The translations under genes and the position numbers were made by a program. The notes beneath the pieces are model-generated. The model was not told the DNA's origin and made no database searches. It saw only the letters and a list, made by a program, of their open reading frames with translations. From the NCBI GenBank assembly GCA_963695855.1, contig CAVOHZ010000010.1, positions 1,280,001 through 1,344,000 on the forward strand: a stretch of DNA of 64,000 nt, read 5' to 3'. This stretch comes from an uncultured Nitrososphaerales archaeon (GTDB lineage Archaea; Thermoproteota; Nitrososphaeria; Nitrososphaerales; Nitrososphaeraceae). Positions within the stretch are counted from its first letter, which is position 1. Each line of letters begins with the position of its first letter. This document shows positions 1 through 64,000 of this stretch, one piece after another.

Positions 1-345
1 ATTACTCTAACACAAATGTTTCAGAAAAATTTGAATTCATTCTAATCTATTTTTAAAAAAATACTCCTGGTATGGGGATAGAGGGGTCTTGTTAAGTGGG
101 TGATTTTGGGAGTGGTGTGGGGTTTTAGTAAATATTTTTTGTGGGATGGCTCTGTTTATTAGCATTAGTTGCCTGATGGGGTTCATATGTTTACGATTTA
201 TTTTTAGTGGAATTTTCGTTAATATTTTATTTAATAAAATATAACGGAAAAAGTTTTTAGTTCAATCAGAGATTTTTAACTAGTACTGCCAAGATTGATA
301 TGGAGTATGTTTAGAGTTGCAATTTTATGATTTAATTTATAGTCG

Positions 346-434
346 ATAGAGTCCGCGAGTTGAGCGCCGGGAGTGGGGACTCGAATTCAGAAGAAGTACG
401 ACGGGATTTGTAAGGAATAATATCGCTAGAGTAA
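346..434 (-). repeat. tRNA(Ser)-like 3'-end remnant (att-like site) plus arm
   Basis: + strand GCGCCGGGAGTGGGGACTCGAA is the reverse complement of a T-loop/T-stem/acceptor 3' strand; its arm (AGAAG.AGTAC...ATATCGCTAGAGTAA) is shared with 1638-1702. Confidence 0.7.
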
Positions 435-766
435 TATTTTTTGTTGTAGTGATTACATTTTCCATTTCAGTGAAACCTCACTAAACTGAACTAAAAAGAA
501 TATTCGTCATTCTTACAGGATACTATTGCAGTATCTTTTACAGAACTTGTTAGAAATGTTCTGAAACTGTGTTTTATTACTTATAAAAACAATCTTACAT
601 TACAAAAAATAATTTAAATTTCCCACTAAGCGATTTAGTAACTTATTCCTGATGAGGTAAATTTATACACTCATTTCTAAAAGTAATTTTTTAACTTAAA
701 AAATGAATAACATTTTTAAACACTTAAGTAACATGGTCTGGAAAAATATCTTATAGGAGGGAGAAA

Positions 767-970
767 ATGAAGAGAGAAAATGAAGAATTAAAAGATAAGG
801 GAAAAAAGGCCAAGATTTATGGTGATCAAACCTTGGAAAATATAAAAAAATATTATAATATAGAAGATCATGAAGATTTATTAAAATTTATCAAGTTAAA
901 TCGATTAGTTATTAACCTTGATAATTATTATGATGAAGATAATGATATTATTATAAATGAATCAATCTAA
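767..970 (+). CDS. hypothetical protein
   Basis: 67-aa ORF preceded by GGAGG. Confidence 0.5.
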   Translation: MKRENEELKDKGKKAKIYGDQTLENIKKYYNIEDHEDLLKFIKLNRLVINLDNYYDEDNDIIINESI

Positions 971-1021
971 ACAATAATGTTAATTTAATTTTTCAGTTGC
1001 TAATAACAGATAATATTTTAT

Positions 1022-1387
1022 TTAACCAAGAAGAGTTAGTTTTGCACATATAGCAAAACCTGTATGCGCGCAATCATCTGTCTGGCATAAGGTACAGAAT
1101 GGGACACCATCAGTAAAAACAACCTCAATATCTAAATTCTTGAGGTTATCATAAAGTAATATTTTGTTTTTTTTCTCTAAAATTCCGGTCAGAGATAAGT
1201 GTATATTCCTTCTGTTATCTTCACCACAATTTCCATCTCTAATTGATAGCCAGTGAGTAAAACATTCTATACCCTCCTCCGCGCTGTTATTTTTAATTTC
1301 TGATATGGCAAATTCATCATTGACACTATTGTTGGTTTCAGGTAATACTGACATTAATTTATTATTCCTCTCTGCCTCTTCTTTCAA
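1022..1387 (-). CDS. hypothetical protein with C-terminal CxxC-x4-CxH motif
   Basis: PFCTLCQTDDCAH motif, putative Zn binding. Confidence 0.6.
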   Translation of the reverse strand: MKEEAERNNKLMSVLPETNNSVNDEFAISEIKNNSAEEGIECFTHWLSIRDGNCGEDNRRNIHLSLTGILEKKNKILLYDNLKNLDIEVVFTDGVPFCTLCQTDDCAHTGFAICAKLTLLG

Positions 1388-1637
1388 TTAGAAAGAATCG
1401 ATATCTATTCAGCAAATTTTATTGTGTTATACCTATAGTAAATGCCGTATTTGAAGATTTCTTTTGTACCAGTAACAACTATTGAATAGAACAAAAATTG
1501 TACAAAACTCATTGGGAATGATATAAGAGTAATGTATTTGAATATTAGAAGATATTCCCTCCGTTCTAGGAGCAACCACGAATATGAATGTAGAAGGACA
1601 GAGTATGAATATATCAGTCTTCAAATTCGCAAGATTT

Positions 1638-1702
1638 GGGAGAAGTGGGACTCGAACCCAGAAGGAGTACACAGGGGTTTATACGAAATATCGCTAGAGT
1701 AA
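1638..1702 (-). repeat. tRNA(Ser)-like att remnant, copy 2
   Basis: AGTGGGACTCGAACCC followed by the arm shared with 369-434. Confidence 0.7.
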
Positions 1703-1791
1703 AAAACCAAATGATAACCTCCTTATTCTAGACTATAAGAGTAAATTTAGAGAATTAGAATTTAATGATAACGTAAATTATTTTATAATGA

Positions 1792-1839
1792 ATAGACTCC
1801 GCAAGTTGAGCGACGGGAGTGGGACTCGACACCACAGAA
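1792..1839 (-). repeat. tRNA(Ser)-like att remnant, copy 3
   Basis: GACTCCGCAAGTTGAGCGACGGGAGTGGGACTCGACACC, similar to 346-390 and 32069-32109. Confidence 0.7.
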
Positions 1840-1985
1840 TTATCCTAGTTATAATAGTCTCAATATCACGTATTTCTCTTACGTGGTTTCTTTACAATTT
1901 AAATTGTAATAATTTCACAAAAATGATATTTTAGTAAGGAATTATATAATATTTTGAATTGTTGTGTTTTCTGTGAAGTACATAC

Positions 1986-2068
1986 CAAATCATTTGATAT
2001 AGTAGAGCCTTGATATTATACGGTTCCGGAGGGCTTCGAATTCTCATTATAGCAGGGTTCGATAACAT
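1986..2068 (-). repeat. tRNA(Lys)-like att site, arms L1+R1
   Basis: AGAGCCTTGATATTATA-CGGTTCCGGAGGGCTTCGAA-TTCTCATTATAGCAGGGTTCGATAACAT. Confidence 0.75.
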
Positions 2069-2310
2069 GCTATTTAAATTTCTGAATTTGTCAAAACCAT
2101 TTTTCTCTATAATTTGATTAATATTCCAATCCTTATTTTTCCAGACATGGCTTGCCCATAAATTCTTGGTTAATTCTACTAAATCGGATTTTGCCATTTT
2201 ACGAAGATTTTGTGGCGACAAATTTGATTTAAAATAATTCAAATGGTCCCGGTGGTCTTGCATCTCTTTTTTCCCATTCTCAGAATCAAGCCATTTTTGG
2301 AATTCTATTC
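2069..2310 (-). pseudogene. gene fragment truncated at the att-like site
   Basis: Protein-like frame (KWLDSENGKKEMQDH...NGFDKFR) runs straight into the repeat arm. Confidence 0.4.
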
Positions 2311-2626
2311 AATATTTTTTCAGTATCGTTTTTTCTTCATCTGATGACTTGGCTTGTTGCACAAATGAATTATTGTGGACTTCTTTAAATGATATTCTAA
2401 TTCAACCCATTTAATTGCTAAACAGGAAATTTGAGATAAATAATGACATTTATATTCAGATTTAAAAATACAAAAATGTAGTAATAGAAGGCATGATATT
2501 ACTTTATTACAATGAACTTGACACAATATAGTAGGTATTAACAGGTATCAAATGGAAATAAAAGATAGATAAATGAAAATATAATACCGAACTGTTTATT
2601 AACCCATTTTTTAATTGAATCCCAGA

Positions 2627-3240
2627 ATGGAAGTTCCAAGCTTGAATAAATTTGAAAAACACGATTAAGTAATAAGGTTACATGAGGAAGGAAAGACATA
2701 TAGTGAAATAGCCCATATCGCTCACGTATCGATAAGGGATATAAAACCTATAATAAAAAATATGAAAAATCAACCTTAAAATCAGGTAAAGATAAAAATA
2801 AAAAAAGAAGGTTATCACAAGGTAGTCAGGCTTTCAAGTTATTTCAAGAAGGCAAATCTGCTCTAGATGTAGCCATTATTTTGGATTTAAAATTCAGTAA
2901 AGTTGACATATTATGGAGAGAATATTTATTTTTATCAAGTAACGCAGAATTTTTCTATATTTATGAGGACAATAAACCTCGTATAAACTATTTGCTTAAG
3001 ATAAATCGATTCTTAAAAGAAAACAATATCCCATACAAAAATATTTCTGAAATCTGGCAGACTGCCAATTCCATAAATAATTTGCTTTCTACTTACTCTA
3101 ATCTTAAAGATACAGTAGAAAAATTACAACGGAGTAAAAATAATTTTCAAAATATTAATAATCAAGGTATAATCGAGAGAATACCAAATCCTGGTCCTTG
3201 TCCATATGGACCACCCATCACATGGAGATTTCGAACATAG
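2627..3240 (+). pseudogene. frameshifted HTH-domain protein
   Basis: Upstream frame HEEGKTYSEIAHIAHVSIRDI is HTH-like and out of frame with ORF 2881-3240. Confidence 0.5.
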
Positions 3241-3409
3241 ACAAAGAATCCATCGTGGCATTGTAGGGAAAATTATTGAATTCATTTGTAAAACTCATTT
3301 GTGGAATTATTTCTCTTAAATTAGGAATACCTCGAGTTGGTTTTCCATTAATATTTTGATGAATGATTATTTTAAAGTAATCGTTATTATTGTTTAATAT
3401 TGCTGATGT

Positions 3410-3478
3410 TAGCTGTCTATTAACATCATTACTAATCTCTTCTACCTTTTTCAATACAGTTTCAAGTTTTTGAGGCAT
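3410..3478 (-). pseudogene. N-terminal stub of a putative tyrosine integrase
   Basis: MPQKLETVLKKVEEISNDVNRQL resembles the stubs at 47.0 and 48.8 kb; starts about 60 bp from an att-like core. Confidence 0.5.
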
Positions 3479-3518
3479 TTTAGATGTCTCTCCTTCTTCT
3501 ATTATTACAATACCCATG

Positions 3519-3586
3519 TATATGAACCCCGATATTATACGGGCTCGGAGGTGTGTGAACTGATTTTGACACAATTTTGTAGTTCA
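3519..3586 (-). repeat. tRNA(Lys)-like att site, arms L2+R2
   Basis: TATATGAACCCCGATATTATA-CGGGCTCGGAGG-TGTGTGAACTGATTTTGACACAATTTTGTAGTTCA. Confidence 0.8.
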
Positions 3587-3829
3587 AAAGTATTTAAAAA
3601 AAATTTATAATATTATTGAATATTGCAATAGTCACCCATATTTTAATCTAAATCTAAAAAGATGGATAAAGTAAGTAAGCATTATCTCATTGAGAAATAA
3701 TATTTCTTTTCTAACAAAAAGTAAAATAATCAAAATATGTCATTAAACAAGATTACAGAAGAAAGGGAAAAAGAAAAAGGAGAAAGGGAAAAGGAATAGA
3801 TATGAAATTAAATTTTATAAAATAGTATT

Positions 3830-4489
3830 TTATTCAGGATGACCATGTCCTGCTTGTGGGTTATATGGTATAAAGTAGTTATTTAAGAATCTATGATCAA
3901 TTCCTGCAGATACTATATGTTTATCTTCTGGCATAGGTCCTTTATCTAGTATAAATGCAGCAGGTACTGCTATATGCTTGAACCAAGCAACTAATTCAGG
4001 ATGTTTTTCACCATTGTCCGTTCTTATCAGATCATGATAGTGAACATATCCTTGTTTAGCAAATTCATATGCAGTTGTATTTGTCCAAGGAGCAATTAAA
4101 ACATCAACTACATACAATAACTCATTACCTTTTGCATCAGATGACCACCAATTCTCTTCTCCAAAAGGACCTATATTATAATGTAATCCATACAGGTGAG
4201 TCGGTGAGTTTTGCCACCAATAGTGGCCAGGTGCATCTTTTGTACCATTGGCACCGTCTGCTGGGCCATCAAAATAATATCCTACACCATCCAGTTTAAT
4301 TACTATTCCATGAGTAAAAGTTTGTGAGTTTTGATAATTGGTTTCATTATTAGTAGATGAAGATATTCCAGAGGAATAATCGGTAGTTAAATTTTGGGCA
4401 GATACATTGTTGTTATTATTAGTAATCAAGATTCCTGATATAATTGCAATAGTCGTTATTATGATTATGAAATTTAATGATTTGTTCAT
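3830..4489 (-). CDS. secreted/membrane-anchored His-rich hypothetical protein
   Basis: N-terminal hydrophobic helix; GHYWW, GLHYN, VHYHD, FKH motifs; likely start MNKSL. Confidence 0.7.
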   Translation of the reverse strand: MNKSLNFIIIITTIAIISGILITNNNNNVSAQNLTTDYSSGISSSTNNETNYQNSQTFTHGIVIKLDGVGYYFDGPADGANGTKDAPGHYWWQNSPTHLYGLHYNIGPFGEENWWSSDAKGNELLYVVDVLIAPWTNTTAYEFAKQGYVHYHDLIRTDNGEKHPELVAWFKHIAVPAAFILDKGPMPEDKHIVSAGIDHRFLNNYFIPYNPQAGHGHPE

Positions 4490-4590
4490 GTACTCTAGAA
4501 GAATCAACAATTCTTATAAAACCTTCTTTATCTAATTCATTAAAGAGGTAAAATCTATTTGAGATATCAGAATCCATAGTTAATATTGCA

Positions 4591-5154
4591 TTGTTAAATC
4601 CCAAAGCTCACTACCATTCTTACGCTTTCGCTCACCCTGCTAATATAAAGAAATTAATAATTATGGATTTCCCATATCCAGGTTTTCTACCGCCTGAGTT
4701 TGGTGAGAATGGACCTTGGTGGTTTGCTTTTCATCAGACACCTAATTTGCCCGAATTTCTGGTAGAAGGTAAAGAACGAGAATATATATCATGGTTCTTT
4801 AAAGAGTTAGCATATAATCCATCTGCAATTACCGAAGAAGATATAGATATATTTGTAAACCATTTTTCAGCACCTGGTACAGCGTGTTCGGCATTTGAAT
4901 ATTTTAGAGCTTTTACAATTGATGCAGAACAAAATATAGAATCAGCCAAAACTAAGATAACAATACCTGTATTAGCATTAGGTGGTGATATTTATCCAGG
5001 GTTAGGTGGTGATATACCTGGCAACTTTGCAACAAGCTCCTTACAATCATTAGCTACTAATGTAACTGGAATCACTGTTCCACTCTCAGGACACTGGATT
5101 CCTCAAGTGCGACCGGACTTTGTAATAGACCAGCTATCTAAATTCTTTGACTAA
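4591..5154 (+). pseudogene. alpha/beta hydrolase (epoxide hydrolase-like), 5'-truncated
   Basis: WWFAFHQ, FEYFRA and SGHWIP motifs; nucleophile region missing. Confidence 0.75.
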
Positions 5155-5181
5155 AATAAGAATATCAAAGCTAATGAAATA

Positions 5182-5271
5182 ATGAAGAAGATTGAAGGAA
5201 AAATTATAGTTATTACTGGTGGAAACAGTGGCATTGGTCTAGCTACTACAAAGAGATTTCTTTCAGAGGAA
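5182..5271 (+). pseudogene. short-chain dehydrogenase N-terminal fragment
   Basis: MKKIEGKIIVITGGNSGIGLA Rossmann motif, then breaks off. Confidence 0.75.
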
Positions 5272-6107
5272 CTGAATCTATAACACGATTAAATCTGTAG
5301 TTATTTTATATTGTGAAATACCGTTAAGTTTGGTGATACTTTTTGAATGATCTGCTAATCTAATTTGTTTGGATTACTATTTATTCAATATTAAACGAAA
5401 ATTTCTTTGTTTCAATAAAGATGATTATATTTTATGCATGTGTATCCCTATTTTTTAATAATTTCTTATCTATAAAATACGGAGGACTGAGCTGCTCCAA
5501 ATTTTTTGTGTGTACTAATTTTTTTGTTAATAAAACACCTGCTATGTGTTGATTATATAAAAATATAAAATATATTCTATTTTAAACGAATGTTAGGTAT
5601 AAACGAATGTTAAGTATAAACAAAGAAAACATGAACATTTACCTGTATTTTATTTCTATCTTTCTTCCTTCTTTTGGAATATCCCTATTAAGTATCATCA
5701 ATAGTTATTCTTTGTTTATTTATAATCAAGATACAAATAAATTTTAACAATAATTGTTATTAAATCAAAAAAAAAATTTTCCAAGTAGATTATCTTATGT
5801 ATTTATAAAAAAAATATTTGTTTATTTATTAATAATAGAATTTCCAAAAAAGCCGAGGTCAGATAAATTTAAATCACTTTTTGAACATTTGTTTCATCAT
5901 TAACAAAAAAGACCTACTAAAGGTTAAATCAATATAATATATCTCATCTCAATCATTCTATATGAAAAGAACGTTAAGTATAAACAAAGGACAAAACAAC
6001 AACAATCTCTTCAATTTAAAATACGTAAACAGATATTATGATGGAATACCAAATAAATATTAGAAAAACCAATTAAATCATTATTCAGTTAAGGATTTGA
6101 CTATTAC

Positions 6108-7100
6108 TAAGTTATCAAATTTAACCAATCAATATTTTTTGTATAATTATGTACAAATTGTTTCAAAAAACTCCAAAAATGATGTGAATGTCCTTGAACT
6201 TTTAGATGGCATAATTCATGTATTATTATATCATCAATAATATCCTCTGGAGCTTTAAATTCCTATTCGATTTTATAGTATCTTTTTTGGGTGGTGTTAA
6301 GTTAATGGAAGAGCTATACCTGTGAATGTTCTATTCTAACAATATATGTTGTTAAGATTTGTCAGAAATAGAACGTCCACTATTATTGTAATGTACTCTT
6401 TGTATTTGTACTTTCTTGGTCTCACTCTACGAAATACATCTAAAGCACTGGAACCTTTTAAGGATAAAAATAGAAGTCATGTACAGTTTGGGAATGGATC
6501 CAACGTTTTGGTTCATTACAGATTTACAAGAGAAAAAGAGTTTAGCATTCATCCTAGATGAAATAATAATTCAGATTGGTAACCAGGATTTCTAGTTGTG
6601 GATCTGTATTCAACCTGTTGAAAAATGTGCTTGCAATCTATATTTCTGAAGAAAGAAACATGTTTGTAGCAGAGAATTTTATCCGATCTCTTGTATCAAG
6701 ATATAGTAGACATACAGTTTACACCGATGGAGGAACATGGTACCCTCAAGCCTGTAATTTTTTACATTTGAAACATAGATTGCATTTACATTTGGATGAG
6801 AGTTTTATAGAAAGGGTAATGCAGTATTTTAAGGATAGAACAGAATCCTTTGATGATTACTATCCATGTATCAACCAAAAGAGAAATTGTGATCTACAAT
6901 ATGTATACGATTGGATCAAACTATTCATTTATCTGTATAACGCAAAAGCTAGAAATACATTTCCATTCAATATTGGAGGTGAAATAATCTTAACTTAACA
7001 GGATCCTTTTTTGGTAACACTTCCCCATCTATTTCTTAAACTCTTTAAGATTATCCTGTTTGGAGTACAATCTTCAATTATTTTACTATATTTTTTTATT
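6108..7100 (-). pseudogene. YgjP/M48-like metallopeptidase remnant interrupted by IS6
   Basis: LRNRWGSVTKK (right of IS) joins APEDIIDDIIIHELCHLKVQGHSHHFW (left of IS). Confidence 0.7.
6290..7005 (+). mobile_element. IS6-family insertion sequence with frameshifted transposase
   Basis: Imperfect 16-bp terminal IR sharing TGTTAAGTTAA; 8-bp flanking direct repeat CTTTTTTG (6282-6289, 7006-7013); DDE motifs LDE, YTDGG, IER in split ORFs. Confidence 0.9.
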
Positions 7101-7138
7101 TTTGTAAAAGTTCTTTTGCTTTTTGACTTAACATGTTA

Positions 7139-7196
7139 ACGGGCTCGGAAGGCTTCGAGTATGACATGCAGTTGGGATCGGTTTTCTGTTATTTTA
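7139..7196 (-). repeat. tRNA(Lys)-like att site, arm R3
   Basis: CGGGCTCGGAAGGCTTCGAGTATGACATGCAGTTGGGATCGGTTTTCT; arm shared with 32288-32342. Confidence 0.75.
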
Positions 7197-7203
7197 TTTT
7201 ACT

Positions 7204-8205
7204 TTATTTTATCGATTTTAAATTCAAAGTATAAACTATATCATTATACCATTTTCTTAAAACTGAATCAGATATTCCTATTGATTTTGCAATTTCTCTT
7301 TGTGTTTTTGTTTTTCCTTTTTTACCGTTATAATCCTCATCAAATTTACAAGCAGCATATACAGTTGAAGCAGCAATTGCTATTGGATTTTTTCCTTCGT
7401 GAATCATATTTCGTTTTACATCTGCCATGATTTGTAATGCTTTACGTTCTGTACTCTCATTTAAATTCATTTTATTTGTTATTTTTATAATACATTTCAT
7501 TGGATCTATAAGAGGTACGGTCTCTAAACCAAATTCAATGACAAGAATTCTATAATAATGTGAAATAGTTCTTATCTTTACATTAGTTGCTTTTGAAATC
7601 TCTTTTAGTGTTGTGGGTCTTTCAAATTCTTTACATGCTAAATAAATTGAAGCAGAAACTATTCCATCCATTGTTCTTCCACGTACAATTCCCAATGTTT
7701 GTGCTTTTTTATAAAAGTAAAATGATTTTTTTATTATAGCATCTGAAATACCAAGTTTGTATTTTAATTTATTCAGTTGTACAAAAGCATATTTTAAATT
7801 TCTGTCTGTTGCATTATTATATCTTGTTCTTTGCTCCAATACTCTCAATTTATTTATAATGTTCTCCATATCTGTTCCAATTTTTCTTCCTGTAGCATCC
7901 ACATTAGTTCTTCCTATGATTGTAGGCGATTCAATATTATAGGGTAGAATATTCCTTGTATTGTGAGACATCAGCTCATTATTAATTACCTGTGCAGTAC
8001 CGTTAACATTGTTCATCTCTTCATAAATTCGTGGTGAAGGACATTCATCATTCTTCTCATCAGATAAAACTTTACCGCATTTAACGCAAATTACTTCTCT
8101 CGTTTCAGGATCGGATATAGTTTTATAATTATCATTACAAATTAAACATAATGATCTTTTATCATTAATATTCTCGATACCATTCTCATAATTGTTATAA
8201 CTCAA
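7204..8205 (-). CDS. tfb: transcription initiation factor IIB (TFB) paralogue
   Basis: Zn ribbon CLIC...CVKCG, GRT.DGIVSASIYLAC, GKNP.AIAA, C-terminal HTH TQREIA. Confidence 0.95.
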   Translation of the reverse strand: MSYNNYENGIENINDKRSLCLICNDNYKTISDPETREVICVKCGKVLSDEKNDECPSPRIYEEMNNVNGTAQVINNELMSHNTRNILPYNIESPTIIGRTNVDATGRKIGTDMENIINKLRVLEQRTRYNNATDRNLKYAFVQLNKLKYKLGISDAIIKKSFYFYKKAQTLGIVRGRTMDGIVSASIYLACKEFERPTTLKEISKATNVKIRTISHYYRILVIEFGLETVPLIDPMKCIIKITNKMNLNESTERKALQIMADVKRNMIHEGKNPIAIAASTVYAACKFDEDYNGKKGKTKTQREIAKSIGISDSVLRKWYNDIVYTLNLKSIK

Positions 8206-8355
8206 TATTATTTAATACGTATAAAGATAATTTATGTATTTAATAGGTCATAAAATATTCAAGTTATTGATATCAATTTTTCATTACAGCAAAACTATCT
8301 TAGTTGAACCATAATTGAACCATCACCTTTAATAGCTCTTGTTTATTGTCAAAAC

Positions 8356-8949
8356 TTACCTTGTTACCGTTTCACAATCTACGGTTTTTCTGTCACCTTC
8401 CAGATTGTTAAAGTTTACTGCGATATCATTTCCTGGTCCACATATATAAAAATCAGCACCTGAATCACCAATCAAGGTATCATTCCCATTCCCTCCTATC
8501 AGTTTATCATCACCTTTATTTCCTTTAAGTATATCATTTCCATCTCCACCATCAAGTAGATCATCTCCTAAATTACCAACTATATCATCATCTCCTGCTC
8601 CACCATACAATTTATCGTTTCCAGAATCACCTATCAGCTCATCTTCACCTTCGTTTCCGTTCAATATATCATAACCCAATCCGCCGAACAAAATGTCATT
8701 GGCTTTTCCTCCATTTATGCAATCATTAGTAATACTTCCATGTATCATCGCTCTTGAAGAAGAAGCATTTATTACTTCATCACATTCGGATATATCAAAA
8801 ATACCTGATAAAGAAGAGGTTTGACCATCTATCGGTAAAGTATTATAAATGCTAAGAATGAATACAATAGAAATAACAATCGCAATTGCTATAGTTAGAA
8901 TAAAGGTAATAGATTTAGTGTAGAAATTTGATGTTATTTTTATTTCCAA
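8356..8949 (-). CDS. RTX/hemolysin-type Ca-binding repeat protein
   Basis: N-terminal TM helix and GGxGxDxL nonapeptide repeats. Confidence 0.9.
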   Translation of the reverse strand: MEIKITSNFYTKSITFILTIAIAIVISIVFILSIYNTLPIDGQTSSLSGIFDISECDEVINASSSRAMIHGSITNDCINGGKANDILFGGLGYDILNGNEGEDELIGDSGNDKLYGGAGDDDIVGNLGDDLLDGGDGNDILKGNKGDDKLIGGNGNDTLIGDSGADFYICGPGNDIAVNFNNLEGDRKTVDCETVTR

Positions 8950-9985
8950 TTATAAAATATAAATGATCAATCTATCTTTTAAGATATTTGTTTTTTGATT
9001 TGATCTATAAGATGTATACATTTGGGATTAAACCATTTGTATATAGATAAGAGAATGGGAATTGCAATTCCATTTCTCAAAAGAGGTGAATTATACACTT
9101 TTAGGAAAGATAATGATAGACAATTTTATTTCTAATTCATTCCAATTAACATTTCAGAAAATCTTTTAGAAAAATAGAAATGATTGGTGCTGATACAGAA
9201 AATCTGTAATACTAAAGTAATTAATGTTAGTTTTCATCTGTTATAAAATCTAGTAACTACCTTTGATAACTGAATACAATAGAAAATGATACAAAAAATG
9301 ATGTCGAACAATAATAATAGATTACAAAAAATGATTTTTTTGGGTGTGATAACAGTTACAACAATCTTCGTACTTGGAAATCTGGATGAAAATTTTGTAC
9401 AAGCGTATTCTCAAAAACAAGATCAAGAAGCGACCAATTTATCATCTATGAATTGACTGGAAAATTGGTTGTATTGCCACCATCACAACAACAGCAATCT
9501 CAATAATAACAATAATTAATTTCCAATTGCTTTTTTTTGTTTTTGTTGCTATTGTTTTACATATCATTAATTGTGTTATGCAAATTATCACATTGGTGAA
9601 GACATTAGATTTAAACAGTATAAGTAGAGACTGTCATACTGGTTTAAAGTTTTATTTCTATCAAAATATTCTTGACACATTTCCTGATTATCTAAATACA
9701 ATTTTTTGATGACGTACCATATCCAGTACTTTCGTATAACATTCGTAATGTCTAGTTATACAGATAACCAGATTCTAATATCTTACCATAATATCGTAAT
9801 GATCATGATTATATCACCTTTGAACACAAAAAACCTTAGATTAGAAAGGTCACTCATAACAAGGGGATTTCCAGTTGGGTCAGAGAATAGATAACAGGGA
9901 AGGACTTTTCTATGTATTCAAAGTATCTTGTACTATATACAGGAATAAAGTGAATCTAATATAAAAGATATAGTATATCTAAAAT

Positions 9986-11386
9986 ATGAATGATAAAAAA
10001 ATAGTGACGATAAATCCAGCTACTGAGCAAGTTTTAGCAGAGTATGATAGTATGAATAAAGAGCAAGTTGTTGAGATTATAAAAAAATCAAGAAGTGGAT
10101 TTGCACAATGGAGGAAAGATAGTCATAATAGGTCATTTTTTTTACATCAGTTGTCTGAAAAATTACAAACTGATAGAGAAAGACTGGCAAAAATAGCTAC
10201 ACAAGAAATGGGAAAACCAATAAAAGAATCACGAGCAGAATTGGATAAATGTTCATGGGCGATGAATTTTTATGCATATAATGGCGAAATCTTTCTACAG
10301 AATGAGTCATTAAATAGTGATGCAATTAAGACGACAATACTGTTTCAACCACTGGGAATAATCGGGAGTATAATGCCATGGAATTTTCCCTACTGGCAAG
10401 CATTAAGGGTTGCAGCACCCGCGTTGATGACAGGAAATACAATAGTATTGAAACCGTCTAGTACCACACCACAATGTGGAATCGAAATAGAAAATTTGAT
10501 GAAGGAGATAGACTTACCAGAAGGAGTATTTAGTACTTTAGTTGGAAATTCAAGCGTAGGAGAAATATTGATTGATTCAGATATAAATGGGATAACATTT
10601 ACCGGCAGCGTAGAAATTGGTGCAAAGGTTGCACAAAGGGCAACATCTCAACTTAAAAAATGTGTACTTGAGCTAGGTGGAAGTGATCCTTTCATAGTCT
10701 TGGATGACGCAGATATAGACAAATCTGCACTTGGGGCAGTAAAAGGGAGATTTTTAAACTGTGGACAGAGTTGTATTGCTTCAAAACGCTTCATTATAAC
10801 AAAAAACGTTGCCAAAGAATTTATTGAAAAATTTGTAGAAAAAACTGAAGATCTCAAAGTAGGAGATCCGCTGAAAGATGAGACTGATATAGGTCCGCTT
10901 TCAAGCATGAGTAGTATAGAAAAAATCGACATGATGGTTAAGGATGCAATTAGTAAAGGTGGCGAGATATTTACTGGTGGTGATAGGATAGGAGATAAAG
11001 GTGCATTTTATAAACCCACGATAATTGGTAAAGTTACTTCAAACATGCGTGTAGCAAAAGAGGAAACATTTGGACCAGTGGCTCCAATTACAGTTGTAGA
11101 GGATGAAAGTGAAGCCATTAAAATAGCAAATAATTCTGAATTCGGTTTGGGAGCTTGCATATGGACTCAAAATCTAGATAAAGCAGAAACACTATCGGAG
11201 ATGGTAGAATCTGGACTTGTCACTGTAAATAATGTGGTTCGATCAGATCCAAGAATTCCATTTGGGGGTATTAAGCATAGTGGGTTTGGAAGGGAATTAT
11301 CTCGATATGGAATGCTGGAGTTTGTAAATATAAAAACTGTACGGTTCTATGATAGATTAGTCCATGAACACCATAATGTAGAATAG
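9986..11386 (+). CDS. NAD(P)-dependent aldehyde dehydrogenase (succinate-semialdehyde dehydrogenase-like)
   Basis: PWNFP, FTGS, LELGGSDP, GQSC, EETFGP, PFGG motifs. Confidence 0.95.
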   Translation: MNDKKIVTINPATEQVLAEYDSMNKEQVVEIIKKSRSGFAQWRKDSHNRSFFLHQLSEKLQTDRERLAKIATQEMGKPIKESRAELDKCSWAMNFYAYNGEIFLQNESLNSDAIKTTILFQPLGIIGSIMPWNFPYWQALRVAAPALMTGNTIVLKPSSTTPQCGIEIENLMKEIDLPEGVFSTLVGNSSVGEILIDSDINGITFTGSVEIGAKVAQRATSQLKKCVLELGGSDPFIVLDDADIDKSALGAVKGRFLNCGQSCIASKRFIITKNVAKEFIEKFVEKTEDLKVGDPLKDETDIGPLSSMSSIEKIDMMVKDAISKGGEIFTGGDRIGDKGAFYKPTIIGKVTSNMRVAKEETFGPVAPITVVEDESEAIKIANNSEFGLGACIWTQNLDKAETLSEMVESGLVTVNNVVRSDPRIPFGGIKHSGFGRELSRYGMLEFVNIKTVRFYDRLVHEHHNVE

Positions 11387-11469
11387 CACATAATTACTTA
11401 AGTTCTGTTAATTTACTATAAATTCAACTCTTCGTGCATCTCAACTATGAAATGATTTTCAAATGTTTT

Positions 11470-11680
11470 ACCACTATACATAGAAATACAGAATTGTATA
11501 CAGTTATGTATTTGAAACAATTTTCAAATAATGAATGCAAATACTGTTTCAATCCAATCACGTTGCTTACTTGTGGACATCATGTACCATAATCGGTGTA
11601 AACTGGATATTTTCCATATCTTGACACAACTGATCTAATAAATTTTCCGCAACTACATGTTGTAACTTGAGATATAGATT
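11470..11680 (-). pseudogene. IS6 transposase remnant, 3' half (split by the 15.6-kb element)
   Basis: IYIS...FIRSVVSRYGKYPVYTD matches the IS6 at 6576-6998. Confidence 0.75.
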
Positions 11681-11709
11681 TAAGTGACGAATTTGTACTT
11701 TAGATAGAT

Positions 11710-13119
11710 ATGCTGTCTGCCTTGTCTTCGTCGTCGTTAAGAACAACAGCAAGAAAGAAGCTTAAAAAGGACTCATATACGTCCAATTATACCCCTTACG
11801 ACAAGTTTTTTCACTCGATACATAGTGACTCTACGAAAATAATGTATTCTTTTTGTTTAAAAAGGTTCCTAAAGTTCTGCAAATTTACAAAATATGAACA
11901 GTTATTGCAGATTTCTAATAAAAAGAAGGAAGAAGCAATAAGGGACCATATCATGTATTTGTTACACCATGAAAAACTGTCGTATTCAAGCATTAACAAC
12001 ACCGCTGCAGCCATTAAACATTTTTACGTTCTAAATGGAGTACGTCTATTACTTTGGGACGAGTTAAAGAGTCTAAAGGGAAAAAAGAAATCTGTAATAG
12101 TAGATAGAAAATATACTCCTGAAGAACTTAAAACATTAATTGAGTATGCGGACCTGCGTGAAAAAGTAGCAATTCTTACCATGCTTTCTTCGGGGATAAG
12201 GGTTGGTGCACTTGCAGACCTGCGTATTGGTGACCTAACATACAATGAAGAATACAAACTTTACAGGATTGTAGCATACAGTCAAGATACCGCTGAATCG
12301 TATGTAACTTATTGTACCCCCGAATGTGCTAATTATATCAATCTGTATTTGGAAGATAGAAAGAAGGGTGGCGAGACTATCACACCTGATTCACCACTTA
12401 TCACACACAAGATAAATTCAAAATCTATGAACAAAGAAAGTAAGGGTTTCATGGGTTCTCAATCTATTGAAAAGTTGTTGGACCGTGAAAGACATGACGC
12501 TAAGGTAATATCTCGTACTACAATGAAGGAGCTAAAGAAGAGAGTTGCTGCAGAAGAACAGAAGGGTAAGGGTAGTGGTGGTAAGGGTAAGACTAAAGGA
12601 CAATTAATTAGGAAGGAAGTAATGCGTACGCATGGATTTAGAAAAATTTTCGATACTGCATGTGTTGATTATGGTGTTAATCCTGTAATTAAAGAAGTAT
12701 TAATGGGACATAAAACCAAGTTGGGTTTGGATACAAGTTACTACAGACCAGGAGACGAAAATCAACTAATGCAGGAATATCTCAAAGTCATTGACGCATT
12801 AACGATAGACGACACATATAGATTAAGACGTAAGACTGAAAAACTTGAGAAAGAAGTTGAAGAAATCAATCTTTTAAAACGTCAACTTATGGAACTTGAG
12901 AAAGACAAAAAAGAGTATGAAGAAAAGACTAAGAAAGAAATAGACGCATTGTGGGAACTTAATGAAAAGCGGGAAATTGATATTTATAAAGAAGCCGTAG
13001 AATTTGCAACAAAACCAATTTCTTATGAGAAATATAAAGAACGAGAAAAAAGAAAATTAGAAAGAAGAAAGATTAATTTTTTACCAGAAAATAGAAGATG
13101 GAAAAAAATAAAAAAATGA
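11710..13119 (+). CDS. tyrosine recombinase/integrase
   Basis: SSGIRVG (R), HGFR, LMGH, SYY catalytic motifs; C-terminal coiled coil. Confidence 0.95.
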   Translation: MLSALSSSSLRTTARKKLKKDSYTSNYTPYDKFFHSIHSDSTKIMYSFCLKRFLKFCKFTKYEQLLQISNKKKEEAIRDHIMYLLHHEKLSYSSINNTAAAIKHFYVLNGVRLLLWDELKSLKGKKKSVIVDRKYTPEELKTLIEYADLREKVAILTMLSSGIRVGALADLRIGDLTYNEEYKLYRIVAYSQDTAESYVTYCTPECANYINLYLEDRKKGGETITPDSPLITHKINSKSMNKESKGFMGSQSIEKLLDRERHDAKVISRTTMKELKKRVAAEEQKGKGSGGKGKTKGQLIRKEVMRTHGFRKIFDTACVDYGVNPVIKEVLMGHKTKLGLDTSYYRPGDENQLMQEYLKVIDALTIDDTYRLRRKTEKLEKEVEEINLLKRQLMELEKDKKEYEEKTKKEIDALWELNEKREIDIYKEAVEFATKPISYEKYKEREKRKLERRKINFLPENRRWKKIKK

Positions 13120-13201
13120 TTATAAACAATCATTCATTCATTCATTGTAAGAAAAAAACATAAAAAAAATTTAGTAAAATTATAAATTTAATTTAAAAAA
13201 A

Positions 13202-13570
13202 TTAAAAAGAATAGTCGTCTTCCAGGTAAGATTTTGATTCTTCTTTATTCGTACTACTAACTTTTAATATATCTGCAGGTAATTTCTCAACTTCCTGGAT
13301 TGTATTGAATCTAATACCAAATTCTATTGCAAAGATATGTTTACACCTATCTGTTCTATTACTTTCAAAGTCTTTGCAACTGCACCATTCAAAAACTGAA
13401 GGTTCATAACGTACGAAGTATTAACGTGAATCACTACTTTCAGATTCTACATAATACGTGTTTTTCTTGTTCTGAAGGTGGTAGATATTGCGGGAGAGAG
13501 CGATTGCCCTTGCTCTCCCTTCTCGTCTATTCTTTGATTTCTCAATTGTTTTAGAAACTGTTTGTTTCAT
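13202..13570 (-). pseudogene. SWIM zinc-finger protein with one internal stop
   Basis: MKQTVSK...SDSR*YFVRY...WCSCKDF...RCKHIFA; TAA at 13421-13423. Confidence 0.8.
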
Positions 13571-13687
13571 TGGTATAGTATAGTTGGTATAATTCTTATT
13601 TAAAGTATATTATTAATGATACGTATAACTTATATACCGATTAGTATAAGTGTAGTCATGGAAAATAGTATATTGGGTACTAATAGC

Positions 13688-13822
13688 ATGGTAAAGACTA
13701 TCAAAATCAGTGAAGACATACACACCAGACTTTTGAAAGTTGGTTCAATGGGAGAGACGTTTGAAGACGTTATTGAAAGGTTACTGGATTTTTATGAAAG
13801 TAAAGGGAAGTCTCAGAAATGA
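13688..13822 (+). CDS. small ribbon-helix-helix/antitoxin-like DNA-binding protein
   Basis: MVKTIKISEDIHTRL...ETFEDVIERLLD pattern. Confidence 0.8.
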   Translation: MVKTIKISEDIHTRLLKVGSMGETFEDVIERLLDFYESKGKSQK

Positions 13823-14091
13823 TAGACAATAATAATACCAGCAATAAAGACAGCAGAAGACATGGAAGGATTTATAATAAGAAAGAACTAAGGGAGAATT
13901 TTGAGGATATAGACGATATCTTACAAAACTTTGAAATGCTGTTACAGGAATTAATAGGAGAGCTGGATATAGATAAAGAAGAAATCAATACCGAAGAGGT
14001 AAGGAGCATATTGAAAGCGATGGAATATTTATGCGATGACCTTGACGACTCACCTCTTATTAATAAAATGAAACAGAATGAGTCAAAATAA
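13819..14091 (+). CDS. acidic hypothetical protein
   Basis: ATGA overlap with the upstream gene. Confidence 0.7.
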   Translation: MIDNNNTSNKDSRRHGRIYNKKELRENFEDIDDILQNFEMLLQELIGELDIDKEEINTEEVRSILKAMEYLCDDLDDSPLINKMKQNESK

Positions 14092-14566
14092 TATTTATCC
14101 AAAAACCTGTTCTTATGGGTGTGGTTTACAAATCTACTGGAATACTGCAGAGAATACATTTTTTGAAGTTTTAACACAAAAGAAGCATATTTGTCCTAAC
14201 AGCAGAAAACCTAGTACTCCAGCTAATACTACTACAGGTAATTCATATAATTATAGTAAAAAACCCTGGTTACCAAAACAGAAAATGTCTAATTCCTTTG
14301 AATTACTTTCTGGTACGATTGCAAGTGTACAGAGACAATATGAAGTTCTGTCGGATATCGTTATAGAACTTAATGGTAAGGTACATGGTTCTCAAAGGGA
14401 TAGAGATTCAAGAACCGGTATGTTAGACTTGCTGGTATATTATGAAGTACTTGAAGGTAAGAGAGACGAAGTAAAGAGAAGGTTTGAATTTATCAAAAAC
14501 AAGCCTTCTTCGTCTACTAATGCTGCTAGTACCTATATTCCAAGTGGTAGTAGTGTAGCAGCCTAA
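14078..14566 (+). CDS. hypothetical protein with Cys/His motif
   Basis: CSYGC...HIC; overlaps the upstream gene. Confidence 0.75.
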   Translation: MSQNNIYPKTCSYGCGLQIYWNTAENTFFEVLTQKKHICPNSRKPSTPANTTTGNSYNYSKKPWLPKQKMSNSFELLSGTIASVQRQYEVLSDIVIELNGKVHGSQRDRDSRTGMLDLLVYYEVLEGKRDEVKRRFEFIKNKPSSSTNAASTYIPSGSSVAA

Positions 14567-14607
14567 TGTATATATATACTTAAACTCCTAGTAGTAGTGT
14601 AATACGC

Positions 14608-15126
14608 ATGAAGGCATTATCAGACAAAGCGAAGGTTGAACAGTTAACGGATACGCTTGCTGACCTCCTTCGTCCCAGCGATGAGGAAAATAGGGCCACA
14701 GAATTAAGTTTGTGGAAGGTATGGGCTTATCATTGTTACCGTTGTAATTATCTCTGGTTTCCTAAAGATTATGATTATGGGCTTGATAATCCCATTCTAA
14801 ATATGACTCCTCCTACGTCATGTGCCAGGTGTAAATCAAAATACTGGAATAAGATTCCACAAAGAAGGACAAAGAATTATGATAATATGCTTGCACTTCC
14901 CAGAATAGTGGCATTGAGTTTGAAGTATTTTCTTGATAGGTTTGGCAGTCCTGAAGAATTCCAGAAAGTGTATAGGGAATTCATGGCACGTAATCCCTAT
15001 ATAAAAGATAACGTAGAATTTGACGAAGCGTTCAGAAAAGAATTCGATACCCCTGACAGGATAATAATATCTAGAAATGTGAGAGATATAATTGATAGTG
15101 CAGTAGAGATAAGAAGAAATAACTAA
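14608..15126 (+). CDS. zinc-ribbon protein
   Basis: CYRCNYLW...CARCKSKYW; homologue at 50742-51239. Confidence 0.75.
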   Translation: MKALSDKAKVEQLTDTLADLLRPSDEENRATELSLWKVWAYHCYRCNYLWFPKDYDYGLDNPILNMTPPTSCARCKSKYWNKIPQRRTKNYDNMLALPRIVALSLKYFLDRFGSPEEFQKVYREFMARNPYIKDNVEFDEAFRKEFDTPDRIIISRNVRDIIDSAVEIRRNN

Positions 15127-15746
15127 CTAAAAATTTTTATCCTAATCCTTTCTTATTTTCATTGTTATTATTGTGTTGGGAACCAGAAAACTAAACAGTC
15201 TTCATAAAGTGGACCAGGTTAGAGTTATCCAGTTAAATGAACAGATATATCAGAGATAGAGAAATCATTTTAATGAGTTTCACTGTGGACCCGAAGATTT
15301 ATGCAATAATAAAGTTACTACGTATGAGGATATAATTATCAAGATATTAGACTTTTACGAAGAAAGGAATCAAGTCTTATTAGTTACCAAAAAAGTTCTC
15401 TATTCTTGAACACTTAAATACTAACACTTAAATAACTGTGATGGTATATTATAGTTAACACCGAAATCTCTATAATGTATTTTTGCGGCACTAACCTTAT
15501 TAAATCTAATGCAGAGAGAAAAAAAGAAGTATATGACATAACCTATGGAGAATCTTCACGCCCATTTGGTGGATAAATTTCAAGAACAAAATAATTAAGT
15601 GTTATAACAGTAGTAAATAAATAAAAAATAAGATTATAATATATAACCTTTGTAGTTTTTATTGTCTGGTTTCTCTAATGTAGGAACCTTGACGATACTA
15701 TCAGAAAACTACTAGATTTTTATGATAGTAAGGAGAAATCACAGAA

Positions 15747-16259
15747 ATGACTACTAGCGACGACGACAATAATAACAATAACGATGAAGAAGGTAAGGTA
15801 ATTCTGGATGAAGAAGGTCTGGTAATTCTGGATGAAGAAGGTCAGGTAATAATTCTGGACCCTAAGCGTAATAAGGTAATTGAATTTGTATTCGAACAGG
15901 GCGGTAAGGAAGGTAGTAGAAGAATATACATTGATGAAAAATGTCGTTGGTATTGTATAGCGGCTTCTCTGAAAGATGCGAAAGAAGGTAGGGGTAAATT
16001 CTATAAATATACTGATTTGGGCAGAAAATTATTGTTGGAAGTTTTCGCTGAATTAGATAAAACAGGTCATTTTAATGATAAAGCGATCTATAAATATACT
16101 GATTTGGGCAGAAAATTATTGTTGGAAGTTTTCGCTGAATTAGATAAAACAGGTCATTTTAATGATAAAGCGATAGAAGAAGATTACTTCTCTGATATTG
16201 TGGTTAGAAAGTGTATTGATATGATCAAAATCAAAAATGACCTATCAGATCTTAAATAA
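15747..16259 (+). CDS. hypothetical protein with internal tandem duplications
   Basis: DEEGxVIL x3; exact 87-bp duplication 16001-16087/16088-16174. Confidence 0.7.
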   Translation: MTTSDDDNNNNNDEEGKVILDEEGLVILDEEGQVIILDPKRNKVIEFVFEQGGKEGSRRIYIDEKCRWYCIAASLKDAKEGRGKFYKYTDLGRKLLLEVFAELDKTGHFNDKAIYKYTDLGRKLLLEVFAELDKTGHFNDKAIEEDYFSDIVVRKCIDMIKIKNDLSDLK

Positions 16260-16384
16260 AATTTCAATTTTATTAAATATTTAATATTTTTTTATATGCA
16301 ATATAATTTTTTAAATATACTTTTATTCTAATCTTCTTTTATTTTCTTTGTATAGGTGGTAGTGGTCCGTAACGTGGTGGCTGA

Positions 16385-16555
16385 TTGGGTAGAGTTGTAG
16401 CGGAAACAAAAGAAGGGAAATTAATTCAGATAGAAAATGAGACTTTTGAAAGAATGAAGGGAAACAGTGTACAATATGGGAAAGTAGAATCTGTTGACGA
16501 GATAATGAATAGACTACTGGATTTTTATGACAGTAAGGGAAAATCACAGAAATGA
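16385..16555 (+). CDS. RHH/antitoxin-like paralogue
   Basis: ETFERMK...VESVDEIMNRLLDFYDSKGKSQK. Confidence 0.65.
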   Translation: MGRVVAETKEGKLIQIENETFERMKGNSVQYGKVESVDEIMNRLLDFYDSKGKSQK

Positions 16556-16644
16556 CGTTTGGAGTGATTGAGCAATGGGTTATAGTAATTGCTCTTATTA
16601 CTGCAGCAGTTTGCTATATATCGGCAAGTAAAATGTGGGATTGA
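16552..16644 (+). CDS. 30-aa single-TM peptide
   Basis: MTFGVIEQWVIVIALITAAVCYISASKMWD; ATGA overlap with the upstream gene. Confidence 0.5.
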   Translation: MTFGVIEQWVIVIALITAAVCYISASKMWD

Positions 16645-16744
16645 TCAAACGGCAAGAACAAAACTGAACGCAATAAAGAATAAAATCTAAAAATTACAAG
16701 ATTTGCAAAATCTTATATCATAGGTTTTTAATCTATAAGTCGAA

Positions 16745-16903
16745 ATGTCAGTAGGAAAGTCATATAGATTTGAGGAAATCAAGTTATTTTGTTCGGATTG
16801 TAAGGGAGATAATGATCTAACTGGAGAACTTACAATCTATAAGGGAGATTTAGTTTGTAAACAATGCTTAGAGAGTAGAAAGGAACCCCAATCAACCTTC
16901 TAA
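16745..16903 (+). CDS. small zinc-finger protein
   Basis: CSDC...CKQC, 52 aa. Confidence 0.6.
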   Translation: MSVGKSYRFEEIKLFCSDCKGDNDLTGELTIYKGDLVCKQCLESRKEPQSTF

Positions 16904-16960
16904 AAATTTTTATCCTAATTTTCTTTATAAATAAAAGTACTGGCTAGAAGATATGCAGGG

Positions 16961-17149
16961 TTGGGTGTAAGTACAAGGTTACGTGTTGTAAGTACTAATG
17001 GTAAGAGTAGCAGTAAGAAGAAGGTTGTTATGAAGATATCAGAGAAGACTTTTGAAAGGTTGAAAGAGAATAGTTTTCAGTATGGTGAAGTGGAATCTTA
17101 TGACGAGATTCTTATCAGACTATTAGATTTTTATGAACAAAGAAAATAA
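16961..17149 (+). CDS. RHH/antitoxin-like paralogue
   Basis: MKISEKTFERLK...ESYDEILIRLLDFYE. Confidence 0.75.
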   Translation: MGVSTRLRVVSTNGKSSSKKKVVMKISEKTFERLKENSFQYGEVESYDEILIRLLDFYEQRK

Positions 17150-17178
17150 ATAAAAAAGGAGGTTGCTCCTTTGACATG

Positions 17179-18077
17179 CTAATTTCCGACAGGGAAAGAC
17201 TCTCCATTTATTTTAAGGACCGAGGAGGTTGAGATAGAAGATGCGTCCAACTCTTGGATTGTAATTGAATTTGTTGCTGTACAGGTCTGTGTTTGTCCCG
17301 CCGCTATTGTTCCCGTTGTTATGAAAGCACTGATGACTTCATCACAATCTCCTGTATATGATACAATAAGAATGGCTTGGCGGGGTGGATCGTCATGAGA
17401 TTGTATCCAAGCAATGACTTCGGTGATGTACTGCCCGAAATCTTCTATTACTTGATAATCACCTGGATTCAACGTTACGACTGTTCCACTAGTAGAACCG
17501 GGAAATTCAGAAGATGGATTTGGATTGTTACCATTCACTTGGAAAGGAAAATCACTTTCATCTACCGTTGATAGTAGGTCTTCACAATCACCTTCAATTT
17601 CGTCTGTACAGTCAATTTGTTTAGCAACCGTCAAAGTCGTTGGTGGTGGTAATTGTACCTGTTCGTTGTCATTCACATTTACACATATATTTACAAGATT
17701 CCTGTCGAAGTTTATTTTATCGAGTCCGTTACCATTTTGTGCGTTTGCTGCGTCTGGACCTGCTGTTCCTTCGTTCGCTGCTGCAGTAGCAGTAGTGTCT
17801 TCAGGTATTTGGGTAATATCTATTCCATTGACATTTATGTTACTGTTTACACAGGATATTTTCTGATATCTCCATGAGAACTCTTTTTTTGATGGTTATC
17901 ATAACTATATCTATTGCCGTCTTGGTAATAGTTGCTATCATATCCGTAATGATTGTCGTACATTTGTGCACCTGCGTTTGTAATTGTTGAAAGGTTTAGA
18001 GCCAGTATACTTGTCGCTAGTATTGCTCTCAGTATAGAAGCAAAAACTATAATTCTGTTGTTATTATTATTGCTCAA
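17179..18077 (-). pseudogene. secreted surface protein, frameshifted
   Basis: Signal-peptide ORF 17847-18077 continues after a frameshift near 17860 into SCVNSNINVNGIDI...LTVAKQIDC...CTATN. Confidence 0.7.
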
Positions 18078-18316
18078 TACATTGTTAAATACGAATTTAA
18101 TATATCCTAGGTTGGAAGGAACATTATCTAATCTTGTAATATTTCAAGATTCTGAATGATTGACAAGAAGAAGAATAGAAAATGATGTTAAGGTAGAAAG
18201 TTAAAACTCCTAGATAGAAAATCATACGAGAACGACAAGTAATATGGGTCGAGTAACAATTAGACTAATTAAATTTCGTTAAAAAAAAGAAATAGATGAT
18301 GGTTGGAGTAGGTGTT

Positions 18317-19108
18317 TTACACTGGAGGGAAAGTACCTACAGTCCTTAGACAATCAACAATCGCATCTATATCTGCCTGTTCTATACTAGCAATACTATC
18401 AAGTTCCGATCTAAGGGCTTGTTCATTTTTGAATTGGTCAAGTATTGCACAATATCCGTCAAGATTCCGTGTTGGAAATCCTGCTAAGAACGTTGCTAGA
18501 TCCGCTTCTTCTTGGTCGTCTAAGATACTTGTAAAGCATTCTTGACATGTTTCTGGGGGTGGTGGGAATAGTACTGGTAATAATGCTTTTTCGAAACAGT
18601 CAAAGAGACCTCTTACAACTCTATCGATATTTGTATTTGTTTGTAATAGTACAGCATCTTCTATTATTTTCAATGCATCTACAGGAGTTACTGTCTCAGT
18701 TACAAGAAAATCAAGAGCAAGTTCTAGGTTTTTACAAATATCAAATAGTTGTGCGGTATTATACTCAGCGTCAGGTGATCCGGTCGTTAAACATGTTGCT
18801 CCCGAAACTGTTGGTTCGGTATCATCTACACAATTAATACTATCAAAATTAACAAAATTTATTGCATTAATCAATGCATTAAGAAGGGTACCTGTTTGTG
18901 CAGCATTCAAGAAATGTAACCAATACTTTACACATTCTTCACATATTATTTGTTCATCCGTTAACTCAGGTGGAAGTACTGTCGGGGGATCTGCTGAAGC
19001 TTGATTAGTGGATACCTGCATTGCCGATATCGGCTTTGACATGTTCATAGTGGTTGCCAAAAAAAGCATAACTACTAGAGAGAGACCTAAGATATTTGAT
19101 TTGTGCAT
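18317..19108 (-). CDS. secreted Cys-rich acidic protein
   Basis: Signal peptide; CEEC and CQEC modules. Confidence 0.75.
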   Translation of the reverse strand: MHKSNILGLSLVVMLFLATTMNMSKPISAMQVSTNQASADPPTVLPPELTDEQIICEECVKYWLHFLNAAQTGTLLNALINAINFVNFDSINCVDDTEPTVSGATCLTTGSPDAEYNTAQLFDICKNLELALDFLVTETVTPVDALKIIEDAVLLQTNTNIDRVVRGLFDCFEKALLPVLFPPPPETCQECFTSILDDQEEADLATFLAGFPTRNLDGYCAILDQFKNEQALRSELDSIASIEQADIDAIVDCLRTVGTFPPV

Positions 19109-19885
19109 TGTTCTTTTACTATTTTATATATATATTAATCTAAGGACACATTTTTCTCTAAATTTATGACAAAAATTATTTTGAGTCAGTTACTTTAAAA
19201 TAATCAAGAATATAATATAATAGAAATCTTATAAAAAGATTAAAGTTTAGATATTTCTAGTATTTTCATTAATTAATTTATAGCTGTTATTATTACAGAT
19301 ATCTTTTTCATCATCTTGATAGTTAGTCTTATCCTTAAAACTATCTATTTGTTTCTTTGATTTGAGATAATATATTAATTAAGTTCTGATAATAAAAAAT
19401 AAACATATGGTAATAGCATATGTATAGTAGATTCTTATTTCAACACAGCTATCCATTATTGGTATTAGTCTTATATATTAATTATAAAATTGTTGCAATT
19501 GTTTCAAGGTAAGATTAGTGAATAAAAATTTCCACGTTCGCCTGATCTAAAGTAATAATAAAAAGTAGGAAAATTTGGCCGTTTTACTTAATTACATATA
19601 AATTAATTATAAATATGAATTTCTATCCCATAGAAAGAAATTTGAATATACCTTTAATTCCCTGAAAATCAACGGTTATGAAGAGTGCATCTAGGAGAAC
19701 CACAAACGATTATAGTGTCTCTATTAAGGACGTGAATCATCATAGTCATTCTTTTTATACTCATAAATAAATAATATCATTGTGGCTTTTTTACACAAAA
19801 AGAGTGAAAATTATAAAGAATAAAAAATAGTAGATATAATTAGTTCAAAATAGCAATTATAAAAAATAGCACCAAACATATTTTA

Positions 19886-21334
19886 TTATTCACTGGTGAC
19901 GAATTTAACTCCTTTCAACAGCAAACGAAGTGCGTCCAAGTCATCGTTGTGGACACTCACATTTTTGTCAAGGTTCCATTCATTAGCGTAGGCAGTCTTT
20001 AGCGACAGGATTAATCTATCGAATCTGAAAGGTATAGCGAGTTTCTGTTTTGTTAAAAGTTGATATGTATGTTCCAGCATTTGTTTATGTTCTTTTGCAA
20101 AGGATACAGGTATCACAATGTTGAATTCAGGACTCACGTTCTCAGAGCGGTCCCAGTCTAAACTCTCACCGAATTTGGATTTACATTCATTAACTGCAGC
20201 CCGATTACTTCCATCCACAAACCACCATAGATTAGGGATTTCAGTATGGAGTTGAAATATACGATCACCGATTACAGAAGGAGTTGTTTTGTCATGTTGC
20301 TCACCCAGGACGATTTTAACTATTTCATTTTCTGTATCTAATTCTGCAATGTATATAGTTGTAATGGATGTAGAGAAGCCGAAATCGATCCCGCCAATAT
20401 GGAGACAGTAATTATTTAATGGTAAATCCTTGTATTTTTCCCCTAGTTGTACTGCCCTCTCTATGTCTTCAATTGCAAAAACGTTCCCAATTTTTCCTAA
20501 ATATTTTAAATCATATTCTCTATCAAATGAAGGACTTTGCTTTGCTCTCTCTATATCTTCAATAGTATAGATTTTATTCAAGCCATAACGGTAGTCAAGT
20601 TTGATTCTCTTGTATAGACAAATATCTTCAGGTTCCTGTTCTATAGTCTGCATTAATCCCCCAGGTGCATTAGGTGTTGAAACCATAACGATAAAGGGAT
20701 TTGATTTACCAATGTATCTCTCTGCTACCGCTCTTACATCCTCCTGTTCTCCCTTTCTAAAGAAGTCGCATTCGTCCAGGTAGATAAATTTAGGGTTATC
20801 CAATGAACGAAATGAATCGATATGGTTCGAGGGATACGCTTCTATCCTGCACTTCTTTAACTCTAATACAGTTTCTTTAGTATCAAATGTAATATTATGA
20901 AATTTATTCATAAACATATTCTTCATACGTTTTACAAGTTTGATTGCTAAATCTATGTTTGGACCTGTAACTATAACCATTTGTGAATCCTGATAGGTAT
21001 TATCTCGTAATGCAAGATAACACATGTATCTTAAGAATAATTCACTAATTCCTAAACCAGTACTTTTGAGAATCCATAGACACTTATCATATTCTAAACT
21101 ATCTAAAACAATTTTCTCATAATCGAATAATGGTTTTTCAATATTATCTTTTCTTGGAAGTGATAGGATATGATTAAAACAGCAATTACCACTTGTTAAA
21201 ATGTCTTCGTTTCTATGTTCTGTAATATCCCATATCCAGAATGGTTTACCCTTGAATACCTGGAATTCAGAATATTGTGTTTGTTGGTTCTGTTGTCCCT
21301 GGCCTATTAGTTTCTGTAAATCCTTCCAACCCAT
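19886..21334 (-). CDS. terL: terminase large subunit
   Basis: Walker A-like KSTGLGIS, Walker B IYLDE, VSTP coupling motif, RNase H-like GIDFG and DDLDA. Confidence 0.88.
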   Translation of the reverse strand: MGWKDLQKLIGQGQQNQQTQYSEFQVFKGKPFWIWDITEHRNEDILTSGNCCFNHILSLPRKDNIEKPLFDYEKIVLDSLEYDKCLWILKSTGLGISELFLRYMCYLALRDNTYQDSQMVIVTGPNIDLAIKLVKRMKNMFMNKFHNITFDTKETVLELKKCRIEAYPSNHIDSFRSLDNPKFIYLDECDFFRKGEQEDVRAVAERYIGKSNPFIVMVSTPNAPGGLMQTIEQEPEDICLYKRIKLDYRYGLNKIYTIEDIERAKQSPSFDREYDLKYLGKIGNVFAIEDIERAVQLGEKYKDLPLNNYCLHIGGIDFGFSTSITTIYIAELDTENEIVKIVLGEQHDKTTPSVIGDRIFQLHTEIPNLWWFVDGSNRAAVNECKSKFGESLDWDRSENVSPEFNIVIPVSFAKEHKQMLEHTYQLLTKQKLAIPFRFDRLILSLKTAYANEWNLDKNVSVHNDDLDALRLLLKGVKFVTSE

Positions 21335-21758
21335 TGCTATTCCCTTTAGATAATATTCTTTCCTTTGTTGATTCTACAAATCTTATTGAATCCTGCAGTA
21401 AACCGGCATTAGTTAATAATTCCATTTTAGTAGAATAACATTCTTTAATCAATGCTAATGATTGTAACTTGATTTTTATGTCACCTTCTTTTTCTGCCTT
21501 TTCTGATATTATCCATAATTGTTTATTAATTTCCTGTAATCCCTTCAAACAATTTTGATACTCATAAGGTAACGTTTTCTGTATATGGTTCTTTATGGTT
21601 TCTTCTGCTTCTATCTTCAACTGTGCAACGTCCCTGGATACTGCAGACTTGTCAATAGATAACATGCTTGCAATTTCAGACTGACAAAATCCCTTAATCA
21701 TTAATTCGTCAATTTTGTTTCTACGCCATTCTAACTGTTGTTTCCTAGAAGTTGTCAT
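21267..21758 (-). CDS. putative terminase small subunit (HTH)
   Basis: N-terminal HTH QSEIASMLSIDKSAVSRD plus helical region, overlapping the terL start. Confidence 0.7.
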   Translation of the reverse strand: MTTSRKQQLEWRRNKIDELMIKGFCQSEIASMLSIDKSAVSRDVAQLKIEAEETIKNHIQKTLPYEYQNCLKGLQEINKQLWIISEKAEKEGDIKIKLQSLALIKECYSTKMELLTNAGLLQDSIRFVESTKERILSKGNSNGLEGFTETNRPGTTEPTNTIF

Positions 21759-21879
21759 TCTTAGATTTTCCTTTTCAATAATTATATGGTTTCATTACTT
21801 TTGTCTTTTTCTACTCTGGGAATCATGGGATTATTGTTAGATTTATAGATTTCTAGGAAAAAAATATTGAAAATCAATA

Positions 21880-21998
21880 TCCTAAAAAGATAAGATATTA
21901 ACAAGTTAATAGGTTACAAGGCTTCTTCTGGGGACCTATACGAAAAATATCTTCCAGACTTTGAAAAGATGTTAAAATCGTTCAAGTGGATAGATTGA
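21880..21998 (+). pseudogene. PsbP-like protein C-terminal remnant
   Basis: YEKYLPDFEKMLKSFKWID. Confidence 0.4.
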
Positions 21999-22235
21999 AA
22001 ATAATTAAAATGATTTTGAATTAAAATAAAAAAATAAAAAAATAAAAGCAAGAAATAACAGGTAAATAAAAATATCTAGAGAATTGAGTTTTGGACCAAG
22101 TTTATTTATTTTAAAGATTTACAAATGAATTATTGATAGAATATTTCATTATGAATATATATCATGTTATTACGATAGGAAAGAGATTGAGAAGAGTTAA
22201 TACGTGCCTCTTTCATTGGTATATTTTCTTTTGCT

Positions 22236-22877
22236 ATGATCTTTTCCTCTATTATGACATATACAGATGAACAAAAGGCATACGGACAATCTAGTAATTT
22301 TACTAAATTTACTTCAAAGGATTTAGAGACAGCAAAGGAGGCAGCAAAACAGGCAAAATTAAGAGAATTTATCTTGGAAATTCAAGGTGTTAGCACAAGT
22401 AATCCACAGGTTACACAATTCCAAATTTCTGGAGATGGTAACAAAATCTGTAGATCTGGCAATTGTAAATATGAATTTGGCACAATAAATATATCATTGC
22501 CAACTGTCGAAAATACTGGTCTTACTCTACGAATAGATTTTCAGTTATATGATCAACAATCACAAAAATGGGAACTATATAGCATGACCAGTCTTTCCGG
22601 TATAAATGAGACAGATATAAGTAATCTAATTTACACATTTAATGAACCTCTAGGATCTCTCAGGTTGCACCCTGCAGAAAGTGAAAATCCAATCGATCAA
22701 TCTCTTGATGAAGATGGATGGTTTAATTGGTGGAATGAAAATACTTGGTATTATGATACAGGACCTGTAGAGTATAGATCAGGTGAAGATCGCTTAATAA
22801 TGACCGGCACTTTCAATGGTCACGACGTCCCGACGTATGATAGTGATGATATACAGGTGATTAAATTATTTGATTAA
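22236..22877 (+). CDS. putative exported hypothetical protein
   Basis: 213-aa ORF; hydrophobic in-frame sequence upstream suggests an earlier start. Confidence 0.65.
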   Translation: MIFSSIMTYTDEQKAYGQSSNFTKFTSKDLETAKEAAKQAKLREFILEIQGVSTSNPQVTQFQISGDGNKICRSGNCKYEFGTINISLPTVENTGLTLRIDFQLYDQQSQKWELYSMTSLSGINETDISNLIYTFNEPLGSLRLHPAESENPIDQSLDEDGWFNWWNENTWYYDTGPVEYRSGEDRLIMTGTFNGHDVPTYDSDDIQVIKLFD

Positions 22878-23035
22878 CTAATTCGTTTTTTAGAAAATAG
22901 AATTTTGTTATAATGTATAGCCCTTATAATTTTTATTGTCTTTATCTAGTCTGGGAATATCGACAGGATTATCATTAGTCAGACCTATGTCTTCCATTTC
23001 TTATGATATCTTTGATTGGAATTGTTGGATAAGTT

Positions 23036-24172
23036 TCAATCGTTGCCATTAATTGAAACCCCTATTCCTTTAATGACTAGCAAAGAGTACAAATTACTAT
23101 GATTGGTTTTTATCTTCTGTCTACTCATTGGACCGTACTCTTTGTTTTGTGCGTTTCTCAGTGCTTGATTAATTCTCTTATCGATATACCACCAACCGCC
23201 TAACTTCCTTAATGACTCACATTTCTGCAACCACTCTTTAATAATCTGTCTAACTTCGTTATCCGTTAACCCTTTTATCTTGACAAGATAAGGAACTAGA
23301 ATCAACTCAACAATTTCTTTTCTGCAGTCGTCAACCGGTGTTTCTAATAATCTCTCTATCCAGTTGTAATAATTATGGAAATTATTTCCAAAATTATTAT
23401 TATGATTTTTTCGTTTCCACTTTTCTAATTCCTTTATTTGTTTTTCCTGTTCTAACTCAAAGTCTATCTTCTTTTGTATCAGATATTCGTGAAACATGGT
23501 AAACAGTTCTTTTGTAATTGTAGGACGGTATCCGTTCCATTCCTGTATAATTTTCACTGTAACGTTATTTTTGGAATTAATAGAACCTGGAATCCTTAGA
23601 AGACATGATCTAAAAGACGGATTGTGGGACTTGTCTGCTTTATTGTCCGATAATAAAATTTTTGCAAATCTTAAAAATTCTTCTGCAGGATTACCATTTA
23701 CAATTAGTCTAGAATCTGCAAATTCCCTAAATCTCTGATTTATCAAATAGTCATTTACAGGACAGTTTACAGGTTGTATTACGTGATAACCATTACCGGA
23801 CCATAGGACGGTAGGTTTTGTGTTTTTACCAAAATATTTCGAAATATTTCTTAGTATGTGAGCTTTCGCAATATCTAACTCATTCTTTCTAGATTTGAAG
23901 TCCGATAAATCCAAGTCAATGAAAAACAAATCTGGAATCCAGGATTTACCGTCTCTCAATAATGGAAATGCGTTAATTCTACAATCTATGAACTTGGAAT
24001 CTAAAAATGCTATTATTATCTCGTCCATATTGTCAACTTGGAAAGTTCTGTTACTGGATTCGTATGTTGAGATTTTACGTGGAAATACAGGTTTTGAAAG
24101 GTGATTTAAAATAAAGTCTAAATCTTGGGATTCAGATAATTCCTTTCTTGAAATGGTTTCTAGGGTTGTCAT
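23036..24172 (-). CDS. archaeo-eukaryotic primase (primase-polymerase) with PriX-like C-terminus
   Basis: FIDLD, SGNGYH, LLRIPGSINSK; C-terminal WIERLL..P..D.RK. Confidence 0.88.
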   Translation of the reverse strand: MTTLETISRKELSESQDLDFILNHLSKPVFPRKISTYESSNRTFQVDNMDEIIIAFLDSKFIDCRINAFPLLRDGKSWIPDLFFIDLDLSDFKSRKNELDIAKAHILRNISKYFGKNTKPTVLWSGNGYHVIQPVNCPVNDYLINQRFREFADSRLIVNGNPAEEFLRFAKILLSDNKADKSHNPSFRSCLLRIPGSINSKNNVTVKIIQEWNGYRPTITKELFTMFHEYLIQKKIDFELEQEKQIKELEKWKRKNHNNNFGNNFHNYYNWIERLLETPVDDCRKEIVELILVPYLVKIKGLTDNEVRQIIKEWLQKCESLRKLGGWWYIDKRINQALRNAQNKEYGPMSRQKIKTNHSNLYSLLVIKGIGVSINGND

Positions 24173-26193
24173 TCCCAGGGATTTCCTTTGAACTCTACTC
24201 GTTCACCATTTTGCTTCATGGTATTGATTAACGACTTGCTTGGTTGTGCTGGTTTTTTTGCATGAAAATTCAAACAGTGTTTTAGGTGTTCTTTTTCTGT
24301 CGAAAATTCATTATCGCAATAATTGCATTTGTATTGTTGGGGGAAGGTATGTAAAGTATCGTCAATATCGTCCAATCGTCCAGAGTCCTCATTTTGAGCG
24401 TGATTTTGACTGTTTTCTTTGGACGATACTTTGGACGATATATTTTCACTATTTTTAATATCGTCCATTTTTTCACCCTGATTTTGAGCGTGATTTTCCG
24501 TTTTTTGACGGTTTGACGATATTGACGGTATTATACATACTATTTCTATTACCCTTTTTCCTTTATTGTCCTTCTTTCCAATTTCAATCAGAAATCCGCG
24601 TTCTCTAAGATTTGTCTTTGCTTCATTTAATCTGCGTGTGAGTACGTTGGGTGCTTTGGGAAATGAAGTGACTTTGGAAATATTTATTTTTAAATCTCGT
24701 ACTGCAATGTCTTCAAGTCGTGTTAATAATTCGCTTGAAGTACCACTCCATTTTTCTTTATATTCTACTATGTTACCGTCTTCATCTTGTTTATCAATCA
24801 TAAATATGATAAGTGCTTGGGATACCGCACTTTCTGCAATTGCTTCCTCAATCTGGACGTTGATATTATCTTGGTAGACTCTGAGAAACTCACCTTCTTT
24901 ATTACCCAAACACTGTGAAATTATCTCTCCATATTCTTCAAAATCCGCCATTCGGTTAAGTCCCTTTTCAATCGTAATTCCCCCATTTTGTTTAACCTGG
25001 AGAACCTTCACCAGAATATTGAAAAGATATCCCAGTAGTTTGGGTCTCATGGCTTCAAATTCGTTCCAGATATCTTCTTGTTTTCTTCTATTTTCTTTGG
25101 GAATTCTTTCTAGTTTTATAATAATACTTCTATCTAATAGGTCGGGTTTTGTTGCTCCTATGTTGATACCGTTAATACCCACGCATCTTTTAAAGGAATA
25201 GATTATGTCGTCATCATCTGTATACAATTGTCTCTTTGAGAATCCACTACCGGTTACAGCCCTGCATAATGCGTCAGAAACCCAATCATTTATTTTTGAA
25301 ACATTATCAAAATATGCGATATAGTTGTGGGATAGTTTCTGAATAAGTTCGTTGATATCTCTAGGAAATGTTAGGGTTTTGACGCTACTAGGGTCTATTA
25401 ACATTCTTATCAGCTCCTGAAATGTAGATTTTGCACTCCCTTGTTCTCCGTATAGTAGATTGACTGGTTTAGAAATGTCGGGAATTAATAACGAAACAAT
25501 CTTTACCTTTACCAATAATTTTGTGTCCTCGTCCGCTATGTTCAGAAGACTAATAAATTTGTCTAGAAGTGGTTCGTCGTATTCCTCTGTCGGTAAAATA
25601 GGAGTAACCTGGGGTAATTGACTGCTAAAATGTCTAAACAGAATGGGAGGAGTTTTTTCTATTGTCCAACCTTGCGGAGTTATCTTTATTACGCTTCCAT
25701 CGTTATTTACCAAGTCATAATAGAACGTATACTTATCTTCGTCCGTCCTTGCTACTCTTAATTCCAGTCTTTTGATAATACCATTAAATTCTGCCTTTGA
25801 TTGCACATAGTCTATGATATTATTTTTTTCCTTTTCCTTGAGTACAATTTTATACTCACTGTCGTAAAATAATTTGAATATGTATCTTTCAAATTTGTGA
25901 CTTGTTAAAGATATTGGTTCGTAATGTCCATCCTTTATTTTCACACATCCAAATAGTTTACCGTACTGGTCTTTGAACAGTAACTTAATGTGAGTATCCG
26001 CATAAGCAAAAAGGATTTCTGTATTATTCTCTCCTTCGTCTTCTTCTTCTTCGTCTTCTTCTTCGTATTCTGCTGCTGATTGCGATTTTCCGTTTTGTTT
26101 GTTGTATTCTTTTAAAATTTCTAACTGGTTATCGTTAAGAAGTCTTCTGCATTGCAGCTTCGATTCATTATCATTTATCCCGTACTCGTTCAT
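24169..26193 (-). CDS. SF3-like replicative helicase/ATPase with C-terminal C2H2 finger
   Basis: GEQGSAKST, YFDN, INGIN motifs; CNYC...H...H. Confidence 0.85.
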   Translation of the reverse strand: MNEYGINDNESKLQCRRLLNDNQLEILKEYNKQNGKSQSAAEYEEEDEEEEDEGENNTEILFAYADTHIKLLFKDQYGKLFGCVKIKDGHYEPISLTSHKFERYIFKLFYDSEYKIVLKEKEKNNIIDYVQSKAEFNGIIKRLELRVARTDEDKYTFYYDLVNNDGSVIKITPQGWTIEKTPPILFRHFSSQLPQVTPILPTEEYDEPLLDKFISLLNIADEDTKLLVKVKIVSLLIPDISKPVNLLYGEQGSAKSTFQELIRMLIDPSSVKTLTFPRDINELIQKLSHNYIAYFDNVSKINDWVSDALCRAVTGSGFSKRQLYTDDDDIIYSFKRCVGINGINIGATKPDLLDRSIIIKLERIPKENRRKQEDIWNEFEAMRPKLLGYLFNILVKVLQVKQNGGITIEKGLNRMADFEEYGEIISQCLGNKEGEFLRVYQDNINVQIEEAIAESAVSQALIIFMIDKQDEDGNIVEYKEKWSGTSSELLTRLEDIAVRDLKINISKVTSFPKAPNVLTRRLNEAKTNLRERGFLIEIGKKDNKGKRVIEIVCIIPSISSNRQKTENHAQNQGEKMDDIKNSENISSKVSSKENSQNHAQNEDSGRLDDIDDTLHTFPQQYKCNYCDNEFSTEKEHLKHCLNFHAKKPAQPSKSLINTMKQNGERVEFKGNPWE
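24357..24530. repeat. iteron-like cluster (candidate replication origin)
   Basis: Multiple ATCGTC/GACGAT hexamers in both orientations plus 17-bp ATTTTGAGCGTGATTTT at 24391 and 24481. Confidence 0.55.
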
Positions 26194-26416
26194 TTGTTCC
26201 CAGAATAGTATAAAATTCTTAGTCCAGTTTTTGCGGTTTAATGTCCAATTAATAGGACCATTTACCTTATGATTTGGGAAACTTCTATTATGTCCGTAAT
26301 TCTGTTAAATGTTGCACGTTCAAACAATCCAGTCTTTTTCAAATCGTCGTTTATTACAAAATTGAAAATTTCTACATTTTCGTTTTCATTATTATTTGCT
26401 TCTGTATTAGACATTT

Positions 26417-26716
26417 CTAAAACTCTCCCATATTGTAGATTTTTACCAATTCTTCAATCAAATCGCCTTTGAGGTAAACTTGCCCCTTTCTAGGACCAAA
26501 TTCTTCACTTTGTTTTGTTTCTTCATTGTGTTGCGGTGAGTAAATCGAGTTCTCATCTACAATATTGCAAATTTCATATTTTGAGTCTAGAATTTTAACT
26601 AATTCACAAACAGGACATTTACAAGTATCACATGTGAAACTTTTTATTCGATTTTTAGGTTTGGACAAGGTTATACAACTCTCCCGTATGCTACAAGTGG
26701 AGATACAAAAGAACAA
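26417..26716 (-). CDS. small Cys-rich protein
   Basis: CDTCKCPVC motif; start uncertain. Confidence 0.5.
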   Translation of the reverse strand: MFFCISTCSIRESCITLSKPKNRIKSFTCDTCKCPVCELVKILDSKYEICNIVDENSIYSPQHNEETKQSEEFGPRKGQVYLKGDLIEELVKIYNMGEF

Positions 26717-26951
26717 GATTTCCCAATGCCTAGGAGAGCGGTAGGAGAGAAAATTCTGAAATTTTTGAACTTTCTTCCTTTAGTAGTACAAAAGCTATTT
26801 ATCTGTGAAATGTTATAATTCATTTCAAGAGACACGCCAGTGTTGTAATGTTGAGGTTAAGACCCTCAAGGAAGAAGAACTCTCGTCGCTGCTAATAACC
26901 GCTGTTGTGTGGACTGCGCGTAGGCCTGGAATCCTAGCAGTCCATGCGAAA

Positions 26952-27155
26952 CTATGTAACGTGATTTTTAACCTCCTTCTCGACTAAATCAAAAAGTTTA
27001 CCAAGGGCGTCGTCGTACGTATCCCCGATATTTCCCAACCTTCGCAATTTTTTCTTATGTTTCATTGAAATGACAATATGCGTCATCTCGTCATCTTCTT
27101 CTTCTAATTCTCTTCTGCCAACCTGGTGGTCGACAGTTAAAAGACTTGCAATCAT
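26952..27155 (-). CDS. RHH/antitoxin-like regulator
   Basis: THIVISMKHKKKLRRLG..GDTYDDALGKL. Confidence 0.7.
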   Translation of the reverse strand: MIASLLTVDHQVGRRELEEEDDEMTHIVISMKHKKKLRRLGNIGDTYDDALGKLFDLVEKEVKNHVT

Positions 27156-27283
27156 TTAATTGAATTAAATTAATTACCGCATTATAAGTTGTTCTTTTTC
27201 TTAGAATTCTTCAGCAACATATTGGATTTTACGCACGAATCATTAAATCAACCGTATACCTAAAGGACAGGCTTTACTGTTTA

Positions 27284-27505
27284 ATATAGATTCCAAGGAC
27301 AGAACTGTGTATTGGTTCAATACAGAACCATAACCCGAAATGCAGGCTAGCGATTTGAATATCCATTTCATGTGTAATAAAAATAGATACTCTTTTTCTT
27401 TTATAGATCTGACATGATCCAAATCTTTGCATCCAATATGACAGACACGTAACCCATTTCTAATGCTTGTATTACTAATGCCATGGAAATATTTCTTAAG
27501 CTCAA
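27284..27505 (-). pseudogene. IS6 transposase remnant, 5' half
   Basis: WMQRFGSCQIYKRKRVSIF...LWFCIEPIHSSVLGIYI. Confidence 0.8.
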
Positions 27506-27510
27506 CCAAT

Positions 27511-27707
27511 TTGTTACTATTGATGGCATTGCAGATTTAATTGGTAGAGCCAAAAGAAGTTTTCAAATGGGCTAAAATTATTGCGGCAAGGTATATGGAT
27601 AATGATAAAGCAGAAGAGTATGGCAGGAGAAATAGTTCAGAAGGTGAACTATTAATAAAAATAACACCACCAGAGTTATTGGTGAAAAAGATATAGCAGT
27701 ATGGTAA
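27511..27707 (+). pseudogene. 3' fragment copy of the PPOX/F420-dependent oxidoreductase gene
   Basis: High nucleotide similarity to 36482-36681 and its downstream flank. Confidence 0.85.
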
Positions 27708-27803
27708 CCAATCAATTCAACTTTTCATAAATGAATTATTTATTTATAAAATATGGATTACAGGTTAAAAAATTATACAAGTCATTGGTACTATAAGGAT
27801 TAT

Positions 27804-27848
27804 GAGGACTTCGAATTTCCATTATAACAAGGTTCAGTAACATAATAT
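27804..27848 (-). repeat. degenerate tRNA(Lys)-like att site, arm R1
   Basis: GAGGACTTCGAATTTCCATTATAACAAGGTTCAGTAACATAAT. Confidence 0.65.
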
Positions 27849-28532
27849 ATTAATTTAACTTTCAAAAATTATTTAATTAGGAAAGAGTAAAAATACTTGT
27901 ATTAACTGGTATAATTCTGAAGAAATTTAATAAATGGAAAAATTAATACATGTGACTTGGATCGTTATTTTCTATAAAATAAATAAAAGTATTGATTCAA
28001 AGGCAAACTGTCTAAATTTCAAGATTCACAAAAATATAAATTAAAATTTTTACTTTATCTTCTATTAGAATATTATTTAATTAGTAACTTTTATCAAAAG
28101 TTCTATGATAAGAAAGCAAGATAAGATTTCGTGTTAATATTTAGGAAATAATTTTAAATTCTAAATGATCTAAAAAAATTACCTTTGAATAATAAATCTT
28201 TTGTGATAATTCATGGTTTACTCTTGATTAGTATACTATCTTTGTATGATGTCAGTGCACAAAATAATTCTAATTTTATAATTGATAACGAAGTTAAGCC
28301 TAGAGTAGATGTATGGATAGTTGGAACCTCTGCTGACGATAAGATAAGATGAGGCGAAGGCGACTATGAAATGTCTGGTAAATATGGTGATGATATTTTA
28401 AGCCGAGGCAAAGGAAACGATGAACTTGATGGAGGTTCTGGAGTTGATCAGCTTGATGGAGGCAAAGGAAAAGACCTGTCCACACAATCTGAAACGTTTC
28501 TAATGAAAGAAGATTAAATTGTTATAATTGAC

Positions 28533-29258
28533 TTATTTCTTCCCTAAATTTATAGTCTCATTGTCTATTGGAGCTAACTTGAACAGTTCCTGGTCATTTT
28601 GCTTATAATCTGATCTTTCTTTTATTACCAATTCACAATCTGATTCAGAGATATCACCCTGAGTTGTATTCAAATTAACTACTACATCCATCCCATCTCC
28701 ACATTGAAAAATATCCTTGCCATTACCGCCAACAAGCAGATCATTTCCATTTTCTCCAAAAAACTTGTTTACATCCTTTGAATTTGTAGAAGCAAAATCT
28801 CTAAGCCAGTCATCCCCTTCACCTCCATAAAATTCATCATTGCCTCTGTAACCCACCAATATGTCGTCATTTAAACCACCAATTAAAACATCTTTTCCAT
28901 ATCTAGTTTCATTAAAAACCTCACTTGAAATATCGCCAACAATTGTATCTGCTCCCTCTCCTCCAAAAATAACATCATCCCCTCCCATTCCACGCAAATA
29001 ATCTGAGCCTGTCCATCCATATATTATATTGTTATTATTATTTCCAGTAATCTCATCATCGGTTTCATCCCCAGTGCAGATCAGCACACTCTTATCACAC
29101 CAATATTTTATTCCTTGTACTTCTTTGAAGAAATAAACTCCAGTTGGAACAACTACCAAAATTGATATTATAATTACTGATATTACCTTCATCTTGATTA
29201 TCATTACTCTTGGATTTTCCCACAAATAAATAAACCGTTCGTTTATTGAAAGTATCAT
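28533..29258 (-). CDS. RTX/hemolysin-type Ca-binding repeat protein
   Basis: TM helix plus GGxGxD repeats. Confidence 0.9.
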   Translation of the reverse strand: MILSINERFIYLWENPRVMIIKMKVISVIIISILVVVPTGVYFFKEVQGIKYWCDKSVLICTGDETDDEITGNNNNNIIYGWTGSDYLRGMGGDDVIFGGEGADTIVGDISSEVFNETRYGKDVLIGGLNDDILVGYRGNDEFYGGEGDDWLRDFASTNSKDVNKFFGENGNDLLVGGNGKDIFQCGDGMDVVVNLNTTQGDISESDCELVIKERSDYKQNDQELFKLAPIDNETINLGKK

Positions 29259-29332
29259 TTCTTTTTTTAGTACAGGTTCAGTTCTTGGGATATTTAGATA
29301 TCTCTCATTCTTGGATTCTTATAAAATACTTC

Positions 29333-29398
29333 TATGTGAACCCCAATATAATACGGGCTCAGAATAGTCAACTGTTTTTGACACAATTTTGTAGTTCA
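29333..29398 (-). repeat. tRNA(Lys)-like att site, arms L2+R2
   Basis: TATGTGAACCCCAATATAATACGGGCTCAG...AACTGTTTTTGACACAATTTTGTAGTTCA. Confidence 0.75.
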
Positions 29399-29437
29399 TC
29401 TTTAGAGATATTTATAAAGATATTTTCTTACTAATAT

Positions 29438-29797
29438 GTGGGTAAAACAATAATGGCATTATATATAGTCAGAGCGAGACCAAAAAATGACCTGTCTGGT
29501 CTTAGGAAAGAATTGAATTCTGGCGAAATATCAAGACTTGGACCATTTGGAAAAACACTACAATATGGCTTAGATAACGCAAAATTTGATCCCGAAATTG
29601 GCTATGCCTTATGGATAGAAGAAGATTATTGTACTCCTCCATTAGCCATGGAAAGAGAAAGTGTTCTTGATAGATATTTCGATGATATTACAGTTCACCT
29701 TATTGCTTCAGAAAAAGAAGGACAAGATAGAATTGCCAATATTTCTGGGCTTTGGACTAGAGTAGAAGCAGATAAATTAAAAAGAAATCATAACTAA
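29438..29797 (+). CDS. hypothetical protein
   Basis: WIEEDYCTPPLAMER motif; degraded copy at 35777-36110. Confidence 0.8.
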   Translation: MGKTIMALYIVRARPKNDLSGLRKELNSGEISRLGPFGKTLQYGLDNAKFDPEIGYALWIEEDYCTPPLAMERESVLDRYFDDITVHLIASEKEGQDRIANISGLWTRVEADKLKRNHN

Positions 29798-29870
29798 ATC
29801 TGAAAAAATTACCGACTAAATGGAACTTTAGATTTACCGCTGTAAAAAAATATAGCTAAATTACGAGTTC

Positions 29871-30094
29871 TTAACGTTCTACACCAAATGCTACTTTTAT
29901 TGTAGTTTTATATCGAGTAATTTACCTGTATTAGGATCTACAGTAGCAGTCTTACTAATAACTTCAAGTCCTGTAATTCCATGTATCGTCTTTGTTGCCT
30001 CATCTAGGGCAACTTTGACTGCCTCTTGCCACCCCTGATCTGAACTACCAACAAGCTCGGTTATTTTTGCAATATGATGAATCATATTTGTCAT
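29871..30094 (-). pseudogene. dodecin-family protein, frameshifted near the C-terminus
   Basis: KITELVGSSDQGWQEAV; YKTTIKVAFGVER lies in another frame. Confidence 0.8.
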
Positions 30095-30457
30095 GAGTAT
30101 TCATGCCTATTAATGGGTATCAATAAAAGAATCTAAGAATTAATTTAAAAACATGCAAATTTACAGAATTATAAATTTGTTGTATGCAATCGACTGTCAA
30201 ATGGAAATTAATTATTTTCAATATTTGTAATATATACTTTAATAGGTTTTAAATTTCTATAACAAAACAAAAATTCGGTTATTTATTAACCAGTTTTCGA
30301 TTTAATAGTCTGAATCCTTGGTTTCTCTGTATGATGATAGAATAACAACTAATAACTATTTTCATTTAAAAGATGTGAATATTATCTTAAATTAACAGAA
30401 CCATTAGAACAGTAAAATGCTCCAATTGTACATCCATTACAGACTATATAGAATTCT

Positions 30458-30871
30458 CTACTCCGTTTTAGGTGGTATCAAGTAATTTGAAACTGGTGAT
30501 CCATGATGATGATTTATTAACCATTTTTTCTGGTTGTTATCATATTCAAATATGTTCGTTGCAACTACACCAGATTTAATTTTCCTTCCATTTATACTCA
30601 TTTCTATGTTCTCTAAGCAGGTTATTACAGCAATAACCTCCTGATATATTCTAGTCTTTGAGTTAGTAATTGTAAATTTAATATTTTCTGTATTAGCAAA
30701 TATTGTCACCCAACTTTCACGAATTGCCATCCAACCAACAAACATCTCCCAACCAGGATGTATACATATACAATTATCATTATGACTCCATATACTTTCC
30801 ATCATAGTGATTGAGAGATTCTCAAATGCCTCGTAAAATTTGGTATTGGCATTTTCTATATCCTTTAGCAT
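30458..30871 (-). CDS. SnoaL/NTF2-like protein
   Basis: ANTKFYEAF, CIHPGW, W.I.HHHGS. Confidence 0.88.
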   Translation of the reverse strand: MLKDIENANTKFYEAFENLSITMMESIWSHNDNCICIHPGWEMFVGWMAIRESWVTIFANTENIKFTITNSKTRIYQEVIAVITCLENIEMSINGRKIKSGVVATNIFEYDNNQKKWLINHHHGSPVSNYLIPPKTE

Positions 30872-31383
30872 ACTAATGACTAATTACTTTTCAACTATGA
30901 TATTAATATATTAAAAAGTATTGTAAATCAAATTTATTATCTCCAACTAGAACAAATACAGTAGCAAACTCTAAACTACTACCACCCTCAAGATGTCTTT
31001 TAGGTAGATGACCCCTAACAATAGTCTCACAAACTAACTCCAGATGGGGTTTAAAAATACAAACTTTATTCCCTAAAATTAATTCTATCTTCTTTTTATT
31101 TTTATTATTTTTTGATAATTCAATGAAAAATTTATCTTCTAATAACTTTTGTGCTGATATAAATTTAGGAATATTAAGTTGACTTAATCTGTAATTTTCA
31201 TTCAATTAGAATAATAGGAAATAGCTTTATAAATTCATAGAGATGATTTAAGAGAGAAAGAGAAAAGATAAAACAATGCAAAAGACATCAATATCTTTAT
31301 TAGAATCTAATTAAAAATTTTGATAATAAATAATAACAACAATAATATTATAATTAATCAGAAATAAAAAAAATTGTAATTTT

Positions 31384-31947
31384 TTATTGTCTATTAAACG
31401 ATCTTTCTATTTTTTGGACATAATTGAAGTTATTTTGTACGATGTCGTTGCAATATCTTCGTGTGAGTTCTATTGATTTATTAAAATTCTCGATACCACC
31501 AACAGCGATTTCATTTATAATGTTTCTTGAATTGACGGTATAATCTTGTATGTTTTTATTTAATGTATTATATATTTCAGAATATCTTTCTGGTATATTG
31601 TAATTTTTCCAGTATGAATTATTGATGTTATCAAAGAATTGAGCATGTGCTGATTTATATGTATCAAATACATTCTTTTGTAACTCTGTAGCGTTGTTTG
31701 ACATTTCCTGTATTGTTTTGTTAATTTGTTCTTGAGATTTTCTGAAAGTATCTACATTATTTTCAAAAATTCTTATGTTATCATCTTGAAATTTATTTAT
31801 ACTTTGATTAATCTTGTCTGTAGTTTGAGATAGATTGGATACTGTATCCTTATATTGTTGTCTCTGTTGTTGTAGATATCTGTCTGTAGATTCTTTTAAT
31901 TGATTAGTAGTTTCTTTTACTATATTATCTTTTTTTGTTGAAGACAT
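31384..31947 (-). CDS. Gln/Asn-rich helical (phasin-like) protein
   Basis: Amphipathic helical composition; similar to the C-terminus of 54414-55427. Confidence 0.7.
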   Translation of the reverse strand: MSSTKKDNIVKETTNQLKESTDRYLQQQRQQYKDTVSNLSQTTDKINQSINKFQDDNIRIFENNVDTFRKSQEQINKTIQEMSNNATELQKNVFDTYKSAHAQFFDNINNSYWKNYNIPERYSEIYNTLNKNIQDYTVNSRNIINEIAVGGIENFNKSIELTRRYCNDIVQNNFNYVQKIERSFNRQ

Positions 31948-32068
31948 ATCACTGTATAAGTAATTTAATGATATAAAGATTAATACTTTTGACTATGTAC
32001 TCTTCATTTCCTTGTATAGGAAATTGGTTTCATCTATAGAAACAAATCTTGAATATTAGCAAAAATAT

Positions 32069-32109
32069 GACTCCACGAGTGAAGCGCCGAGTGGGACTCG
32101 ACACCAGAA
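32069..32109 (-). repeat. tRNA(Ser)-like att remnant, copy 4
   Basis: GACTCCACGAGTGAAGCGCCGAGTGGGACTCGACACCAGAA. Confidence 0.7.
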
Positions 32110-32252
32110 CTTTGGTTTTATGTATAGCTACTAGTCTCACAAGGTCTCTTTAAGATTGATGTATAAAATTATCAAAAATTTTTAAAAATACTATTTTTGA
32201 TGAAGGAATTATAAAATATCTCTGAATTATTGTATTTCTATAAAAAATATTA

Positions 32253-32342
32253 CAAATCATTTGGGGTAACAGAGCCTTGATACTATACGGGCTCAGAGGG
32301 CTTCGAGTACTATATGTAATTGGGATTGGTTTTCTATTATTT
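32253..32342 (-). repeat. tRNA(Lys)-like att site, arms L1+R3
   Basis: Left arm as at 1986-2020, right arm as at 7160-7196. Confidence 0.8.
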
Positions 32343-32675
32343 AATTTTATTTTTTACTATCAAGAATAGTGTAGACACAAAATGTTAACTCGGGGGGTTA
32401 TGATTCGAACCCTACCCAAAATCTCAGGGGTTAATATCAAAAGTGTCAATACGTAATGCAGTTATTTAGATCAATATACCTGCACATATTTTCTATTATA
32501 AATAAAGATAAACCACTTTATCGTAATTGCATATACAATAAGCCTCGTATCGACATCTCGGCTTGTATATCTGGAATGAAGAAAGTGATTTTTTCTAATA
32601 CCTTTAACAAAAAAGTACAGTTTAAATTCAAGAATTAAAGTAAAATCCTAAATTTTAATAATGGATACACATTTT

Positions 32676-33123
32676 AACTTAATTTCTTGACTTTCCCTCT
32701 GATTTTCCCATTTGGTTTATCCACTGTTAAAATATTTACATAGGCTTTTCCATCCTCTATTTTGTTGACTAATTCTTCAGTATCTTTTCCTTCTAACGGA
32801 CCTTTAAGATCATGTGAACTTATATCCCCTTCACATAATTTGCCCGTAACTTCATCTTATGGAATTTCCTATTTATACAACTCTGCAATTATTTCTTCTC
32901 CTTCACCGTATTTTCCTATATCAATATTGACTTGCTTTATCTTGCTCATTTCTGTAATCTTAACAGAGAAATTCAGATCACTATTATCTTGGGATTGAAA
33001 TGTCGCTAAGGCAGTATCTAAGGTATAAACTAGTGGAACTTGTTCTCTACCAGTAAGTATTGCGAAATAATCAACATATTCAATATCGTCATTATTCCTT
33101 TCATTATTATTAGAAAAATTCAT
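32676..33123 (-). pseudogene. CHRD-domain protein with internal stops
   Basis: LTGREQVP...GKAYVNILTVDKPNGKIRG. Confidence 0.75.
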
Positions 33124-33373
33124 GTGTTGATGAGCACACCATTTTAAATAGTTTCAGTACAACTTTATAGTAATTATTAATCTAATTAAATTATAGTCTC
33201 ATTATAATTAATTATCTTTTACAAAGTTTTTATATCATGATTCGTTTCTGGCAAAGACAAATTTTTTCTTAACTATTTGCCTGCTATGACCTCCAACACC
33301 AAAATAGCCTTTCTGTTATTGTAGTAAAAAAAGAAATCCTTTATTCTATTAGTTACTACTATATTGTATTACT

Positions 33374-33763
33374 ATGGCAAAATTTGTTGAAATGGACGAG
33401 AGAGTAAATTTTAAGGATCAGATTCAAGAAAAAGAAATTGAGGGTTCTGTAATTCTAATAAACAAATTCAATGTAGAACCAGATAAGGTTGACCAGTTTT
33501 TAAAGGATTGGGCAGAGGATGCTACTAACTTTAAACAGCAACCAGGATTTATTTTCACACAATTGCACAAAGGGATTGGAAAAAGTACCGTATTCATTAA
33601 TTATGCAGTTTGGGAATCCATAGAGCACTATAAGGAAGCGGTTAACAAAATAATATTTAGTTCCCATACAAAATCATCACTTTTAAAATATGATGATGAT
33701 AGTTTAGTAGTCTCGCCACATTTATTCAAGAAGGTCCATGTTCCAGGAATATGTGTAGAGTAA
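33374..33763 (+). CDS. antibiotic biosynthesis monooxygenase (ABM) family protein
   Basis: LINKF, QQPGFI.TQLH, NYAVWES. Confidence 0.88.
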   Translation: MAKFVEMDERVNFKDQIQEKEIEGSVILINKFNVEPDKVDQFLKDWAEDATNFKQQPGFIFTQLHKGIGKSTVFINYAVWESIEHYKEAVNKIIFSSHTKSSLLKYDDDSLVVSPHLFKKVHVPGICVE

Positions 33764-33792
33764 TAGGTGAAAATATAAACTAAAGATGTATA

Positions 33793-33840
33793 GGGGCTCG
33801 GAGGTGTGTAAACCTATTTTCACACAATTTTGTAGTTCAA
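33793..33840 (-). repeat. tRNA(Lys)-like att site, arm R2
   Basis: GGGGCTCGGAGGTGTGTAAACCTATTTTCACACAATTTTGTAGTTCAA. Confidence 0.8.
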
Positions 33841-34047
33841 TTCTATGGTTATAATGGATATTAGTTGAATGTGATCATTTTCTATCTAAATAAGTTTTTT
33901 TAATTTTAAAATAGAGAGATTATAAATATGAATGAATGTAAAATAAGAACATTATTTTAGTATAGTGATAACTATTAGCTAGTATCCTTGACAATGCTTT
34001 ATACTTTATAGAAAAATGTATGACTAAGTGTTGCTTACTTATTTCCT

Positions 34048-35685
34048 ATGGATGAAAGAGAAGGGCAACCACACGAAGAGGAAAATATTCCAGCATCCGG
34101 TTTGAGTCCTTTTAGTTCGAGTCTGTACAGGACGTTGTGGATTGCTGCTCTCTTTTTATTTATTGGGGCAGCTATGTATGATGTAGGGGCGTCGTGGTTA
34201 ATGACTTCACTTGCTCCAAATCCTTTATTCGTTTCTCTGATCACAACAGCGACTACTCTACCAATTTTTCTCTTTGCATTACCATCTGGGACATTATCTG
34301 ATATTTTTGACCGGCGTAGAATACTCCTTATTTCATGTGCATACATGTTTACAATATCCACAATACTGGGAATGCTCACTCTTGTTGGTGTGACTACCCC
34401 AACGGTATTGTTGATACTTACTTTTGCGCTAGGAGCAGGTATGACTATGATTAGGACTCCAATTATTCCTATCATGACTGGACTAGTATCAAGCTCAGAA
34501 ATACCTTCTGCTCTCACCCTTAGTGCTGTTGCTGGTAACATAGGGCGTATCATTGGCTTTGCAGTTGGTGGTTTTATTGTAGCAGCAATTGCACCTTGGG
34601 CTGTCTTTTTTCTTAATTCAGCTTCATTTATTGGAATGATTATAGTCCTGAGTAGATTACCAAGAAAGTCTCATGTGAACCAACAAAGTTCTCTGCCTCC
34701 TGAGAATATAATTCGAGCTATTCGAGCTCAGATACGTTATGTACGCTATTCTCAAGCAGCACATGTATTAATAGTCCGTGCAGGTTTATTCACATTATGT
34801 AGTAGTGCATTATTATCTCTCTTGCCACTCTTAGCTAAAAATGAATTAGGACTTGATTCGACAGGTTTTGGACTTTTATTAGGATCTTTTGCTATGGGTG
34901 CAATAATTGGTGGAATTGTAATTTTGCCAAAATTGCGATCTAAGGTTTCAGTAGAATCTCTTATTACAGGTTCCATAGGGTTACTTGCAATGGTAATATT
35001 CACAACGGGATATATACGAGATTTTGCTATTCTTTGTATAGTCCTAGGGCTAGGAGGAGTAGCTTACATCACGATATTATCCAGATTTTATACCATTGGA
35101 ATGAAATCTGCGCCAAAGTGGATTGGAGCCAGAGTACTAGCAGTTTATCTGCTTGTACTAAATGGTGGTTTAGCAGTTGGAAGTATAATATGGGGTACAA
35201 TAGCTAACACATTTGGCATCCCAATCACCCTATCAGTAGCTTCGTTAGCCTTAGGTGCAACCATTATCGCTAGTAAGCGTTACAGCACTACTTTGTTGAA
35301 TGACCTCGATTTTACAGCAGCAAGTGACCACTGGTCACTTCCTTCTGAGCTCACAGTTGATCTTTCACAAAATGATAGTCAAGCCCTAATAACAATCGAC
35401 TATAAGATTGATCCTAAATTATCTGACGAGTTCGAACAGAGTGTACGTGAGTTAGGACGTATTCTTAAGAGCGAGGGAATGGCCTATTGGGAATTATTCC
35501 AGGACCCAGCAGATATTGGTCACTATATCGAAATCAGAATTGCAGATACATGGACTGACCATATGCGTCAGCATGAACGCGTTACCAAGAACGTTCAGAT
35601 TATGGAAGATAGAATCCGATTACTTCTCAAAGACGGCCCGCAACCAATAATCTCTCATTATATCGGAAAATCGACTCCTAAATAG
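34048..35685 (+). CDS. MFS transporter with C-terminal soluble domain
   Basis: About 12 TM helices; GTLSDIFDRRR motif A. Confidence 0.92.
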   Translation: MDEREGQPHEEENIPASGLSPFSSSLYRTLWIAALFLFIGAAMYDVGASWLMTSLAPNPLFVSLITTATTLPIFLFALPSGTLSDIFDRRRILLISCAYMFTISTILGMLTLVGVTTPTVLLILTFALGAGMTMIRTPIIPIMTGLVSSSEIPSALTLSAVAGNIGRIIGFAVGGFIVAAIAPWAVFFLNSASFIGMIIVLSRLPRKSHVNQQSSLPPENIIRAIRAQIRYVRYSQAAHVLIVRAGLFTLCSSALLSLLPLLAKNELGLDSTGFGLLLGSFAMGAIIGGIVILPKLRSKVSVESLITGSIGLLAMVIFTTGYIRDFAILCIVLGLGGVAYITILSRFYTIGMKSAPKWIGARVLAVYLLVLNGGLAVGSIIWGTIANTFGIPITLSVASLALGATIIASKRYSTTLLNDLDFTAASDHWSLPSELTVDLSQNDSQALITIDYKIDPKLSDEFEQSVRELGRILKSEGMAYWELFQDPADIGHYIEIRIADTWTDHMRQHERVTKNVQIMEDRIRLLLKDGPQPIISHYIGKSTPK

Positions 35686-35776
35686 TTCACTCGCCTACAT
35701 TGGCTCCACTTTTTTCCAGATATTTGAGTCAAAATTGCCATAATTTCATTATTCCTTTCCAATCTAAATTGCGGAT

Positions 35777-36110
35777 CTTAGGAAAGAATTGAATTCTGGT
35801 TAAATATTAAGACTTAGACCATTTGGAAAAACACTACAATATGGCTTAGATAATGTAAAAATTGATCCCAAACATGGCTACGCTATATGGATAGAAGAGG
35901 ATTTATTGTACTCCTCCATTAGTCATGGAAAGAGAAAGTGTTCTTGATAAATATTTTGAGGATATTACAGTTCATCTTATTGCCTCAAAAAAAAGGCTAG
36001 ATAGGATTGACAATATTTCTGGACTTGACTAAATAGAATGGAATATTGAATTAAAAAAGAAAGCCAATAATTAAATCGTAAATTATTATTAAATGGAGCT
36101 TTAGATTTAC
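35777..36110 (+). pseudogene. degraded copy of the 29438-29797 gene and its 3' flank
   Basis: Nucleotide alignment with 29501-29837; stops and frameshifts. Confidence 0.85.
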
Positions 36111-36127
36111 AGATCGTTGCAATTATC

Positions 36128-36177
36128 CGGGCTCGGAGGTGTGTGAACTGATTTTGACACAATTTTGTAGTTCAAAA
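36128..36177 (-). repeat. tRNA(Lys)-like att site, arm R2
   Basis: Identical to 3540-3589. Confidence 0.85.
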
Positions 36178-36246
36178 TAAATCATTTTTTAAAAAGAAAT
36201 AATCTTTTGATCTAACTTATAGTATTCTACTTAACTAATAATACTA

Positions 36247-36681
36247 GTGCCAGAAATGTCTAAAGATGAAATTAGAAATTTTCTTTTGCAAGGAACTTTT
36301 ACAGGAAAACTAGGAACAATTAACAAGAATGGGACACCACATGTAGTTCCAATATGGTTTACCCTAGACGATGAAGATAATATCATATTTAATACTGGTA
36401 GCAAATCCATAAAAGCAAAAAATATTCAACGTGACAATCTAGTTCGTTTATGTGTAGACGATCAAGTTCCACTTTTCTCATTTGTTACTATTGATGGTAT
36501 TGCAGAAATAATTAGTAATAAGCCAATTGAAATTTTTAAGTGGGCTAAAATAATAGCAGCAAGGTATATGGGTGATGATAAAGCAGAAGAGTATGGTAAG
36601 AGAAATAGTTCAGAAGGAGAACTCCTTTTAAAAATAAAACCAACCAAAGTTATTGGTCAAAAAGATATAGCAGGATGGTAA
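36247..36681 (+). CDS. PPOX-class F420-dependent oxidoreductase
   Basis: LGTINKNGTPHVVPIWF, KAKNIQRD motifs. Confidence 0.9.
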   Translation: MPEMSKDEIRNFLLQGTFTGKLGTINKNGTPHVVPIWFTLDDEDNIIFNTGSKSIKAKNIQRDNLVRLCVDDQVPLFSFVTIDGIAEIISNKPIEIFKWAKIIAARYMGDDKAEEYGKRNSSEGELLLKIKPTKVIGQKDIAGW

Positions 36682-36894
36682 TTAATTCAACTTTTCATAA
36701 AGAATCTATTTTTTTTATCTATTCCAAATTAAATGTTAAAACATATTTCATAAGTGATTGATATTATAGTTGTTCTGAGTGCTTCGACGATTACATTATT
36801 GAAATTTGTAAACTGGTATTCAGCTATTTGGTAACTTATTTTAAATACTCGTCATAAAATTTCTGATAGAACTATTAAGAAACAAAAGGAATTC

Positions 36895-36929
36895 AGTGGG
36901 ATTTGAACCCTTCTATCAAGTGGGACCAG
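36895..36929 (-). repeat. tRNA T-arm-like remnant with a distinct arm
   Basis: AGTGGGATTTGAACCCTTCTATCAAGTGGGACCAG; degenerate copy at 63686-63720. Confidence 0.5.
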
Positions 36930-37320
36930 TTATTTTTGAATAAATATTATTATCTATCTATTCTTTAATTTTGCATTCTTATTTTGAATTTTTACTACTT
37001 TTGCTTATTGTTTTACGTTAAATACTCCACAACTATTATTTGCACATAAAATAACGATTCTAGATGGTATTGTGTGTGCCCTATAAATATATAGAGATAG
37101 ATATTACATTTCCAAAATCAAGAAAGAATGATTGTAATCCTTCTCGAATAAGAAGTTTTTTTAAGATGTATCATTTTTCTTAGATAACATAAAGTTAGGA
37201 ATCTGTCCGTACTTTAACCACCAAAATTGTAGTAAATTTATATCTTCTTAAGGAAACGATTATCAAACTTTTTCTATTTTAACCAAAAATCTTATCTCTT
37301 ACTTATCACTTTTTTATATA

Positions 37321-40224
37321 ATGTTAAATAACAAGACAGCTAAAAACTGTAATGACATTTTTTTAATTTTTGTTAGTATTAGTCTCATTATACCACTTTT
37401 GATGTTTTTTATTCCTGCATCATATGGTCAAGGCCCTGATGAACCTTTAGAGGAGATACTTAATGAAACTGTTAGTTCCTCAAATGCCACAGATCAACAA
37501 GGACTAGAAGAAGAACAACCACCATCAGAAGAACAACAACAACAACAAGAACAACAAACATGTCTTGAAGGTGAAGTACTCAATCTAGAGACACTGACAT
37601 GTGAGCCAGCTACAACAGTAGAAGGACTAGAAGAAGAACAACCACCATCAGAAGAACAACAACAACAACAAGAACAACAAACATGTCTTGAAGGTGAAGT
37701 ACTCAATCTAGAGACACTGACATGTGAGCCAGCTACAACAGTAGAAGGAGAAGGAGGAGAACAAGAACAAGTACCTGCAGCAAATACTACAGCAGAAACA
37801 ACAACAACAGATACTACAGGTACAGAAACAACTACTGATCAAAACCAAACAACAACAACAACACCAACAGACCTAGCAGAGCTAATAACAACTCAAGAAA
37901 CAACTACTGATCAAAACCAAACAACAACAACAACGCCAACAGACCTAGCAGAGATAATAACAACTCAAGAAACAACTACTGATCAAAACCAAACAACACC
38001 TAAAGCACCAATAACACCTAAAGCACCAATAACACCTAAAGCACCAATAACAGCTACTGATCAAAAACAAACAACAACAATACAGAAAGAGATCACCTGT
38101 AATCCCTCCGAGGAGTTATTGAAGAAAGGCTCTTCTGGAAATGCAGTTGAGACTCTACAAACTATTCTTCAAGGAATGGGTTATTATACAGATGACATAG
38201 ACCAAAAATTTGGACCAAATACTGAAAAAGCAGTTAAACAATTCCAAAAGAAAAATGATTTGAAGCCAATAGATGGTAAAGTTGGAAAAATTACATGGGC
38301 AAAGTTATGTGCATTATATAATAAGAAAAATATAGTCACACAACAACAACAACCAACGGCTACAGACTTAGAACAGCTAACAGTAACAGGCCAAAGCCCA
38401 CCAACAGCAACAGGAACAACTAGTACTGGTGCAGTAGCAACACCAAAAGCAACTAAACCTTTTTATCAATCACAACAGTTCAATTGTGATCCTAAATCTG
38501 CCACTTTGCAAGTTCCTGCAAAAGGGAATAAAGTTATAGAATTGCAGACATATTTGACTGACTTGGGGTATGGTGATTTACTAGACCCAGAAAAAATCGA
38601 TGGAAAATTTGGGCCACATACAAAAAATTCGGTAATGGCGTATCAAAAAGATTTTGGTTTATCTGTTGACGGAAAGGTTGGTCCTCAAACTTGGGGTTCG
38701 CTCTGTGAACAAATTTCATTGTTGCCTACAACATTTCATAAGAGTTCCGCAACAACAACATCAACACCAACCTCTGAAGATGGTCAAGCCAATACTGCTA
38801 CGCCTACTGGTGTAGTTCTGCAGTACTACTGTAGTCCCTCATCTCCCACTTTAAAGATAGAAGCAAAAGGATCAGCAGTTACTAACTTACAGAAGATACT
38901 AATAGATTTGGGATATGATGTTGGGTCTAATGGTGCTGACGGTGACTTTGGAGGAGATACTCAAAAAGCAGTCATAAAATTCCAGCAAGACAAAGGATTA
39001 GAGAAAGTTAACGGGGAAGTGGGACCAGAGACATGGGAGGCATTATGTGCAGCTGCATCTCCAGCATCTTCTACTACACCGGCAGCATCTTCTACTACAC
39101 CGGCAGCATCAGAGGTAGATTGTGATCCCTCAAACGCTGAGATAGTACATCCGAGTAAGGTATACCAAAAGGGAATGTGGTCGTTTACTTATGGAGTCTT
39201 TAAGGGGCAAGGATTAACCATAAAACCTCTTTTTGCTAACCACAACCTGCTTCTTGATAGCCTAAGTGTACCACACTTCAAAATCGATTATGGAGGAGGA
39301 AAATCAAAAATCGTAAGATTCTGCAACGATGAAAATACTTTTCCACCTGAGATTTTTAGCGAAGTCAACCAAGCAAAGAAAAAATATGACAGGTTAGAGT
39401 GGGGTTTTAAAAAGGTCATAAATGAGCCGGATCTGAAAGGAGTGTTGCATATTCTCTATAATATTATTATAAGAACAGATCCAGTGACCAACTGCGAATT
39501 CTCTACTGCCGAATGTTATAGATTTATACCGATGATCACATTCAGTTGGTCCGGATGGGCAGGAGTAGGTCAGGATCCTATTGGTCCACTTCCTGAAAAA
39601 TTTGACAAGTTTACAGTATTCTACAAGTTAGATTATGGCGAAAATTCTGGATTAGTAGAGTTTAGGGACTATAATTTTAACATTGCCAACCTTTATGCAA
39701 GTGGGTTCAGAGATTTCGTCCCAAATGAAATTAATCTACGAGCGGTAACAAATGGTCAAGAGGGAAAGACTGATAATTTTCATAATGCACACTTGGGGCA
39801 GGATGTCATGCTTCCAGGATGTAGATCAACAGCTGGAGATTGTCTCCATATTCATTGGAGGTGGGGAGATATGACTCCTACGATAGATCCTTTGGTCGAC
39901 ACAGTAACTGATATGCCAGTGGATGACAGCAAAGAAGGTAAACCATATCTGGTTCCAGGACAAACTATTGATGTCACAATAGCTAGATATCATCCTCAGG
40001 AGGCGTTTTCCACGGATCCAACCACATTAGTTAACGGTGAGATAGTTGGTTCTACAAAAAGAGAAGATTATCCAGATCCAGCGACGGGGTTGCCTCCTGT
40101 AAGCGTGATTCGTACGCTCGCTTCTTCACAACATCCCGTTGTCTGGTACATGGCATCAGTGTCAGATTCAAACGAGAACGAGTTTTTCAGACATGGAATG
40201 TTTGTCTTAGACAGCACAAAATAA
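37321..40224 (+). CDS. large secreted protein with three peptidoglycan-binding (PG_binding_1-like) domains
   Basis: Three L..G..G..V..LQ..L...GY...DG.FG..T..AV..FQ...L..DG.VG..TW units; E/Q/T-rich repeats; N-terminal TM helix. Confidence 0.88.
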   Translation: MLNNKTAKNCNDIFLIFVSISLIIPLLMFFIPASYGQGPDEPLEEILNETVSSSNATDQQGLEEEQPPSEEQQQQQEQQTCLEGEVLNLETLTCEPATTVEGLEEEQPPSEEQQQQQEQQTCLEGEVLNLETLTCEPATTVEGEGGEQEQVPAANTTAETTTTDTTGTETTTDQNQTTTTTPTDLAELITTQETTTDQNQTTTTTPTDLAEIITTQETTTDQNQTTPKAPITPKAPITPKAPITATDQKQTTTIQKEITCNPSEELLKKGSSGNAVETLQTILQGMGYYTDDIDQKFGPNTEKAVKQFQKKNDLKPIDGKVGKITWAKLCALYNKKNIVTQQQQPTATDLEQLTVTGQSPPTATGTTSTGAVATPKATKPFYQSQQFNCDPKSATLQVPAKGNKVIELQTYLTDLGYGDLLDPEKIDGKFGPHTKNSVMAYQKDFGLSVDGKVGPQTWGSLCEQISLLPTTFHKSSATTTSTPTSEDGQANTATPTGVVLQYYCSPSSPTLKIEAKGSAVTNLQKILIDLGYDVGSNGADGDFGGDTQKAVIKFQQDKGLEKVNGEVGPETWEALCAAASPASSTTPAASSTTPAASEVDCDPSNAEIVHPSKVYQKGMWSFTYGVFKGQGLTIKPLFANHNLLLDSLSVPHFKIDYGGGKSKIVRFCNDENTFPPEIFSEVNQAKKKYDRLEWGFKKVINEPDLKGVLHILYNIIIRTDPVTNCEFSTAECYRFIPMITFSWSGWAGVGQDPIGPLPEKFDKFTVFYKLDYGENSGLVEFRDYNFNIANLYASGFRDFVPNEINLRAVTNGQEGKTDNFHNAHLGQDVMLPGCRSTAGDCLHIHWRWGDMTPTIDPLVDTVTDMPVDDSKEGKPYLVPGQTIDVTIARYHPQEAFSTDPTTLVNGEIVGSTKREDYPDPATGLPPVSVIRTLASSQHPVVWYMASVSDSNENEFFRHGMFVLDSTK
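37501..38052 (+). repeat. intragenic tandem repeats (123 bp x2, 66 bp x2+, 18 bp x3)
   Basis: Direct repeats visible in DNA and protein. Confidence 0.9.
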
Positions 40225-40653
40225 TGAAGCAAACTGTGACTCCTTACATCATCGAAACGATTCTCCATACTAAAGGTTCCTGGGGTAGTCCCTGTCAGCC
40301 CCCTACAGCCGTGCGATAGAAAAGGTAGAGGATACCTTGAACACATTTATAGCCCATCCTCAACTGTTAAGCCAGAAAGAGGTCATTTTCAAGAGCCGTT
40401 ACTTTATATGGGTAACATAAAATAATAAAATGGAGCTCCTTTACATATGAGTTCTTTTTTTTGTAAGTCTAGAATTACCTCATCATTACTATGACTAATA
40501 TTATGTACAGTAAAACTTTGAGCCATTATTTGTTGACAATCGTAATCATGTTGTTACTTGTTTATAAGAACTATGTGTAATAACATGAACAGTACGGAGG
40601 ATATAGGATATAATACCTACCTTTTGAAATTTATTATTATTCTTAAAATAGAT

Positions 40654-41706
40654 TTATAATTTTTGTGGCGTCGTTATCAGTTTTCCAAATAATTGTGATT
40701 CCATCATTTTTATGTGACCCATTACCATATTTTCAAAAGGATAAACTGTATCTATTATTACTTTTAATTTTCCTTTGTTTATCCATTTAATAACTTCATC
40801 TAGTTCTGCACGACTTCCTTGGGTAAATCCAAGAATATTTAGACCTCTAAAGAAGAGATATCTCAAGTCTATTTCTGAATCATATCCTGTTGTTGCTCCT
40901 GTAGATACTAAAGTTCCACCCATTTTTAAGAGGCTAACTTCTTTTGGAAATACAGATTTACCTGTATGTTCAAAAATAACATCTATGCCTCCTTGATTAT
41001 TTGTTAAATTTCTAACTTTCTTGTACCAATCAGGTTCTCTATGGTTTACAACATGATCAGCACCTAATTCAAGACATTTATCCATTTTTTCCTGTGAACC
41101 AGCCGTAGCAATAACATCACAATTGAATAACTTTGCAATCTGAATACCTGCTATTCCCATACCACTTCCGCCTCCCATAATCAAAACGGTTTGCCCTGGT
41201 TGAATATTAGCTCTAGTAACTAACATGTGCCAAGAAGTTACTCCCACCATAGAAATAGCTGCTGCATCTTCAAACGAAACATTATCAGGAACTTTTATAA
41301 CATTGACTTCTGGTAAATATGTATATTGAGCAAATCCTCCCCATAAAGGACCTGTTTGAAAACCCCATACTTGTCTATGACGACAATCATATTCTTTTCC
41401 AGAAGTACATTCCTTACATATTCTACAGGTTAAAGTAGAATGCCCCACTATTCTATCTCCTATTTTAATATCTAAAACATTTTCTCCCACATCTACTACT
41501 GTACCTGAAACATCACTCCCAGAAATGTGAGGAAGAGGAATCTTAATAGGTTCTCCCCATATTCCCCAAAGATCATCATAATTATAAGAAGCTGCTTCAA
41601 CTTTTATAAGAACTTGGTTATGCTTGATTTTCGGAATTTCTATCTCTTCTATTTTTACAACTTTTCTTGGATCTTTATTATGTTCATGATATACAGCTGC
41701 CTTCAT
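40654..41706 (-). CDS. zinc-binding dehydrogenase (MDR family)
   Basis: PHISGSD, CRICKEC...C structural Zn site, GGGSGMG. Confidence 0.92.
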   Translation of the reverse strand: MKAAVYHEHNKDPRKVVKIEEIEIPKIKHNQVLIKVEAASYNYDDLWGIWGEPIKIPLPHISGSDVSGTVVDVGENVLDIKIGDRIVGHSTLTCRICKECTSGKEYDCRHRQVWGFQTGPLWGGFAQYTYLPEVNVIKVPDNVSFEDAAAISMVGVTSWHMLVTRANIQPGQTVLIMGGGSGMGIAGIQIAKLFNCDVIATAGSQEKMDKCLELGADHVVNHREPDWYKKVRNLTNNQGGIDVIFEHTGKSVFPKEVSLLKMGGTLVSTGATTGYDSEIDLRYLFFRGLNILGFTQGSRAELDEVIKWINKGKLKVIIDTVYPFENMVMGHIKMMESQLFGKLITTPQKL

Positions 41707-41980
41707 TTCACTAAAAAATATACAATAGGAAATTTAAAGAATAGGTTTACAAAGTATTAAAAAATAATTATCACAAGAGAAAAAAAAACAATCTGCAACG
41801 ATAAATCTAAAGTAATTTAAAGCAAGAAGGAGATTGTAAAAAATCTGCCTGTTTGTAAATTAAGAGAGTTAATTGGATATCATATCCTCGGTTATTAGTA
41901 ATATATTACAAAATATATTTTGCGTTTGAATTGAATTTAGTTATATAACAAAAACTTATAGCTGTAAAGAGACGATAATC

Positions 41981-42009
41981 AACTGATTTTGACACAAATT
42001 TGTAGTTCA
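41981..42009 (-). repeat. orphan R2 arm
   Basis: AACTGATTTTGACACAAATTTGTAGTTCA. Confidence 0.7.
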
Positions 42010-42192
42010 CAAAAAAGAAATAGTTTATCAAATTTAAGTCTGGCAACATTGCTGCACTGCATTAACTGCAAAATTTACTAATAAAATTTCTTACAGGTGA
42101 TACGTTAGACATTTCGCCAGGGATATCTTCAGATTTATAATTCAATCTAGTAACCTATTTTGTTTCAAAAAATATTATGGTTTTGATTTAAT

Positions 42193-42555
42193 CTAGACAA
42201 TACTTTTACTTACTAATTTTTTGCTTTGCCATAAACCAAAAGTATTTTGTTGCTGATCTTGTAATGTAGCATAAAAACCTTCAGATATCTCCTTTTTGTT
42301 AATTAACATCTTTGCACCTTGTTTTTGAGATTTAGTTATAAAGTCATCTATTGATTCTACCATAATATAAAATGTAGGAGTTTGATTATTTTCTCTTTTT
42401 GAAGTTATTGCTCCTTTTATTCCAGCATTTTTTATTAACCAATACTTTCCTCCTCCTCCTCCTCCTCCACTTTTCTCAAATTTCCAGCCAAACATATTCG
42501 AATAGAATTTTTTTGTTTCTTCAATGTTGTCTGTTGGTATTTCTATATATCTATC
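42193..42555 (-). pseudogene. VOC/glyoxalase family protein, start codon lost
   Basis: YIEIPTDNIEETKKFYSNMFGWKF...NTFGLWQ. Confidence 0.75.
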
Positions 42556-42581
42556 CTATTTGATATAATTACATAATAGTA

Positions 42582-42986
42582 ATGAAACATCAGGTAATCA
42601 TTCCACAATTTGTAAGTAATGAATCTTTTAGAAATTATATTCCGCAAACTGTCAAAATTCAAAAAGGAGATGCTATAACATGGATCAATACGGATAATGA
42701 ATCTCACCATCTATACTTTGTTAAAATTGATCCTGACCCAACAAATATTGAAGTATTAGATGAAAAGCTGTATCTAAACTCTGGAGAATTAGGAGAAGTT
42801 ATTTTTAATTATAATTATGAACGAATAGATTATGTATGTAAAATGCATAGAAGAGAAGTTAATAGTATTACTATTTTTACTGAAGACTATGAAAATATGA
42901 GCAATATTCAAAGATTAAGATATCTTCATAAGAGATATAATATCAAGATTCCCAACCTGTCAAGCTATCTTGATGGAAATAGATAA
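42582..42986 (+). CDS. cupredoxin-fold protein without signal peptide
   Basis: P.TVKIQKGD.ITWIN.D..SH and Y.CKMH motifs. Confidence 0.8.
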   Translation: MKHQVIIPQFVSNESFRNYIPQTVKIQKGDAITWINTDNESHHLYFVKIDPDPTNIEVLDEKLYLNSGELGEVIFNYNYERIDYVCKMHRREVNSITIFTEDYENMSNIQRLRYLHKRYNIKIPNLSSYLDGNR

Positions 42987-43000
42987 TTGGTGTAAATATA

Positions 43001-43759
43001 ATGGCTAATCAGAATATTACAGATAATGATCCTTATTCTAAGGAACAACTAAGTATGTATTTTGATCCATTCATATACAAACATATTAAAGAATTAAAGT
43101 TAGATGGAATCAACCTCAATAAATTCATTATTGTATTTTGGGATATAAGTAAATTTTCTGCCTTAAATAAAGAATTAAAAGCATTAATGAAAAAACGAAT
43201 GAAAAAACATGGTCTTATATTTCATGAACTAGAATACTTATTAAGAGATTATTATAGTGAAGCAACAAGGGTGATAAAAAAAAATAATGGGATATTGGAT
43301 AAATTTATAGGTGATGGAATTTTTGCTTATTTCGGTTACCAAGATAAAAAATTTGATATAGTTTATTCAAAAGCAATGGATGCTGCTTTAGAGTTAAAGA
43401 TGAATTTTATAAAAATTAAGGAAAAACATATGAAAATTTTATATTCTCATTATGATTACAAACCTACTACCAATATAAATTTGAAATGTGCCATGCATAT
43501 TGGTCAAGTTCTGTTTGGATATTGGTATTCGCCTCTTCGAAGTCAGATTACTGCTATTGGAGATGATGTTAATTTCTGTAGTAGACTTGAGGGATTTGCT
43601 GATAATGATCAAATTATCATTTCAAAAGAGTTGAATAATGCATTAAGTAAGATAACTAACAATACATTTAGAACTAAAAAAATAAAAATACCAGATGATA
43701 AGAAATTGAAAACTTATGAACATGTTAATTATGTTTATGAGTTAATAGGCAAAAAATAA
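43001..43759 (+). CDS. class III adenylate/guanylate cyclase
   Basis: FWDISKFS, DKFIGDGI, TAIGDDVNFCSRLE. Confidence 0.92.
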   Translation: MANQNITDNDPYSKEQLSMYFDPFIYKHIKELKLDGINLNKFIIVFWDISKFSALNKELKALMKKRMKKHGLIFHELEYLLRDYYSEATRVIKKNNGILDKFIGDGIFAYFGYQDKKFDIVYSKAMDAALELKMNFIKIKEKHMKILYSHYDYKPTTNINLKCAMHIGQVLFGYWYSPLRSQITAIGDDVNFCSRLEGFADNDQIIISKELNNALSKITNNTFRTKKIKIPDDKKLKTYEHVNYVYELIGKK

Positions 43760-44329
43760 GCAAATTCTAAATTGAATATTTATGAACATTACGATTCAAT
43801 GCTTTTAGTTGAAGGATTTGTTAAAGAAGATGTTATTTTATAATATTGGTTCCCTATTTTGAATTTTGATCAATATATTATATAATTATATACTAGTATA
43901 AGAATACTTAATGTATGCAAATAATTGCAATTCTTTTTGTTATTAGACCTCAATAGTTCCCTAATCGGTATTCATTCAATAATACTCTAGCGAATCATTA
44001 TCTTTACTAAATAATAGCATTGGTTTATCCAAGAGTACATCTGGCTCTGAACCTGATTACATTTGGCTTTTGGAATAGGCTGTTAACTTTTTAATACTTT
44101 TTTGGACTACAAAAATCTTTTTCTAAAAAATTCTAGATAGACATATTTATGAATACCTTTTTTTAATATTCGATTCTGTTCTTTTACTAGTTGTAGAATA
44201 CTGATATTCATTAATTATTTATTTTTAATTATTGTTATTAGCATTATTCTTATTATTATTTTTAAATTATTGAAAGTGTTAAATATACTAAAAAGATAAG
44301 GTTATATTTTATAGTTTTTTATCCACGTT

Positions 44330-44628
44330 TAATTTCTTTCTATATACTTCTCTGGAGATATACAGAACAGGCAATAAAAAAATGTAAGAGACTCTCCAAA
44401 AAGAGTTAATATTTTTAAATCCAAGTTAGAAAATACTGGAGGTAAACTATAGAAACATATTATACGTTTGGTAAATATGATGGGGTATCAATAGTGGAGA
44501 CTCCTAATTATGAAGCATTGATGTGTTGTCTATTGTCTATTGGAAGTCAAGGTAATGCACTTACTGTAACTTTAAAAGCCTTTATCTATGATGAAGCTAC
44601 TAAAATAATTGAGAATATACAACAATAA
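44330..44628 (+). pseudogene. GYD-domain protein, frameshifted
   Basis: YTEQAIK...YYTFGKYDGVSIVE...TLKAF. Confidence 0.7.
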
Positions 44629-44728
44629 TCCAAAACTTTCATTTCGCGTTATTTATATCTTCATATAATCTTGAATTTATTTGTTATAAGAAACAAAAAA
44701 CGCATTGATAATGACATTATTAGAATAT

Positions 44729-44780
44729 GGGGTTCTCAAGGTTTCGATTTCTCATTATGGGAGGGTTTGGTAACATAATA
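44729..44780 (-). repeat. degenerate tRNA(Lys)-like att site, arm R1
   Basis: GGGGTTCTCAAGGTTTCGATTTCTCATTATGGGAGGGTTTGGTAACATAATA. Confidence 0.65.
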
Positions 44781-45254
44781 TTTAAGTTTTGGAATAAAGT
44801 TTATAGCTAATTTCGGTTAATTTTGAAATTCATTGCAATAACAATTCAAAGCAGGACGTGTGAGTTGAAGGCTCAGTTCGCTGTCTTACTTTTTGATTCT
44901 TCATAAGATACCAAATTGAATTGAAGGTATTTTTGGTTTCGAATTTTCAAATTTTTATTAGTCTTGCGCCAGTGGTTATTTTCAGAAAAATTAAGATACT
45001 GATAAATGATATCATGCTGTTGATTTTCAAGTACCAAGATAAAATGAGTTTAATGTACATGTTACAAGATATGCTGATATTTCTGAGTGCAGAATTGATA
45101 TTCAAATGACAATTACTATGATAGACAAATAGATAGATGGAGAATCTAACAAATAAGACTTTGTATAATGACCTAATTCACTACTACACTTTTTAGCCCC
45201 TGCTACTGATTACAAAGATATTCAAAGTAAATAAATATCTGCAAATTTTATTTA

Positions 45255-46562
45255 TTATCTATTCTTAGTTTGGAAACGTATTGGCAAATGTGATAATCCA
45301 AGGAAAAGAGAACTTTTGAGTGGAGTAACTTTAGTATATAGATCTTGTTTACCATTATAATCAAAATTAAGTTGAAGATTATCAAATCTTTCAAGAAGTA
45401 TTCTTAATGCTATTTGTCCTTCAAGTCTAGCTAAAGGAGCCCCTAAACAAAAATGAATTCCAGTTCCAAAAGCCATATGACGTAGGTTTTTCCGAGTAAT
45501 ATCAAATCTTTCAGGATCTATAAATACTGATTCATCATGGTTGGCAGAACCCAAAAATAATATTATCTTTTGACCTTTCTTTATTTCTTGTTTCTCCATT
45601 TCTTTTCCTTCTCCTCTTTTTCCTTCTCCTTCTTCAGATAAAGTTACATCATCATTTGCAATACGAATTACTAATTGTACTGGTGATCGATATCGTAAAG
45701 TCTCTTCTATTGCAGGTTTGATTAAGGAATTTCTATTCTCTTGTAATCTTTTAAATTCTTGAGGATTCTCAAGTAACGAAAAAATCGAATTTCCTATTAG
45801 ATTAACTGTTGTAATATGTCCAGCATTTAAAAGAAGATGAGAAAAAGTAAGTATTTCTTTTTCAGATAACGAATGTCCATCTACTTTAGCTCTAATGATA
45901 CGACTGATAAGATCATCCTCATCATTTGTTGAAGAATTTATCTTTTTTTTTCTCTCTTCTATTAATTTGCCAAAATAAATATCCATTTCATCAATAGTTT
46001 TGGATACTTTTTTAATGTAATCAATATCGCTATTTTCTTCAAGACCTACTATCACATCTGCCCATTGATGGTAAGTATCTCGATCTTCAGATGGTACTCC
46101 AAGGAGTTCTGCAATTACAGTTGCAGGTAAAGGATAAGCAAAATCTGATATCAAGTCCATTGTATTCGTAGTACTATTATTACCATTATTTTTTTCAATG
46201 ATCTTATCAATCAGTTCATTTACAATATTTTCAATATGTGGTTCTAATTTAGATATTTCTATTGGAAAAAATAATGTATCAACAATACTACGCAGCTTTC
46301 TATGATATGGAGGATCTGAGGTTATAAGACTTGGTCGGTGAATATTTTCTTCATATTCGACGGGTGTTCCTAGAGGTAAATCAAGTGGACCAAATTTACT
46401 GGAAAACTTTGAAGGATCTTTTAATATTTTTTCAATATCATTATAACGATATACTCCCCATCGTTCATTTTCTTTATCAAAAACAATGGGATTGTTTTTT
46501 CTCATTGATGAATAAAATTCAAAAGGTGAAAATCTTTGTTCTATTGGAGGATATATTTCCAT
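45255..46562 (-). CDS. cytochrome P450
   Basis: DPPYH, AGHITT, EETLR, FGTGIHFCLG heme motif. Confidence 0.97.
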   Translation of the reverse strand: MEIYPPIEQRFSPFEFYSSMRKNNPIVFDKENERWGVYRYNDIEKILKDPSKFSSKFGPLDLPLGTPVEYEENIHRPSLITSDPPYHRKLRSIVDTLFFPIEISKLEPHIENIVNELIDKIIEKNNGNNSTTNTMDLISDFAYPLPATVIAELLGVPSEDRDTYHQWADVIVGLEENSDIDYIKKVSKTIDEMDIYFGKLIEERKKKINSSTNDEDDLISRIIRAKVDGHSLSEKEILTFSHLLLNAGHITTVNLIGNSIFSLLENPQEFKRLQENRNSLIKPAIEETLRYRSPVQLVIRIANDDVTLSEEGEGKRGEGKEMEKQEIKKGQKIILFLGSANHDESVFIDPERFDITRKNLRHMAFGTGIHFCLGAPLARLEGQIALRILLERFDNLQLNFDYNGKQDLYTKVTPLKSSLFLGLSHLPIRFQTKNR

Positions 46563-46984
46563 ATATTTTATATATAATAGAGATTTATATTTATTTTTAT
46601 TTTTGATAATTTCAGATTTCTTCTTATTGATTGTCTGTCTCTATGTTATAGTTGTTTATATTCTTCAACTTTTTTACATCAATTACATTTAGTTTGTAAT
46701 GAAGCAGAAGAATCCAATATTGAATTGGCAATAAGAGTATAAAATATGTACTACCAGCAAGAGAGATAAAGATCTTCTCATGGAATAATATTATTTTAGA
46801 TAATGAAAATATTTATCGAATTATTAATAACATATATATAAATGAGTGTTGATATTGTAAAAAATAAAATTATTTGTGCACAACCAATTGAATTCATTGT
46901 TAAGAATTAAAATTATTCAATATGACAAGTGCTTCAGAAATGAGATTTCCAAAGGTATTAGAATATTGCAAATAATACTTGGAA

Positions 46985-47197
46985 TTATGCTATAACTTGT
47001 TCTTTCTTCTGTATATTCATAAGATTGTCATCGACAAATTCTGAAAACTTTACAAGAACCTTTAGAATATCACTTTGGTATCGTTCAGACGTCCTAAGAG
47101 CTCTCAAATATTCATAAAACTCAATTAACAGATCTGAATTTGACTTGCTCTCAAGTTTCCTAACTTTTTCTAAAGTATCTATGAGTTTGTAGACATT
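46985..47197 (-). pseudogene. putative integrase N-terminal stub
   Basis: MSTKLIDTLEKVRKLESKSNSDLLIEFYEYL...NIQKKEQVIA*; not in the ORF track. Confidence 0.65.
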
Positions 47198-47231
47198 TTT
47201 GTTAGACCTTCAATATTATATTCCTTCCACC

Positions 47232-47306
47232 AGTATATGAGCCCAATTGGTTGAGGGGTTCGGAGGGCTTCGAATTCTCATTATAACAGGGTTCGGTAAC
47301 ATAATA
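47232..47306 (-). repeat. tRNA(Lys)-like att site, arms L3+R1
   Basis: AGTATATGAGCCCAATTGGTTGA-GGGGTTCGGAGGGCTTCGAA-TTCTCATTATAACAGGGTTCGGTAACATAATA. Confidence 0.85.
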
Positions 47307-47373
47307 TATCAAGGTATTATTATCAAAATGTAACTATCACGTATAGTCATTATTCATTAAAAAGAAACTAAAC

Positions 47374-48264
47374 TTAATATCCTTTGATATGCAATCCTTT
47401 ATCATCATATACAATATCCTTCATCTGAAAAATTTTATATCCATTTTCAAACAAATATTCCATTTCTTTTTCAAATAAATCTGGATTTAGACTGTAATCA
47501 TCATTAGCGTAACTTATTCCGTGATAAATGAGAATAGGAATTGCTCCAATTGTATTTTCAGTATTATATTTGGTTTGACTTTCTACAATGTCTATAAATT
47601 CTTCATACATTTCATCGTCTGAATATCCGCCTGATTTTTTATATGCCTCATGACTTAGTCCAGTTATTGTATACTTTTTGAAATCTAATTGTAATTCATT
47701 TTCATTATTTTTAGTTGAATAATGGGATTGATTTTCGTATTTACCATCATCAGGAAAACCTTCCTCATTTCTACATTGAAATAACATAAGTGGTTCTGAA
47801 GCAGTTCGAGCAATATAGTAATTGTCAGCAATAATTTTTAGTATATTTGTGTCATTATCGCCATCATTAAATGGAATTTAAAAACTGGTTACATTAAATG
47901 CCTTCTCTTGTAGACATCTTTTAGATTCTATAATTTCATATTTCATTTTTTCATCAGATAGTTTGCTCAATTTTTTATGATTCATTGAATGAGAGCCAAT
48001 TTCATGTCCTTCTTCTTCAAGTGTCTGGATATTGTTCCAATTCATTCTATTTTCTTTATCTACAGCATTACAAATTATATAAAATGTTGCCTTAAAATTA
48101 TATTTATCTAAAATTATTTTTGCATAAGTGTACTGGCTTAATCTTCCATCATCAAATGTTATAATTGCTGCTTTAATTGGTTCAGCCAAGGAATAAGAAA
48201 TCAGAACTTGAGAAGATAATAATAAAATTATCACTAAAAATAAGAATCTTGTTAAACAACACAA
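47374..48264 (-). pseudogene. polysaccharide deacetylase, split by a stop codon
   Basis: ITFDDG, EIGSHSMNH and PILIYH in consecutive ORFs. Confidence 0.85.
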
Positions 48265-48648
48265 AGTGAGAATATTAAAAAAAGATATTTATATATTGCT
48301 TTAAATTGATCATGTAAATTATTATAATACTTTATGCCGATAGTCAAATGTACAAATTTAAGTATTAGTATAATTTACAAAAAACATGATTAATGATTCC
48401 ATAATCCTTCTATTTCTTCGTATTTCTAAATATTGAAGTTCCTCTCGTTCTTTTTGTATTTGTAATTTCATTATTATCTAATAATCCCTTTATTCTGATT
48501 TTTTAATTGTCTTATCATATCCCAAATTGAATTTGGTTTAAATAGTCAGTCAGTAGTAAGGTTACAAACTAATCTTGCATTGAGTTCATTTTTGCAGGGA
48601 TGTTCATTTAGCCAATCAGGTACATAAGGTGGTGAAAATGTTGAAGGA

Positions 48649-48854
48649 ATAATCTGTTCTTTCTTCTGTATATTCATGAGGTTGTCATTGATAAATTCTG
48701 AAAACTTTACAAGAACCTTTAGAATGTAACTTTGATATCTTTCAGCGGTTCTAGCGCTTCTCAAATATTCATAAAACTCAATTAACAAATCTGAATTTGA
48801 CTTATTTTCTAGTTTCCTAACTTTTTCTAAGGCATCTTTAAGTTTTGTACGCAT
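48649..48854 (-). pseudogene. putative integrase N-terminal stub
   Basis: Paralogue of 46985-47197; homology ends at KKEQII. Confidence 0.65.
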
Positions 48855-48894
48855 TTCTTTATTAGATGACCTCCATCATTATCTTCCACTTACT

Positions 48895-48969
48895 AGTATA
48901 TGAGCCCAATTGGTTAGCGGGTTCGGAGGGCTTCGAATTCTCATTATAACAGAGTTCGGTAACATAATA
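48895..48969 (-). repeat. tRNA(Lys)-like att site, arms L3+R1
   Basis: Near-identical to 47232-47306. Confidence 0.85.
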
Positions 48970-49520
48970 GATAAAGTTTATTATTTCATAATTTTATGAA
49001 TAACAATTCAATAGTGAAGTTGATTTGCAGATTTAGTTCAATGTCTATACTTGAGAGTTTTATTCTGGAAACATTTTTGGTATTCCCTCATTTTCAATTG
49101 AAGATTCATTCAATTAATAAAATTTTTTTATATGTTCAGAAAAGATTAATGAAAAAAATATAATGTTAAACTAAATAATATGGGATCATTAAATACAATA
49201 TTCTAATTTTTTATTGCAATGTGAAATTAATCTTTTTACGTCTTCATATGTGGAAATTCACTTGGATGAATATATGTTTTATATGTTCATAACAAAAATG
49301 CTTAGAACGAATAGAACATTGATTTATAGTTGATTCTGACAATTAGGAATTGCACAAACAGGCATTTTATTGAATTTATCATCTTTTCTTTCTTAGATCA
49401 ATTACTGGACTCATATGGGATATATTTAGAAAAAGATAGTTAAATTTGCTCTTTATCACTATTGCGATATCACAATTTTGAAGAAGGATATGGTTTTAAG
49501 ATAATAATTAATTAAGATGA

Positions 49521-50096
49521 ATGAGTAATGAAAATGAAGAGGAGAAGAAGGGGGATGAGAGAATTAAGTTAATTGGAGGAGAAGTAAACAACAGAAAAGA
49601 CGATGATGATGATGATGATAATGATGATGATAAAGAACTCAATAACAATAAAGAAGAAGTGGACAAAAAAATAAGAAATAACGATATAATAGAATTATTG
49701 ACTAAAGGGAAAATCGAACTTTCACAAATATTTATTGCACCTGCAATTGTTGCTTTTGGAATTCTACATATTTTAAATGGTGAAACTTCTCCCATGACTT
49801 GGCTAGTTCTTTCTATAAGTTATTGGCTAATCTTTATTTTAACACTATTCTTATTTTTAACTCAATATATTAGAATAATAACATTCCAAATGGTTATCAA
49901 AAAAAGATATGGCCATGAGTTTAATGAAGAAATAGATAGTACTACGGAATTTGGTAGTCATAAATTTTTAAAAAAGATTTTTAATATGTATTTTAAAAGT
50001 TCAGAAAAGAATTTATTTAGGCTTTTGTATATTATTATATTCATATTCATTCTAATTGCTTTTTCTGTATGGTTTACTGTATCTTATCATCTTTAA
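49521..50096 (+). CDS. membrane protein with acidic N-terminus
   Basis: Three hydrophobic segments. Confidence 0.7.
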   Translation: MSNENEEEKKGDERIKLIGGEVNNRKDDDDDDDNDDDKELNNNKEEVDKKIRNNDIIELLTKGKIELSQIFIAPAIVAFGILHILNGETSPMTWLVLSISYWLIFILTLFLFLTQYIRIITFQMVIKKRYGHEFNEEIDSTTEFGSHKFLKKIFNMYFKSSEKNLFRLLYIIIFIFILIAFSVWFTVSYHL

Positions 50097-50741
50097 CCAT
50101 AAATTTTTGAAAGTAAAACATTTATAATAAATGATTTGTTTACCTGATCTATATTATTAATATCATTCTAAATGGCTAAATCTAGTCTTCTTTATTGAAT
50201 CGGGAGCGAGTCCTTCAGATACCTTCGTAGTATTATTCAAAGTGCGAATCTGTAATTTGTAACGACTAACGACCTAGATTTTACGCACAAATCCAATATG
50301 TTGCTGAAGATGTTTTCAAAGGTCCACAGTTTAGAACGGGTGGTTACACTTATGACCAATTCGTTAATAGTTCATGGGAGTTAATGGAAGAAATGCAACG
50401 GACTACAGGCGGCCGGTCTATGTGGGAGCACTGGAACAAGCACGATGTCAAACAGAGACAGGAAAACTTTAGGAAATATCAGCAGGTAACATAACCATCA
50501 TTTTTATTTTTTTTTCAATTCTTAGTAATTGATTAACTAACTAACCATAGTCTAATGTATGATATTATTACAATATTTCATATTGTACTTGTAGATCAAT
50601 TGCTGTTCTTCTTACTGTCAATAATTCAGAATCTTGAAATATTACAACATTAGATAATGTTTCTTAGTGTATCTACAAACAAATACATTATTCCTAGTCA
50701 CTACGATTTATTTTAATAAAAGATATTAAAAATATTTTTAG

Positions 50742-51239
50742 TTAGTTCGTTGCTTCTTCTTGTTTCTTAATCACTTGTGCAGATTCTGCAGGAATGTTGT
50801 TTTTCTCTCTTTCATTTATAATCTCTAACATTACTGCTTCGACTGTCTCTTTTTTCATCCTTTCATTTTCACTGCGTTGAGCATTCGTCCAATTAAGTCT
50901 TTTCCAGAATTCTACATCATCCTGATATAGCCTTAATATAAAACGTAATTCCTCTTCAGTTGGACGTGGTTCAGTGAATAAAAATCTGTTACACGTAGAT
51001 GAATTATTGACATGTGTATCTCCAAAAATATCTTTTCTTTTTGTTCCACTATATATTGCGTCCATTCTTCGTATACGATTACGAAGGCATTTTTCAATCC
51101 AAGTCATTCTAGGTGAATCCCATTCTGGATGTTTGCATTTTGCACAGCATCTGGGTTTAGGTTTTTCTATACGACTAATCCATTTATAGCCGCACCTCTC
51201 ACATTCATACTCTACTACTTCTATTCTTCTTTGAGTCAT
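50742..51239 (-). CDS. zinc-ribbon protein
   Basis: YECERCGYKW...CAKCKHPEWD. Confidence 0.75.
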   Translation of the reverse strand: MTQRRIEVVEYECERCGYKWISRIEKPKPRCCAKCKHPEWDSPRMTWIEKCLRNRIRRMDAIYSGTKRKDIFGDTHVNNSSTCNRFLFTEPRPTEEELRFILRLYQDDVEFWKRLNWTNAQRSENERMKKETVEAVMLEIINEREKNNIPAESAQVIKKQEEATN

Positions 51240-51320
51240 TTAATTAGTCATTACCAGACATTTACTAATGGTAAAGGTTAGACAATATCTAATATTATTG
51301 CTATAGGTAGAACTCATTTT

Positions 51321-51458
51321 TCAATCCAATGCGTCTTCAATGGTTATTTTCAGAGGTTTGCCTTTGAAGTTTTTTAATATCTCTTGATGATAGTCTTTAG
51401 GGACATAGATCACCACTTTCTTTTCTCCCATAGTGCTGATACGTCCGATAAACTTCAT
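51321..51458 (-). CDS. small AbrB-like protein
   Basis: MKFIGRISTMGEKKVVIYVPKD...PLKITIE. Confidence 0.55.
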   Translation of the reverse strand: MKFIGRISTMGEKKVVIYVPKDYHQEILKNFKGKPLKITIEDALD

Positions 51459-51465
51459 ACTCAGA

Positions 51466-51515
51466 CAATATTGTATTCAAAATTGGAGGTAAAATAGTCT
51501 TAAGTTAACACAGCC
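51466..51515 (+). mobile_element. IS6 right-end remnant
   Basis: ...TTCAAAATTGGAGGTAAAATAGTCTTAAGTTAACACAGCC matches the IS6 ends at 6970-7005 and 62332-62380. Confidence 0.75.
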
Positions 51516-51654
51516 CTTTTTTGTTTATATTTTAGTATAATAGGTTATATCATTTAGAAATTTCTAGACAATTTCATTGTTAATCTATAAAAAATCTTAA
51601 ATTGACAGTGCAAAATTTGAGAATCCTATTAAATATTCAGTTTAGAATTATAAA

Positions 51655-52056
51655 TTATATCCATTCCCATACTTTATACACGATATTATCGTACTTGTCT
51701 ACCGAAGCTTCATGAACTCCTACAAGGTTATTCAAAATTGATAATTTTTCTGTTATTGAAGAACGATAGAAATTAGAACCGGCAACTACTTTTGATAACT
51801 CTCCATGTCTACTAATACCTTTTGTTATGACAGTAGCCATTTCATCACTTCCTTTAATAGTGACAATATCCTTACCTTCTACAAAAAATAAGTTATATGA
51901 TGTAGGACAAGTTGTAAATGTCCCTACCTCTACAACGTCGATTTCCCTCATTTTTCCTTCTAAAAGATATGAATTTTCTATCTTTGGTCCTTCCAAATCT
52001 AATACTCTCTTAGAGGTAATTCTTCGTTTTGCTTGATATAATAAATCTCCTAGCAT
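51655..52056 (-). CDS. hypothetical beta-rich protein
   Basis: Likely start MLGDLLY; ends YKVWEWI. Confidence 0.7.
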   Translation of the reverse strand: MLGDLLYQAKRRITSKRVLDLEGPKIENSYLLEGKMREIDVVEVGTFTTCPTSYNLFFVEGKDIVTIKGSDEMATVITKGISRHGELSKVVAGSNFYRSSITEKLSILNNLVGVHEASVDKYDNIVYKVWEWI

Positions 52057-52361
52057 GTTAATAATGTGTAAGAACCTCAAATAATTTAAAAAGTAAATCA
52101 ATAGAAAAGACAATCTACAGAAAAGAGGGAGATATCCAAATGATTTTTATATCATTAAGAAACTAAATTCTATAATTCTCTAAATTCTTAAATGATGCAG
52201 AAATAGATTTAGCCTAATTTTACTTTAAATTGATTTAACGGTGTATTTCTCGGTTTAATAAAAACAAATCTTAATTTTGAATATTATATAGGTCGATGAA
52301 AGAATTACTCATCCAATAAAATTAGAAATTAATAAATGAATGACTAGGTATTATTATATTA

Positions 52362-52469
52362 ATGTCATCAGAAACCAATCTCAATAAATGTAAAGAGTGT
52401 GGTGAATCATTTGGCTCTGAACATGAACTTAATAAGCATATAAATCAAGAACATGTAGGAAATGCTTGA
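52362..52469 (+). CDS. small C2H2 zinc-finger protein
   Basis: CKECGESFGSEHELNKHINQEH. Confidence 0.75.
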   Translation: MSSETNLNKCKECGESFGSEHELNKHINQEHVGNA

Positions 52470-53639
52470 AATACTCCTTTTTTATTTATATTTTTGTTTT
52501 AATTCTTAGAAATACCATCTACCACTATCAGTGTAAAAAAATAAAATTATTATGAAGAGTATCTATCTGATATTATTTTATCAAATTCTTCATCTGAAAT
52601 ATCATGAATATGACCGATTACTAATCTTATAACTTGTTAATCCAACGTTTTGAAATTGAACGGATTAAATACTTGTGATGCATCTTCTCCAGTACCAGAA
52701 TAGAATTTATGAAGAACTGTTTTTATTAATTTTTGACCTTTTCTCATTATCTCTATCTTATATAACTTATAATATCGTTATTTTATATAATATATCTTTA
52801 GTATTTTTAAATATCTAGTCTAGACAAGGGGAGGAGAAGACTTTTACATGTATTGAACACAACAATAAGAAATAAATTAAAATATGTCGAAAACGTATAT
52901 TATATAAAATATAAAATGGGATGTGATTTCATGATACTAGCTGGTGTAAGTGGATTATTAATAACTGCTGCAGCTCTGGTAATACAATTCTTTTCTGATA
53001 ATAGAAAAGTAGAAGATGAATTAAAAAAGAAAGAATCAGTCTTTAATACATAACTATTGAAAGTAGACATTTATAATCACAGCTAACTTTACGATATATT
53101 TTGATTAACGTTTTAAATCATTGAACAAAAAATATATTATTATCAATATATGCAGATTATAATACATCCTCTTCAGACAGATGTTGATTATGATATCTTA
53201 ATTTTATTAGATGATTCTATATCAAACGAATTTAGAGGTCTCAATGTCACTATTGGTCCTACATTAAAATTTAATATTCAAATTTTTATTGACAAAGGTA
53301 GGAACCAGCTTAATTCACGGGACTTATTACACTAGCTTTTTAATAAAATAAAACCAACAAAAAGAATGAAGATTTTACTTATCTGTGATAGGGATGCTTT
53401 TTCAGATGATTTGAATTTTGGAATAGGTGCGTATAATAATATTGGAGATATACTAAACAATCTTTTCAAGAACCCTCGTAATCCTTTGCAAAGTAATCTC
53501 AATAATAATATTGTGGGAGAGCTATTGAGTGGACTATTCAATAATCCTAATAGTGTTGCTATTAATAGAGATAGACAGTAATTAATCAAAAATATGATAG
53601 ATTTATTTGAAGTTTTATTATTACATCTAAAAACTTAAT

Positions 53640-54285
53640 TGGATACTACTCAAGTATAATGAAATGTTGATGATTCAAACGTATGTGGATTGATGGTTTG
53701 AAATTATATGATGAAAAAATTGGTATCAACTGGAAATGGTAATCAATAGATGGTGTTATAACCAAAGCACCGCTTGGGGGAAAAAGGTAGAGGACCAAAC
53801 CCCACAGACAGAAGTAAATCCGGTACAAAACGCAGTATCTTGGTACATGGTCAAGGTATTCCTCTTGGAATCACTGTAGATAGTGCTAACAGACATGATA
53901 TGAAGATGACAAAAGCAACACTTCAGAGTATTGTTATCTGCAGACCCACTCCTCCAGTACTATATACAAAATCTCAACAACAGCATATCTGTCTTGACAA
54001 GGGTTATGACTATCCTGAGGTATACGAGTTACTTGGAGAGTATGGTTATACCATGCATGTTTGCAAGAGAGGAGGAGAAGAATACAATAATGATAACAAA
54101 AAGAAGAGAAGGATACCAAAATACAGAGCAAGACGATGGGTTGTTGAAAGAACGCACTCCTGGATGAATAGATTCAGGTGATTATTGATTCGATGGGAAA
54201 AGAAGCAAGACAACTATATTGCAATATTACATTTTGTCTATGCTTGGATAACATATAAGCGAGGAGGGGTTTTCGGATAGGCTCT
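53640..54285 (+). mobile_element. IS5-family remnant (degraded transposase)
   Basis: SIDG, GPNPTDR.K.GTKR, LDKGYD, RWVVER motifs; right end GATAGGCTC-TTAA. Confidence 0.88.
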
Positions 54286-54413
54286 TAATAACAGAAACCA
54301 TTTTTTTATTTTTATATTTTTATAGATTTTCGTTAGTAAGGTAACTTATAATTCCTCAAATACAAATAATTATCTCATAGTTAGTATAATACTCCTACCA
54401 TGATATAATAAGA

Positions 54414-55427
54414 TTATCTCTCAGATGATTTGCTAATAGTCTTTATATAATTATAATAACTTTGGACAACGCCAGAGTAAAATTTAGACGCAAATTCTAT
54501 TGACTTAAGAAATGTGTCCATATTGTTATCCATAATATCATTTATTATTCTTGTAGTATTAGTTTGATTATCCATTAGATTTCGGTTTATTTCACTATAG
54601 GTGTTAGAATATTCTTCCATAGTCTTTGGATTATTAAAATTATCATCAATTATTTCATCTAATTGTTTAGAATATATTGAATAATATGTATTGATGATAT
54701 TCTTATGTTCTTCCATGAAATTGTACTTAATTTCTTTCATAGTCTTCTTGATTGTTTGTTGATAACTAACCAGATCATCAAAATTGCTATTTTTAGTGAT
54801 TAAATTATAGAAGTATTGCAACGAGTATTCATTTTCTATATCAATTCTAGCATTATGAAAATCGCCAATTTTGTTCTTTATATTTTGTTCTGATTCTTCC
54901 TTAAAGACATAGTTAGGATGAGGGCATACTACAGTAATATCTTTGTTATTTCTTTTCCAGTCTGAATGAACTTCCTGCCACCATTTTTCTAAATCTATAC
55001 ATTCTTTAAAATTTCTAGTCTCATATAAATTACAAGCTACATCGCCAACGATTAGTATTTTATCTTTTTTTCCTTCAGAAAGACGCTTATACAATATATA
55101 TTCTAATTCTGATTTCCACTTTTCAAATACTGTTAAATCTCCTTTTAGTGCAAATTCATAATAAGGTCTAGAATTGATAAATTTTAGATTCTCATTCTGG
55201 ATATTTTCTTCATAATTTATTATTCTCAAAGATAAACTATCTATCAGCGAAATACTTTTAGAATTATCTATATCTACAGATGCATATATACAATAACAGC
55301 CATTTTTTAATCCTTCATTAATAATATCTATGATAAAATTATTACGCTTAACCCTATCTTCGTATAATAACATGATATGTTCATTGCATAAAAGATTAGT
55401 ACTATTATTATTATCAAAATATCGCAT
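54414..55427 (-). CDS. MEDS-domain protein with helical C-terminal fusion
   Basis: EHIMLLYE, EGLKNG..CIYAS, TVVCPHP. Confidence 0.75.
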   Translation of the reverse strand: MRYFDNNNSTNLLCNEHIMLLYEDRVKRNNFIIDIINEGLKNGCYCIYASVDIDNSKSISLIDSLSLRIINYEENIQNENLKFINSRPYYEFALKGDLTVFEKWKSELEYILYKRLSEGKKDKILIVGDVACNLYETRNFKECIDLEKWWQEVHSDWKRNNKDITVVCPHPNYVFKEESEQNIKNKIGDFHNARIDIENEYSLQYFYNLITKNSNFDDLVSYQQTIKKTMKEIKYNFMEEHKNIINTYYSIYSKQLDEIIDDNFNNPKTMEEYSNTYSEINRNLMDNQTNTTRIINDIMDNNMDTFLKSIEFASKFYSGVVQSYYNYIKTISKSSER

Positions 55428-55663
55428 TACAGGGTCTATTATATGTAATAGCTATTATTATATATAAAACTATTAGTAGTACTAATCAGGAAAACTATAT
55501 TTTCAAATATTTATTCTAAGAGTATATAGTTCTCTAGTTATTCCCATACAATTAATAAAAATCTAAGTGTATTGAAATTTCTAGAGGATTCTCCTAACCA
55601 GACAAAAGGAGTCTATTATTCTACAATTATTTTAATTTCATATAAAACAAGAATGGTAAACAT

Positions 55664-56062
55664 TCAATTTATTAATATAGAATCATCTACATTAAAGAAC
55701 CTAAGTTCACCTGAATAGGGAATTGATTCTTTAAACATTCTAGCATCTTTAACTAAGAAACCGTATTTGTATCCATCAAAATATTTACTAAGAATAGAAA
55801 AATGTTTTTGTTTATCTTTGTTAAACTCTTCTTGATTTTTATACTCTTTAACATCATATAAAAAAGCAGAACCAATTATTGCACCTTTTGTAATCGTATC
55901 AATATCAATATCTAGTCTTTCACAAGCTTCTATATCTATATTTTTTGAAGCATGAACAAGAAATTTACCTCTAAATTTGGTACTCCATTTTCTTAACTCT
56001 ATTGTCTTTTCACCATGAGCTAAAAGGTCTGCAAAAGGTTGTTTTAAGGATAAACACTTCAT
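55664..56062 (-). CDS. ASCH-domain protein
   Basis: LSLKQPFA...GEKTIELRKW...RG..L.HAS. Confidence 0.9.
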   Translation of the reverse strand: MKCLSLKQPFADLLAHGEKTIELRKWSTKFRGKFLVHASKNIDIEACERLDIDIDTITKGAIIGSAFLYDVKEYKNQEEFNKDKQKHFSILSKYFDGYKYGFLVKDARMFKESIPYSGELRFFNVDDSILIN

Positions 56063-56252
56063 GGCTTGATATAATACTATGAAAAACCAAATTTATTTTA
56101 TCTTTCTGTTTTATAGAATTTTATTGACTTTACTTTAGATACTTTTATGTTCTAAACTTCTAAAAATGGTTTTACATAAAATGCCTGTTTTATAAACCAT
56201 GAAATTATGTATAGATCATTATATCATTTAGTCAGTAACTGCTACTACCACC

Positions 56253-56431
56253 TTATTCTTCTATTTTCAATGCACGAGAAGGACATTCATTTACTGTTTT
56301 AAGGATCTGATTTTCTGGAGCACCATCTTGGATTATAATAAATTAACCATTTTCTACCTGAAAGACAGAAGAAGGCTTTTTACACAATTACCAGAATGAA
56401 TACATATTTTTTCATCCCATGCTACTTTCAT
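56253..56431 (-). pseudogene. divergent 4Fe-4S mono-cluster (YjdI-like) protein, degraded
   Basis: WDEKICIHSGNCVK...ECPSRAL. Confidence 0.7.
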
Positions 56432-56735
56432 TTACTGTTATACTACAAATATGTGTTATAAATATTTGAATCAAAAGTTACCTTCATCCAAATAATATCA
56501 ATATGGTTAGGACGTCATAAGTCTATTTATTCGAAAAGATTAGATATGATATTTATAAAATGATGAGAAAAGTGTTCCCAACAGCAGAGATAAGTTCATA
56601 CTATTATAAATAGAATCAATATAAGATAAAAACTAACTAGAGTTAAGGTTCTATCCGTGTATTTTTTGACCATCGTTATCAAGTAAAAATAGACTAAACA
56701 GAATATTTATATCATAAAAAAATTCTATAAAAATA

Positions 56736-57446
56736 ATGAATGTTGAAAAAATAATTTTATTCTCAATTTTATCTATGTTGACAATATATTTAGCTATATC
56801 TTTTGTTTCAAGCGGAAATATAATACAAAATATTTCAGCACAGTCATCAAATGAAGGTGAAAACAACCAGACCAGTACCACAACGTCAGCAACAACAACT
56901 GAAGAAAAACAAGAACCTGCAATAGGTGAAACATTTGTCTGGCAAGGTACTGTTTCCTCCATGCAAGATCCATTGAAAGGACATGAATCTCATCAAGTTA
57001 CAGTATTGCTTCCACCTAGAGAAGATAAAGCTGTATATTCAGGACTACTGACTTTTATTGCAAGCAAACCAGTTGAAGCAGTAACATTGCACTATTATGA
57101 TACAGAAGGAATGGATATTCCACAGGAAGTTTTAGATGAATATGGCTTGGTTATGAATGCACCAGCTCCATGGAGTGAAGGAGATTCGGTTGCAACAGCT
57201 ATGATGGCTTTACCATATGAAAAGAATACACCTACGTTTTCCAACAATGTATCATTCATAGGTAATGCATTAGGATTACATACGACAGATGGAGAACCAT
57301 TCATGGCAACATATACGGTTAAAGCAACGGTACTAGAACCTGAAATTAAGAATAATTTAGACAGCTTGAAGAAGGTAGTCGGAGCTTCAGAAAATACAAA
57401 TGTAACAGTTTCAGATGATAGTAGTAATGATGTAGATGGAGAATAA
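56736..57446 (+). CDS. secreted hypothetical protein
   Basis: Signal peptide; DPLKGHESHQ, ALGLH motifs. Confidence 0.8.
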   Translation: MNVEKIILFSILSMLTIYLAISFVSSGNIIQNISAQSSNEGENNQTSTTTSATTTEEKQEPAIGETFVWQGTVSSMQDPLKGHESHQVTVLLPPREDKAVYSGLLTFIASKPVEAVTLHYYDTEGMDIPQEVLDEYGLVMNAPAPWSEGDSVATAMMALPYEKNTPTFSNNVSFIGNALGLHTTDGEPFMATYTVKATVLEPEIKNNLDSLKKVVGASENTNVTVSDDSSNDVDGE

Positions 57447-57520
57447 AATAAACGATCTATCTGTTCATCTAGCTAAATATTTTATCCTTTTGATTTTACA
57501 GCCAAGATCTGGTTAAAAAA

Positions 57521-58252
57521 ATGGGAAGTATGTCAATATCAAAATCTTTTATTATTGCTATTTTACTACTACTGGGTATATCCCTATCATTATTATTTCC
57601 TTCAAATTACAATTCCTTTTATGTAAATGCACAAGAAAATAATGAAATGCGTGATGACGAATTAAAATTATCAATTAATAATATTATTATTAACAATAGT
57701 AACTCTCCGACTCTTGGCAATCCAGATGCTCCCATATCAATAATTGATTTCAGTGATTTTCAATGCTCAATGTGTGCTAGATATGTAAAAACAACTGAAC
57801 CAATAATAAATGAGACTTATGTTCAAACAGGTAAAGCAAAACTAGTCTTTAAACATTTTCCAATACGTGGATTTGACTCCGTGGGAGCTTCAATGGCAGC
57901 ACAATGTATAAATGATCAAGGACAAAGTAAATTCTGGAAATTTCACAATCTTTTATATCATAATCAAGGTGTAATAGATTCTGGTTGGGTAAGTAAAGAA
58001 AACCTAAAGAATTTTGCATCACAGATATCTCTATTGGATATGGACAAGTTTGTTGAATGTCTAGATAGCGAAAAATACAAAGAATATGTGCAAAATGATC
58101 TAGAATTAGCTAAAAAATTTAAATTTACTGAAAGTCCATCATTTATTATCCTAAACAAGGATGGAACAGATCCTGAATATCTTTCTGGTGCTCATCCTTT
58201 CCCTTCCTTTGCTTCAATTATTGATAAAAAACTGGAAAGGTTAAATAAATAA
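57521..58252 (+). CDS. DsbA-like thioredoxin-fold protein
   Basis: LGNPDAP, DFQCSMC, KHFP motifs. Confidence 0.92.
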   Translation: MGSMSISKSFIIAILLLLGISLSLLFPSNYNSFYVNAQENNEMRDDELKLSINNIIINNSNSPTLGNPDAPISIIDFSDFQCSMCARYVKTTEPIINETYVQTGKAKLVFKHFPIRGFDSVGASMAAQCINDQGQSKFWKFHNLLYHNQGVIDSGWVSKENLKNFASQISLLDMDKFVECLDSEKYKEYVQNDLELAKKFKFTESPSFIILNKDGTDPEYLSGAHPFPSFASIIDKKLERLNK

Positions 58253-58259
58253 AATAGTA

Positions 58260-58748
58260 ATGAACCTAATCCCTTTTTCTTTCAGGATTGTCTTTTCGAA
58301 ATTCATCTACATATTAATCGCAATAGCAATAGCTATTGGCTTTTGGATATTATTAAATACATTTGATAAACTTCTTTTCTTTTCTCCAGTATGGACATTT
58401 TATCTTCCAGAAGATGCCATTTCAGGCTTTATCTTGACGAATATATCTTCGATATTGTTGGGAATTCTCATAAGTATGAATATCTATGTAATAAAGACTG
58501 TAAAACTAAAGATAAGCAATAAATCTTCATTGTTCTCTGGAACTACCTTGGGAATTTTATCCAGTACCTGTGCCAGTTGTTCATCGATAGGGTTTGTAAT
58601 AATTTCAACATTGGGAGGAACAGGTATAGCCATATCTAATTTCCTGGAAATCTATGCAATTCCTTTACGTATAGTATCTATTCTAATACTTGTCTATGCG
58701 TTATATTTAATACATAATAAGCTTACAAGAAGCTGTGTAATAAAATAA
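58260..58748 (+). CDS. membrane protein with CxxC motif
   Basis: Four TM helices, CASC; directly follows the DsbA-like gene. Confidence 0.8.
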   Translation: MNLIPFSFRIVFSKFIYILIAIAIAIGFWILLNTFDKLLFFSPVWTFYLPEDAISGFILTNISSILLGILISMNIYVIKTVKLKISNKSSLFSGTTLGILSSTCASCSSIGFVIISTLGGTGIAISNFLEIYAIPLRIVSILILVYALYLIHNKLTRSCVIK

Positions 58749-58817
58749 ATTTTGGTTCAAAAGAAGCCAATATTAATGAATAAAAATAATAGTAATATCT
58801 GAAATTATTTTATATCT

Positions 58818-60506
58818 TTAAAATAAGTACAATTCTGTGGCAACAATATGCTTGCATTTATTTTTTCTAAAATTAAAATCAGAACATGTACATGTTTTAT
58901 TTTCTATATCGACATCATAATATTTGTTTTTTTCCTTTAAACTACTTCTAACTCTAAATAGTCTTCTATTACTGTTTTCTGGTATATTTTGATTATTATT
59001 GCTTTCTCCACCACTACCACTAGTCGCATCTCTGTAATCTTTTAATTCAATTATCATAGGTTCAATTAGAGAAGATTCTATAATCCTGTATGCCTTTTCA
59101 AGTCTTCTTTTTTCTGCAGGTTTTAGAGATTTCATTTTATTATTTATAGGAGAATCTCTTTCCCCTTCTTGATCTTCTATCGAATCCACTATTTCTGTTG
59201 TAGTTGTTATTGCATTTCTTATTACTTGAAGAATATCATCATCTTTTGTATCTGAAATATATATTACATAAATTAATGCTAGATCTTTTCCCTCATACTT
59301 TCTAATAACTCTACCAATACGCTGGATTACCTGATTCATATTGGAAGTTGTTGCTAAGATAATCTCTATTCTAACCTGCGGTATATCGAATCCTATTTCC
59401 AGGGTATGTACTGAAAGAAGTGGATAGAAATCTTTTCCCCATTGATTCAAGATTTTCTGTCTTTTGCTGGAACTTGTTTTACTATCTATTACTTTAGATT
59501 TTGTTCCATATAACTCAAGCATGTCTTTAAGTTTATTTATAGAGTCAATAGTTTCACTAAAAACCATGATTCTTTCATTTGGAAATTTTTTTGTTATTAG
59601 ATTTACAGCAGATATCAGTTTATTTTCTGCGCAGCTTAACAAAAGTTTCCTTTTTCTTACGTTTAGAAACCATGCTTTAGCCATTCCACTGACAAAACCA
59701 CCTTTTCTTAACAATACTGTCATTGACTGAGCATCATATTTTTTAAAACGGTTTGAAATTTTCTTTATTTTAGAAGAAAATGTATCGTATTCTTCCTGTT
59801 CTTTTTCAGTAAGGCTTACTTTAACTGGAATAACTATTGGTTTTGCTAGTCTTTTATCGCTAACAGCTCTTTTGATTTGATATCTTTTTACTGGAGGTAA
59901 CAATGTAAGAATTGTATTGTATTTATCCAGATCTGCTTCATCAAGCGTAGCGGTAAGACCAAGAATTGCCTTTTTATGATCTTCTAATACTGCGTCGAAT
60001 ATGTTTCTAAATACTTTTGCTGAATCACTTACCAAATGAATCTCATCAAAAATCACCATGTTGGATTTACGAATAATATCAAGATTTCTAATAATGCTTT
60101 GATAGGTAGCTATAGTTATCTCTCTTACTTCTTTTCTTTCCCCAAAATATGAGCCTATATTTTCTCTTGGTATGCCATATGAGACTAATCTTTTGATATT
60201 CTGTTCTATCAGGGTAATTCTAGGTACAAGTAAAAGAATATTGAAAGGAGAATGAGAAGTAGGTGGAATAGTAATAGTAGTAGAAAAAGAGGAGGAGGTA
60301 GAATTATCAAATGTACTAGTAGCAACTCTTTTTGCACATTCAAAGGCTATTTCAGTCTTTCCAGTTCCAGTACTATACAAGACTGTACCTCTGAAATCGT
60401 TTTCAATCCATGCGTTTACTGCCTCAACTTGATCTTTTTTGAGAGAAAAAGGGAATTTTAGTTGAGAAATAGCAGTAGAGGCAGCGGCAGCGGCAGACAC
60501 AGACAT
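58818..60506 (-). CDS. SF2 DExH helicase (XPB/Rad25-like) with C-terminal SWIM finger
   Basis: TGTGKT, DEIH, LTAT, QRIGRVIR; CTC...CKH. Confidence 0.9.
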   Translation of the reverse strand: MSVSAAAAASTAISQLKFPFSLKKDQVEAVNAWIENDFRGTVLYSTGTGKTEIAFECAKRVATSTFDNSTSSSFSTTITIPPTSHSPFNILLLVPRITLIEQNIKRLVSYGIPRENIGSYFGERKEVREITIATYQSIIRNLDIIRKSNMVIFDEIHLVSDSAKVFRNIFDAVLEDHKKAILGLTATLDEADLDKYNTILTLLPPVKRYQIKRAVSDKRLAKPIVIPVKVSLTEKEQEEYDTFSSKIKKISNRFKKYDAQSMTVLLRKGGFVSGMAKAWFLNVRKRKLLLSCAENKLISAVNLITKKFPNERIMVFSETIDSINKLKDMLELYGTKSKVIDSKTSSSKRQKILNQWGKDFYPLLSVHTLEIGFDIPQVRIEIILATTSNMNQVIQRIGRVIRKYEGKDLALIYVIYISDTKDDDILQVIRNAITTTTEIVDSIEDQEGERDSPINNKMKSLKPAEKRRLEKAYRIIESSLIEPMIIELKDYRDATSGSGGESNNNQNIPENSNRRLFRVRSSLKEKNKYYDVDIENKTCTCSDFNFRKNKCKHIVATELYLF

Positions 60507-60640
60507 TTACTAATGTAAGACAAGGAATTTCATATTAGTATTTGTAATTTACCAAGAATTTTTGAATACTTTATTTGTGGGCTTTGCTGTAATTCAATTC
60601 TTAATTTCTTTTTAACATTTGTTAACTCTGTTATAAATTC

Positions 60641-60915
60641 TATGTCTTGATAAAGCATATCATTCCAAAGAAGTAGAACAAGAAATCATCAAGAGAGAGG
60701 ATACATTCCACATATCCGACACAGAAGAGAAGAAAAGATATTTTGTGGAAAACATCCATTAAGACGATGGGTTGTAGAGAGAACAAATTCATGGCACAAT
60801 AGATTCAGGAAATTATTTACAAGGTATGAAAAGAAGGATGATGAGAACTATCTTGGTCTTGTACAATTAGCAAATAGCATAATTGTTTATAGAAGGATAA
60901 TTTTGGGATAGGCTC
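60641..60915 (+). mobile_element. IS5-family 3' remnant
   Basis: LDKAY, RWVVERTNSWHNRFR; same right end GATAGGCTC-TTAA. Confidence 0.82.
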
Positions 60916-60997
60916 TTAATGTTGAAATCAATATCATAACTGGTTAATAAAACTTATTTTCAAGATTACAAGAAAATGACAAAAAAATAACATTATA

Positions 60998-61559
60998 TGA
61001 CGAATTTTCAAATTCATTTCAATACATCCCAAAGGCTATGTTCTTTACCAAAGGTAAGGGAATTCATTAAGATTACTTAATTAGTTTCGAGCTTACCTTA
61101 CATGATGCAAGGATCTCAGAACTCGATATTGTAACTGTTTCTGGTATCTAATCTCCGAAATGTAAAATCATTACGATTTCAGAAAGAAGAAAATATCCTA
61201 TCCCTGGACTATTTATTTTCGCTGTCATTGCAAGATCATCTACCAATGAACCTGATAGATTAATTGCTGCCTCAATTGGACTAGCAAATCGTAAAGAAGA
61301 GGTAAATACGGATATTTATCAGAACGTCAGACTACAAGAGAAACAGATAAGAAAGCTGGAAATTATGCTGAAGATATGGCAGCGGAAATGTTAACTACAA
61401 CTATGGGTCTTCCACGATCCTCTTTAAAATGGGATGATAAACAGAGCAATGGAGATATCAGGTAAAACTTACAAGAGCCAAAATTATACCTAACCTGCCG
61501 AAGGTATTATGGATGGATCGTAGTCCATAGTTCTAAGTGCAGCAGTTTTCATCATTTGA
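60998..61559 (+). pseudogene. pdaD: pyruvoyl-dependent arginine decarboxylase, degraded
   Basis: IPKAMFFTKGKG, SFELTL, STNEPDRLIAASIGLA, AGNYAEDMAAEML with stops and frameshifts. Confidence 0.75.
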
Positions 61560-61775
61560 TGGGTAAATAATGTATGTGTTTTTGATTACAAATCTTGTTT
61601 GATTAATAAAAAAATGGAGCAAAACTCTATCTTCGATTTCTAAAACTGGCAATAGTATTATTGTTTACAGGAGGATAATTTTGGGCAGCTCTTTATATAA
61701 AAATTGTTTGAGAGAAAAAGATTGTTGTAACTTAGGATCAATTTAATATCATTCAAAATGTAAAAAATTATAATA

Positions 61776-62252
61776 ATGGTCCTAATAGAATTCCTTACTG
61801 AAAATGAAATAAAATTTCTAATTGGAATAGGTATTTCTTTATTTGCTGGATTTGTTATCGGAATCGAACGAGAAACAAAAAAGAAACCTACCGGGATAGG
61901 TACTATTACATTGGTTGTTGCAGGTGCAATGATATTCACTAATCTTTCAAATATTGTGGATCCAAATTCTACCTCTCGTATAGCTGCTCAAATAGTTACA
62001 GGTATAGGATTTTTAGGAGCAGGAATTATTATTAAAGGACCTGAAACCACTAAGGTAAAAAATGTTACCACCGCAGCCACGGTATGGTTTGCTGCTGCAA
62101 TAGGAATGGTAATTGGGTATGGTTTTTATCTAATAGCAATAGTCTTAGTAGTTTTTGCTGCAACAGTGCCCAGAATACCCCATATTACTGATCTAAATTT
62201 CTATAAAAATAAAAAGACAATATCAAACGACACACAGGATGATGATATTTAA
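61776..62252 (+). CDS. MgtC/SapB family membrane protein
   Basis: IGIERE, RIAAQIVTGIGFLGAG, TTAATVW. Confidence 0.93.
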   Translation: MVLIEFLTENEIKFLIGIGISLFAGFVIGIERETKKKPTGIGTITLVVAGAMIFTNLSNIVDPNSTSRIAAQIVTGIGFLGAGIIIKGPETTKVKNVTTAATVWFAAAIGMVIGYGFYLIAIVLVVFAATVPRIPHITDLNFYKNKKTISNDTQDDDI

Positions 62253-62331
62253 TGCAATTTTTAATGCGTTTAAAATTTTGTCGTTATACACTTTCTTTCC
62301 TTCTTTTCTATAATTGCTGATCTATCTTCTT

Positions 62332-62695
62332 GGTGCTGTTAAGTTAAGACTATTTCGCCTCCAATTTTGAATACAATATTGTTTCTTATTTTTGCATTAT
62401 ATAGATAAATAAATAATTTGATCCAATTGTATACATGTTTTAGGTCACATTTTATACTATTCATGGTACATGCGTAGTAATCATCAAAAGATTCAATTCT
62501 ATCCTTGAAATACTGCATCACTCTTTCTATCAGACTTTTCTCTAAAGGAGAATGAAATCTGTGTTTTAGATGCAAAAAGTTGCATGGTTGATGATACCAT
62601 GTACCTCCATCAGTGTAAACTGTATGTCTACCATATTTGGAGACAATGATCTGGATACGGATAGCAATTGACCCAGTTCACATCTGTACTTGGTA
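62332..62695 (-). mobile_element. IS6-family remnant
   Basis: IR GGTGCTGTTAAGTTAA; YTDGGTWY and IERVMQYFKDR. Confidence 0.85.
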
Positions 62696-63016
62696 TTATG
62701 AATATCAGTGTACCATAATCCACTAGCATTAATTTTTATTAGAAATTGATTAGCGGATGGTTTTGGAGTTTCAATTTCTTGTATCTCTCATTTACTATTT
62801 AGTAAAGAATTGCAGCCCTCATTATTCTCATGTAATAAAAGTATTATACATATGTCATTGACTTATTTGGTGAACAGTATTATCATTACATTTATTGATA
62901 TGATATTTCTGACAACGGTAAAAATTTAGTTGTATGACTGTAACATTACAAAACAAATTTATCCCAAGAGACACAGATATAAAAAATTACAATAATAATA
63001 ATAGAGAAGAAATAAA

Positions 63017-63586
63017 TTGGCTAAAATTGCTATTATAGTTGGATCTGTAAGACAAAATAGACAAGGTATCAAAGTTGCTCGTTGGATGGAAGAAAAATTA
63101 AAAGAGAGAGATCATATCGTCTATTTTATAGATCCAGTCGAACTCAATTTACCACTTTTAGATAAAATGTACAAGGAGATTATAGATCCACCAGAAAATC
63201 TAAAAAAATTGAGAAATCAAATTGTAGAAGCAGATGGATATATGCCCATAACTCCAGAATATAATCATAGCACCTCTGCAGCAATGAAAAATACGCTAGA
63301 TTATTTTCTTGAAGAATATTATTTTAAGCCTTCAGCGGTTGTATCATATTCTGTTGGTGGATCTGGAGGTGTTAATGCTGTACAACATCTTAGAGTAATA
63401 TTTGCAGAATTAGGAGCACCATCTATTTCATCATCATTTTCAATATCCAAAGTTCAAGATGTATTCGATGATGCTGGTAGATTAAGAAATCCACTTTATG
63501 ATAAAAGAGTAAAACGATTTATTGAAGAATTTGAATGGTATATAGACGCATTCAAAAATCAACGCGCCAAAGGCACTCCGTATTGA
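63017..63586 (+). CDS. NADPH-dependent FMN reductase
   Basis: GSVR, TPEYNHS...KNTLD motifs. Confidence 0.93.
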   Translation: MAKIAIIVGSVRQNRQGIKVARWMEEKLKERDHIVYFIDPVELNLPLLDKMYKEIIDPPENLKKLRNQIVEADGYMPITPEYNHSTSAAMKNTLDYFLEEYYFKPSAVVSYSVGGSGGVNAVQHLRVIFAELGAPSISSSFSISKVQDVFDDAGRLRNPLYDKRVKRFIEEFEWYIDAFKNQRAKGTPY

Positions 63587-63945
63587 AGAGGAAAAATTTT
63601 AGTATTTTTAGATTATAACAAAAAAAATATTTTACATAAAATATTAAAAATACTTATTATCTGTTTAAAAAATACTAAAGCTAAGAGTAGGTTTTAAAAC
63701 CTTCTATAAAGTGGGACAAGCTACTTTTTTTATTTAATTTAATAATTCTATAACTTGCCATGTTTTATGTAGAATAAAATTAGTAAATAGAGTATATTTC
63801 TAGAACTGACAAATTGGCATTGAAACTTAATATCCAATAGGTTGAGATATATCGAAAAAATTCTTTCTTATAGACACTTGTCTTTCTATTAATAATTTTA
63901 TTTCCAATAGCGTACTAATTAAATAAAAGAAAAAGGGTATTGATC

Positions 63946-64000
63946 ATGGATATGAAATTAGAAGTTTTGTTCATACCTGTCTCTGACGTCGATCGGGCCA
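63946..64000 (+). CDS. glyoxalase/VOC protein (runs off the window)
   Basis: MDMKLEVLFIPVSDVDRA. Confidence 0.65.
   Translation, partial: MDMKLEVLFIPVSDVDRA

What the first reader, a model, noticed from the sequence alone, without database searches (positions are those of the whole stretch)
1986..48969. Co-oriented array of tRNA-derived recombination sites with shuffled arms separating accessory gene blocks (candidate archaeal gene-capture system)
Seen: about 13 same-orientation sites near 2021, 3540, 7140, 27804, 29354, 32288, 33793, 36128, 36770 (very degenerate), 41981, 44729, 47255 and 48918. The core reads TTCGAAG-CCCTC-CGAGCCC-G on the minus strand, i.e. a T-loop, T-stem, acceptor strand and G discriminator (tRNA-Lys-like; identity inferred). 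Three right arms (R1 TTCTCATTATAACAGGGTTCGGTAACAT, R2 TGTGTGAACTGATTTTGACACAATTTTGTAGTTCA, R3 GTA...TTGGGATYGGTTTTCT) and three left arms occur in different pairings: L1-R1 (2.0 kb), L1-R3 (32.3), L3-R1 (47.2, 48.9), L2-R2 (3.5, 29.3). Between the sites lie blocks of one to a few adaptive genes (TFB, ABM, MFS, PPOX, P450, deacetylase, cyclase). Established: tyrosine integrases target tRNA 3' ends, and serial integration leaves partial-tRNA repeats, as in Prochlorococcus tycheposon islands. Inference: arm swapping at the core records repeated site-specific recombination, so small non-autonomous cassettes may be stacked and reshuffled by a trans-acting integrase, integron-like in outcome but using tRNA-derived sites.
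Basis: partly seen in the sequence, partly recalled or inferred. Interest (0 to 1): 0.87.

Follow-up and report, generated by a model that had tools for sequence, protein, structure and literature searches.

The report
tRNA-Arg-anchored gene cassette array, archaeon
An ammonia-oxidising soil archaeon carries a long, one-directional row of small gene blocks, each ending in a copy of the tail of one tRNA-Arg gene, which looks like the record of an integrase stacking and reshuffling accessory genes at that tRNA.

Summary
All 13 sites exist, and all lie on the minus strand. Each is a 12-19 nt copy of the 3' end of tRNA-Arg(TCG), not tRNA-Lys. That gene lies 133 kb upstream at C10:1147352-1147426. 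Each copy is preceded by one of three conserved R arms.

The window is part of a ~215 kb island. The island holds 32 of the genome's 42 profile-detected sites. It starts at the tRNA with an intact 4.6 kb unit: a tyrosine integrase plus a SIR2-like gene, ending in R1+core. Integrase stubs follow two window sites.

The same architecture occurs in a congener, with 29 of 29 sites co-oriented. It also occurs in 21 Nitrososphaerales assemblies, where 85 of 85 multi-site loci are co-oriented.

Window cassettes recur singly elsewhere, in other orders. Homology breaks at the cores more often than chance: 8 of 53 end clusters against 0.64 expected.

Best reading: integrase-driven serial capture at a tRNA, followed by decay. 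It resembles tycheposon islands and is integron-like in outcome, but it is not an integron. Trans-mobilisation of integrase-less cassettes is plausible but not shown.

The parts
2020..2079 (-). Site 1: R1 arm + core (16 of 19 nt match to the tRNA-Arg 3' end), followed by the L1 sequence
   Evidence: nhmmer E=3.4e-17
3539..3589 (-). Site 2: R2 arm + 12-nt core (12 of 12), followed by L2 and a 99-aa ORF (3218-3517). The first ~25 residues of the ORF resemble an integrase N-terminus by eye, but BLAST finds no significant match.
   Evidence: (E=2.7e-16)
7138..7216 (-). Site 3: R3 arm + core (18 of 19). It ends the TFB/RTX cassette.
   Evidence: E=6.4e-19. Homology to L040 starts at 7141.
7204..8748 (-). 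TFB (TFIIB-repeat) gene 7204-8016 and RTX-repeat gene 8356-8748. The same two genes form a cassette between two sites in L040.
9986..27795 (.). About 18 kb of plasmid- or virus-like DNA inside one inter-site segment. It holds an aldehyde dehydrogenase, a XerA-like integrase (11710-13119, + strand), a DEAD-like helicase, a PriX-domain protein and a 674-aa ORF.
   Evidence: No flanking att repeat was found.
27796..27853 (-). Site 4: R1 arm + decayed core
   Evidence: E=2.3e-14
29353..29399 (-). Site 5: R2 arm + core (TTCTGAGCCCG) + L2. The RTX-repeat gene 28533-29258 lies downstream.
   Evidence: E=1.8e-12
29400..32285 (.). Segment holding several modules: a 114-aa gene, a 65-aa gene, SnoaL and two unknowns. 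In other genomes these modules are separate cassettes.
32286..32368 (-). Site 6: R3 arm + core (18 of 19) + L1
   Evidence: E=1.1e-17
33792..33841 (-). Site 7: R2 arm + 12-nt core (11 of 12). It ends the MFS cassette (gene 34048-35685). The ABM gene (33374-33763) lies in the next cassette.
   Evidence: (E=9e-13)
36127..36178 (-). Site 8: R2 arm + 12-nt core (12 of 12). It ends the PNPOx cassette (gene 36256-36681).
   Evidence: E=1.9e-16. Twelve cross-genome HSP ends cluster at 36128.
36772..36841 (-). Site 9: degenerate R3-type site. The long R3 arm homology runs to about 36940.
   Evidence: E=0.0014; repeats
37321..41706 (.). PG_binding-domain protein (37321-40224, + strand) and zinc ADH (40654-41706, - strand). 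The ADH module recurs in 7 loci and has a second copy in this genome.
41969..42012 (-). Site 10: R2 arm with a decayed core. It ends the cyclase / Cu-binding / 100-aa cassette (42193-43759).
   Evidence: (E=7.9e-12)
44729..44786 (-). Site 11: R1 arm + decayed core. It ends the P450 unit.
   Evidence: E=3.5e-13
45255..47254 (-). Decayed integrative unit: L3, an integrase N-terminal stub (46988-47188, residues 4-70, 63% identity to IntArg), then P450 (45255-46562)
47255..47312 (-). Site 12: R1 arm + core (17 of 19) + L3
   Evidence: E=1.2e-19
47313..48916 (-). Decayed integrative unit: L3, then an internally deleted integrase ORF (48546-48854; residues 1-69 joined to roughly residues 192-222), a deacetylase fragment (47878-48045) and a 137-aa ORF
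   Evidence: The cargo part recurs without the integrase in L015, L109 and L114.
48917..48976 (-). Site 13: R1 arm + core (18 of 19) + L3
   Evidence: E=1e-18

Best explanation
The window is the middle of a ~215 kb genomic island seeded by the tRNA-Arg(TCG) gene of an ammonia-oxidising archaeon.

The proposed mechanism (inferred; no excision or integration event was observed):
- Small integrative units carry a lineage-specific tyrosine integrase just inside one end. At the other end they carry an attachment site made of an R arm plus a copy of the tRNA's last 12-19 nt.
- A unit recombines with the tRNA 3' end, or with any core already in the array.
- Each event adds one unit and one more co-oriented core.
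- Integrase genes are then deleted or decay. What remains is a cassette of one to a few cargo genes that ends in its own R arm+core.

Young sites in the window keep near-perfect cores. Old sites shared with a sister species have decayed.

Also inferred: the window's sites face away from the tRNA because a segment of roughly 185 kb was inverted.
For: Head of the array:
- The core is the 3' end of tRNA-Arg(TCG), 19 of 19 nt.
- A 436-aa integrase starts 58 nt after the tRNA. The 4.6 kb unit it heads ends in R1+core.
- In 120 homologues, residues fitting the tyrosine-recombinase set are conserved: R180, K208, Y295xxR298, W320 and Y330.
- The family has 1686 members at E<=1e-10. Named hits are Nitrososphaeraceae.

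Integrases inside arrays:
- Integrase stubs follow the L3 sequences at 47255 and 48918.
- In 7 of 7 other loci with an integrase match, the gene starts 46-73 nt after an R2 site on the same strand.

Clustering and orientation:
- 32 of 42 sites in the genome lie in the 215 kb. 27 are '-' and 5 are '+', and 4 of those 5 lie next to the tRNA.
- G048 has 29 of 29 sites co-oriented.
- 85 of 85 multi-site archaeal loci are co-oriented.

Breakpoints:
- G000 carries a 3.26 kb cassette between two R2 sites where G048 has a single hybrid site.
- 8 of 53 homology-end clusters lie within 15 bp of a core, against 0.64 expected (P=2.5e-7).
- Cassettes keep their own R type while the upstream neighbour varies. 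The PNPOx and deacetylase cassettes show this.

Site anatomy and other anchors:
- R1 and R3 arms carry a second CCGANCCC 33 nt upstream of the core copy, in 7 of 10 and 8 of 11 seed sites.
- Other tRNAs in the genome head similar arrays.
Against: - No circular or empty-site junction was shown unambiguously. The metagenome joints have short sides (25-81 nt) and could come from paralogous sites outside the laid stretch.
- Many module boundaries do not fall on a recognisable site. 39 of 53 end clusters lie more than 47 bp from a core, for example at 29837, 35776 and 40654.
- Of 12 indels over 500 bp between G000 and G048, only 8 have a site at or inside them, and only 2 are cleanly bounded by sites.
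- Cores in the part shared with G048 diverge at least as fast as their surroundings. By my own count from the printed cores, that is 9 differences in 76 nt, against about 7% background. Old sites are therefore not maintained.
- The C7/C10 junction lies at the outer edge of an R1 arm, not at the core. That fits homologous exchange between arms.
- Integrase matches are rare in arrays (7 of 115 loci). Decay of autonomous units alone does not easily explain this.
- The orthologous tRNA in G037 has neither integrase nor array within 7.6 kb.
Confidence: 0.75

Rival explanations
1. A living cassette system. Integrase-less cassettes (cargo + R arm + core) are still excised as circles and re-inserted at any core by integrases supplied in trans. 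The array would then work like an integron in outcome, with the tRNA 3' end in the role of attI.
For: - The conserved unit is one site per cassette, at the cassette end. The L side is unique in 279 of 390 sites.
- Integrase matches occur in only 7 of 115 loci, against 338 sites.
- The same single cassettes sit in different orders and behind different neighbours in different genomes.
- Four R2+core copies in this genome are identical over 47 nt or more, although the cassettes around them are unrelated.
- Many inter-site spacings are too short for an integrase gene. The median is 1373 bp in MAG loci, though this is biased by the 8 kb locus cap.
- Full-length family integrases exist in the genome.
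Against: - No excision product was shown.
- Old cores decay, judged by my count from the cores printed.
- Cassette genes lie on both strands, with no common promoter logic.
- Deletion derivatives of autonomous units are directly visible at 47255 and 48918.
- Homologous recombination between the 35-80 nt arms could also reorder cassettes.
Confidence: 0.4
2. A pure fossil bed. The array is only the debris of many autonomous elements that integrated in tandem. All later reordering is by homologous recombination, deletion and inversion, and nothing is mobile now except the intact unit at the tRNA.
For: - Integrase stubs are present.
- Cores are decayed in the region shared with G048.
- Many module boundaries lack sites.
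- The C7/C10 junction lies at an arm edge.
- IS copies and a large inversion are present in the island.
Against: - Unlike R types (R1, R2, R3) are joined to the same L sequences exactly at a 12-19 nt core. That is too short and too precise for homologous exchange.
- Homology ends are enriched at the cores.
- Near-perfect cores and arms persist in cassettes without an integrase.
Confidence: 0.3
3. A true integron or CALIN: IntI-type integrase with attC sites.
For: It is an array of co-oriented sites separating short cassettes. Integrons are known in Archaea (10.1101/2022.02.06.479319, passages read).
Against: - IntArg gives no hit to the integron-integrase model TIGR02249. Its only hit is a weak one to XerA, 28 bits against a cut-off of 220.
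- As single strands the sites fold weakly, at -2.5 to -7.9 kcal/mol with z from -0.2 to -2.4.
- Cassette genes lie on both strands.
- The sites are tRNA copies.
Confidence: 0.01
4. A tRNA-derived MITE/SINE-like repeat, or a shared promoter/5'-leader of a paralogous gene family.
For: - The conserved element is short.
- TATA-like AT-rich boxes precede several arms on the minus strand (by eye).
- Some sites are followed by a gene start.
Against: - 32 of 42 sites lie in 6% of the genome, next to the matching tRNA.
- 85 of 85 loci are co-oriented.
- No terminal inverted repeats or target duplications were seen in the site alignments (by eye).
- Downstream genes are unrelated families and lie on either strand.
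Confidence: 0.03

Closest known systems
Tycheposon-built tRNA islands of Prochlorococcus (Hackl et al., bioRxiv 10.1101/2020.12.28.424599; passages read)
   Same: - tRNA genes act as seeds.
- Elements with an inward-facing tyrosine integrase at one end integrate serially.
- Neighbouring elements are separated only by a partial tRNA copy.
- Fragmented integrases and extra partial tRNAs are scattered through the island.
- The cargo is adaptive or defence genes.
   Different: - The host is an archaeon, and the integrase clade is specific to Nitrososphaeraceae.
- No replication module was found in the intact 4.6 kb unit.
- Units are far smaller (0.6-5 kb against 10-20 kb) and far more numerous per island, with at least 33 sites.
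- Each unit ends in one of three conserved R arms.
Archaeal tRNA-targeting integrated elements and 'gene capture' (Krupovic et al. 2019, PMC6563490, section 7 and passages read; Badel et al. 2021 review, PMC8371274, passages read; She et al. 2001 seen only in that review's reference list)
   Same: - Tyrosine recombinases target the 3' part of tRNA genes.
- Integrase genes are lost after integration.
- Tandem integration at one locus is known.
- Thaumarchaeal att sites are short.
   Different: The passages read describe tandems as a few elements, each of multi-gene size. Nitrosocosmicus-like genomes were not in the 2019 survey (0 occurrences of the name). Here dozens of single-gene-scale cassettes sit in one array, and the pattern is repeated across a family.
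Integrons and CALINs, including archaeal ones (Ghaly et al., 10.1101/2022.02.06.479319, passages read)
   Same: The outcome is alike: a co-oriented array of cassettes, each carrying one recombination site at its end. Cassette order differs between genomes, and integrases are rare relative to sites.
   Different: There is no IntI signature and no attC-like single-strand fold. Genes lie on both strands. The sites are double-strand-type copies of a tRNA 3' end, and the integrase sits inside a mobile unit rather than in a fixed platform.

Membership tests
tRNA-integrating tyrosine-recombinase element (non-partitioning type) | Tyrosine recombinase with the catalytic R..K..H/Y-x-x-R..H/W..Y set | tested here: met
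   PF00589 scores 28.1 bits (over the cut-off), and 26.3 bits (cut-off 27.1). R180, K208, Y295xxR298, W320 and Y330 are invariant or nearly so in 120 homologues. Assigning these residues to catalytic roles is my inference from recalled motifs.
tRNA-integrating tyrosine-recombinase element (non-partitioning type) | The element is flanked by a direct repeat of the tRNA 3' end, with the full tRNA on one side | tested here: met
   The tRNA ends at C10:1147426. The next core lies at 1152037-1152055 on the same strand, identical in 19 of 19 nt.
tRNA-integrating tyrosine-recombinase element (non-partitioning type) | The integrase gene stays intact on integration (att lies outside the ORF, unlike SSV-type 'suicidal' integrases) | tested here: met
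   The ORF 1147485-1148795 starts 58 nt after the core and is open for 436 aa.
tRNA-integrating tyrosine-recombinase element (non-partitioning type) | Demonstrated excision or integration | not testable with these tools
   Only contigs of metagenome runs were available, and their joints are ambiguous.
Integron / CALIN | IntI integrase with the IntI-specific additional domain | tested here: not met
   IntArg gives no TIGR02249 hit. The unrelated integrase at window 11710-13119 scores 25.7 bits against a cut-off of 265.
Integron / CALIN | attC sites that fold as imperfect single-strand hairpins | tested here: not met
   Six site strands folded as DNA give -2.5 to -7.9 kcal/mol, with z from -0.2 to -2.4.
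Integron / CALIN | Cassette ORFs mostly in one orientation, read from a common promoter | tested here: not met
   Window cassette genes lie on both strands. ABM, MFS, PNPOx and the cyclase are on '+'; ADH, P450, SnoaL and TFB are on '-'.
Tycheposon | Tycheposon-specific tyrosine recombinase lineage and shared hallmark gene set | not tested
   No tycheposon profiles are at hand. The nearest named relatives of IntArg are all Nitrososphaeraceae.
Tycheposon | [quoted passage not shown] | tested here: met
Tycheposon | Small replication module (primase/helicase) | tested here: not met
   The intact 4.6 kb unit holds the integrase, two small ORFs without Pfam hits and a SIR2-like protein.
MITE/SINE-like repeat | Dispersed copies in either orientation with terminal repeats and target duplications | tested here: not met
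   32 of 42 sites lie in one 215 kb island. 85 of 85 multi-site loci are co-oriented.

The most novel reading that the evidence does not exclude
Soil ammonia-oxidising archaea of the Nitrososphaeraceae may run a family-wide gene-cassette economy that is integron-like in logic but built from different parts.

- Single-site cassettes (cargo + R arm + tRNA-tail core) would be captured at tRNA genes, and at any existing core, by a lineage-specific clade of tyrosine integrases acting in trans.
- Cassettes would be exchanged between genomes.
- Several tRNA-anchored arrays would exist per genome. In this genome at least the Arg(TCG), a C8 tRNA and Val(TAC) genes head arrays.
- Together these arrays would account for a sizeable share of the accessory genome.
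Probability: 0.4. Interest if true: 0.85.

Novelty: new variant of a known kind. Interest (0 to 1): 0.7.

Why it matters
Ammonia-oxidising archaea of soils have unusually large genomes for their group, and how they acquire accessory genes is poorly understood. If the reading holds, a single recombination grammar would explain how TFB paralogues, transporters, redox enzymes, signalling genes and defence-like genes are stacked, shuffled and shared across a whole family. That grammar is the tail of a tRNA plus a short arm, read by one integrase clade.

The arrays would also be easy to find by profile search. They would give a natural, testable substrate set for an archaeal integrase: three arm types, two core lengths, and a tRNA target.

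The full-text searches run here found no description of such arrays in these archaea. Supplementary tables of the 2019 thaumarchaeal survey could not be seen, and they may list related elements.

Tried and rejected
- Rfam at gathering thresholds found nothing in the window, and ARAGORN found no tRNA in the window. The sites are therefore fragments, not genes or known RNAs.
- A PDB sequence search with the integrase gave only a chance zinc-ribbon match to eL40.
- A direct-repeat search for an att of the 18 kb plasmid-like block gave nothing convincing.
- I asked whether the GC-richer MFS cassette was a recent bacterial import. Its 120 best relatives are 82-100% identical, and every relative that carries an organism name is Nitrososphaeraceae, so nothing suggests this.
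- I first read the sites as possible promoters or leaders, because AT-rich boxes precede the arms. I dropped this once the tRNA match, the clustering and the unrelated downstream genes were seen.
- The sigma-70 promoter scan was not used, because the organism is an archaeon.

Contigs of four soil metagenome runs laid on window 29001-49000:
- Joints at or near sites were 32289->36130, 33840->32176 (goes back), 48986->47256 (goes back) and 47183->48841.
- The best-supported loose ends lie at arm edges: 29364, 29399, 36124/36128, 36173, 41974 and 47308.
- The arms are repeats and the shorter sides are 25-81 nt. These joints can come from paralogous sites elsewhere, and I do not count them as evidence of excision.
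- Runs without cover of 37.7-40.3 kb (X2, X10) are noted here only.

Other points:
- The runs hold 0.16-0.43 of the sampled words. No habitat claim is made from the small shares.
- The orthologous tRNA in G048 and G059 was not found whole, so the head of their arrays could not be examined.

Full report
**1. The observation**

All are on the minus strand, and there were none in 100 shuffles. Profiles built from R1, R2 and R3 arms plus core recover 12 of the 13 at E<=1e-11. No further site is found in the window, even at E up to 50.

**2. The tRNA**

ARAGORN finds no tRNA in the window. The genome is 3.55 Mb in 11 contigs at about 31% G+C. It has an archaeal amoA, a TFB and PriX, so it is an ammonia-oxidising archaeon.

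In this genome the consensus core is the exact last 19 nt of tRNA-Arg(TCG), at C10:1147352-1147426 on the + strand, 133 kb before the window. tRNA-Arg(TCT) differs at one position. tRNA-Lys(CTT) matches less well, although its CGAACCC acceptor strand is the variant seen at 47255 and 48918. R1 and R3 sites share 19 nt with the tRNA. R2 sites share only the last 12 nt.

**3. The island**

At E<=1e-3 the three profiles find 42 sites in the genome, and 32 of them lie between C10:1152055 and 1361890.
- Four '+' sites follow the tRNA, up to 1169967.
- 27 '-' sites run from 1176667 to 1358997. The 13 window sites belong to this group, and 12 of them pass the E<=1e-3 threshold.
- One '+' site lies at 1361890.

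I infer that a segment of about 185 kb was inverted. The only support is weak: in G012 a gene next to a short array after the orthologous tRNA matches G000 at 1375-1376 kb in reverse.

**4. The integrase**

A 436-aa tyrosine recombinase (IntArg) starts 58 nt after the tRNA. It heads a 4.6 kb unit that also holds two small ORFs and a SIR2-like protein, and that ends in R1+core. Its family has 1686 members at E<=1e-10, and all that carry a name are Nitrososphaeraceae. Across 120 homologues, R180, K208, Y295xxR298, W320 and Y330 and a C-terminal four-cysteine motif are conserved. The catalytic roles of these residues are my inference.

In the window, the L3 sequence after the cores at 47255 and 48918 is the same sequence that follows the tRNA. 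In both places it is followed by integrase stubs. One covers residues 4-70 at 63% identity. The other is an internally deleted ORF. G048's array likewise holds only N-terminal stubs.

**5. What a unit is**

Within inter-site segments the pairing is orderly. L3...R1 occurs three times, including the intact unit. L2...R1 occurs twice, and L1...R2 twice. Each R arm therefore belongs to the unit that precedes the core, and the L sequence is the start of the next unit. Mixed R/L pairings at a site follow from stacking unlike units.

Over 390 sites from all genomes examined, 279 have an L side that falls in none of four L families. The conserved recombination site is thus R arm + core, one per unit, at its end. 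R1 and R3 arms carry a second CCGANCCC 33 nt upstream of the core's copy, in 7 of 10 and 8 of 11 seed sites. I read these as repeated integrase-binding sites (inference).

**6. Relatives**

The R2 arm occurs in 6 of 61 family genomes searched, G000 included, and in 3 of 5 congeners. G048 contig C11 carries 29 sites, all on one strand, over 100 kb.

These come from 21 Nitrososphaerales or Nitrososphaeraceae assemblies, plus seven stretches in bacteria-labelled records (six with a single profile site, one with none) and one oddly labelled contig.

In these loci 338 sites were found, and 93 of 93 multi-site loci are co-oriented. I then dropped four loci that duplicate G048:C11, seven bacteria-labelled loci and the two odd ones. 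That leaves 102 loci and 305 sites, with 85 of 85 multi-site loci co-oriented. The median spacing is 1373 bp, but the 8 kb locus cap and the selection by R2 bias this figure downward.

Integrase matches occur in only 7 of 115 loci. In every case the gene starts 46-73 nt after an R2 site on the same strand.

**7. Do differences between genomes fall on the sites?**

G048 C11:1-85 kb is syntenic with G000 1192-1274 kb at 92-96% identity. The window region is not syntenic, and only single cassettes are shared.

In the syntenic part, G000 has a 3.26 kb insert bounded by two R2 sites where G048 has one hybrid site. The switch of flanks lies at the arm/core junction. Of 12 indels over 500 bp, 8 have a site at or inside them, which is only suggestive.

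Against the 115 loci, the window gives 61 HSPs whose 122 ends form 53 clusters. Eight lie within 15 bp of a core, against 0.64 expected (binomial P=2.5e-7). Six more lie at outer arm edges. The loci include the four G048 duplicates and were chosen for having an R2 arm, so the test is not clean.

The TFB, 114-aa, MFS, PNPOx, ADH, cyclase-block and deacetylase modules each recur alone in other genomes, in other orders. The PNPOx cassette ends in R2 in 6 of 7 loci, while the site before it is R3 in 5 and R1 in 2. The deacetylase cassette keeps R1 and lacks the integrase stub in three MAG loci.

Against the reading: 39 of 53 end clusters lie more than 47 bp from a core. Boundaries such as 29837, 35776 and 40654 have no recognisable site.

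**8. Age structure**

Cores in the part of the array shared with G048 are degenerate. They differ between the two species at 9 of 76 positions in four orthologous pairs, by my count from the cores printed. Several window cores are perfect or one mismatch off. This fits arrival with a good site followed by neutral decay.

**9. Metagenome contigs**

Contigs from four soil runs of four studies cover parts of window 29001-49000. They show joints and loose ends concentrated at arm and core edges. Because the arms are repeats and the shorter sides are 25-81 nt, these contigs may come from paralogous sites. I treat them as showing only that the arms occur in many other contexts in soils.

**10. What it is not**

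- It is not an integron. IntArg gives no hit to the integron-integrase model. The sites fold weakly as single strands. Genes lie on both strands.
- It is not a MITE-like repeat.
- It is not a member of the tycheposons as defined. I could not test their hallmark set, and the intact unit has no replication module.

It works like tycheposon islands and like the archaeal 'gene capture' at tRNA genes cited in the review read. In outcome it resembles an integron.

**11. Literature**

Krupovic et al. 2019 (PMC6563490; section 7 and passages read) describe thaumarchaeal elements in tRNA genes and tandems of two. The name Nitrosocosmicus does not occur in that paper. The 2021 review (PMC8371274, passages) notes tandem integration and loss of integrase genes. 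A 2026 paper on skin AOA mentions islands flanked by integrases, without tRNA detail (PMC13245735, passages).

Searches for such arrays in these archaea found nothing further.

**12. Verdict**

Whether integrase-less cassettes still move is open; I put it at about 0.4.

Noticed in passing
G000 C8:91508-172064, C10:1667365-1703207 and other places: Other tRNA genes of this genome also head co-oriented runs of partial 3' copies. The tRNA at C8:91508-91603 has 12 '+' copies over 80 kb (28 genome-wide at up to 2 mismatches). tRNA-Val(TAC) has 4 '-' copies over 36 kb. The tRNA at C8:2734-2821 has 15 copies, and an IntArg paralogue (58% identity) lies right after it.
   Followed up: partly
G000 C7:1-10052 versus C10:1151998-1156400: The 10 kb contig C7 is 100% identical to C10 from the outer edge of an R1 arm onward (4403 bp). 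To the left of that edge it has different DNA: a beta-lactamase-fold/BTRD1 protein and an IS copy. It could be a second copy, a population variant or an assembly fork. The junction is at the arm edge, not at the core.
   Followed up: partly
window 9986-27795: This is a plasmid- or virus-like block: a XerA-like integrase (11710-13119), a DEAD-like helicase, a PriX-domain protein, a 674-aa ORF without a family, and tandem 87-nt and 24-nt repeats near 15.8-16.2 kb. It lies inside one inter-site segment, and no att of its own was found.
   Followed up: partly
L072 and L122 (first 16 kb of a 483,732-bp contig labelled as a beta proteobacterium MAG): Eight co-oriented R1/R2 sites lie at 27-35% G+C on a contig filed under a bacterial name. 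This looks like a mis-binned or chimeric contig rather than a bacterial array.
   Followed up: no
G000 C10:1147400-1147426; L127:10030-10057; L129:1-30: The T-stem of tRNA-Arg(TCG) pairs GTGGG with CCCTC in G000 and G037, which gives a U-U mismatch at 50-64. G026 has GGGGG, which gives a G-U pair. The 3' half of the gene may therefore be the element-borne copy.
   Followed up: no
G000 C10:337097-339091 versus G048 C11:111739-113687: A 1.95 kb module sits inside the array in G048, next to an R3 site. In G000 it lies 94% identical at a lone R1 site 810 kb from the island.
   Followed up: no
window 34001-36000 and 38001-40000: The MFS and PG_binding genes are at 39-40% G+C against about 29% around them. 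The PG_binding-domain protein (967 aa) is an odd find in an archaeon without murein. Its origin was not traced.
   Followed up: partly
window 6309-7001 and at least 6 other places in the island: A ~690-nt repeat family at 70-88% identity (ORFs 6346-6561 and 6660-6998) recurs through the island and the genome. It looks like a decayed IS, and these two ORFs gave no Pfam hit.
   Followed up: no

Follow-up and report, generated by a model that had tools for sequence, protein, structure and literature searches.

How does a mobile element that carries a virus-type DNA-packaging enzyme, but no capsid gene, come to reside in the chromosome of a soil ammonia-oxidising archaeon? We addressed this question for a 15.6-kb element in an uncultured Nitrososphaerales archaeon (assembly GCA_963695855.1, contig CAVOHZ010000010.1). 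The analysed stretch, hereafter the window, is 64,000 nucleotides long, and all positions below refer to it unless stated otherwise. The original prediction held that positions 11681-27283 form a bounded, terminase-encoding element without capsid genes, and read it as a satellite of a tailed archaeal virus similar to phage-inducible chromosomal islands (PICIs). The observation itself is confirmed, whereas the interpretation is supported in part.

We first asked whether the element is truly bounded. By blastn, the flanks 11515-11680 and 27284-27509 are the two halves of one copy of a repeated sequence that is contiguous elsewhere in the genome (e.g. C3:255495-255810 and C8:188421-188749, where C denotes our contig numbering), and about 45 matches to other copies start at 27283-27290. 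Intact copies encode a 218-aa transposase of the DDE_Tnp_IS240 family (PF13610, 2.4e-9), identifying the target as a multi-copy IS6-type insertion sequence. The 9-mer ATATAGATT flanks the element on both sides; it occurs once at the matching place in 2 of the 6 intact copies inspected, while the other 4 carry variants of it. The inserted segment is therefore 11681-27283 (15,603 bp), exactly as originally predicted. No longer att repeat was found, and the window contains no tRNA and no Rfam match. Because the ends are proven by the split insertion sequence, end-truncation of a provirus is excluded. The features of the locus are as follows.

11515-11680, minus strand: left half of the interrupted IS6-type (DDE_Tnp_IS240) copy, the integration target
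11672-11680: left copy of the 9-bp direct repeat ATATAGATT (att core or target duplication)
11710-13119, plus strand: putative tyrosine integrase, 469 aa, starting 30 bp inside the left end
13616-13822, plus strand: ribbon-helix-helix (RHH)/VapB-like small regulator (DUF7557), with paralogues at about 16400-16537 and 16961-17149
13819-15126, plus strand: three small ORFs of unknown function (90, 162 and 172 aa), of which the 162-aa one recurs in sister elements
15747-16259, plus strand: 170-aa ORF of unknown function with a perfect 87-nt tandem duplication (16000-16173), shared at 83-99 % identity with four other loci
16961-17149, plus strand: second RHH (DUF7557-like) small protein
17179-18077, minus strand: broken secreted-protein cargo gene, with the signal-peptide part (17847-18077) and the body (17179-17676) in different frames
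18317-19108, minus strand: 263-aa Cys-rich protein with an N-terminal signal peptide (cargo)
19886-21334, minus strand: large terminase subunit (TerL), 482 aa, with predicted ATPase and RNase-H-like nuclease domains
21267-21758, minus strand: TerS-like HTH protein, 163 aa, overlapping the TerL start
22236-22877, plus strand: 213-aa ORF of unknown function, unique to this copy
23036-24172, minus strand: primase, 378 aa, with an N-terminal AEP-like part and a C-terminal PriX domain
24169-26193, minus strand: P-loop replicative helicase, 674 aa, with a C-terminal C2H2 zinc finger
26417-27155, minus strand: two small ORFs (99 and 67 aa), the 67-aa one resembling the RHH proteins by eye
27284-27292: right copy of the 9-bp direct repeat ATATAGATT
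27284-27509, minus strand: right half of the interrupted IS6-type copy

The central question is whether the presumed terminase is genuine. By profile it matches phrog_2 at 7.5e-24 over residues 65-468, although Pfam gives only a weak DEAD hit and sequence searches of NCBIfam and PDB found nothing. An AlphaFold model (pLDDT 87.7) was compared with known structures using Foldseek, giving 64 matches at E <= 0.001, among them T4 gp17 (3.8e-16), HK97 TerL (2.9e-12), and the D6E and Sf6 enzymes over their full length; isolated ATPase and nuclease domains were matched as well. Furthermore, residues that we assign by eye to the Walker-type, coupling and nuclease motifs are conserved: K90, G93, G95, D187, E188, T220, D317 and D374 are invariant in 19 homologous sequences, and D464 and D467 are present in at least 90 % of them. 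TerL is also under purifying selection, with dN/dS of 0.05-0.17 in the 7 of 12 pairs for which dS was not saturated. The enzyme is a true large terminase by profile and fold. The assignment of its neighbour is weaker. The TerS-like protein shows only weak HTH hits (HTH_38, 0.015; phrog_9628, 1.2e-4), and the assignment rests on its position and on a family found upstream of TerL in 12 loci. Thus, what the original prediction called a complete packaging motor is really TerL plus an unverified TerS-like HTH protein.

The integrase matches phrog_1 (1.5e-12, residues 32-429), while its matches to PF00589 (1.9e-5; 24.9 bits against a cut-off of 27.1) and to XerA NF040815 (2e-15; 57 bits against 220) both fall below cut-off; candidate R, H-x-x-R and Y residues are visible by eye. 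The primase carries PriX (PF18689, 3.3e-12; NF033412, 1e-18; PriX chains of PDB 4wyh/5of3, 2e-7), and its AEP motifs were read by eye. For the helicase only a weak P-loop match was obtained (AAA_5, 0.016), with no match in PDB, PHROGs or NCBIfam. It nevertheless has 3131 homologues, and its family is often fused to PrimPol (PF09250); sister elements carry D5_N+DUF5906 or MCM instead. The two RHH proteins were recognised through PF24434 (1.6e-7 for the first, which also matches PF02697 at 8.9e-6, and 5.9e-5 for the second).

Are capsid genes absent, or merely unrecognised? None of the 20 ORFs scanned matched a head, portal, protease or tail family in Pfam (20 of 20 scanned) or PHROGs (12 of 20 scanned). 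In the whole genome, which is 99.87 % complete, there was no hit to PF05065, PF04860, PF05133 or phrog_267, to the other proteins (portal, capsid, tail and unassigned ORFs) of a related full provirus, or to six further structural or portal-position proteins of three related viruses. It should be noted that structural proteins of archaeal viruses diverge fast, and that single-protein and Pfam searches can miss them. Eight ORFs of 90-263 aa have no family match, which raises the possibility of a small autonomous virus with novel capsid proteins hidden among them. We consider this very unlikely. A TerL motor needs a portal-bearing HK97-type capsid, and no ORF here is long enough for a portal: only four exceed 270 aa (integrase, TerL, primase and helicase), all of them assigned. 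The unassigned ORFs, moreover, are not conserved across the family, and the largest carries a signal peptide.

We next asked whether the capsid-less layout is peculiar to this copy. The element is one of 12 TerL loci in its genome, 9 of them truncated or interrupted and 3 full-length, each in an int/primase context and none with structural genes. The TerL family occurs in 116 of 201 Nitrososphaeraceae genomes and in 18 of 18 genera, whereas the major capsid protein of the provirus type occurs in 6 of 201, its portal in 7 of 201 (one genus only), and the second portal type linked to this TerL in 3 of 201. Of 18 loci from other Nitrososphaeraceae genomes, 17 lack any homologue of the structural proteins tested; 7 have an integrase within 10 kb. 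In addition, the order helicase-primase-TerS-TerL-Zn ribbon-230 aa-recombinase-like appears in soil-metagenome contigs. The contigs examined show no large unassigned ORFs, although they were not compared with the structural proteins, and 0 of 8 were circular.

Relatives carry two further conserved genes next to TerL, encoding a Zn-ribbon protein and a 230-aa protein. Both are missing here. Neither looks like a capsid or portal as far as could be tested, and no fold match was obtained for the 230-aa protein. The present copy has intact int, TerL, TerS-like, primase and helicase genes, but the lack of these two genes and the broken cargo gene (its intact 359-aa paralogue lies at 4313-5392 of locus L036) suggest that it may be a reduced or partly disabled member.

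How the terminase module was acquired bears on an alternative, namely that the element is the relic of a head-tailed provirus that lost its morphogenesis module and retains terminase genes without function, as was proposed for the element NitKor-E1 (PMC6563490). TerL homologues sit in full viruses and in one full provirus of the same family. TerLs of complete viruses (55,024 bp with terminal repeats, and 59,656 bp) nest within the element clade, in a 15-row clade with support 100, and in those viruses TerL-Zn ribbon is followed by a portal. A viral origin of the terminase module is therefore clear, and repeated loss from viruses cannot be fully excluded; such a nesting is also what repeated virus-to-relic decay would give. 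The 9 broken TerL loci in this genome are likewise expected of decaying relics, and this copy lacks two family-conserved genes and has a broken cargo gene. On the other hand, the element is bounded with no remnant of portal, capsid or tail genes detected, the same short layout with intact genes recurs across genera and in metagenomes, and TerL is under selection. Furthermore, 0 of 5 such virus records hold a tyrosine integrase or the elements' helicase, the helicase family was not found in IMG/VR, and the 230-aa gene is found only in elements (0 of 80 IMG/VR loci). The backbone is therefore not a deleted version of those viruses, and we regard the relic reading as unlikely, though it remains a serious rival.

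A second alternative is an integrative plasmid-like element that uses the terminase for something other than its own encapsidation, for example to interfere with an infecting virus's packaging by competing for portals or cutting viral concatemers, or to process its own replication concatemers. The backbone is indeed plasmid-like (int plus a PrimPol-family helicase), and relatives carry defence-type genes (GmrSD+HEPN, NurA/HerA, type I R subunit, patatin) next to, or between, TerS and TerL. Bacterial satellites may carry such cargo as well. Neither the 230-aa marker nor the helicase was found in IMG/VR, so nothing places these elements in virus particles. Against this reading, the ATPase and nuclease motifs and the whole two-domain fold of a packaging motor are conserved, and the viral gene order TerS-TerL-Zn ribbon is retained. 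A non-packaging role for a TerS/TerL pair appears to be without precedent, and terminase had not been seen in non-viral mobile genetic elements (PMC6563490). We consider this alternative about as doubtful as the relic; were it correct, use of a terminase against viruses would be a new defence principle.

Taken together, we tentatively favour a satellite-like, helper-dependent lifestyle, which is the best reading but is not shown. In this view, a tyrosine integrase inserted the element into an IS6-type copy, and the element belongs to a widespread Nitrososphaeraceae family of small (about 8-16 kb) chimeric elements. These combine a non-viral backbone (integrase, AEP primase, helicase or MCM/D5-type replicase, small RHH regulators, variable cargo) with a packaging module taken from tailed archaeal viruses (a TerS-like protein and TerL), and none encodes capsid, portal, protease or tail genes. 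The most likely mechanism, which is inferred, is that the element rests integrated until a tailed virus of the 55-60-kb kind with a related TerL infects, whereupon it excises and replicates with its own primase-helicase; its TerS-like protein would pick out element DNA, and its TerL would dock on the helper's portal and fill helper-made capsids. No helper was identified, and, without read data, no excised circle, empty site in a population or encapsidated copy was seen. It is possible, though less likely than not, that these elements are the first satellites of head-tailed archaeal viruses, spread through over half of the Nitrososphaeraceae genomes sampled, which bring a terminase of their own (TerS+TerL) and hijack the portals and capsids of 55-60-kb, probably virulent, viruses whose TerLs are their closest kin.

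Ammonia-oxidising archaea of soil drive nitrification, yet their viruses are known almost only from metagenomes. Such an element family would give a concrete system for testing virus-satellite conflict in archaea, and would point to a likely route for moving cargo and defence genes among nitrifiers. It would also show that automated pipelines accepting a terminase as a viral hallmark, a criterion used in PMC13573593, may count many such elements as proviruses.

Among known systems, NitKor-E1 of a marine ammonia-oxidising archaeon (PMC6563490) is likewise an integrated element with a tyrosine integrase and adjacent TerS and TerL but no other tailed-virus gene, and its terminase was called 'enigmatic', which a family of this kind would explain. 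That paper reports a single case, read as a probable relic. Here, the layout is a family, with its own primase-helicase module and a selected TerL. Bacterial PICIs, PICMIs and cf-PICIs (cited in 10.1101/2025.02.15.638363) appear to share the size of 10-16 kb, the layout of int, regulators, primase/replicase and packaging gene, the lack of tail genes and the presence of cargo and defence genes, with dependence on a helper capsid as the proposed logic. The present host is an archaeon, however, the primase is of the AEP/PriX type, and no PICI-type family was hit in searches that included no dedicated PICI profiles. PICIs seem to carry TerS or cos sites but not TerL, and cf-PICIs to carry TerL together with capsid and portal; TerS+TerL without any capsid gene would match neither. 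Small integrative elements with replication modules and satellite-like features also occur in marine cyanobacteria. The archaeal elements pSSVx/pSSVi and SRCE join a plasmid-derived replication module to an incomplete viral morphogenesis or packaging module, but they parasitise spindle-shaped viruses and carry an AAA+ ATPase and/or capsid protein, not a terminase; only pSSVi and pSSVx had previously been described as archaeal satellites (10.1101/2025.02.15.638363). Finally, the head-tailed proviruses and viruses of Nitrososphaeraceae (locus L086 in genome G104, and the IMG/VR records behind loci L107, L108, L110 and L113) have a homologous TerL (38-47 % identity), and the L107/L108/L110 viruses share the Zn-ribbon gene that follows TerL in the element's relatives. 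These are 35-60 kb and carry a portal, a major capsid protein and tail genes, whereas no such gene was found in the element, which has an integrase and a helicase that the viruses lack.

The DNA analyzed has a G+C content of about 31 % and comes from contig C10 of a 3.55-Mb, 99.87 %-complete genome, whose relatives carry Nitrososphaeraceae record titles. Between an aldehyde dehydrogenase gene and an RTX-repeat protein gene lies the gene set of the original prediction, which had named an integrase, an SF3 helicase, an AEP primase, TerS-like and TerL genes, small regulators and secreted-protein cargo. The positions of the features discussed are as follows.

9986-11386, aldehyde dehydrogenase gene (PF00171, 1e-144)
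11515-11680, first part of the interrupted IS6-type insertion-sequence copy
11672-11680, 9-mer ATATAGATT, first copy
11681-27283, inserted element (15,603 bp)
13761-13823, 15689-15751 and 16494-16556, three copies of a 63-nt repeat
16000-16173, perfect 87-nt tandem duplication inside the 170-aa ORF
17641-18213, ~550-bp segment repeated in the genome
27284-27292, 9-mer ATATAGATT, second copy
27284-27509, second part of the interrupted insertion-sequence copy
28185-28485, short ORFs just upstream of the RTX-type gene that look like fragments of another copy
28533-29258, RTX-type calcium-binding repeat protein (PF00353, 2e-17), with 20 tblastn matches in the genome

Within the element, the 469-aa integrase was assigned through phrog_1 (1.5e-12), although the Pfam and NCBIfam recombinase hits fall below their cut-offs. 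There are two to four paralogous RHH/VapB-like small proteins (DUF7557, 1.6e-7), several unassigned small ORFs, two secreted-protein cargo genes, a 482-aa TerL (phrog_2, 7.5e-24), a 163-aa HTH protein overlapping the TerL start, a 378-aa primase with a PriX domain (PF18689 3.3e-12; NF033412 1e-18; PDB PriX chains about 2e-7) and a 674-aa P-loop protein. This last protein, the helicase, has no curated family, and PDB sequence searches with the protein and its profile returned nothing useful. It does, however, have 3131 homologues at E <= 1e-5 among 8000 candidates scored, and 37 of the 120 listed are fused to an N-terminal PrimPol domain (PF09250), which fits a plasmid-type primase-helicase replicase. 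The SF3 class given in the original prediction remains an inference.

Several repeats accompany these genes. Each copy of the 63-nt repeat is the 3' end of an RHH-type small gene running into the start codon of the next gene, suggesting a series of RHH-plus-partner gene pairs that are possibly toxin-antitoxin-like. The unit duplicated inside the 170-aa ORF occurs in four other copies of this gene at 98-99 % identity; one copy, at C8:215381-217738, is 93.6 % identical over 2.3 kb but lies outside any TerL element. The ~550-bp segment is repeated about 30 times in the genome at 67-87 % identity and covers the signal-peptide and low-complexity start of a secreted-protein gene family (224-359 aa paralogues), several of which ride on sister elements.

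The ends of the element are real. A blastn search of positions 11000-28000 against the genome showed that 11515-11680 and 27284-27509 each match dozens of other loci, and at several of these the two matches abut, overlapping by about 9 bp (e.g. C3:255495-255665 with 255657-255810; C8:188421-188587 with 188579-188749). The intact copies encode a 218-aa DDE_Tnp_IS240 (IS6-type) transposase. This insertion sequence is present in dozens of copies in this genome and in other genomes of the genus, and about 45 blastn matches start at 27283-27290. The copy hit by the element (11395-11680 and 27284-27509) seems itself truncated on its left side, next to the aldehyde dehydrogenase stop. At the junctions, the 9-mer ATATAGATT is present on both sides; it is present once at the matching place in 2 of the 6 intact copies inspected, whereas the other 4 carry variants of it. 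So 15,603 bp were inserted as a unit into an IS copy, with the integrase start lying 30 bp inside the left end.

A 9-bp repeat fits either a short recombinase core or a target duplication. No tRNA or Rfam family is involved, no att repeat longer than 14 nt was found between the two flanks, and a search for att repeats of three sister elements gave nothing above chance. The reverse complement of the 9-mer lies about 40 nt upstream of the integrase start of a sister element whose integrase is 60 % identical (C10:473590-473662), but this may be chance, since the 9-mer occurs 5 times in the 64-kb window. In three genomes of the same genus the aldehyde dehydrogenase gene is conserved, but there it lies within 2-5 kb of genes that match window positions 40.6-41.7 kb, 42.7-43.9 kb or 63.0-63.6 kb, and no direct empty site was available. 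The roughly 29 kb after the gene (11400-40650) may be a larger island or a rearranged hotspot of which the element is one part.

TerL is a real large terminase. Although Pfam, NCBIfam and PDB sequence searches, including one with the TerL profile, fail to identify it, an AlphaFold model built on 19 homologues has a pLDDT of 87.7, and its best PDB matches are the T4 gp17 (3.8e-16), HK97, D6E and Sf6 large terminases over the full length, plus isolated terminase ATPase and nuclease domains, with 64 matches at E <= 0.001. The alignment keeps invariant a K-x-x-G-x-G Walker-A-like loop, the DE of Walker B, an S-T-P coupling motif and the nuclease acidic residues, where the motif names are our reading. 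In addition, an N-terminal block at residues 31-54 of the window protein (P-F-W ... H ... C-C-F-N-H), ahead of the ATPase domain, is invariant or nearly so in all 19 TerLs, and is possibly a metal-binding or portal- or TerS-contact element special to this lineage. Where synonymous divergence was not saturated (7 of 12 pairs), dN/dS between TerLs from cellular genomes was 0.05-0.17.

No structural genes were found. Only four ORFs in the element exceed 270 aa, and all four are assigned; among the ORFs scanned, no Pfam or PHROG head, portal, protease or tail family is hit. The whole genome gives no hit to PF05065, PF04860, PF05133 or phrog_267. When it was searched by phmmer with all proteins of a related full provirus, only the TerL of that provirus matched, and a phmmer search with six further structural or portal-position proteins of three related viruses was likewise negative. 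All phrog_2 hits in the genome belong to this one TerL family. A virus with unrecognized capsid genes is a reading to which we give very little weight.

The element is one of a family. The genome holds 12 TerL loci, of which three are full-length (this one, and those at C10:1.4955 Mb and C10:1.526 Mb), one lacks 40 N-terminal residues, and eight are frameshifted, truncated, interrupted or fused. One sister copy (C10:478547-481033), for example, has an 828-aa open frame in which the first 350 residues of TerL are fused to an unrelated C-terminal part ending in the helicase-type zinc finger, which looks like a deletion fusion. Eight of the 12 loci cluster in two stretches of C10 of about 50 kb each (1.475-1.532 Mb and 1.756-1.804 Mb), and two elements lie back to back at 1.475-1.501 Mb, so there are integration hotspots or tandem arrays. 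The intact sister elements have the same logic: one reads int - RHH - cargo - TerL - primase - helicase (about 12.5 kb), and the other helicase - primase - TerS-position ORF - TerL - Zn ribbon - 230 aa - cargo - int (about 10 kb). Other copies carry MCM, a ParB-methyltransferase or a topoisomerase-like gene, and never structural genes. The high copy numbers led us to consider whether TerS-TerL is itself a transposon-like unit; this idea was dropped, as the copies sit in int/replicase elements and no terminal repeats were seen.

Across 201 Nitrososphaeraceae genomes, the TerL of the element is far commoner than the capsid and portal proteins searched, and it often occurs in many copies per genome.

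Table. Matches to TerL and to structural proteins in 201 Nitrososphaeraceae genomes (query; genomes with a match; genera).
TerL of the element; 116 (111 of 196 without five unpublished genomes); 18 of 18
Major capsid protein of the related full provirus (locus L086, genome G104); 6; 1
Portal-position protein of that provirus; 7; 1
Second portal type (L107 viruses); 3 (weak matches); 3

The L086 capsid protein matches phrog_267 at 6.7e-8. Among 18 loci around TerLs from other genomes, retrieved with up to 10 kb of flank, only L086 contains homologues of the structural proteins. Seven have a homologous integrase, nine a homologous TerS-like gene (10 ORFs) and seven the 230-aa gene. Large neighbours are host genes or defence-type genes; in L083, L085 and L092 (loci from other Nitrososphaeraceae genomes), defence-type or signalling genes sit beside or between TerS and TerL, including GmrSD+HEPN, NurA/HerA-like proteins, a type I restriction R subunit, a patatin-like phospholipase (between TerS and TerL) and a histidine kinase. 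Furthermore, eight of the longest of 38 soil-metagenome contigs found with the 230-aa marker repeat the order helicase - primase - TerS - TerL - Zn ribbon - 230 aa. Five of the eight then have a ~500-aa protein with a recombinase-like box, a motif read by eye only; a PDB sequence search with the 503-aa recombinase-like protein gave nothing useful. Neither these eight contigs nor the contigs L017 and L020 show the terminal overlap expected of circles.

How do these elements relate to real viruses? A search of IMG/VR with the single TerL protein returned no close relatives, but a profile scan with the alignment found 148 TerL relatives, of which 80 were kept. In the TerL tree (64 sequences, quick IQ-TREE), three viral TerLs (L107, L108 and L110) lie inside a 15-sequence clade with support 100, which also holds the window's TerL and eleven other TerLs from cellular genomes. 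The record behind L107 is 55,024 bp with direct terminal repeats and 100 % complete by CheckV, that behind L108 is 59,656 bp and 100 % complete, and that behind L110 is 40,810 bp and 69 % complete. In these viruses TerL is followed by a homologue of the elements' Zn-ribbon gene and then by a ~517-aa protein. PHROG and Pfam searches with this portal-position protein gave no direct hit; the portal call rests on its homology (1.7e-17) to a 598-aa protein of the locus L109, which itself hits Phage_portal (PF04860) at 3.4e-8, below the Pfam cut-off.

None of five such virus records holds a tyrosine integrase (PF00589) or the elements' helicase, and neither the helicase family nor the 230-aa marker was found in IMG/VR by pattern scans. 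The elements are therefore chimeras of a non-viral integrase-replicase backbone and a viral TerS-TerL(-Zn ribbon) module and, on these searches, not internally deleted copies of the nearest viruses. The many decayed copies and the nesting of virus TerLs favour a functionless provirus relic, but the bounded size, the conserved short layout, the foreign backbone and the low dN/dS oppose it, and we regard this reading as unlikely. A plasmid-like element that uses the terminase for interference or for concatemer processing is, in our view, about as doubtful.

This copy differs from most relatives, including the sister element whose TerL is 64-67 % identical, in that the Zn-ribbon ('fam160') and 230-aa ('fam230') genes that follow TerL have no trace in the window. 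Their place is taken by the secreted-protein cargo, one gene of which is broken. The model of the 230-aa protein (pLDDT 69.5) matches nothing in PDB or BFVD (0 hits at E <= 0.001 in either), and a PDB sequence search with its profile was equally uninformative. Nothing marks it as a capsid or portal protein, but the test is weak.

Taken together, the best-supported reading is a satellite-like integrative element, which would depend on capsids and portals of a co-infecting tailed virus while bringing its own DNA-recognition and translocation enzymes. We hold this reading only tentatively, at somewhat less than even odds. The unit and its ends, the gene identities (except TerS and the helicase class, and with recombinase profile hits of the integrase below cut-off), the lack of structural genes in the element and its genome by the searches made, the recurrence and selection of the layout, and the kinship of the terminase with that of complete viruses lacking the backbone are established by the data, whereas excision by the integrase, replication by the primase-helicase, helper dependence and packaging are inferred without direct evidence of excision or expression. 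By arithmetic alone, with nothing observed, a 55-60-kb headful would hold about 3.5-3.8 element copies.

In the literature consulted (PMC6563490, PMC11705971, 10.1101/2025.02.15.638363, PMC11849493 and PMC13573593), we found no description of a capsid-less terminase family in Nitrososphaeraceae, nor of a satellite of a tailed archaeal virus, although the element tables of PMC6563490 and the provirus lists of PMC11849493 may already contain members of this family. One such element, NitKor-E1, has been described, and its terminase was called enigmatic and probably a relic (PMC6563490). As for archaeal satellites, only pSSVi and pSSVx had previously been described as such, and the candidates added there are for spindle-shaped viruses only (10.1101/2025.02.15.638363). 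Against this background, we regard the present element as a variation on what is known, namely a cryptic integrated element, or phage-satellite logic, in archaea, with a TerS-like protein plus TerL and no capsid gene.
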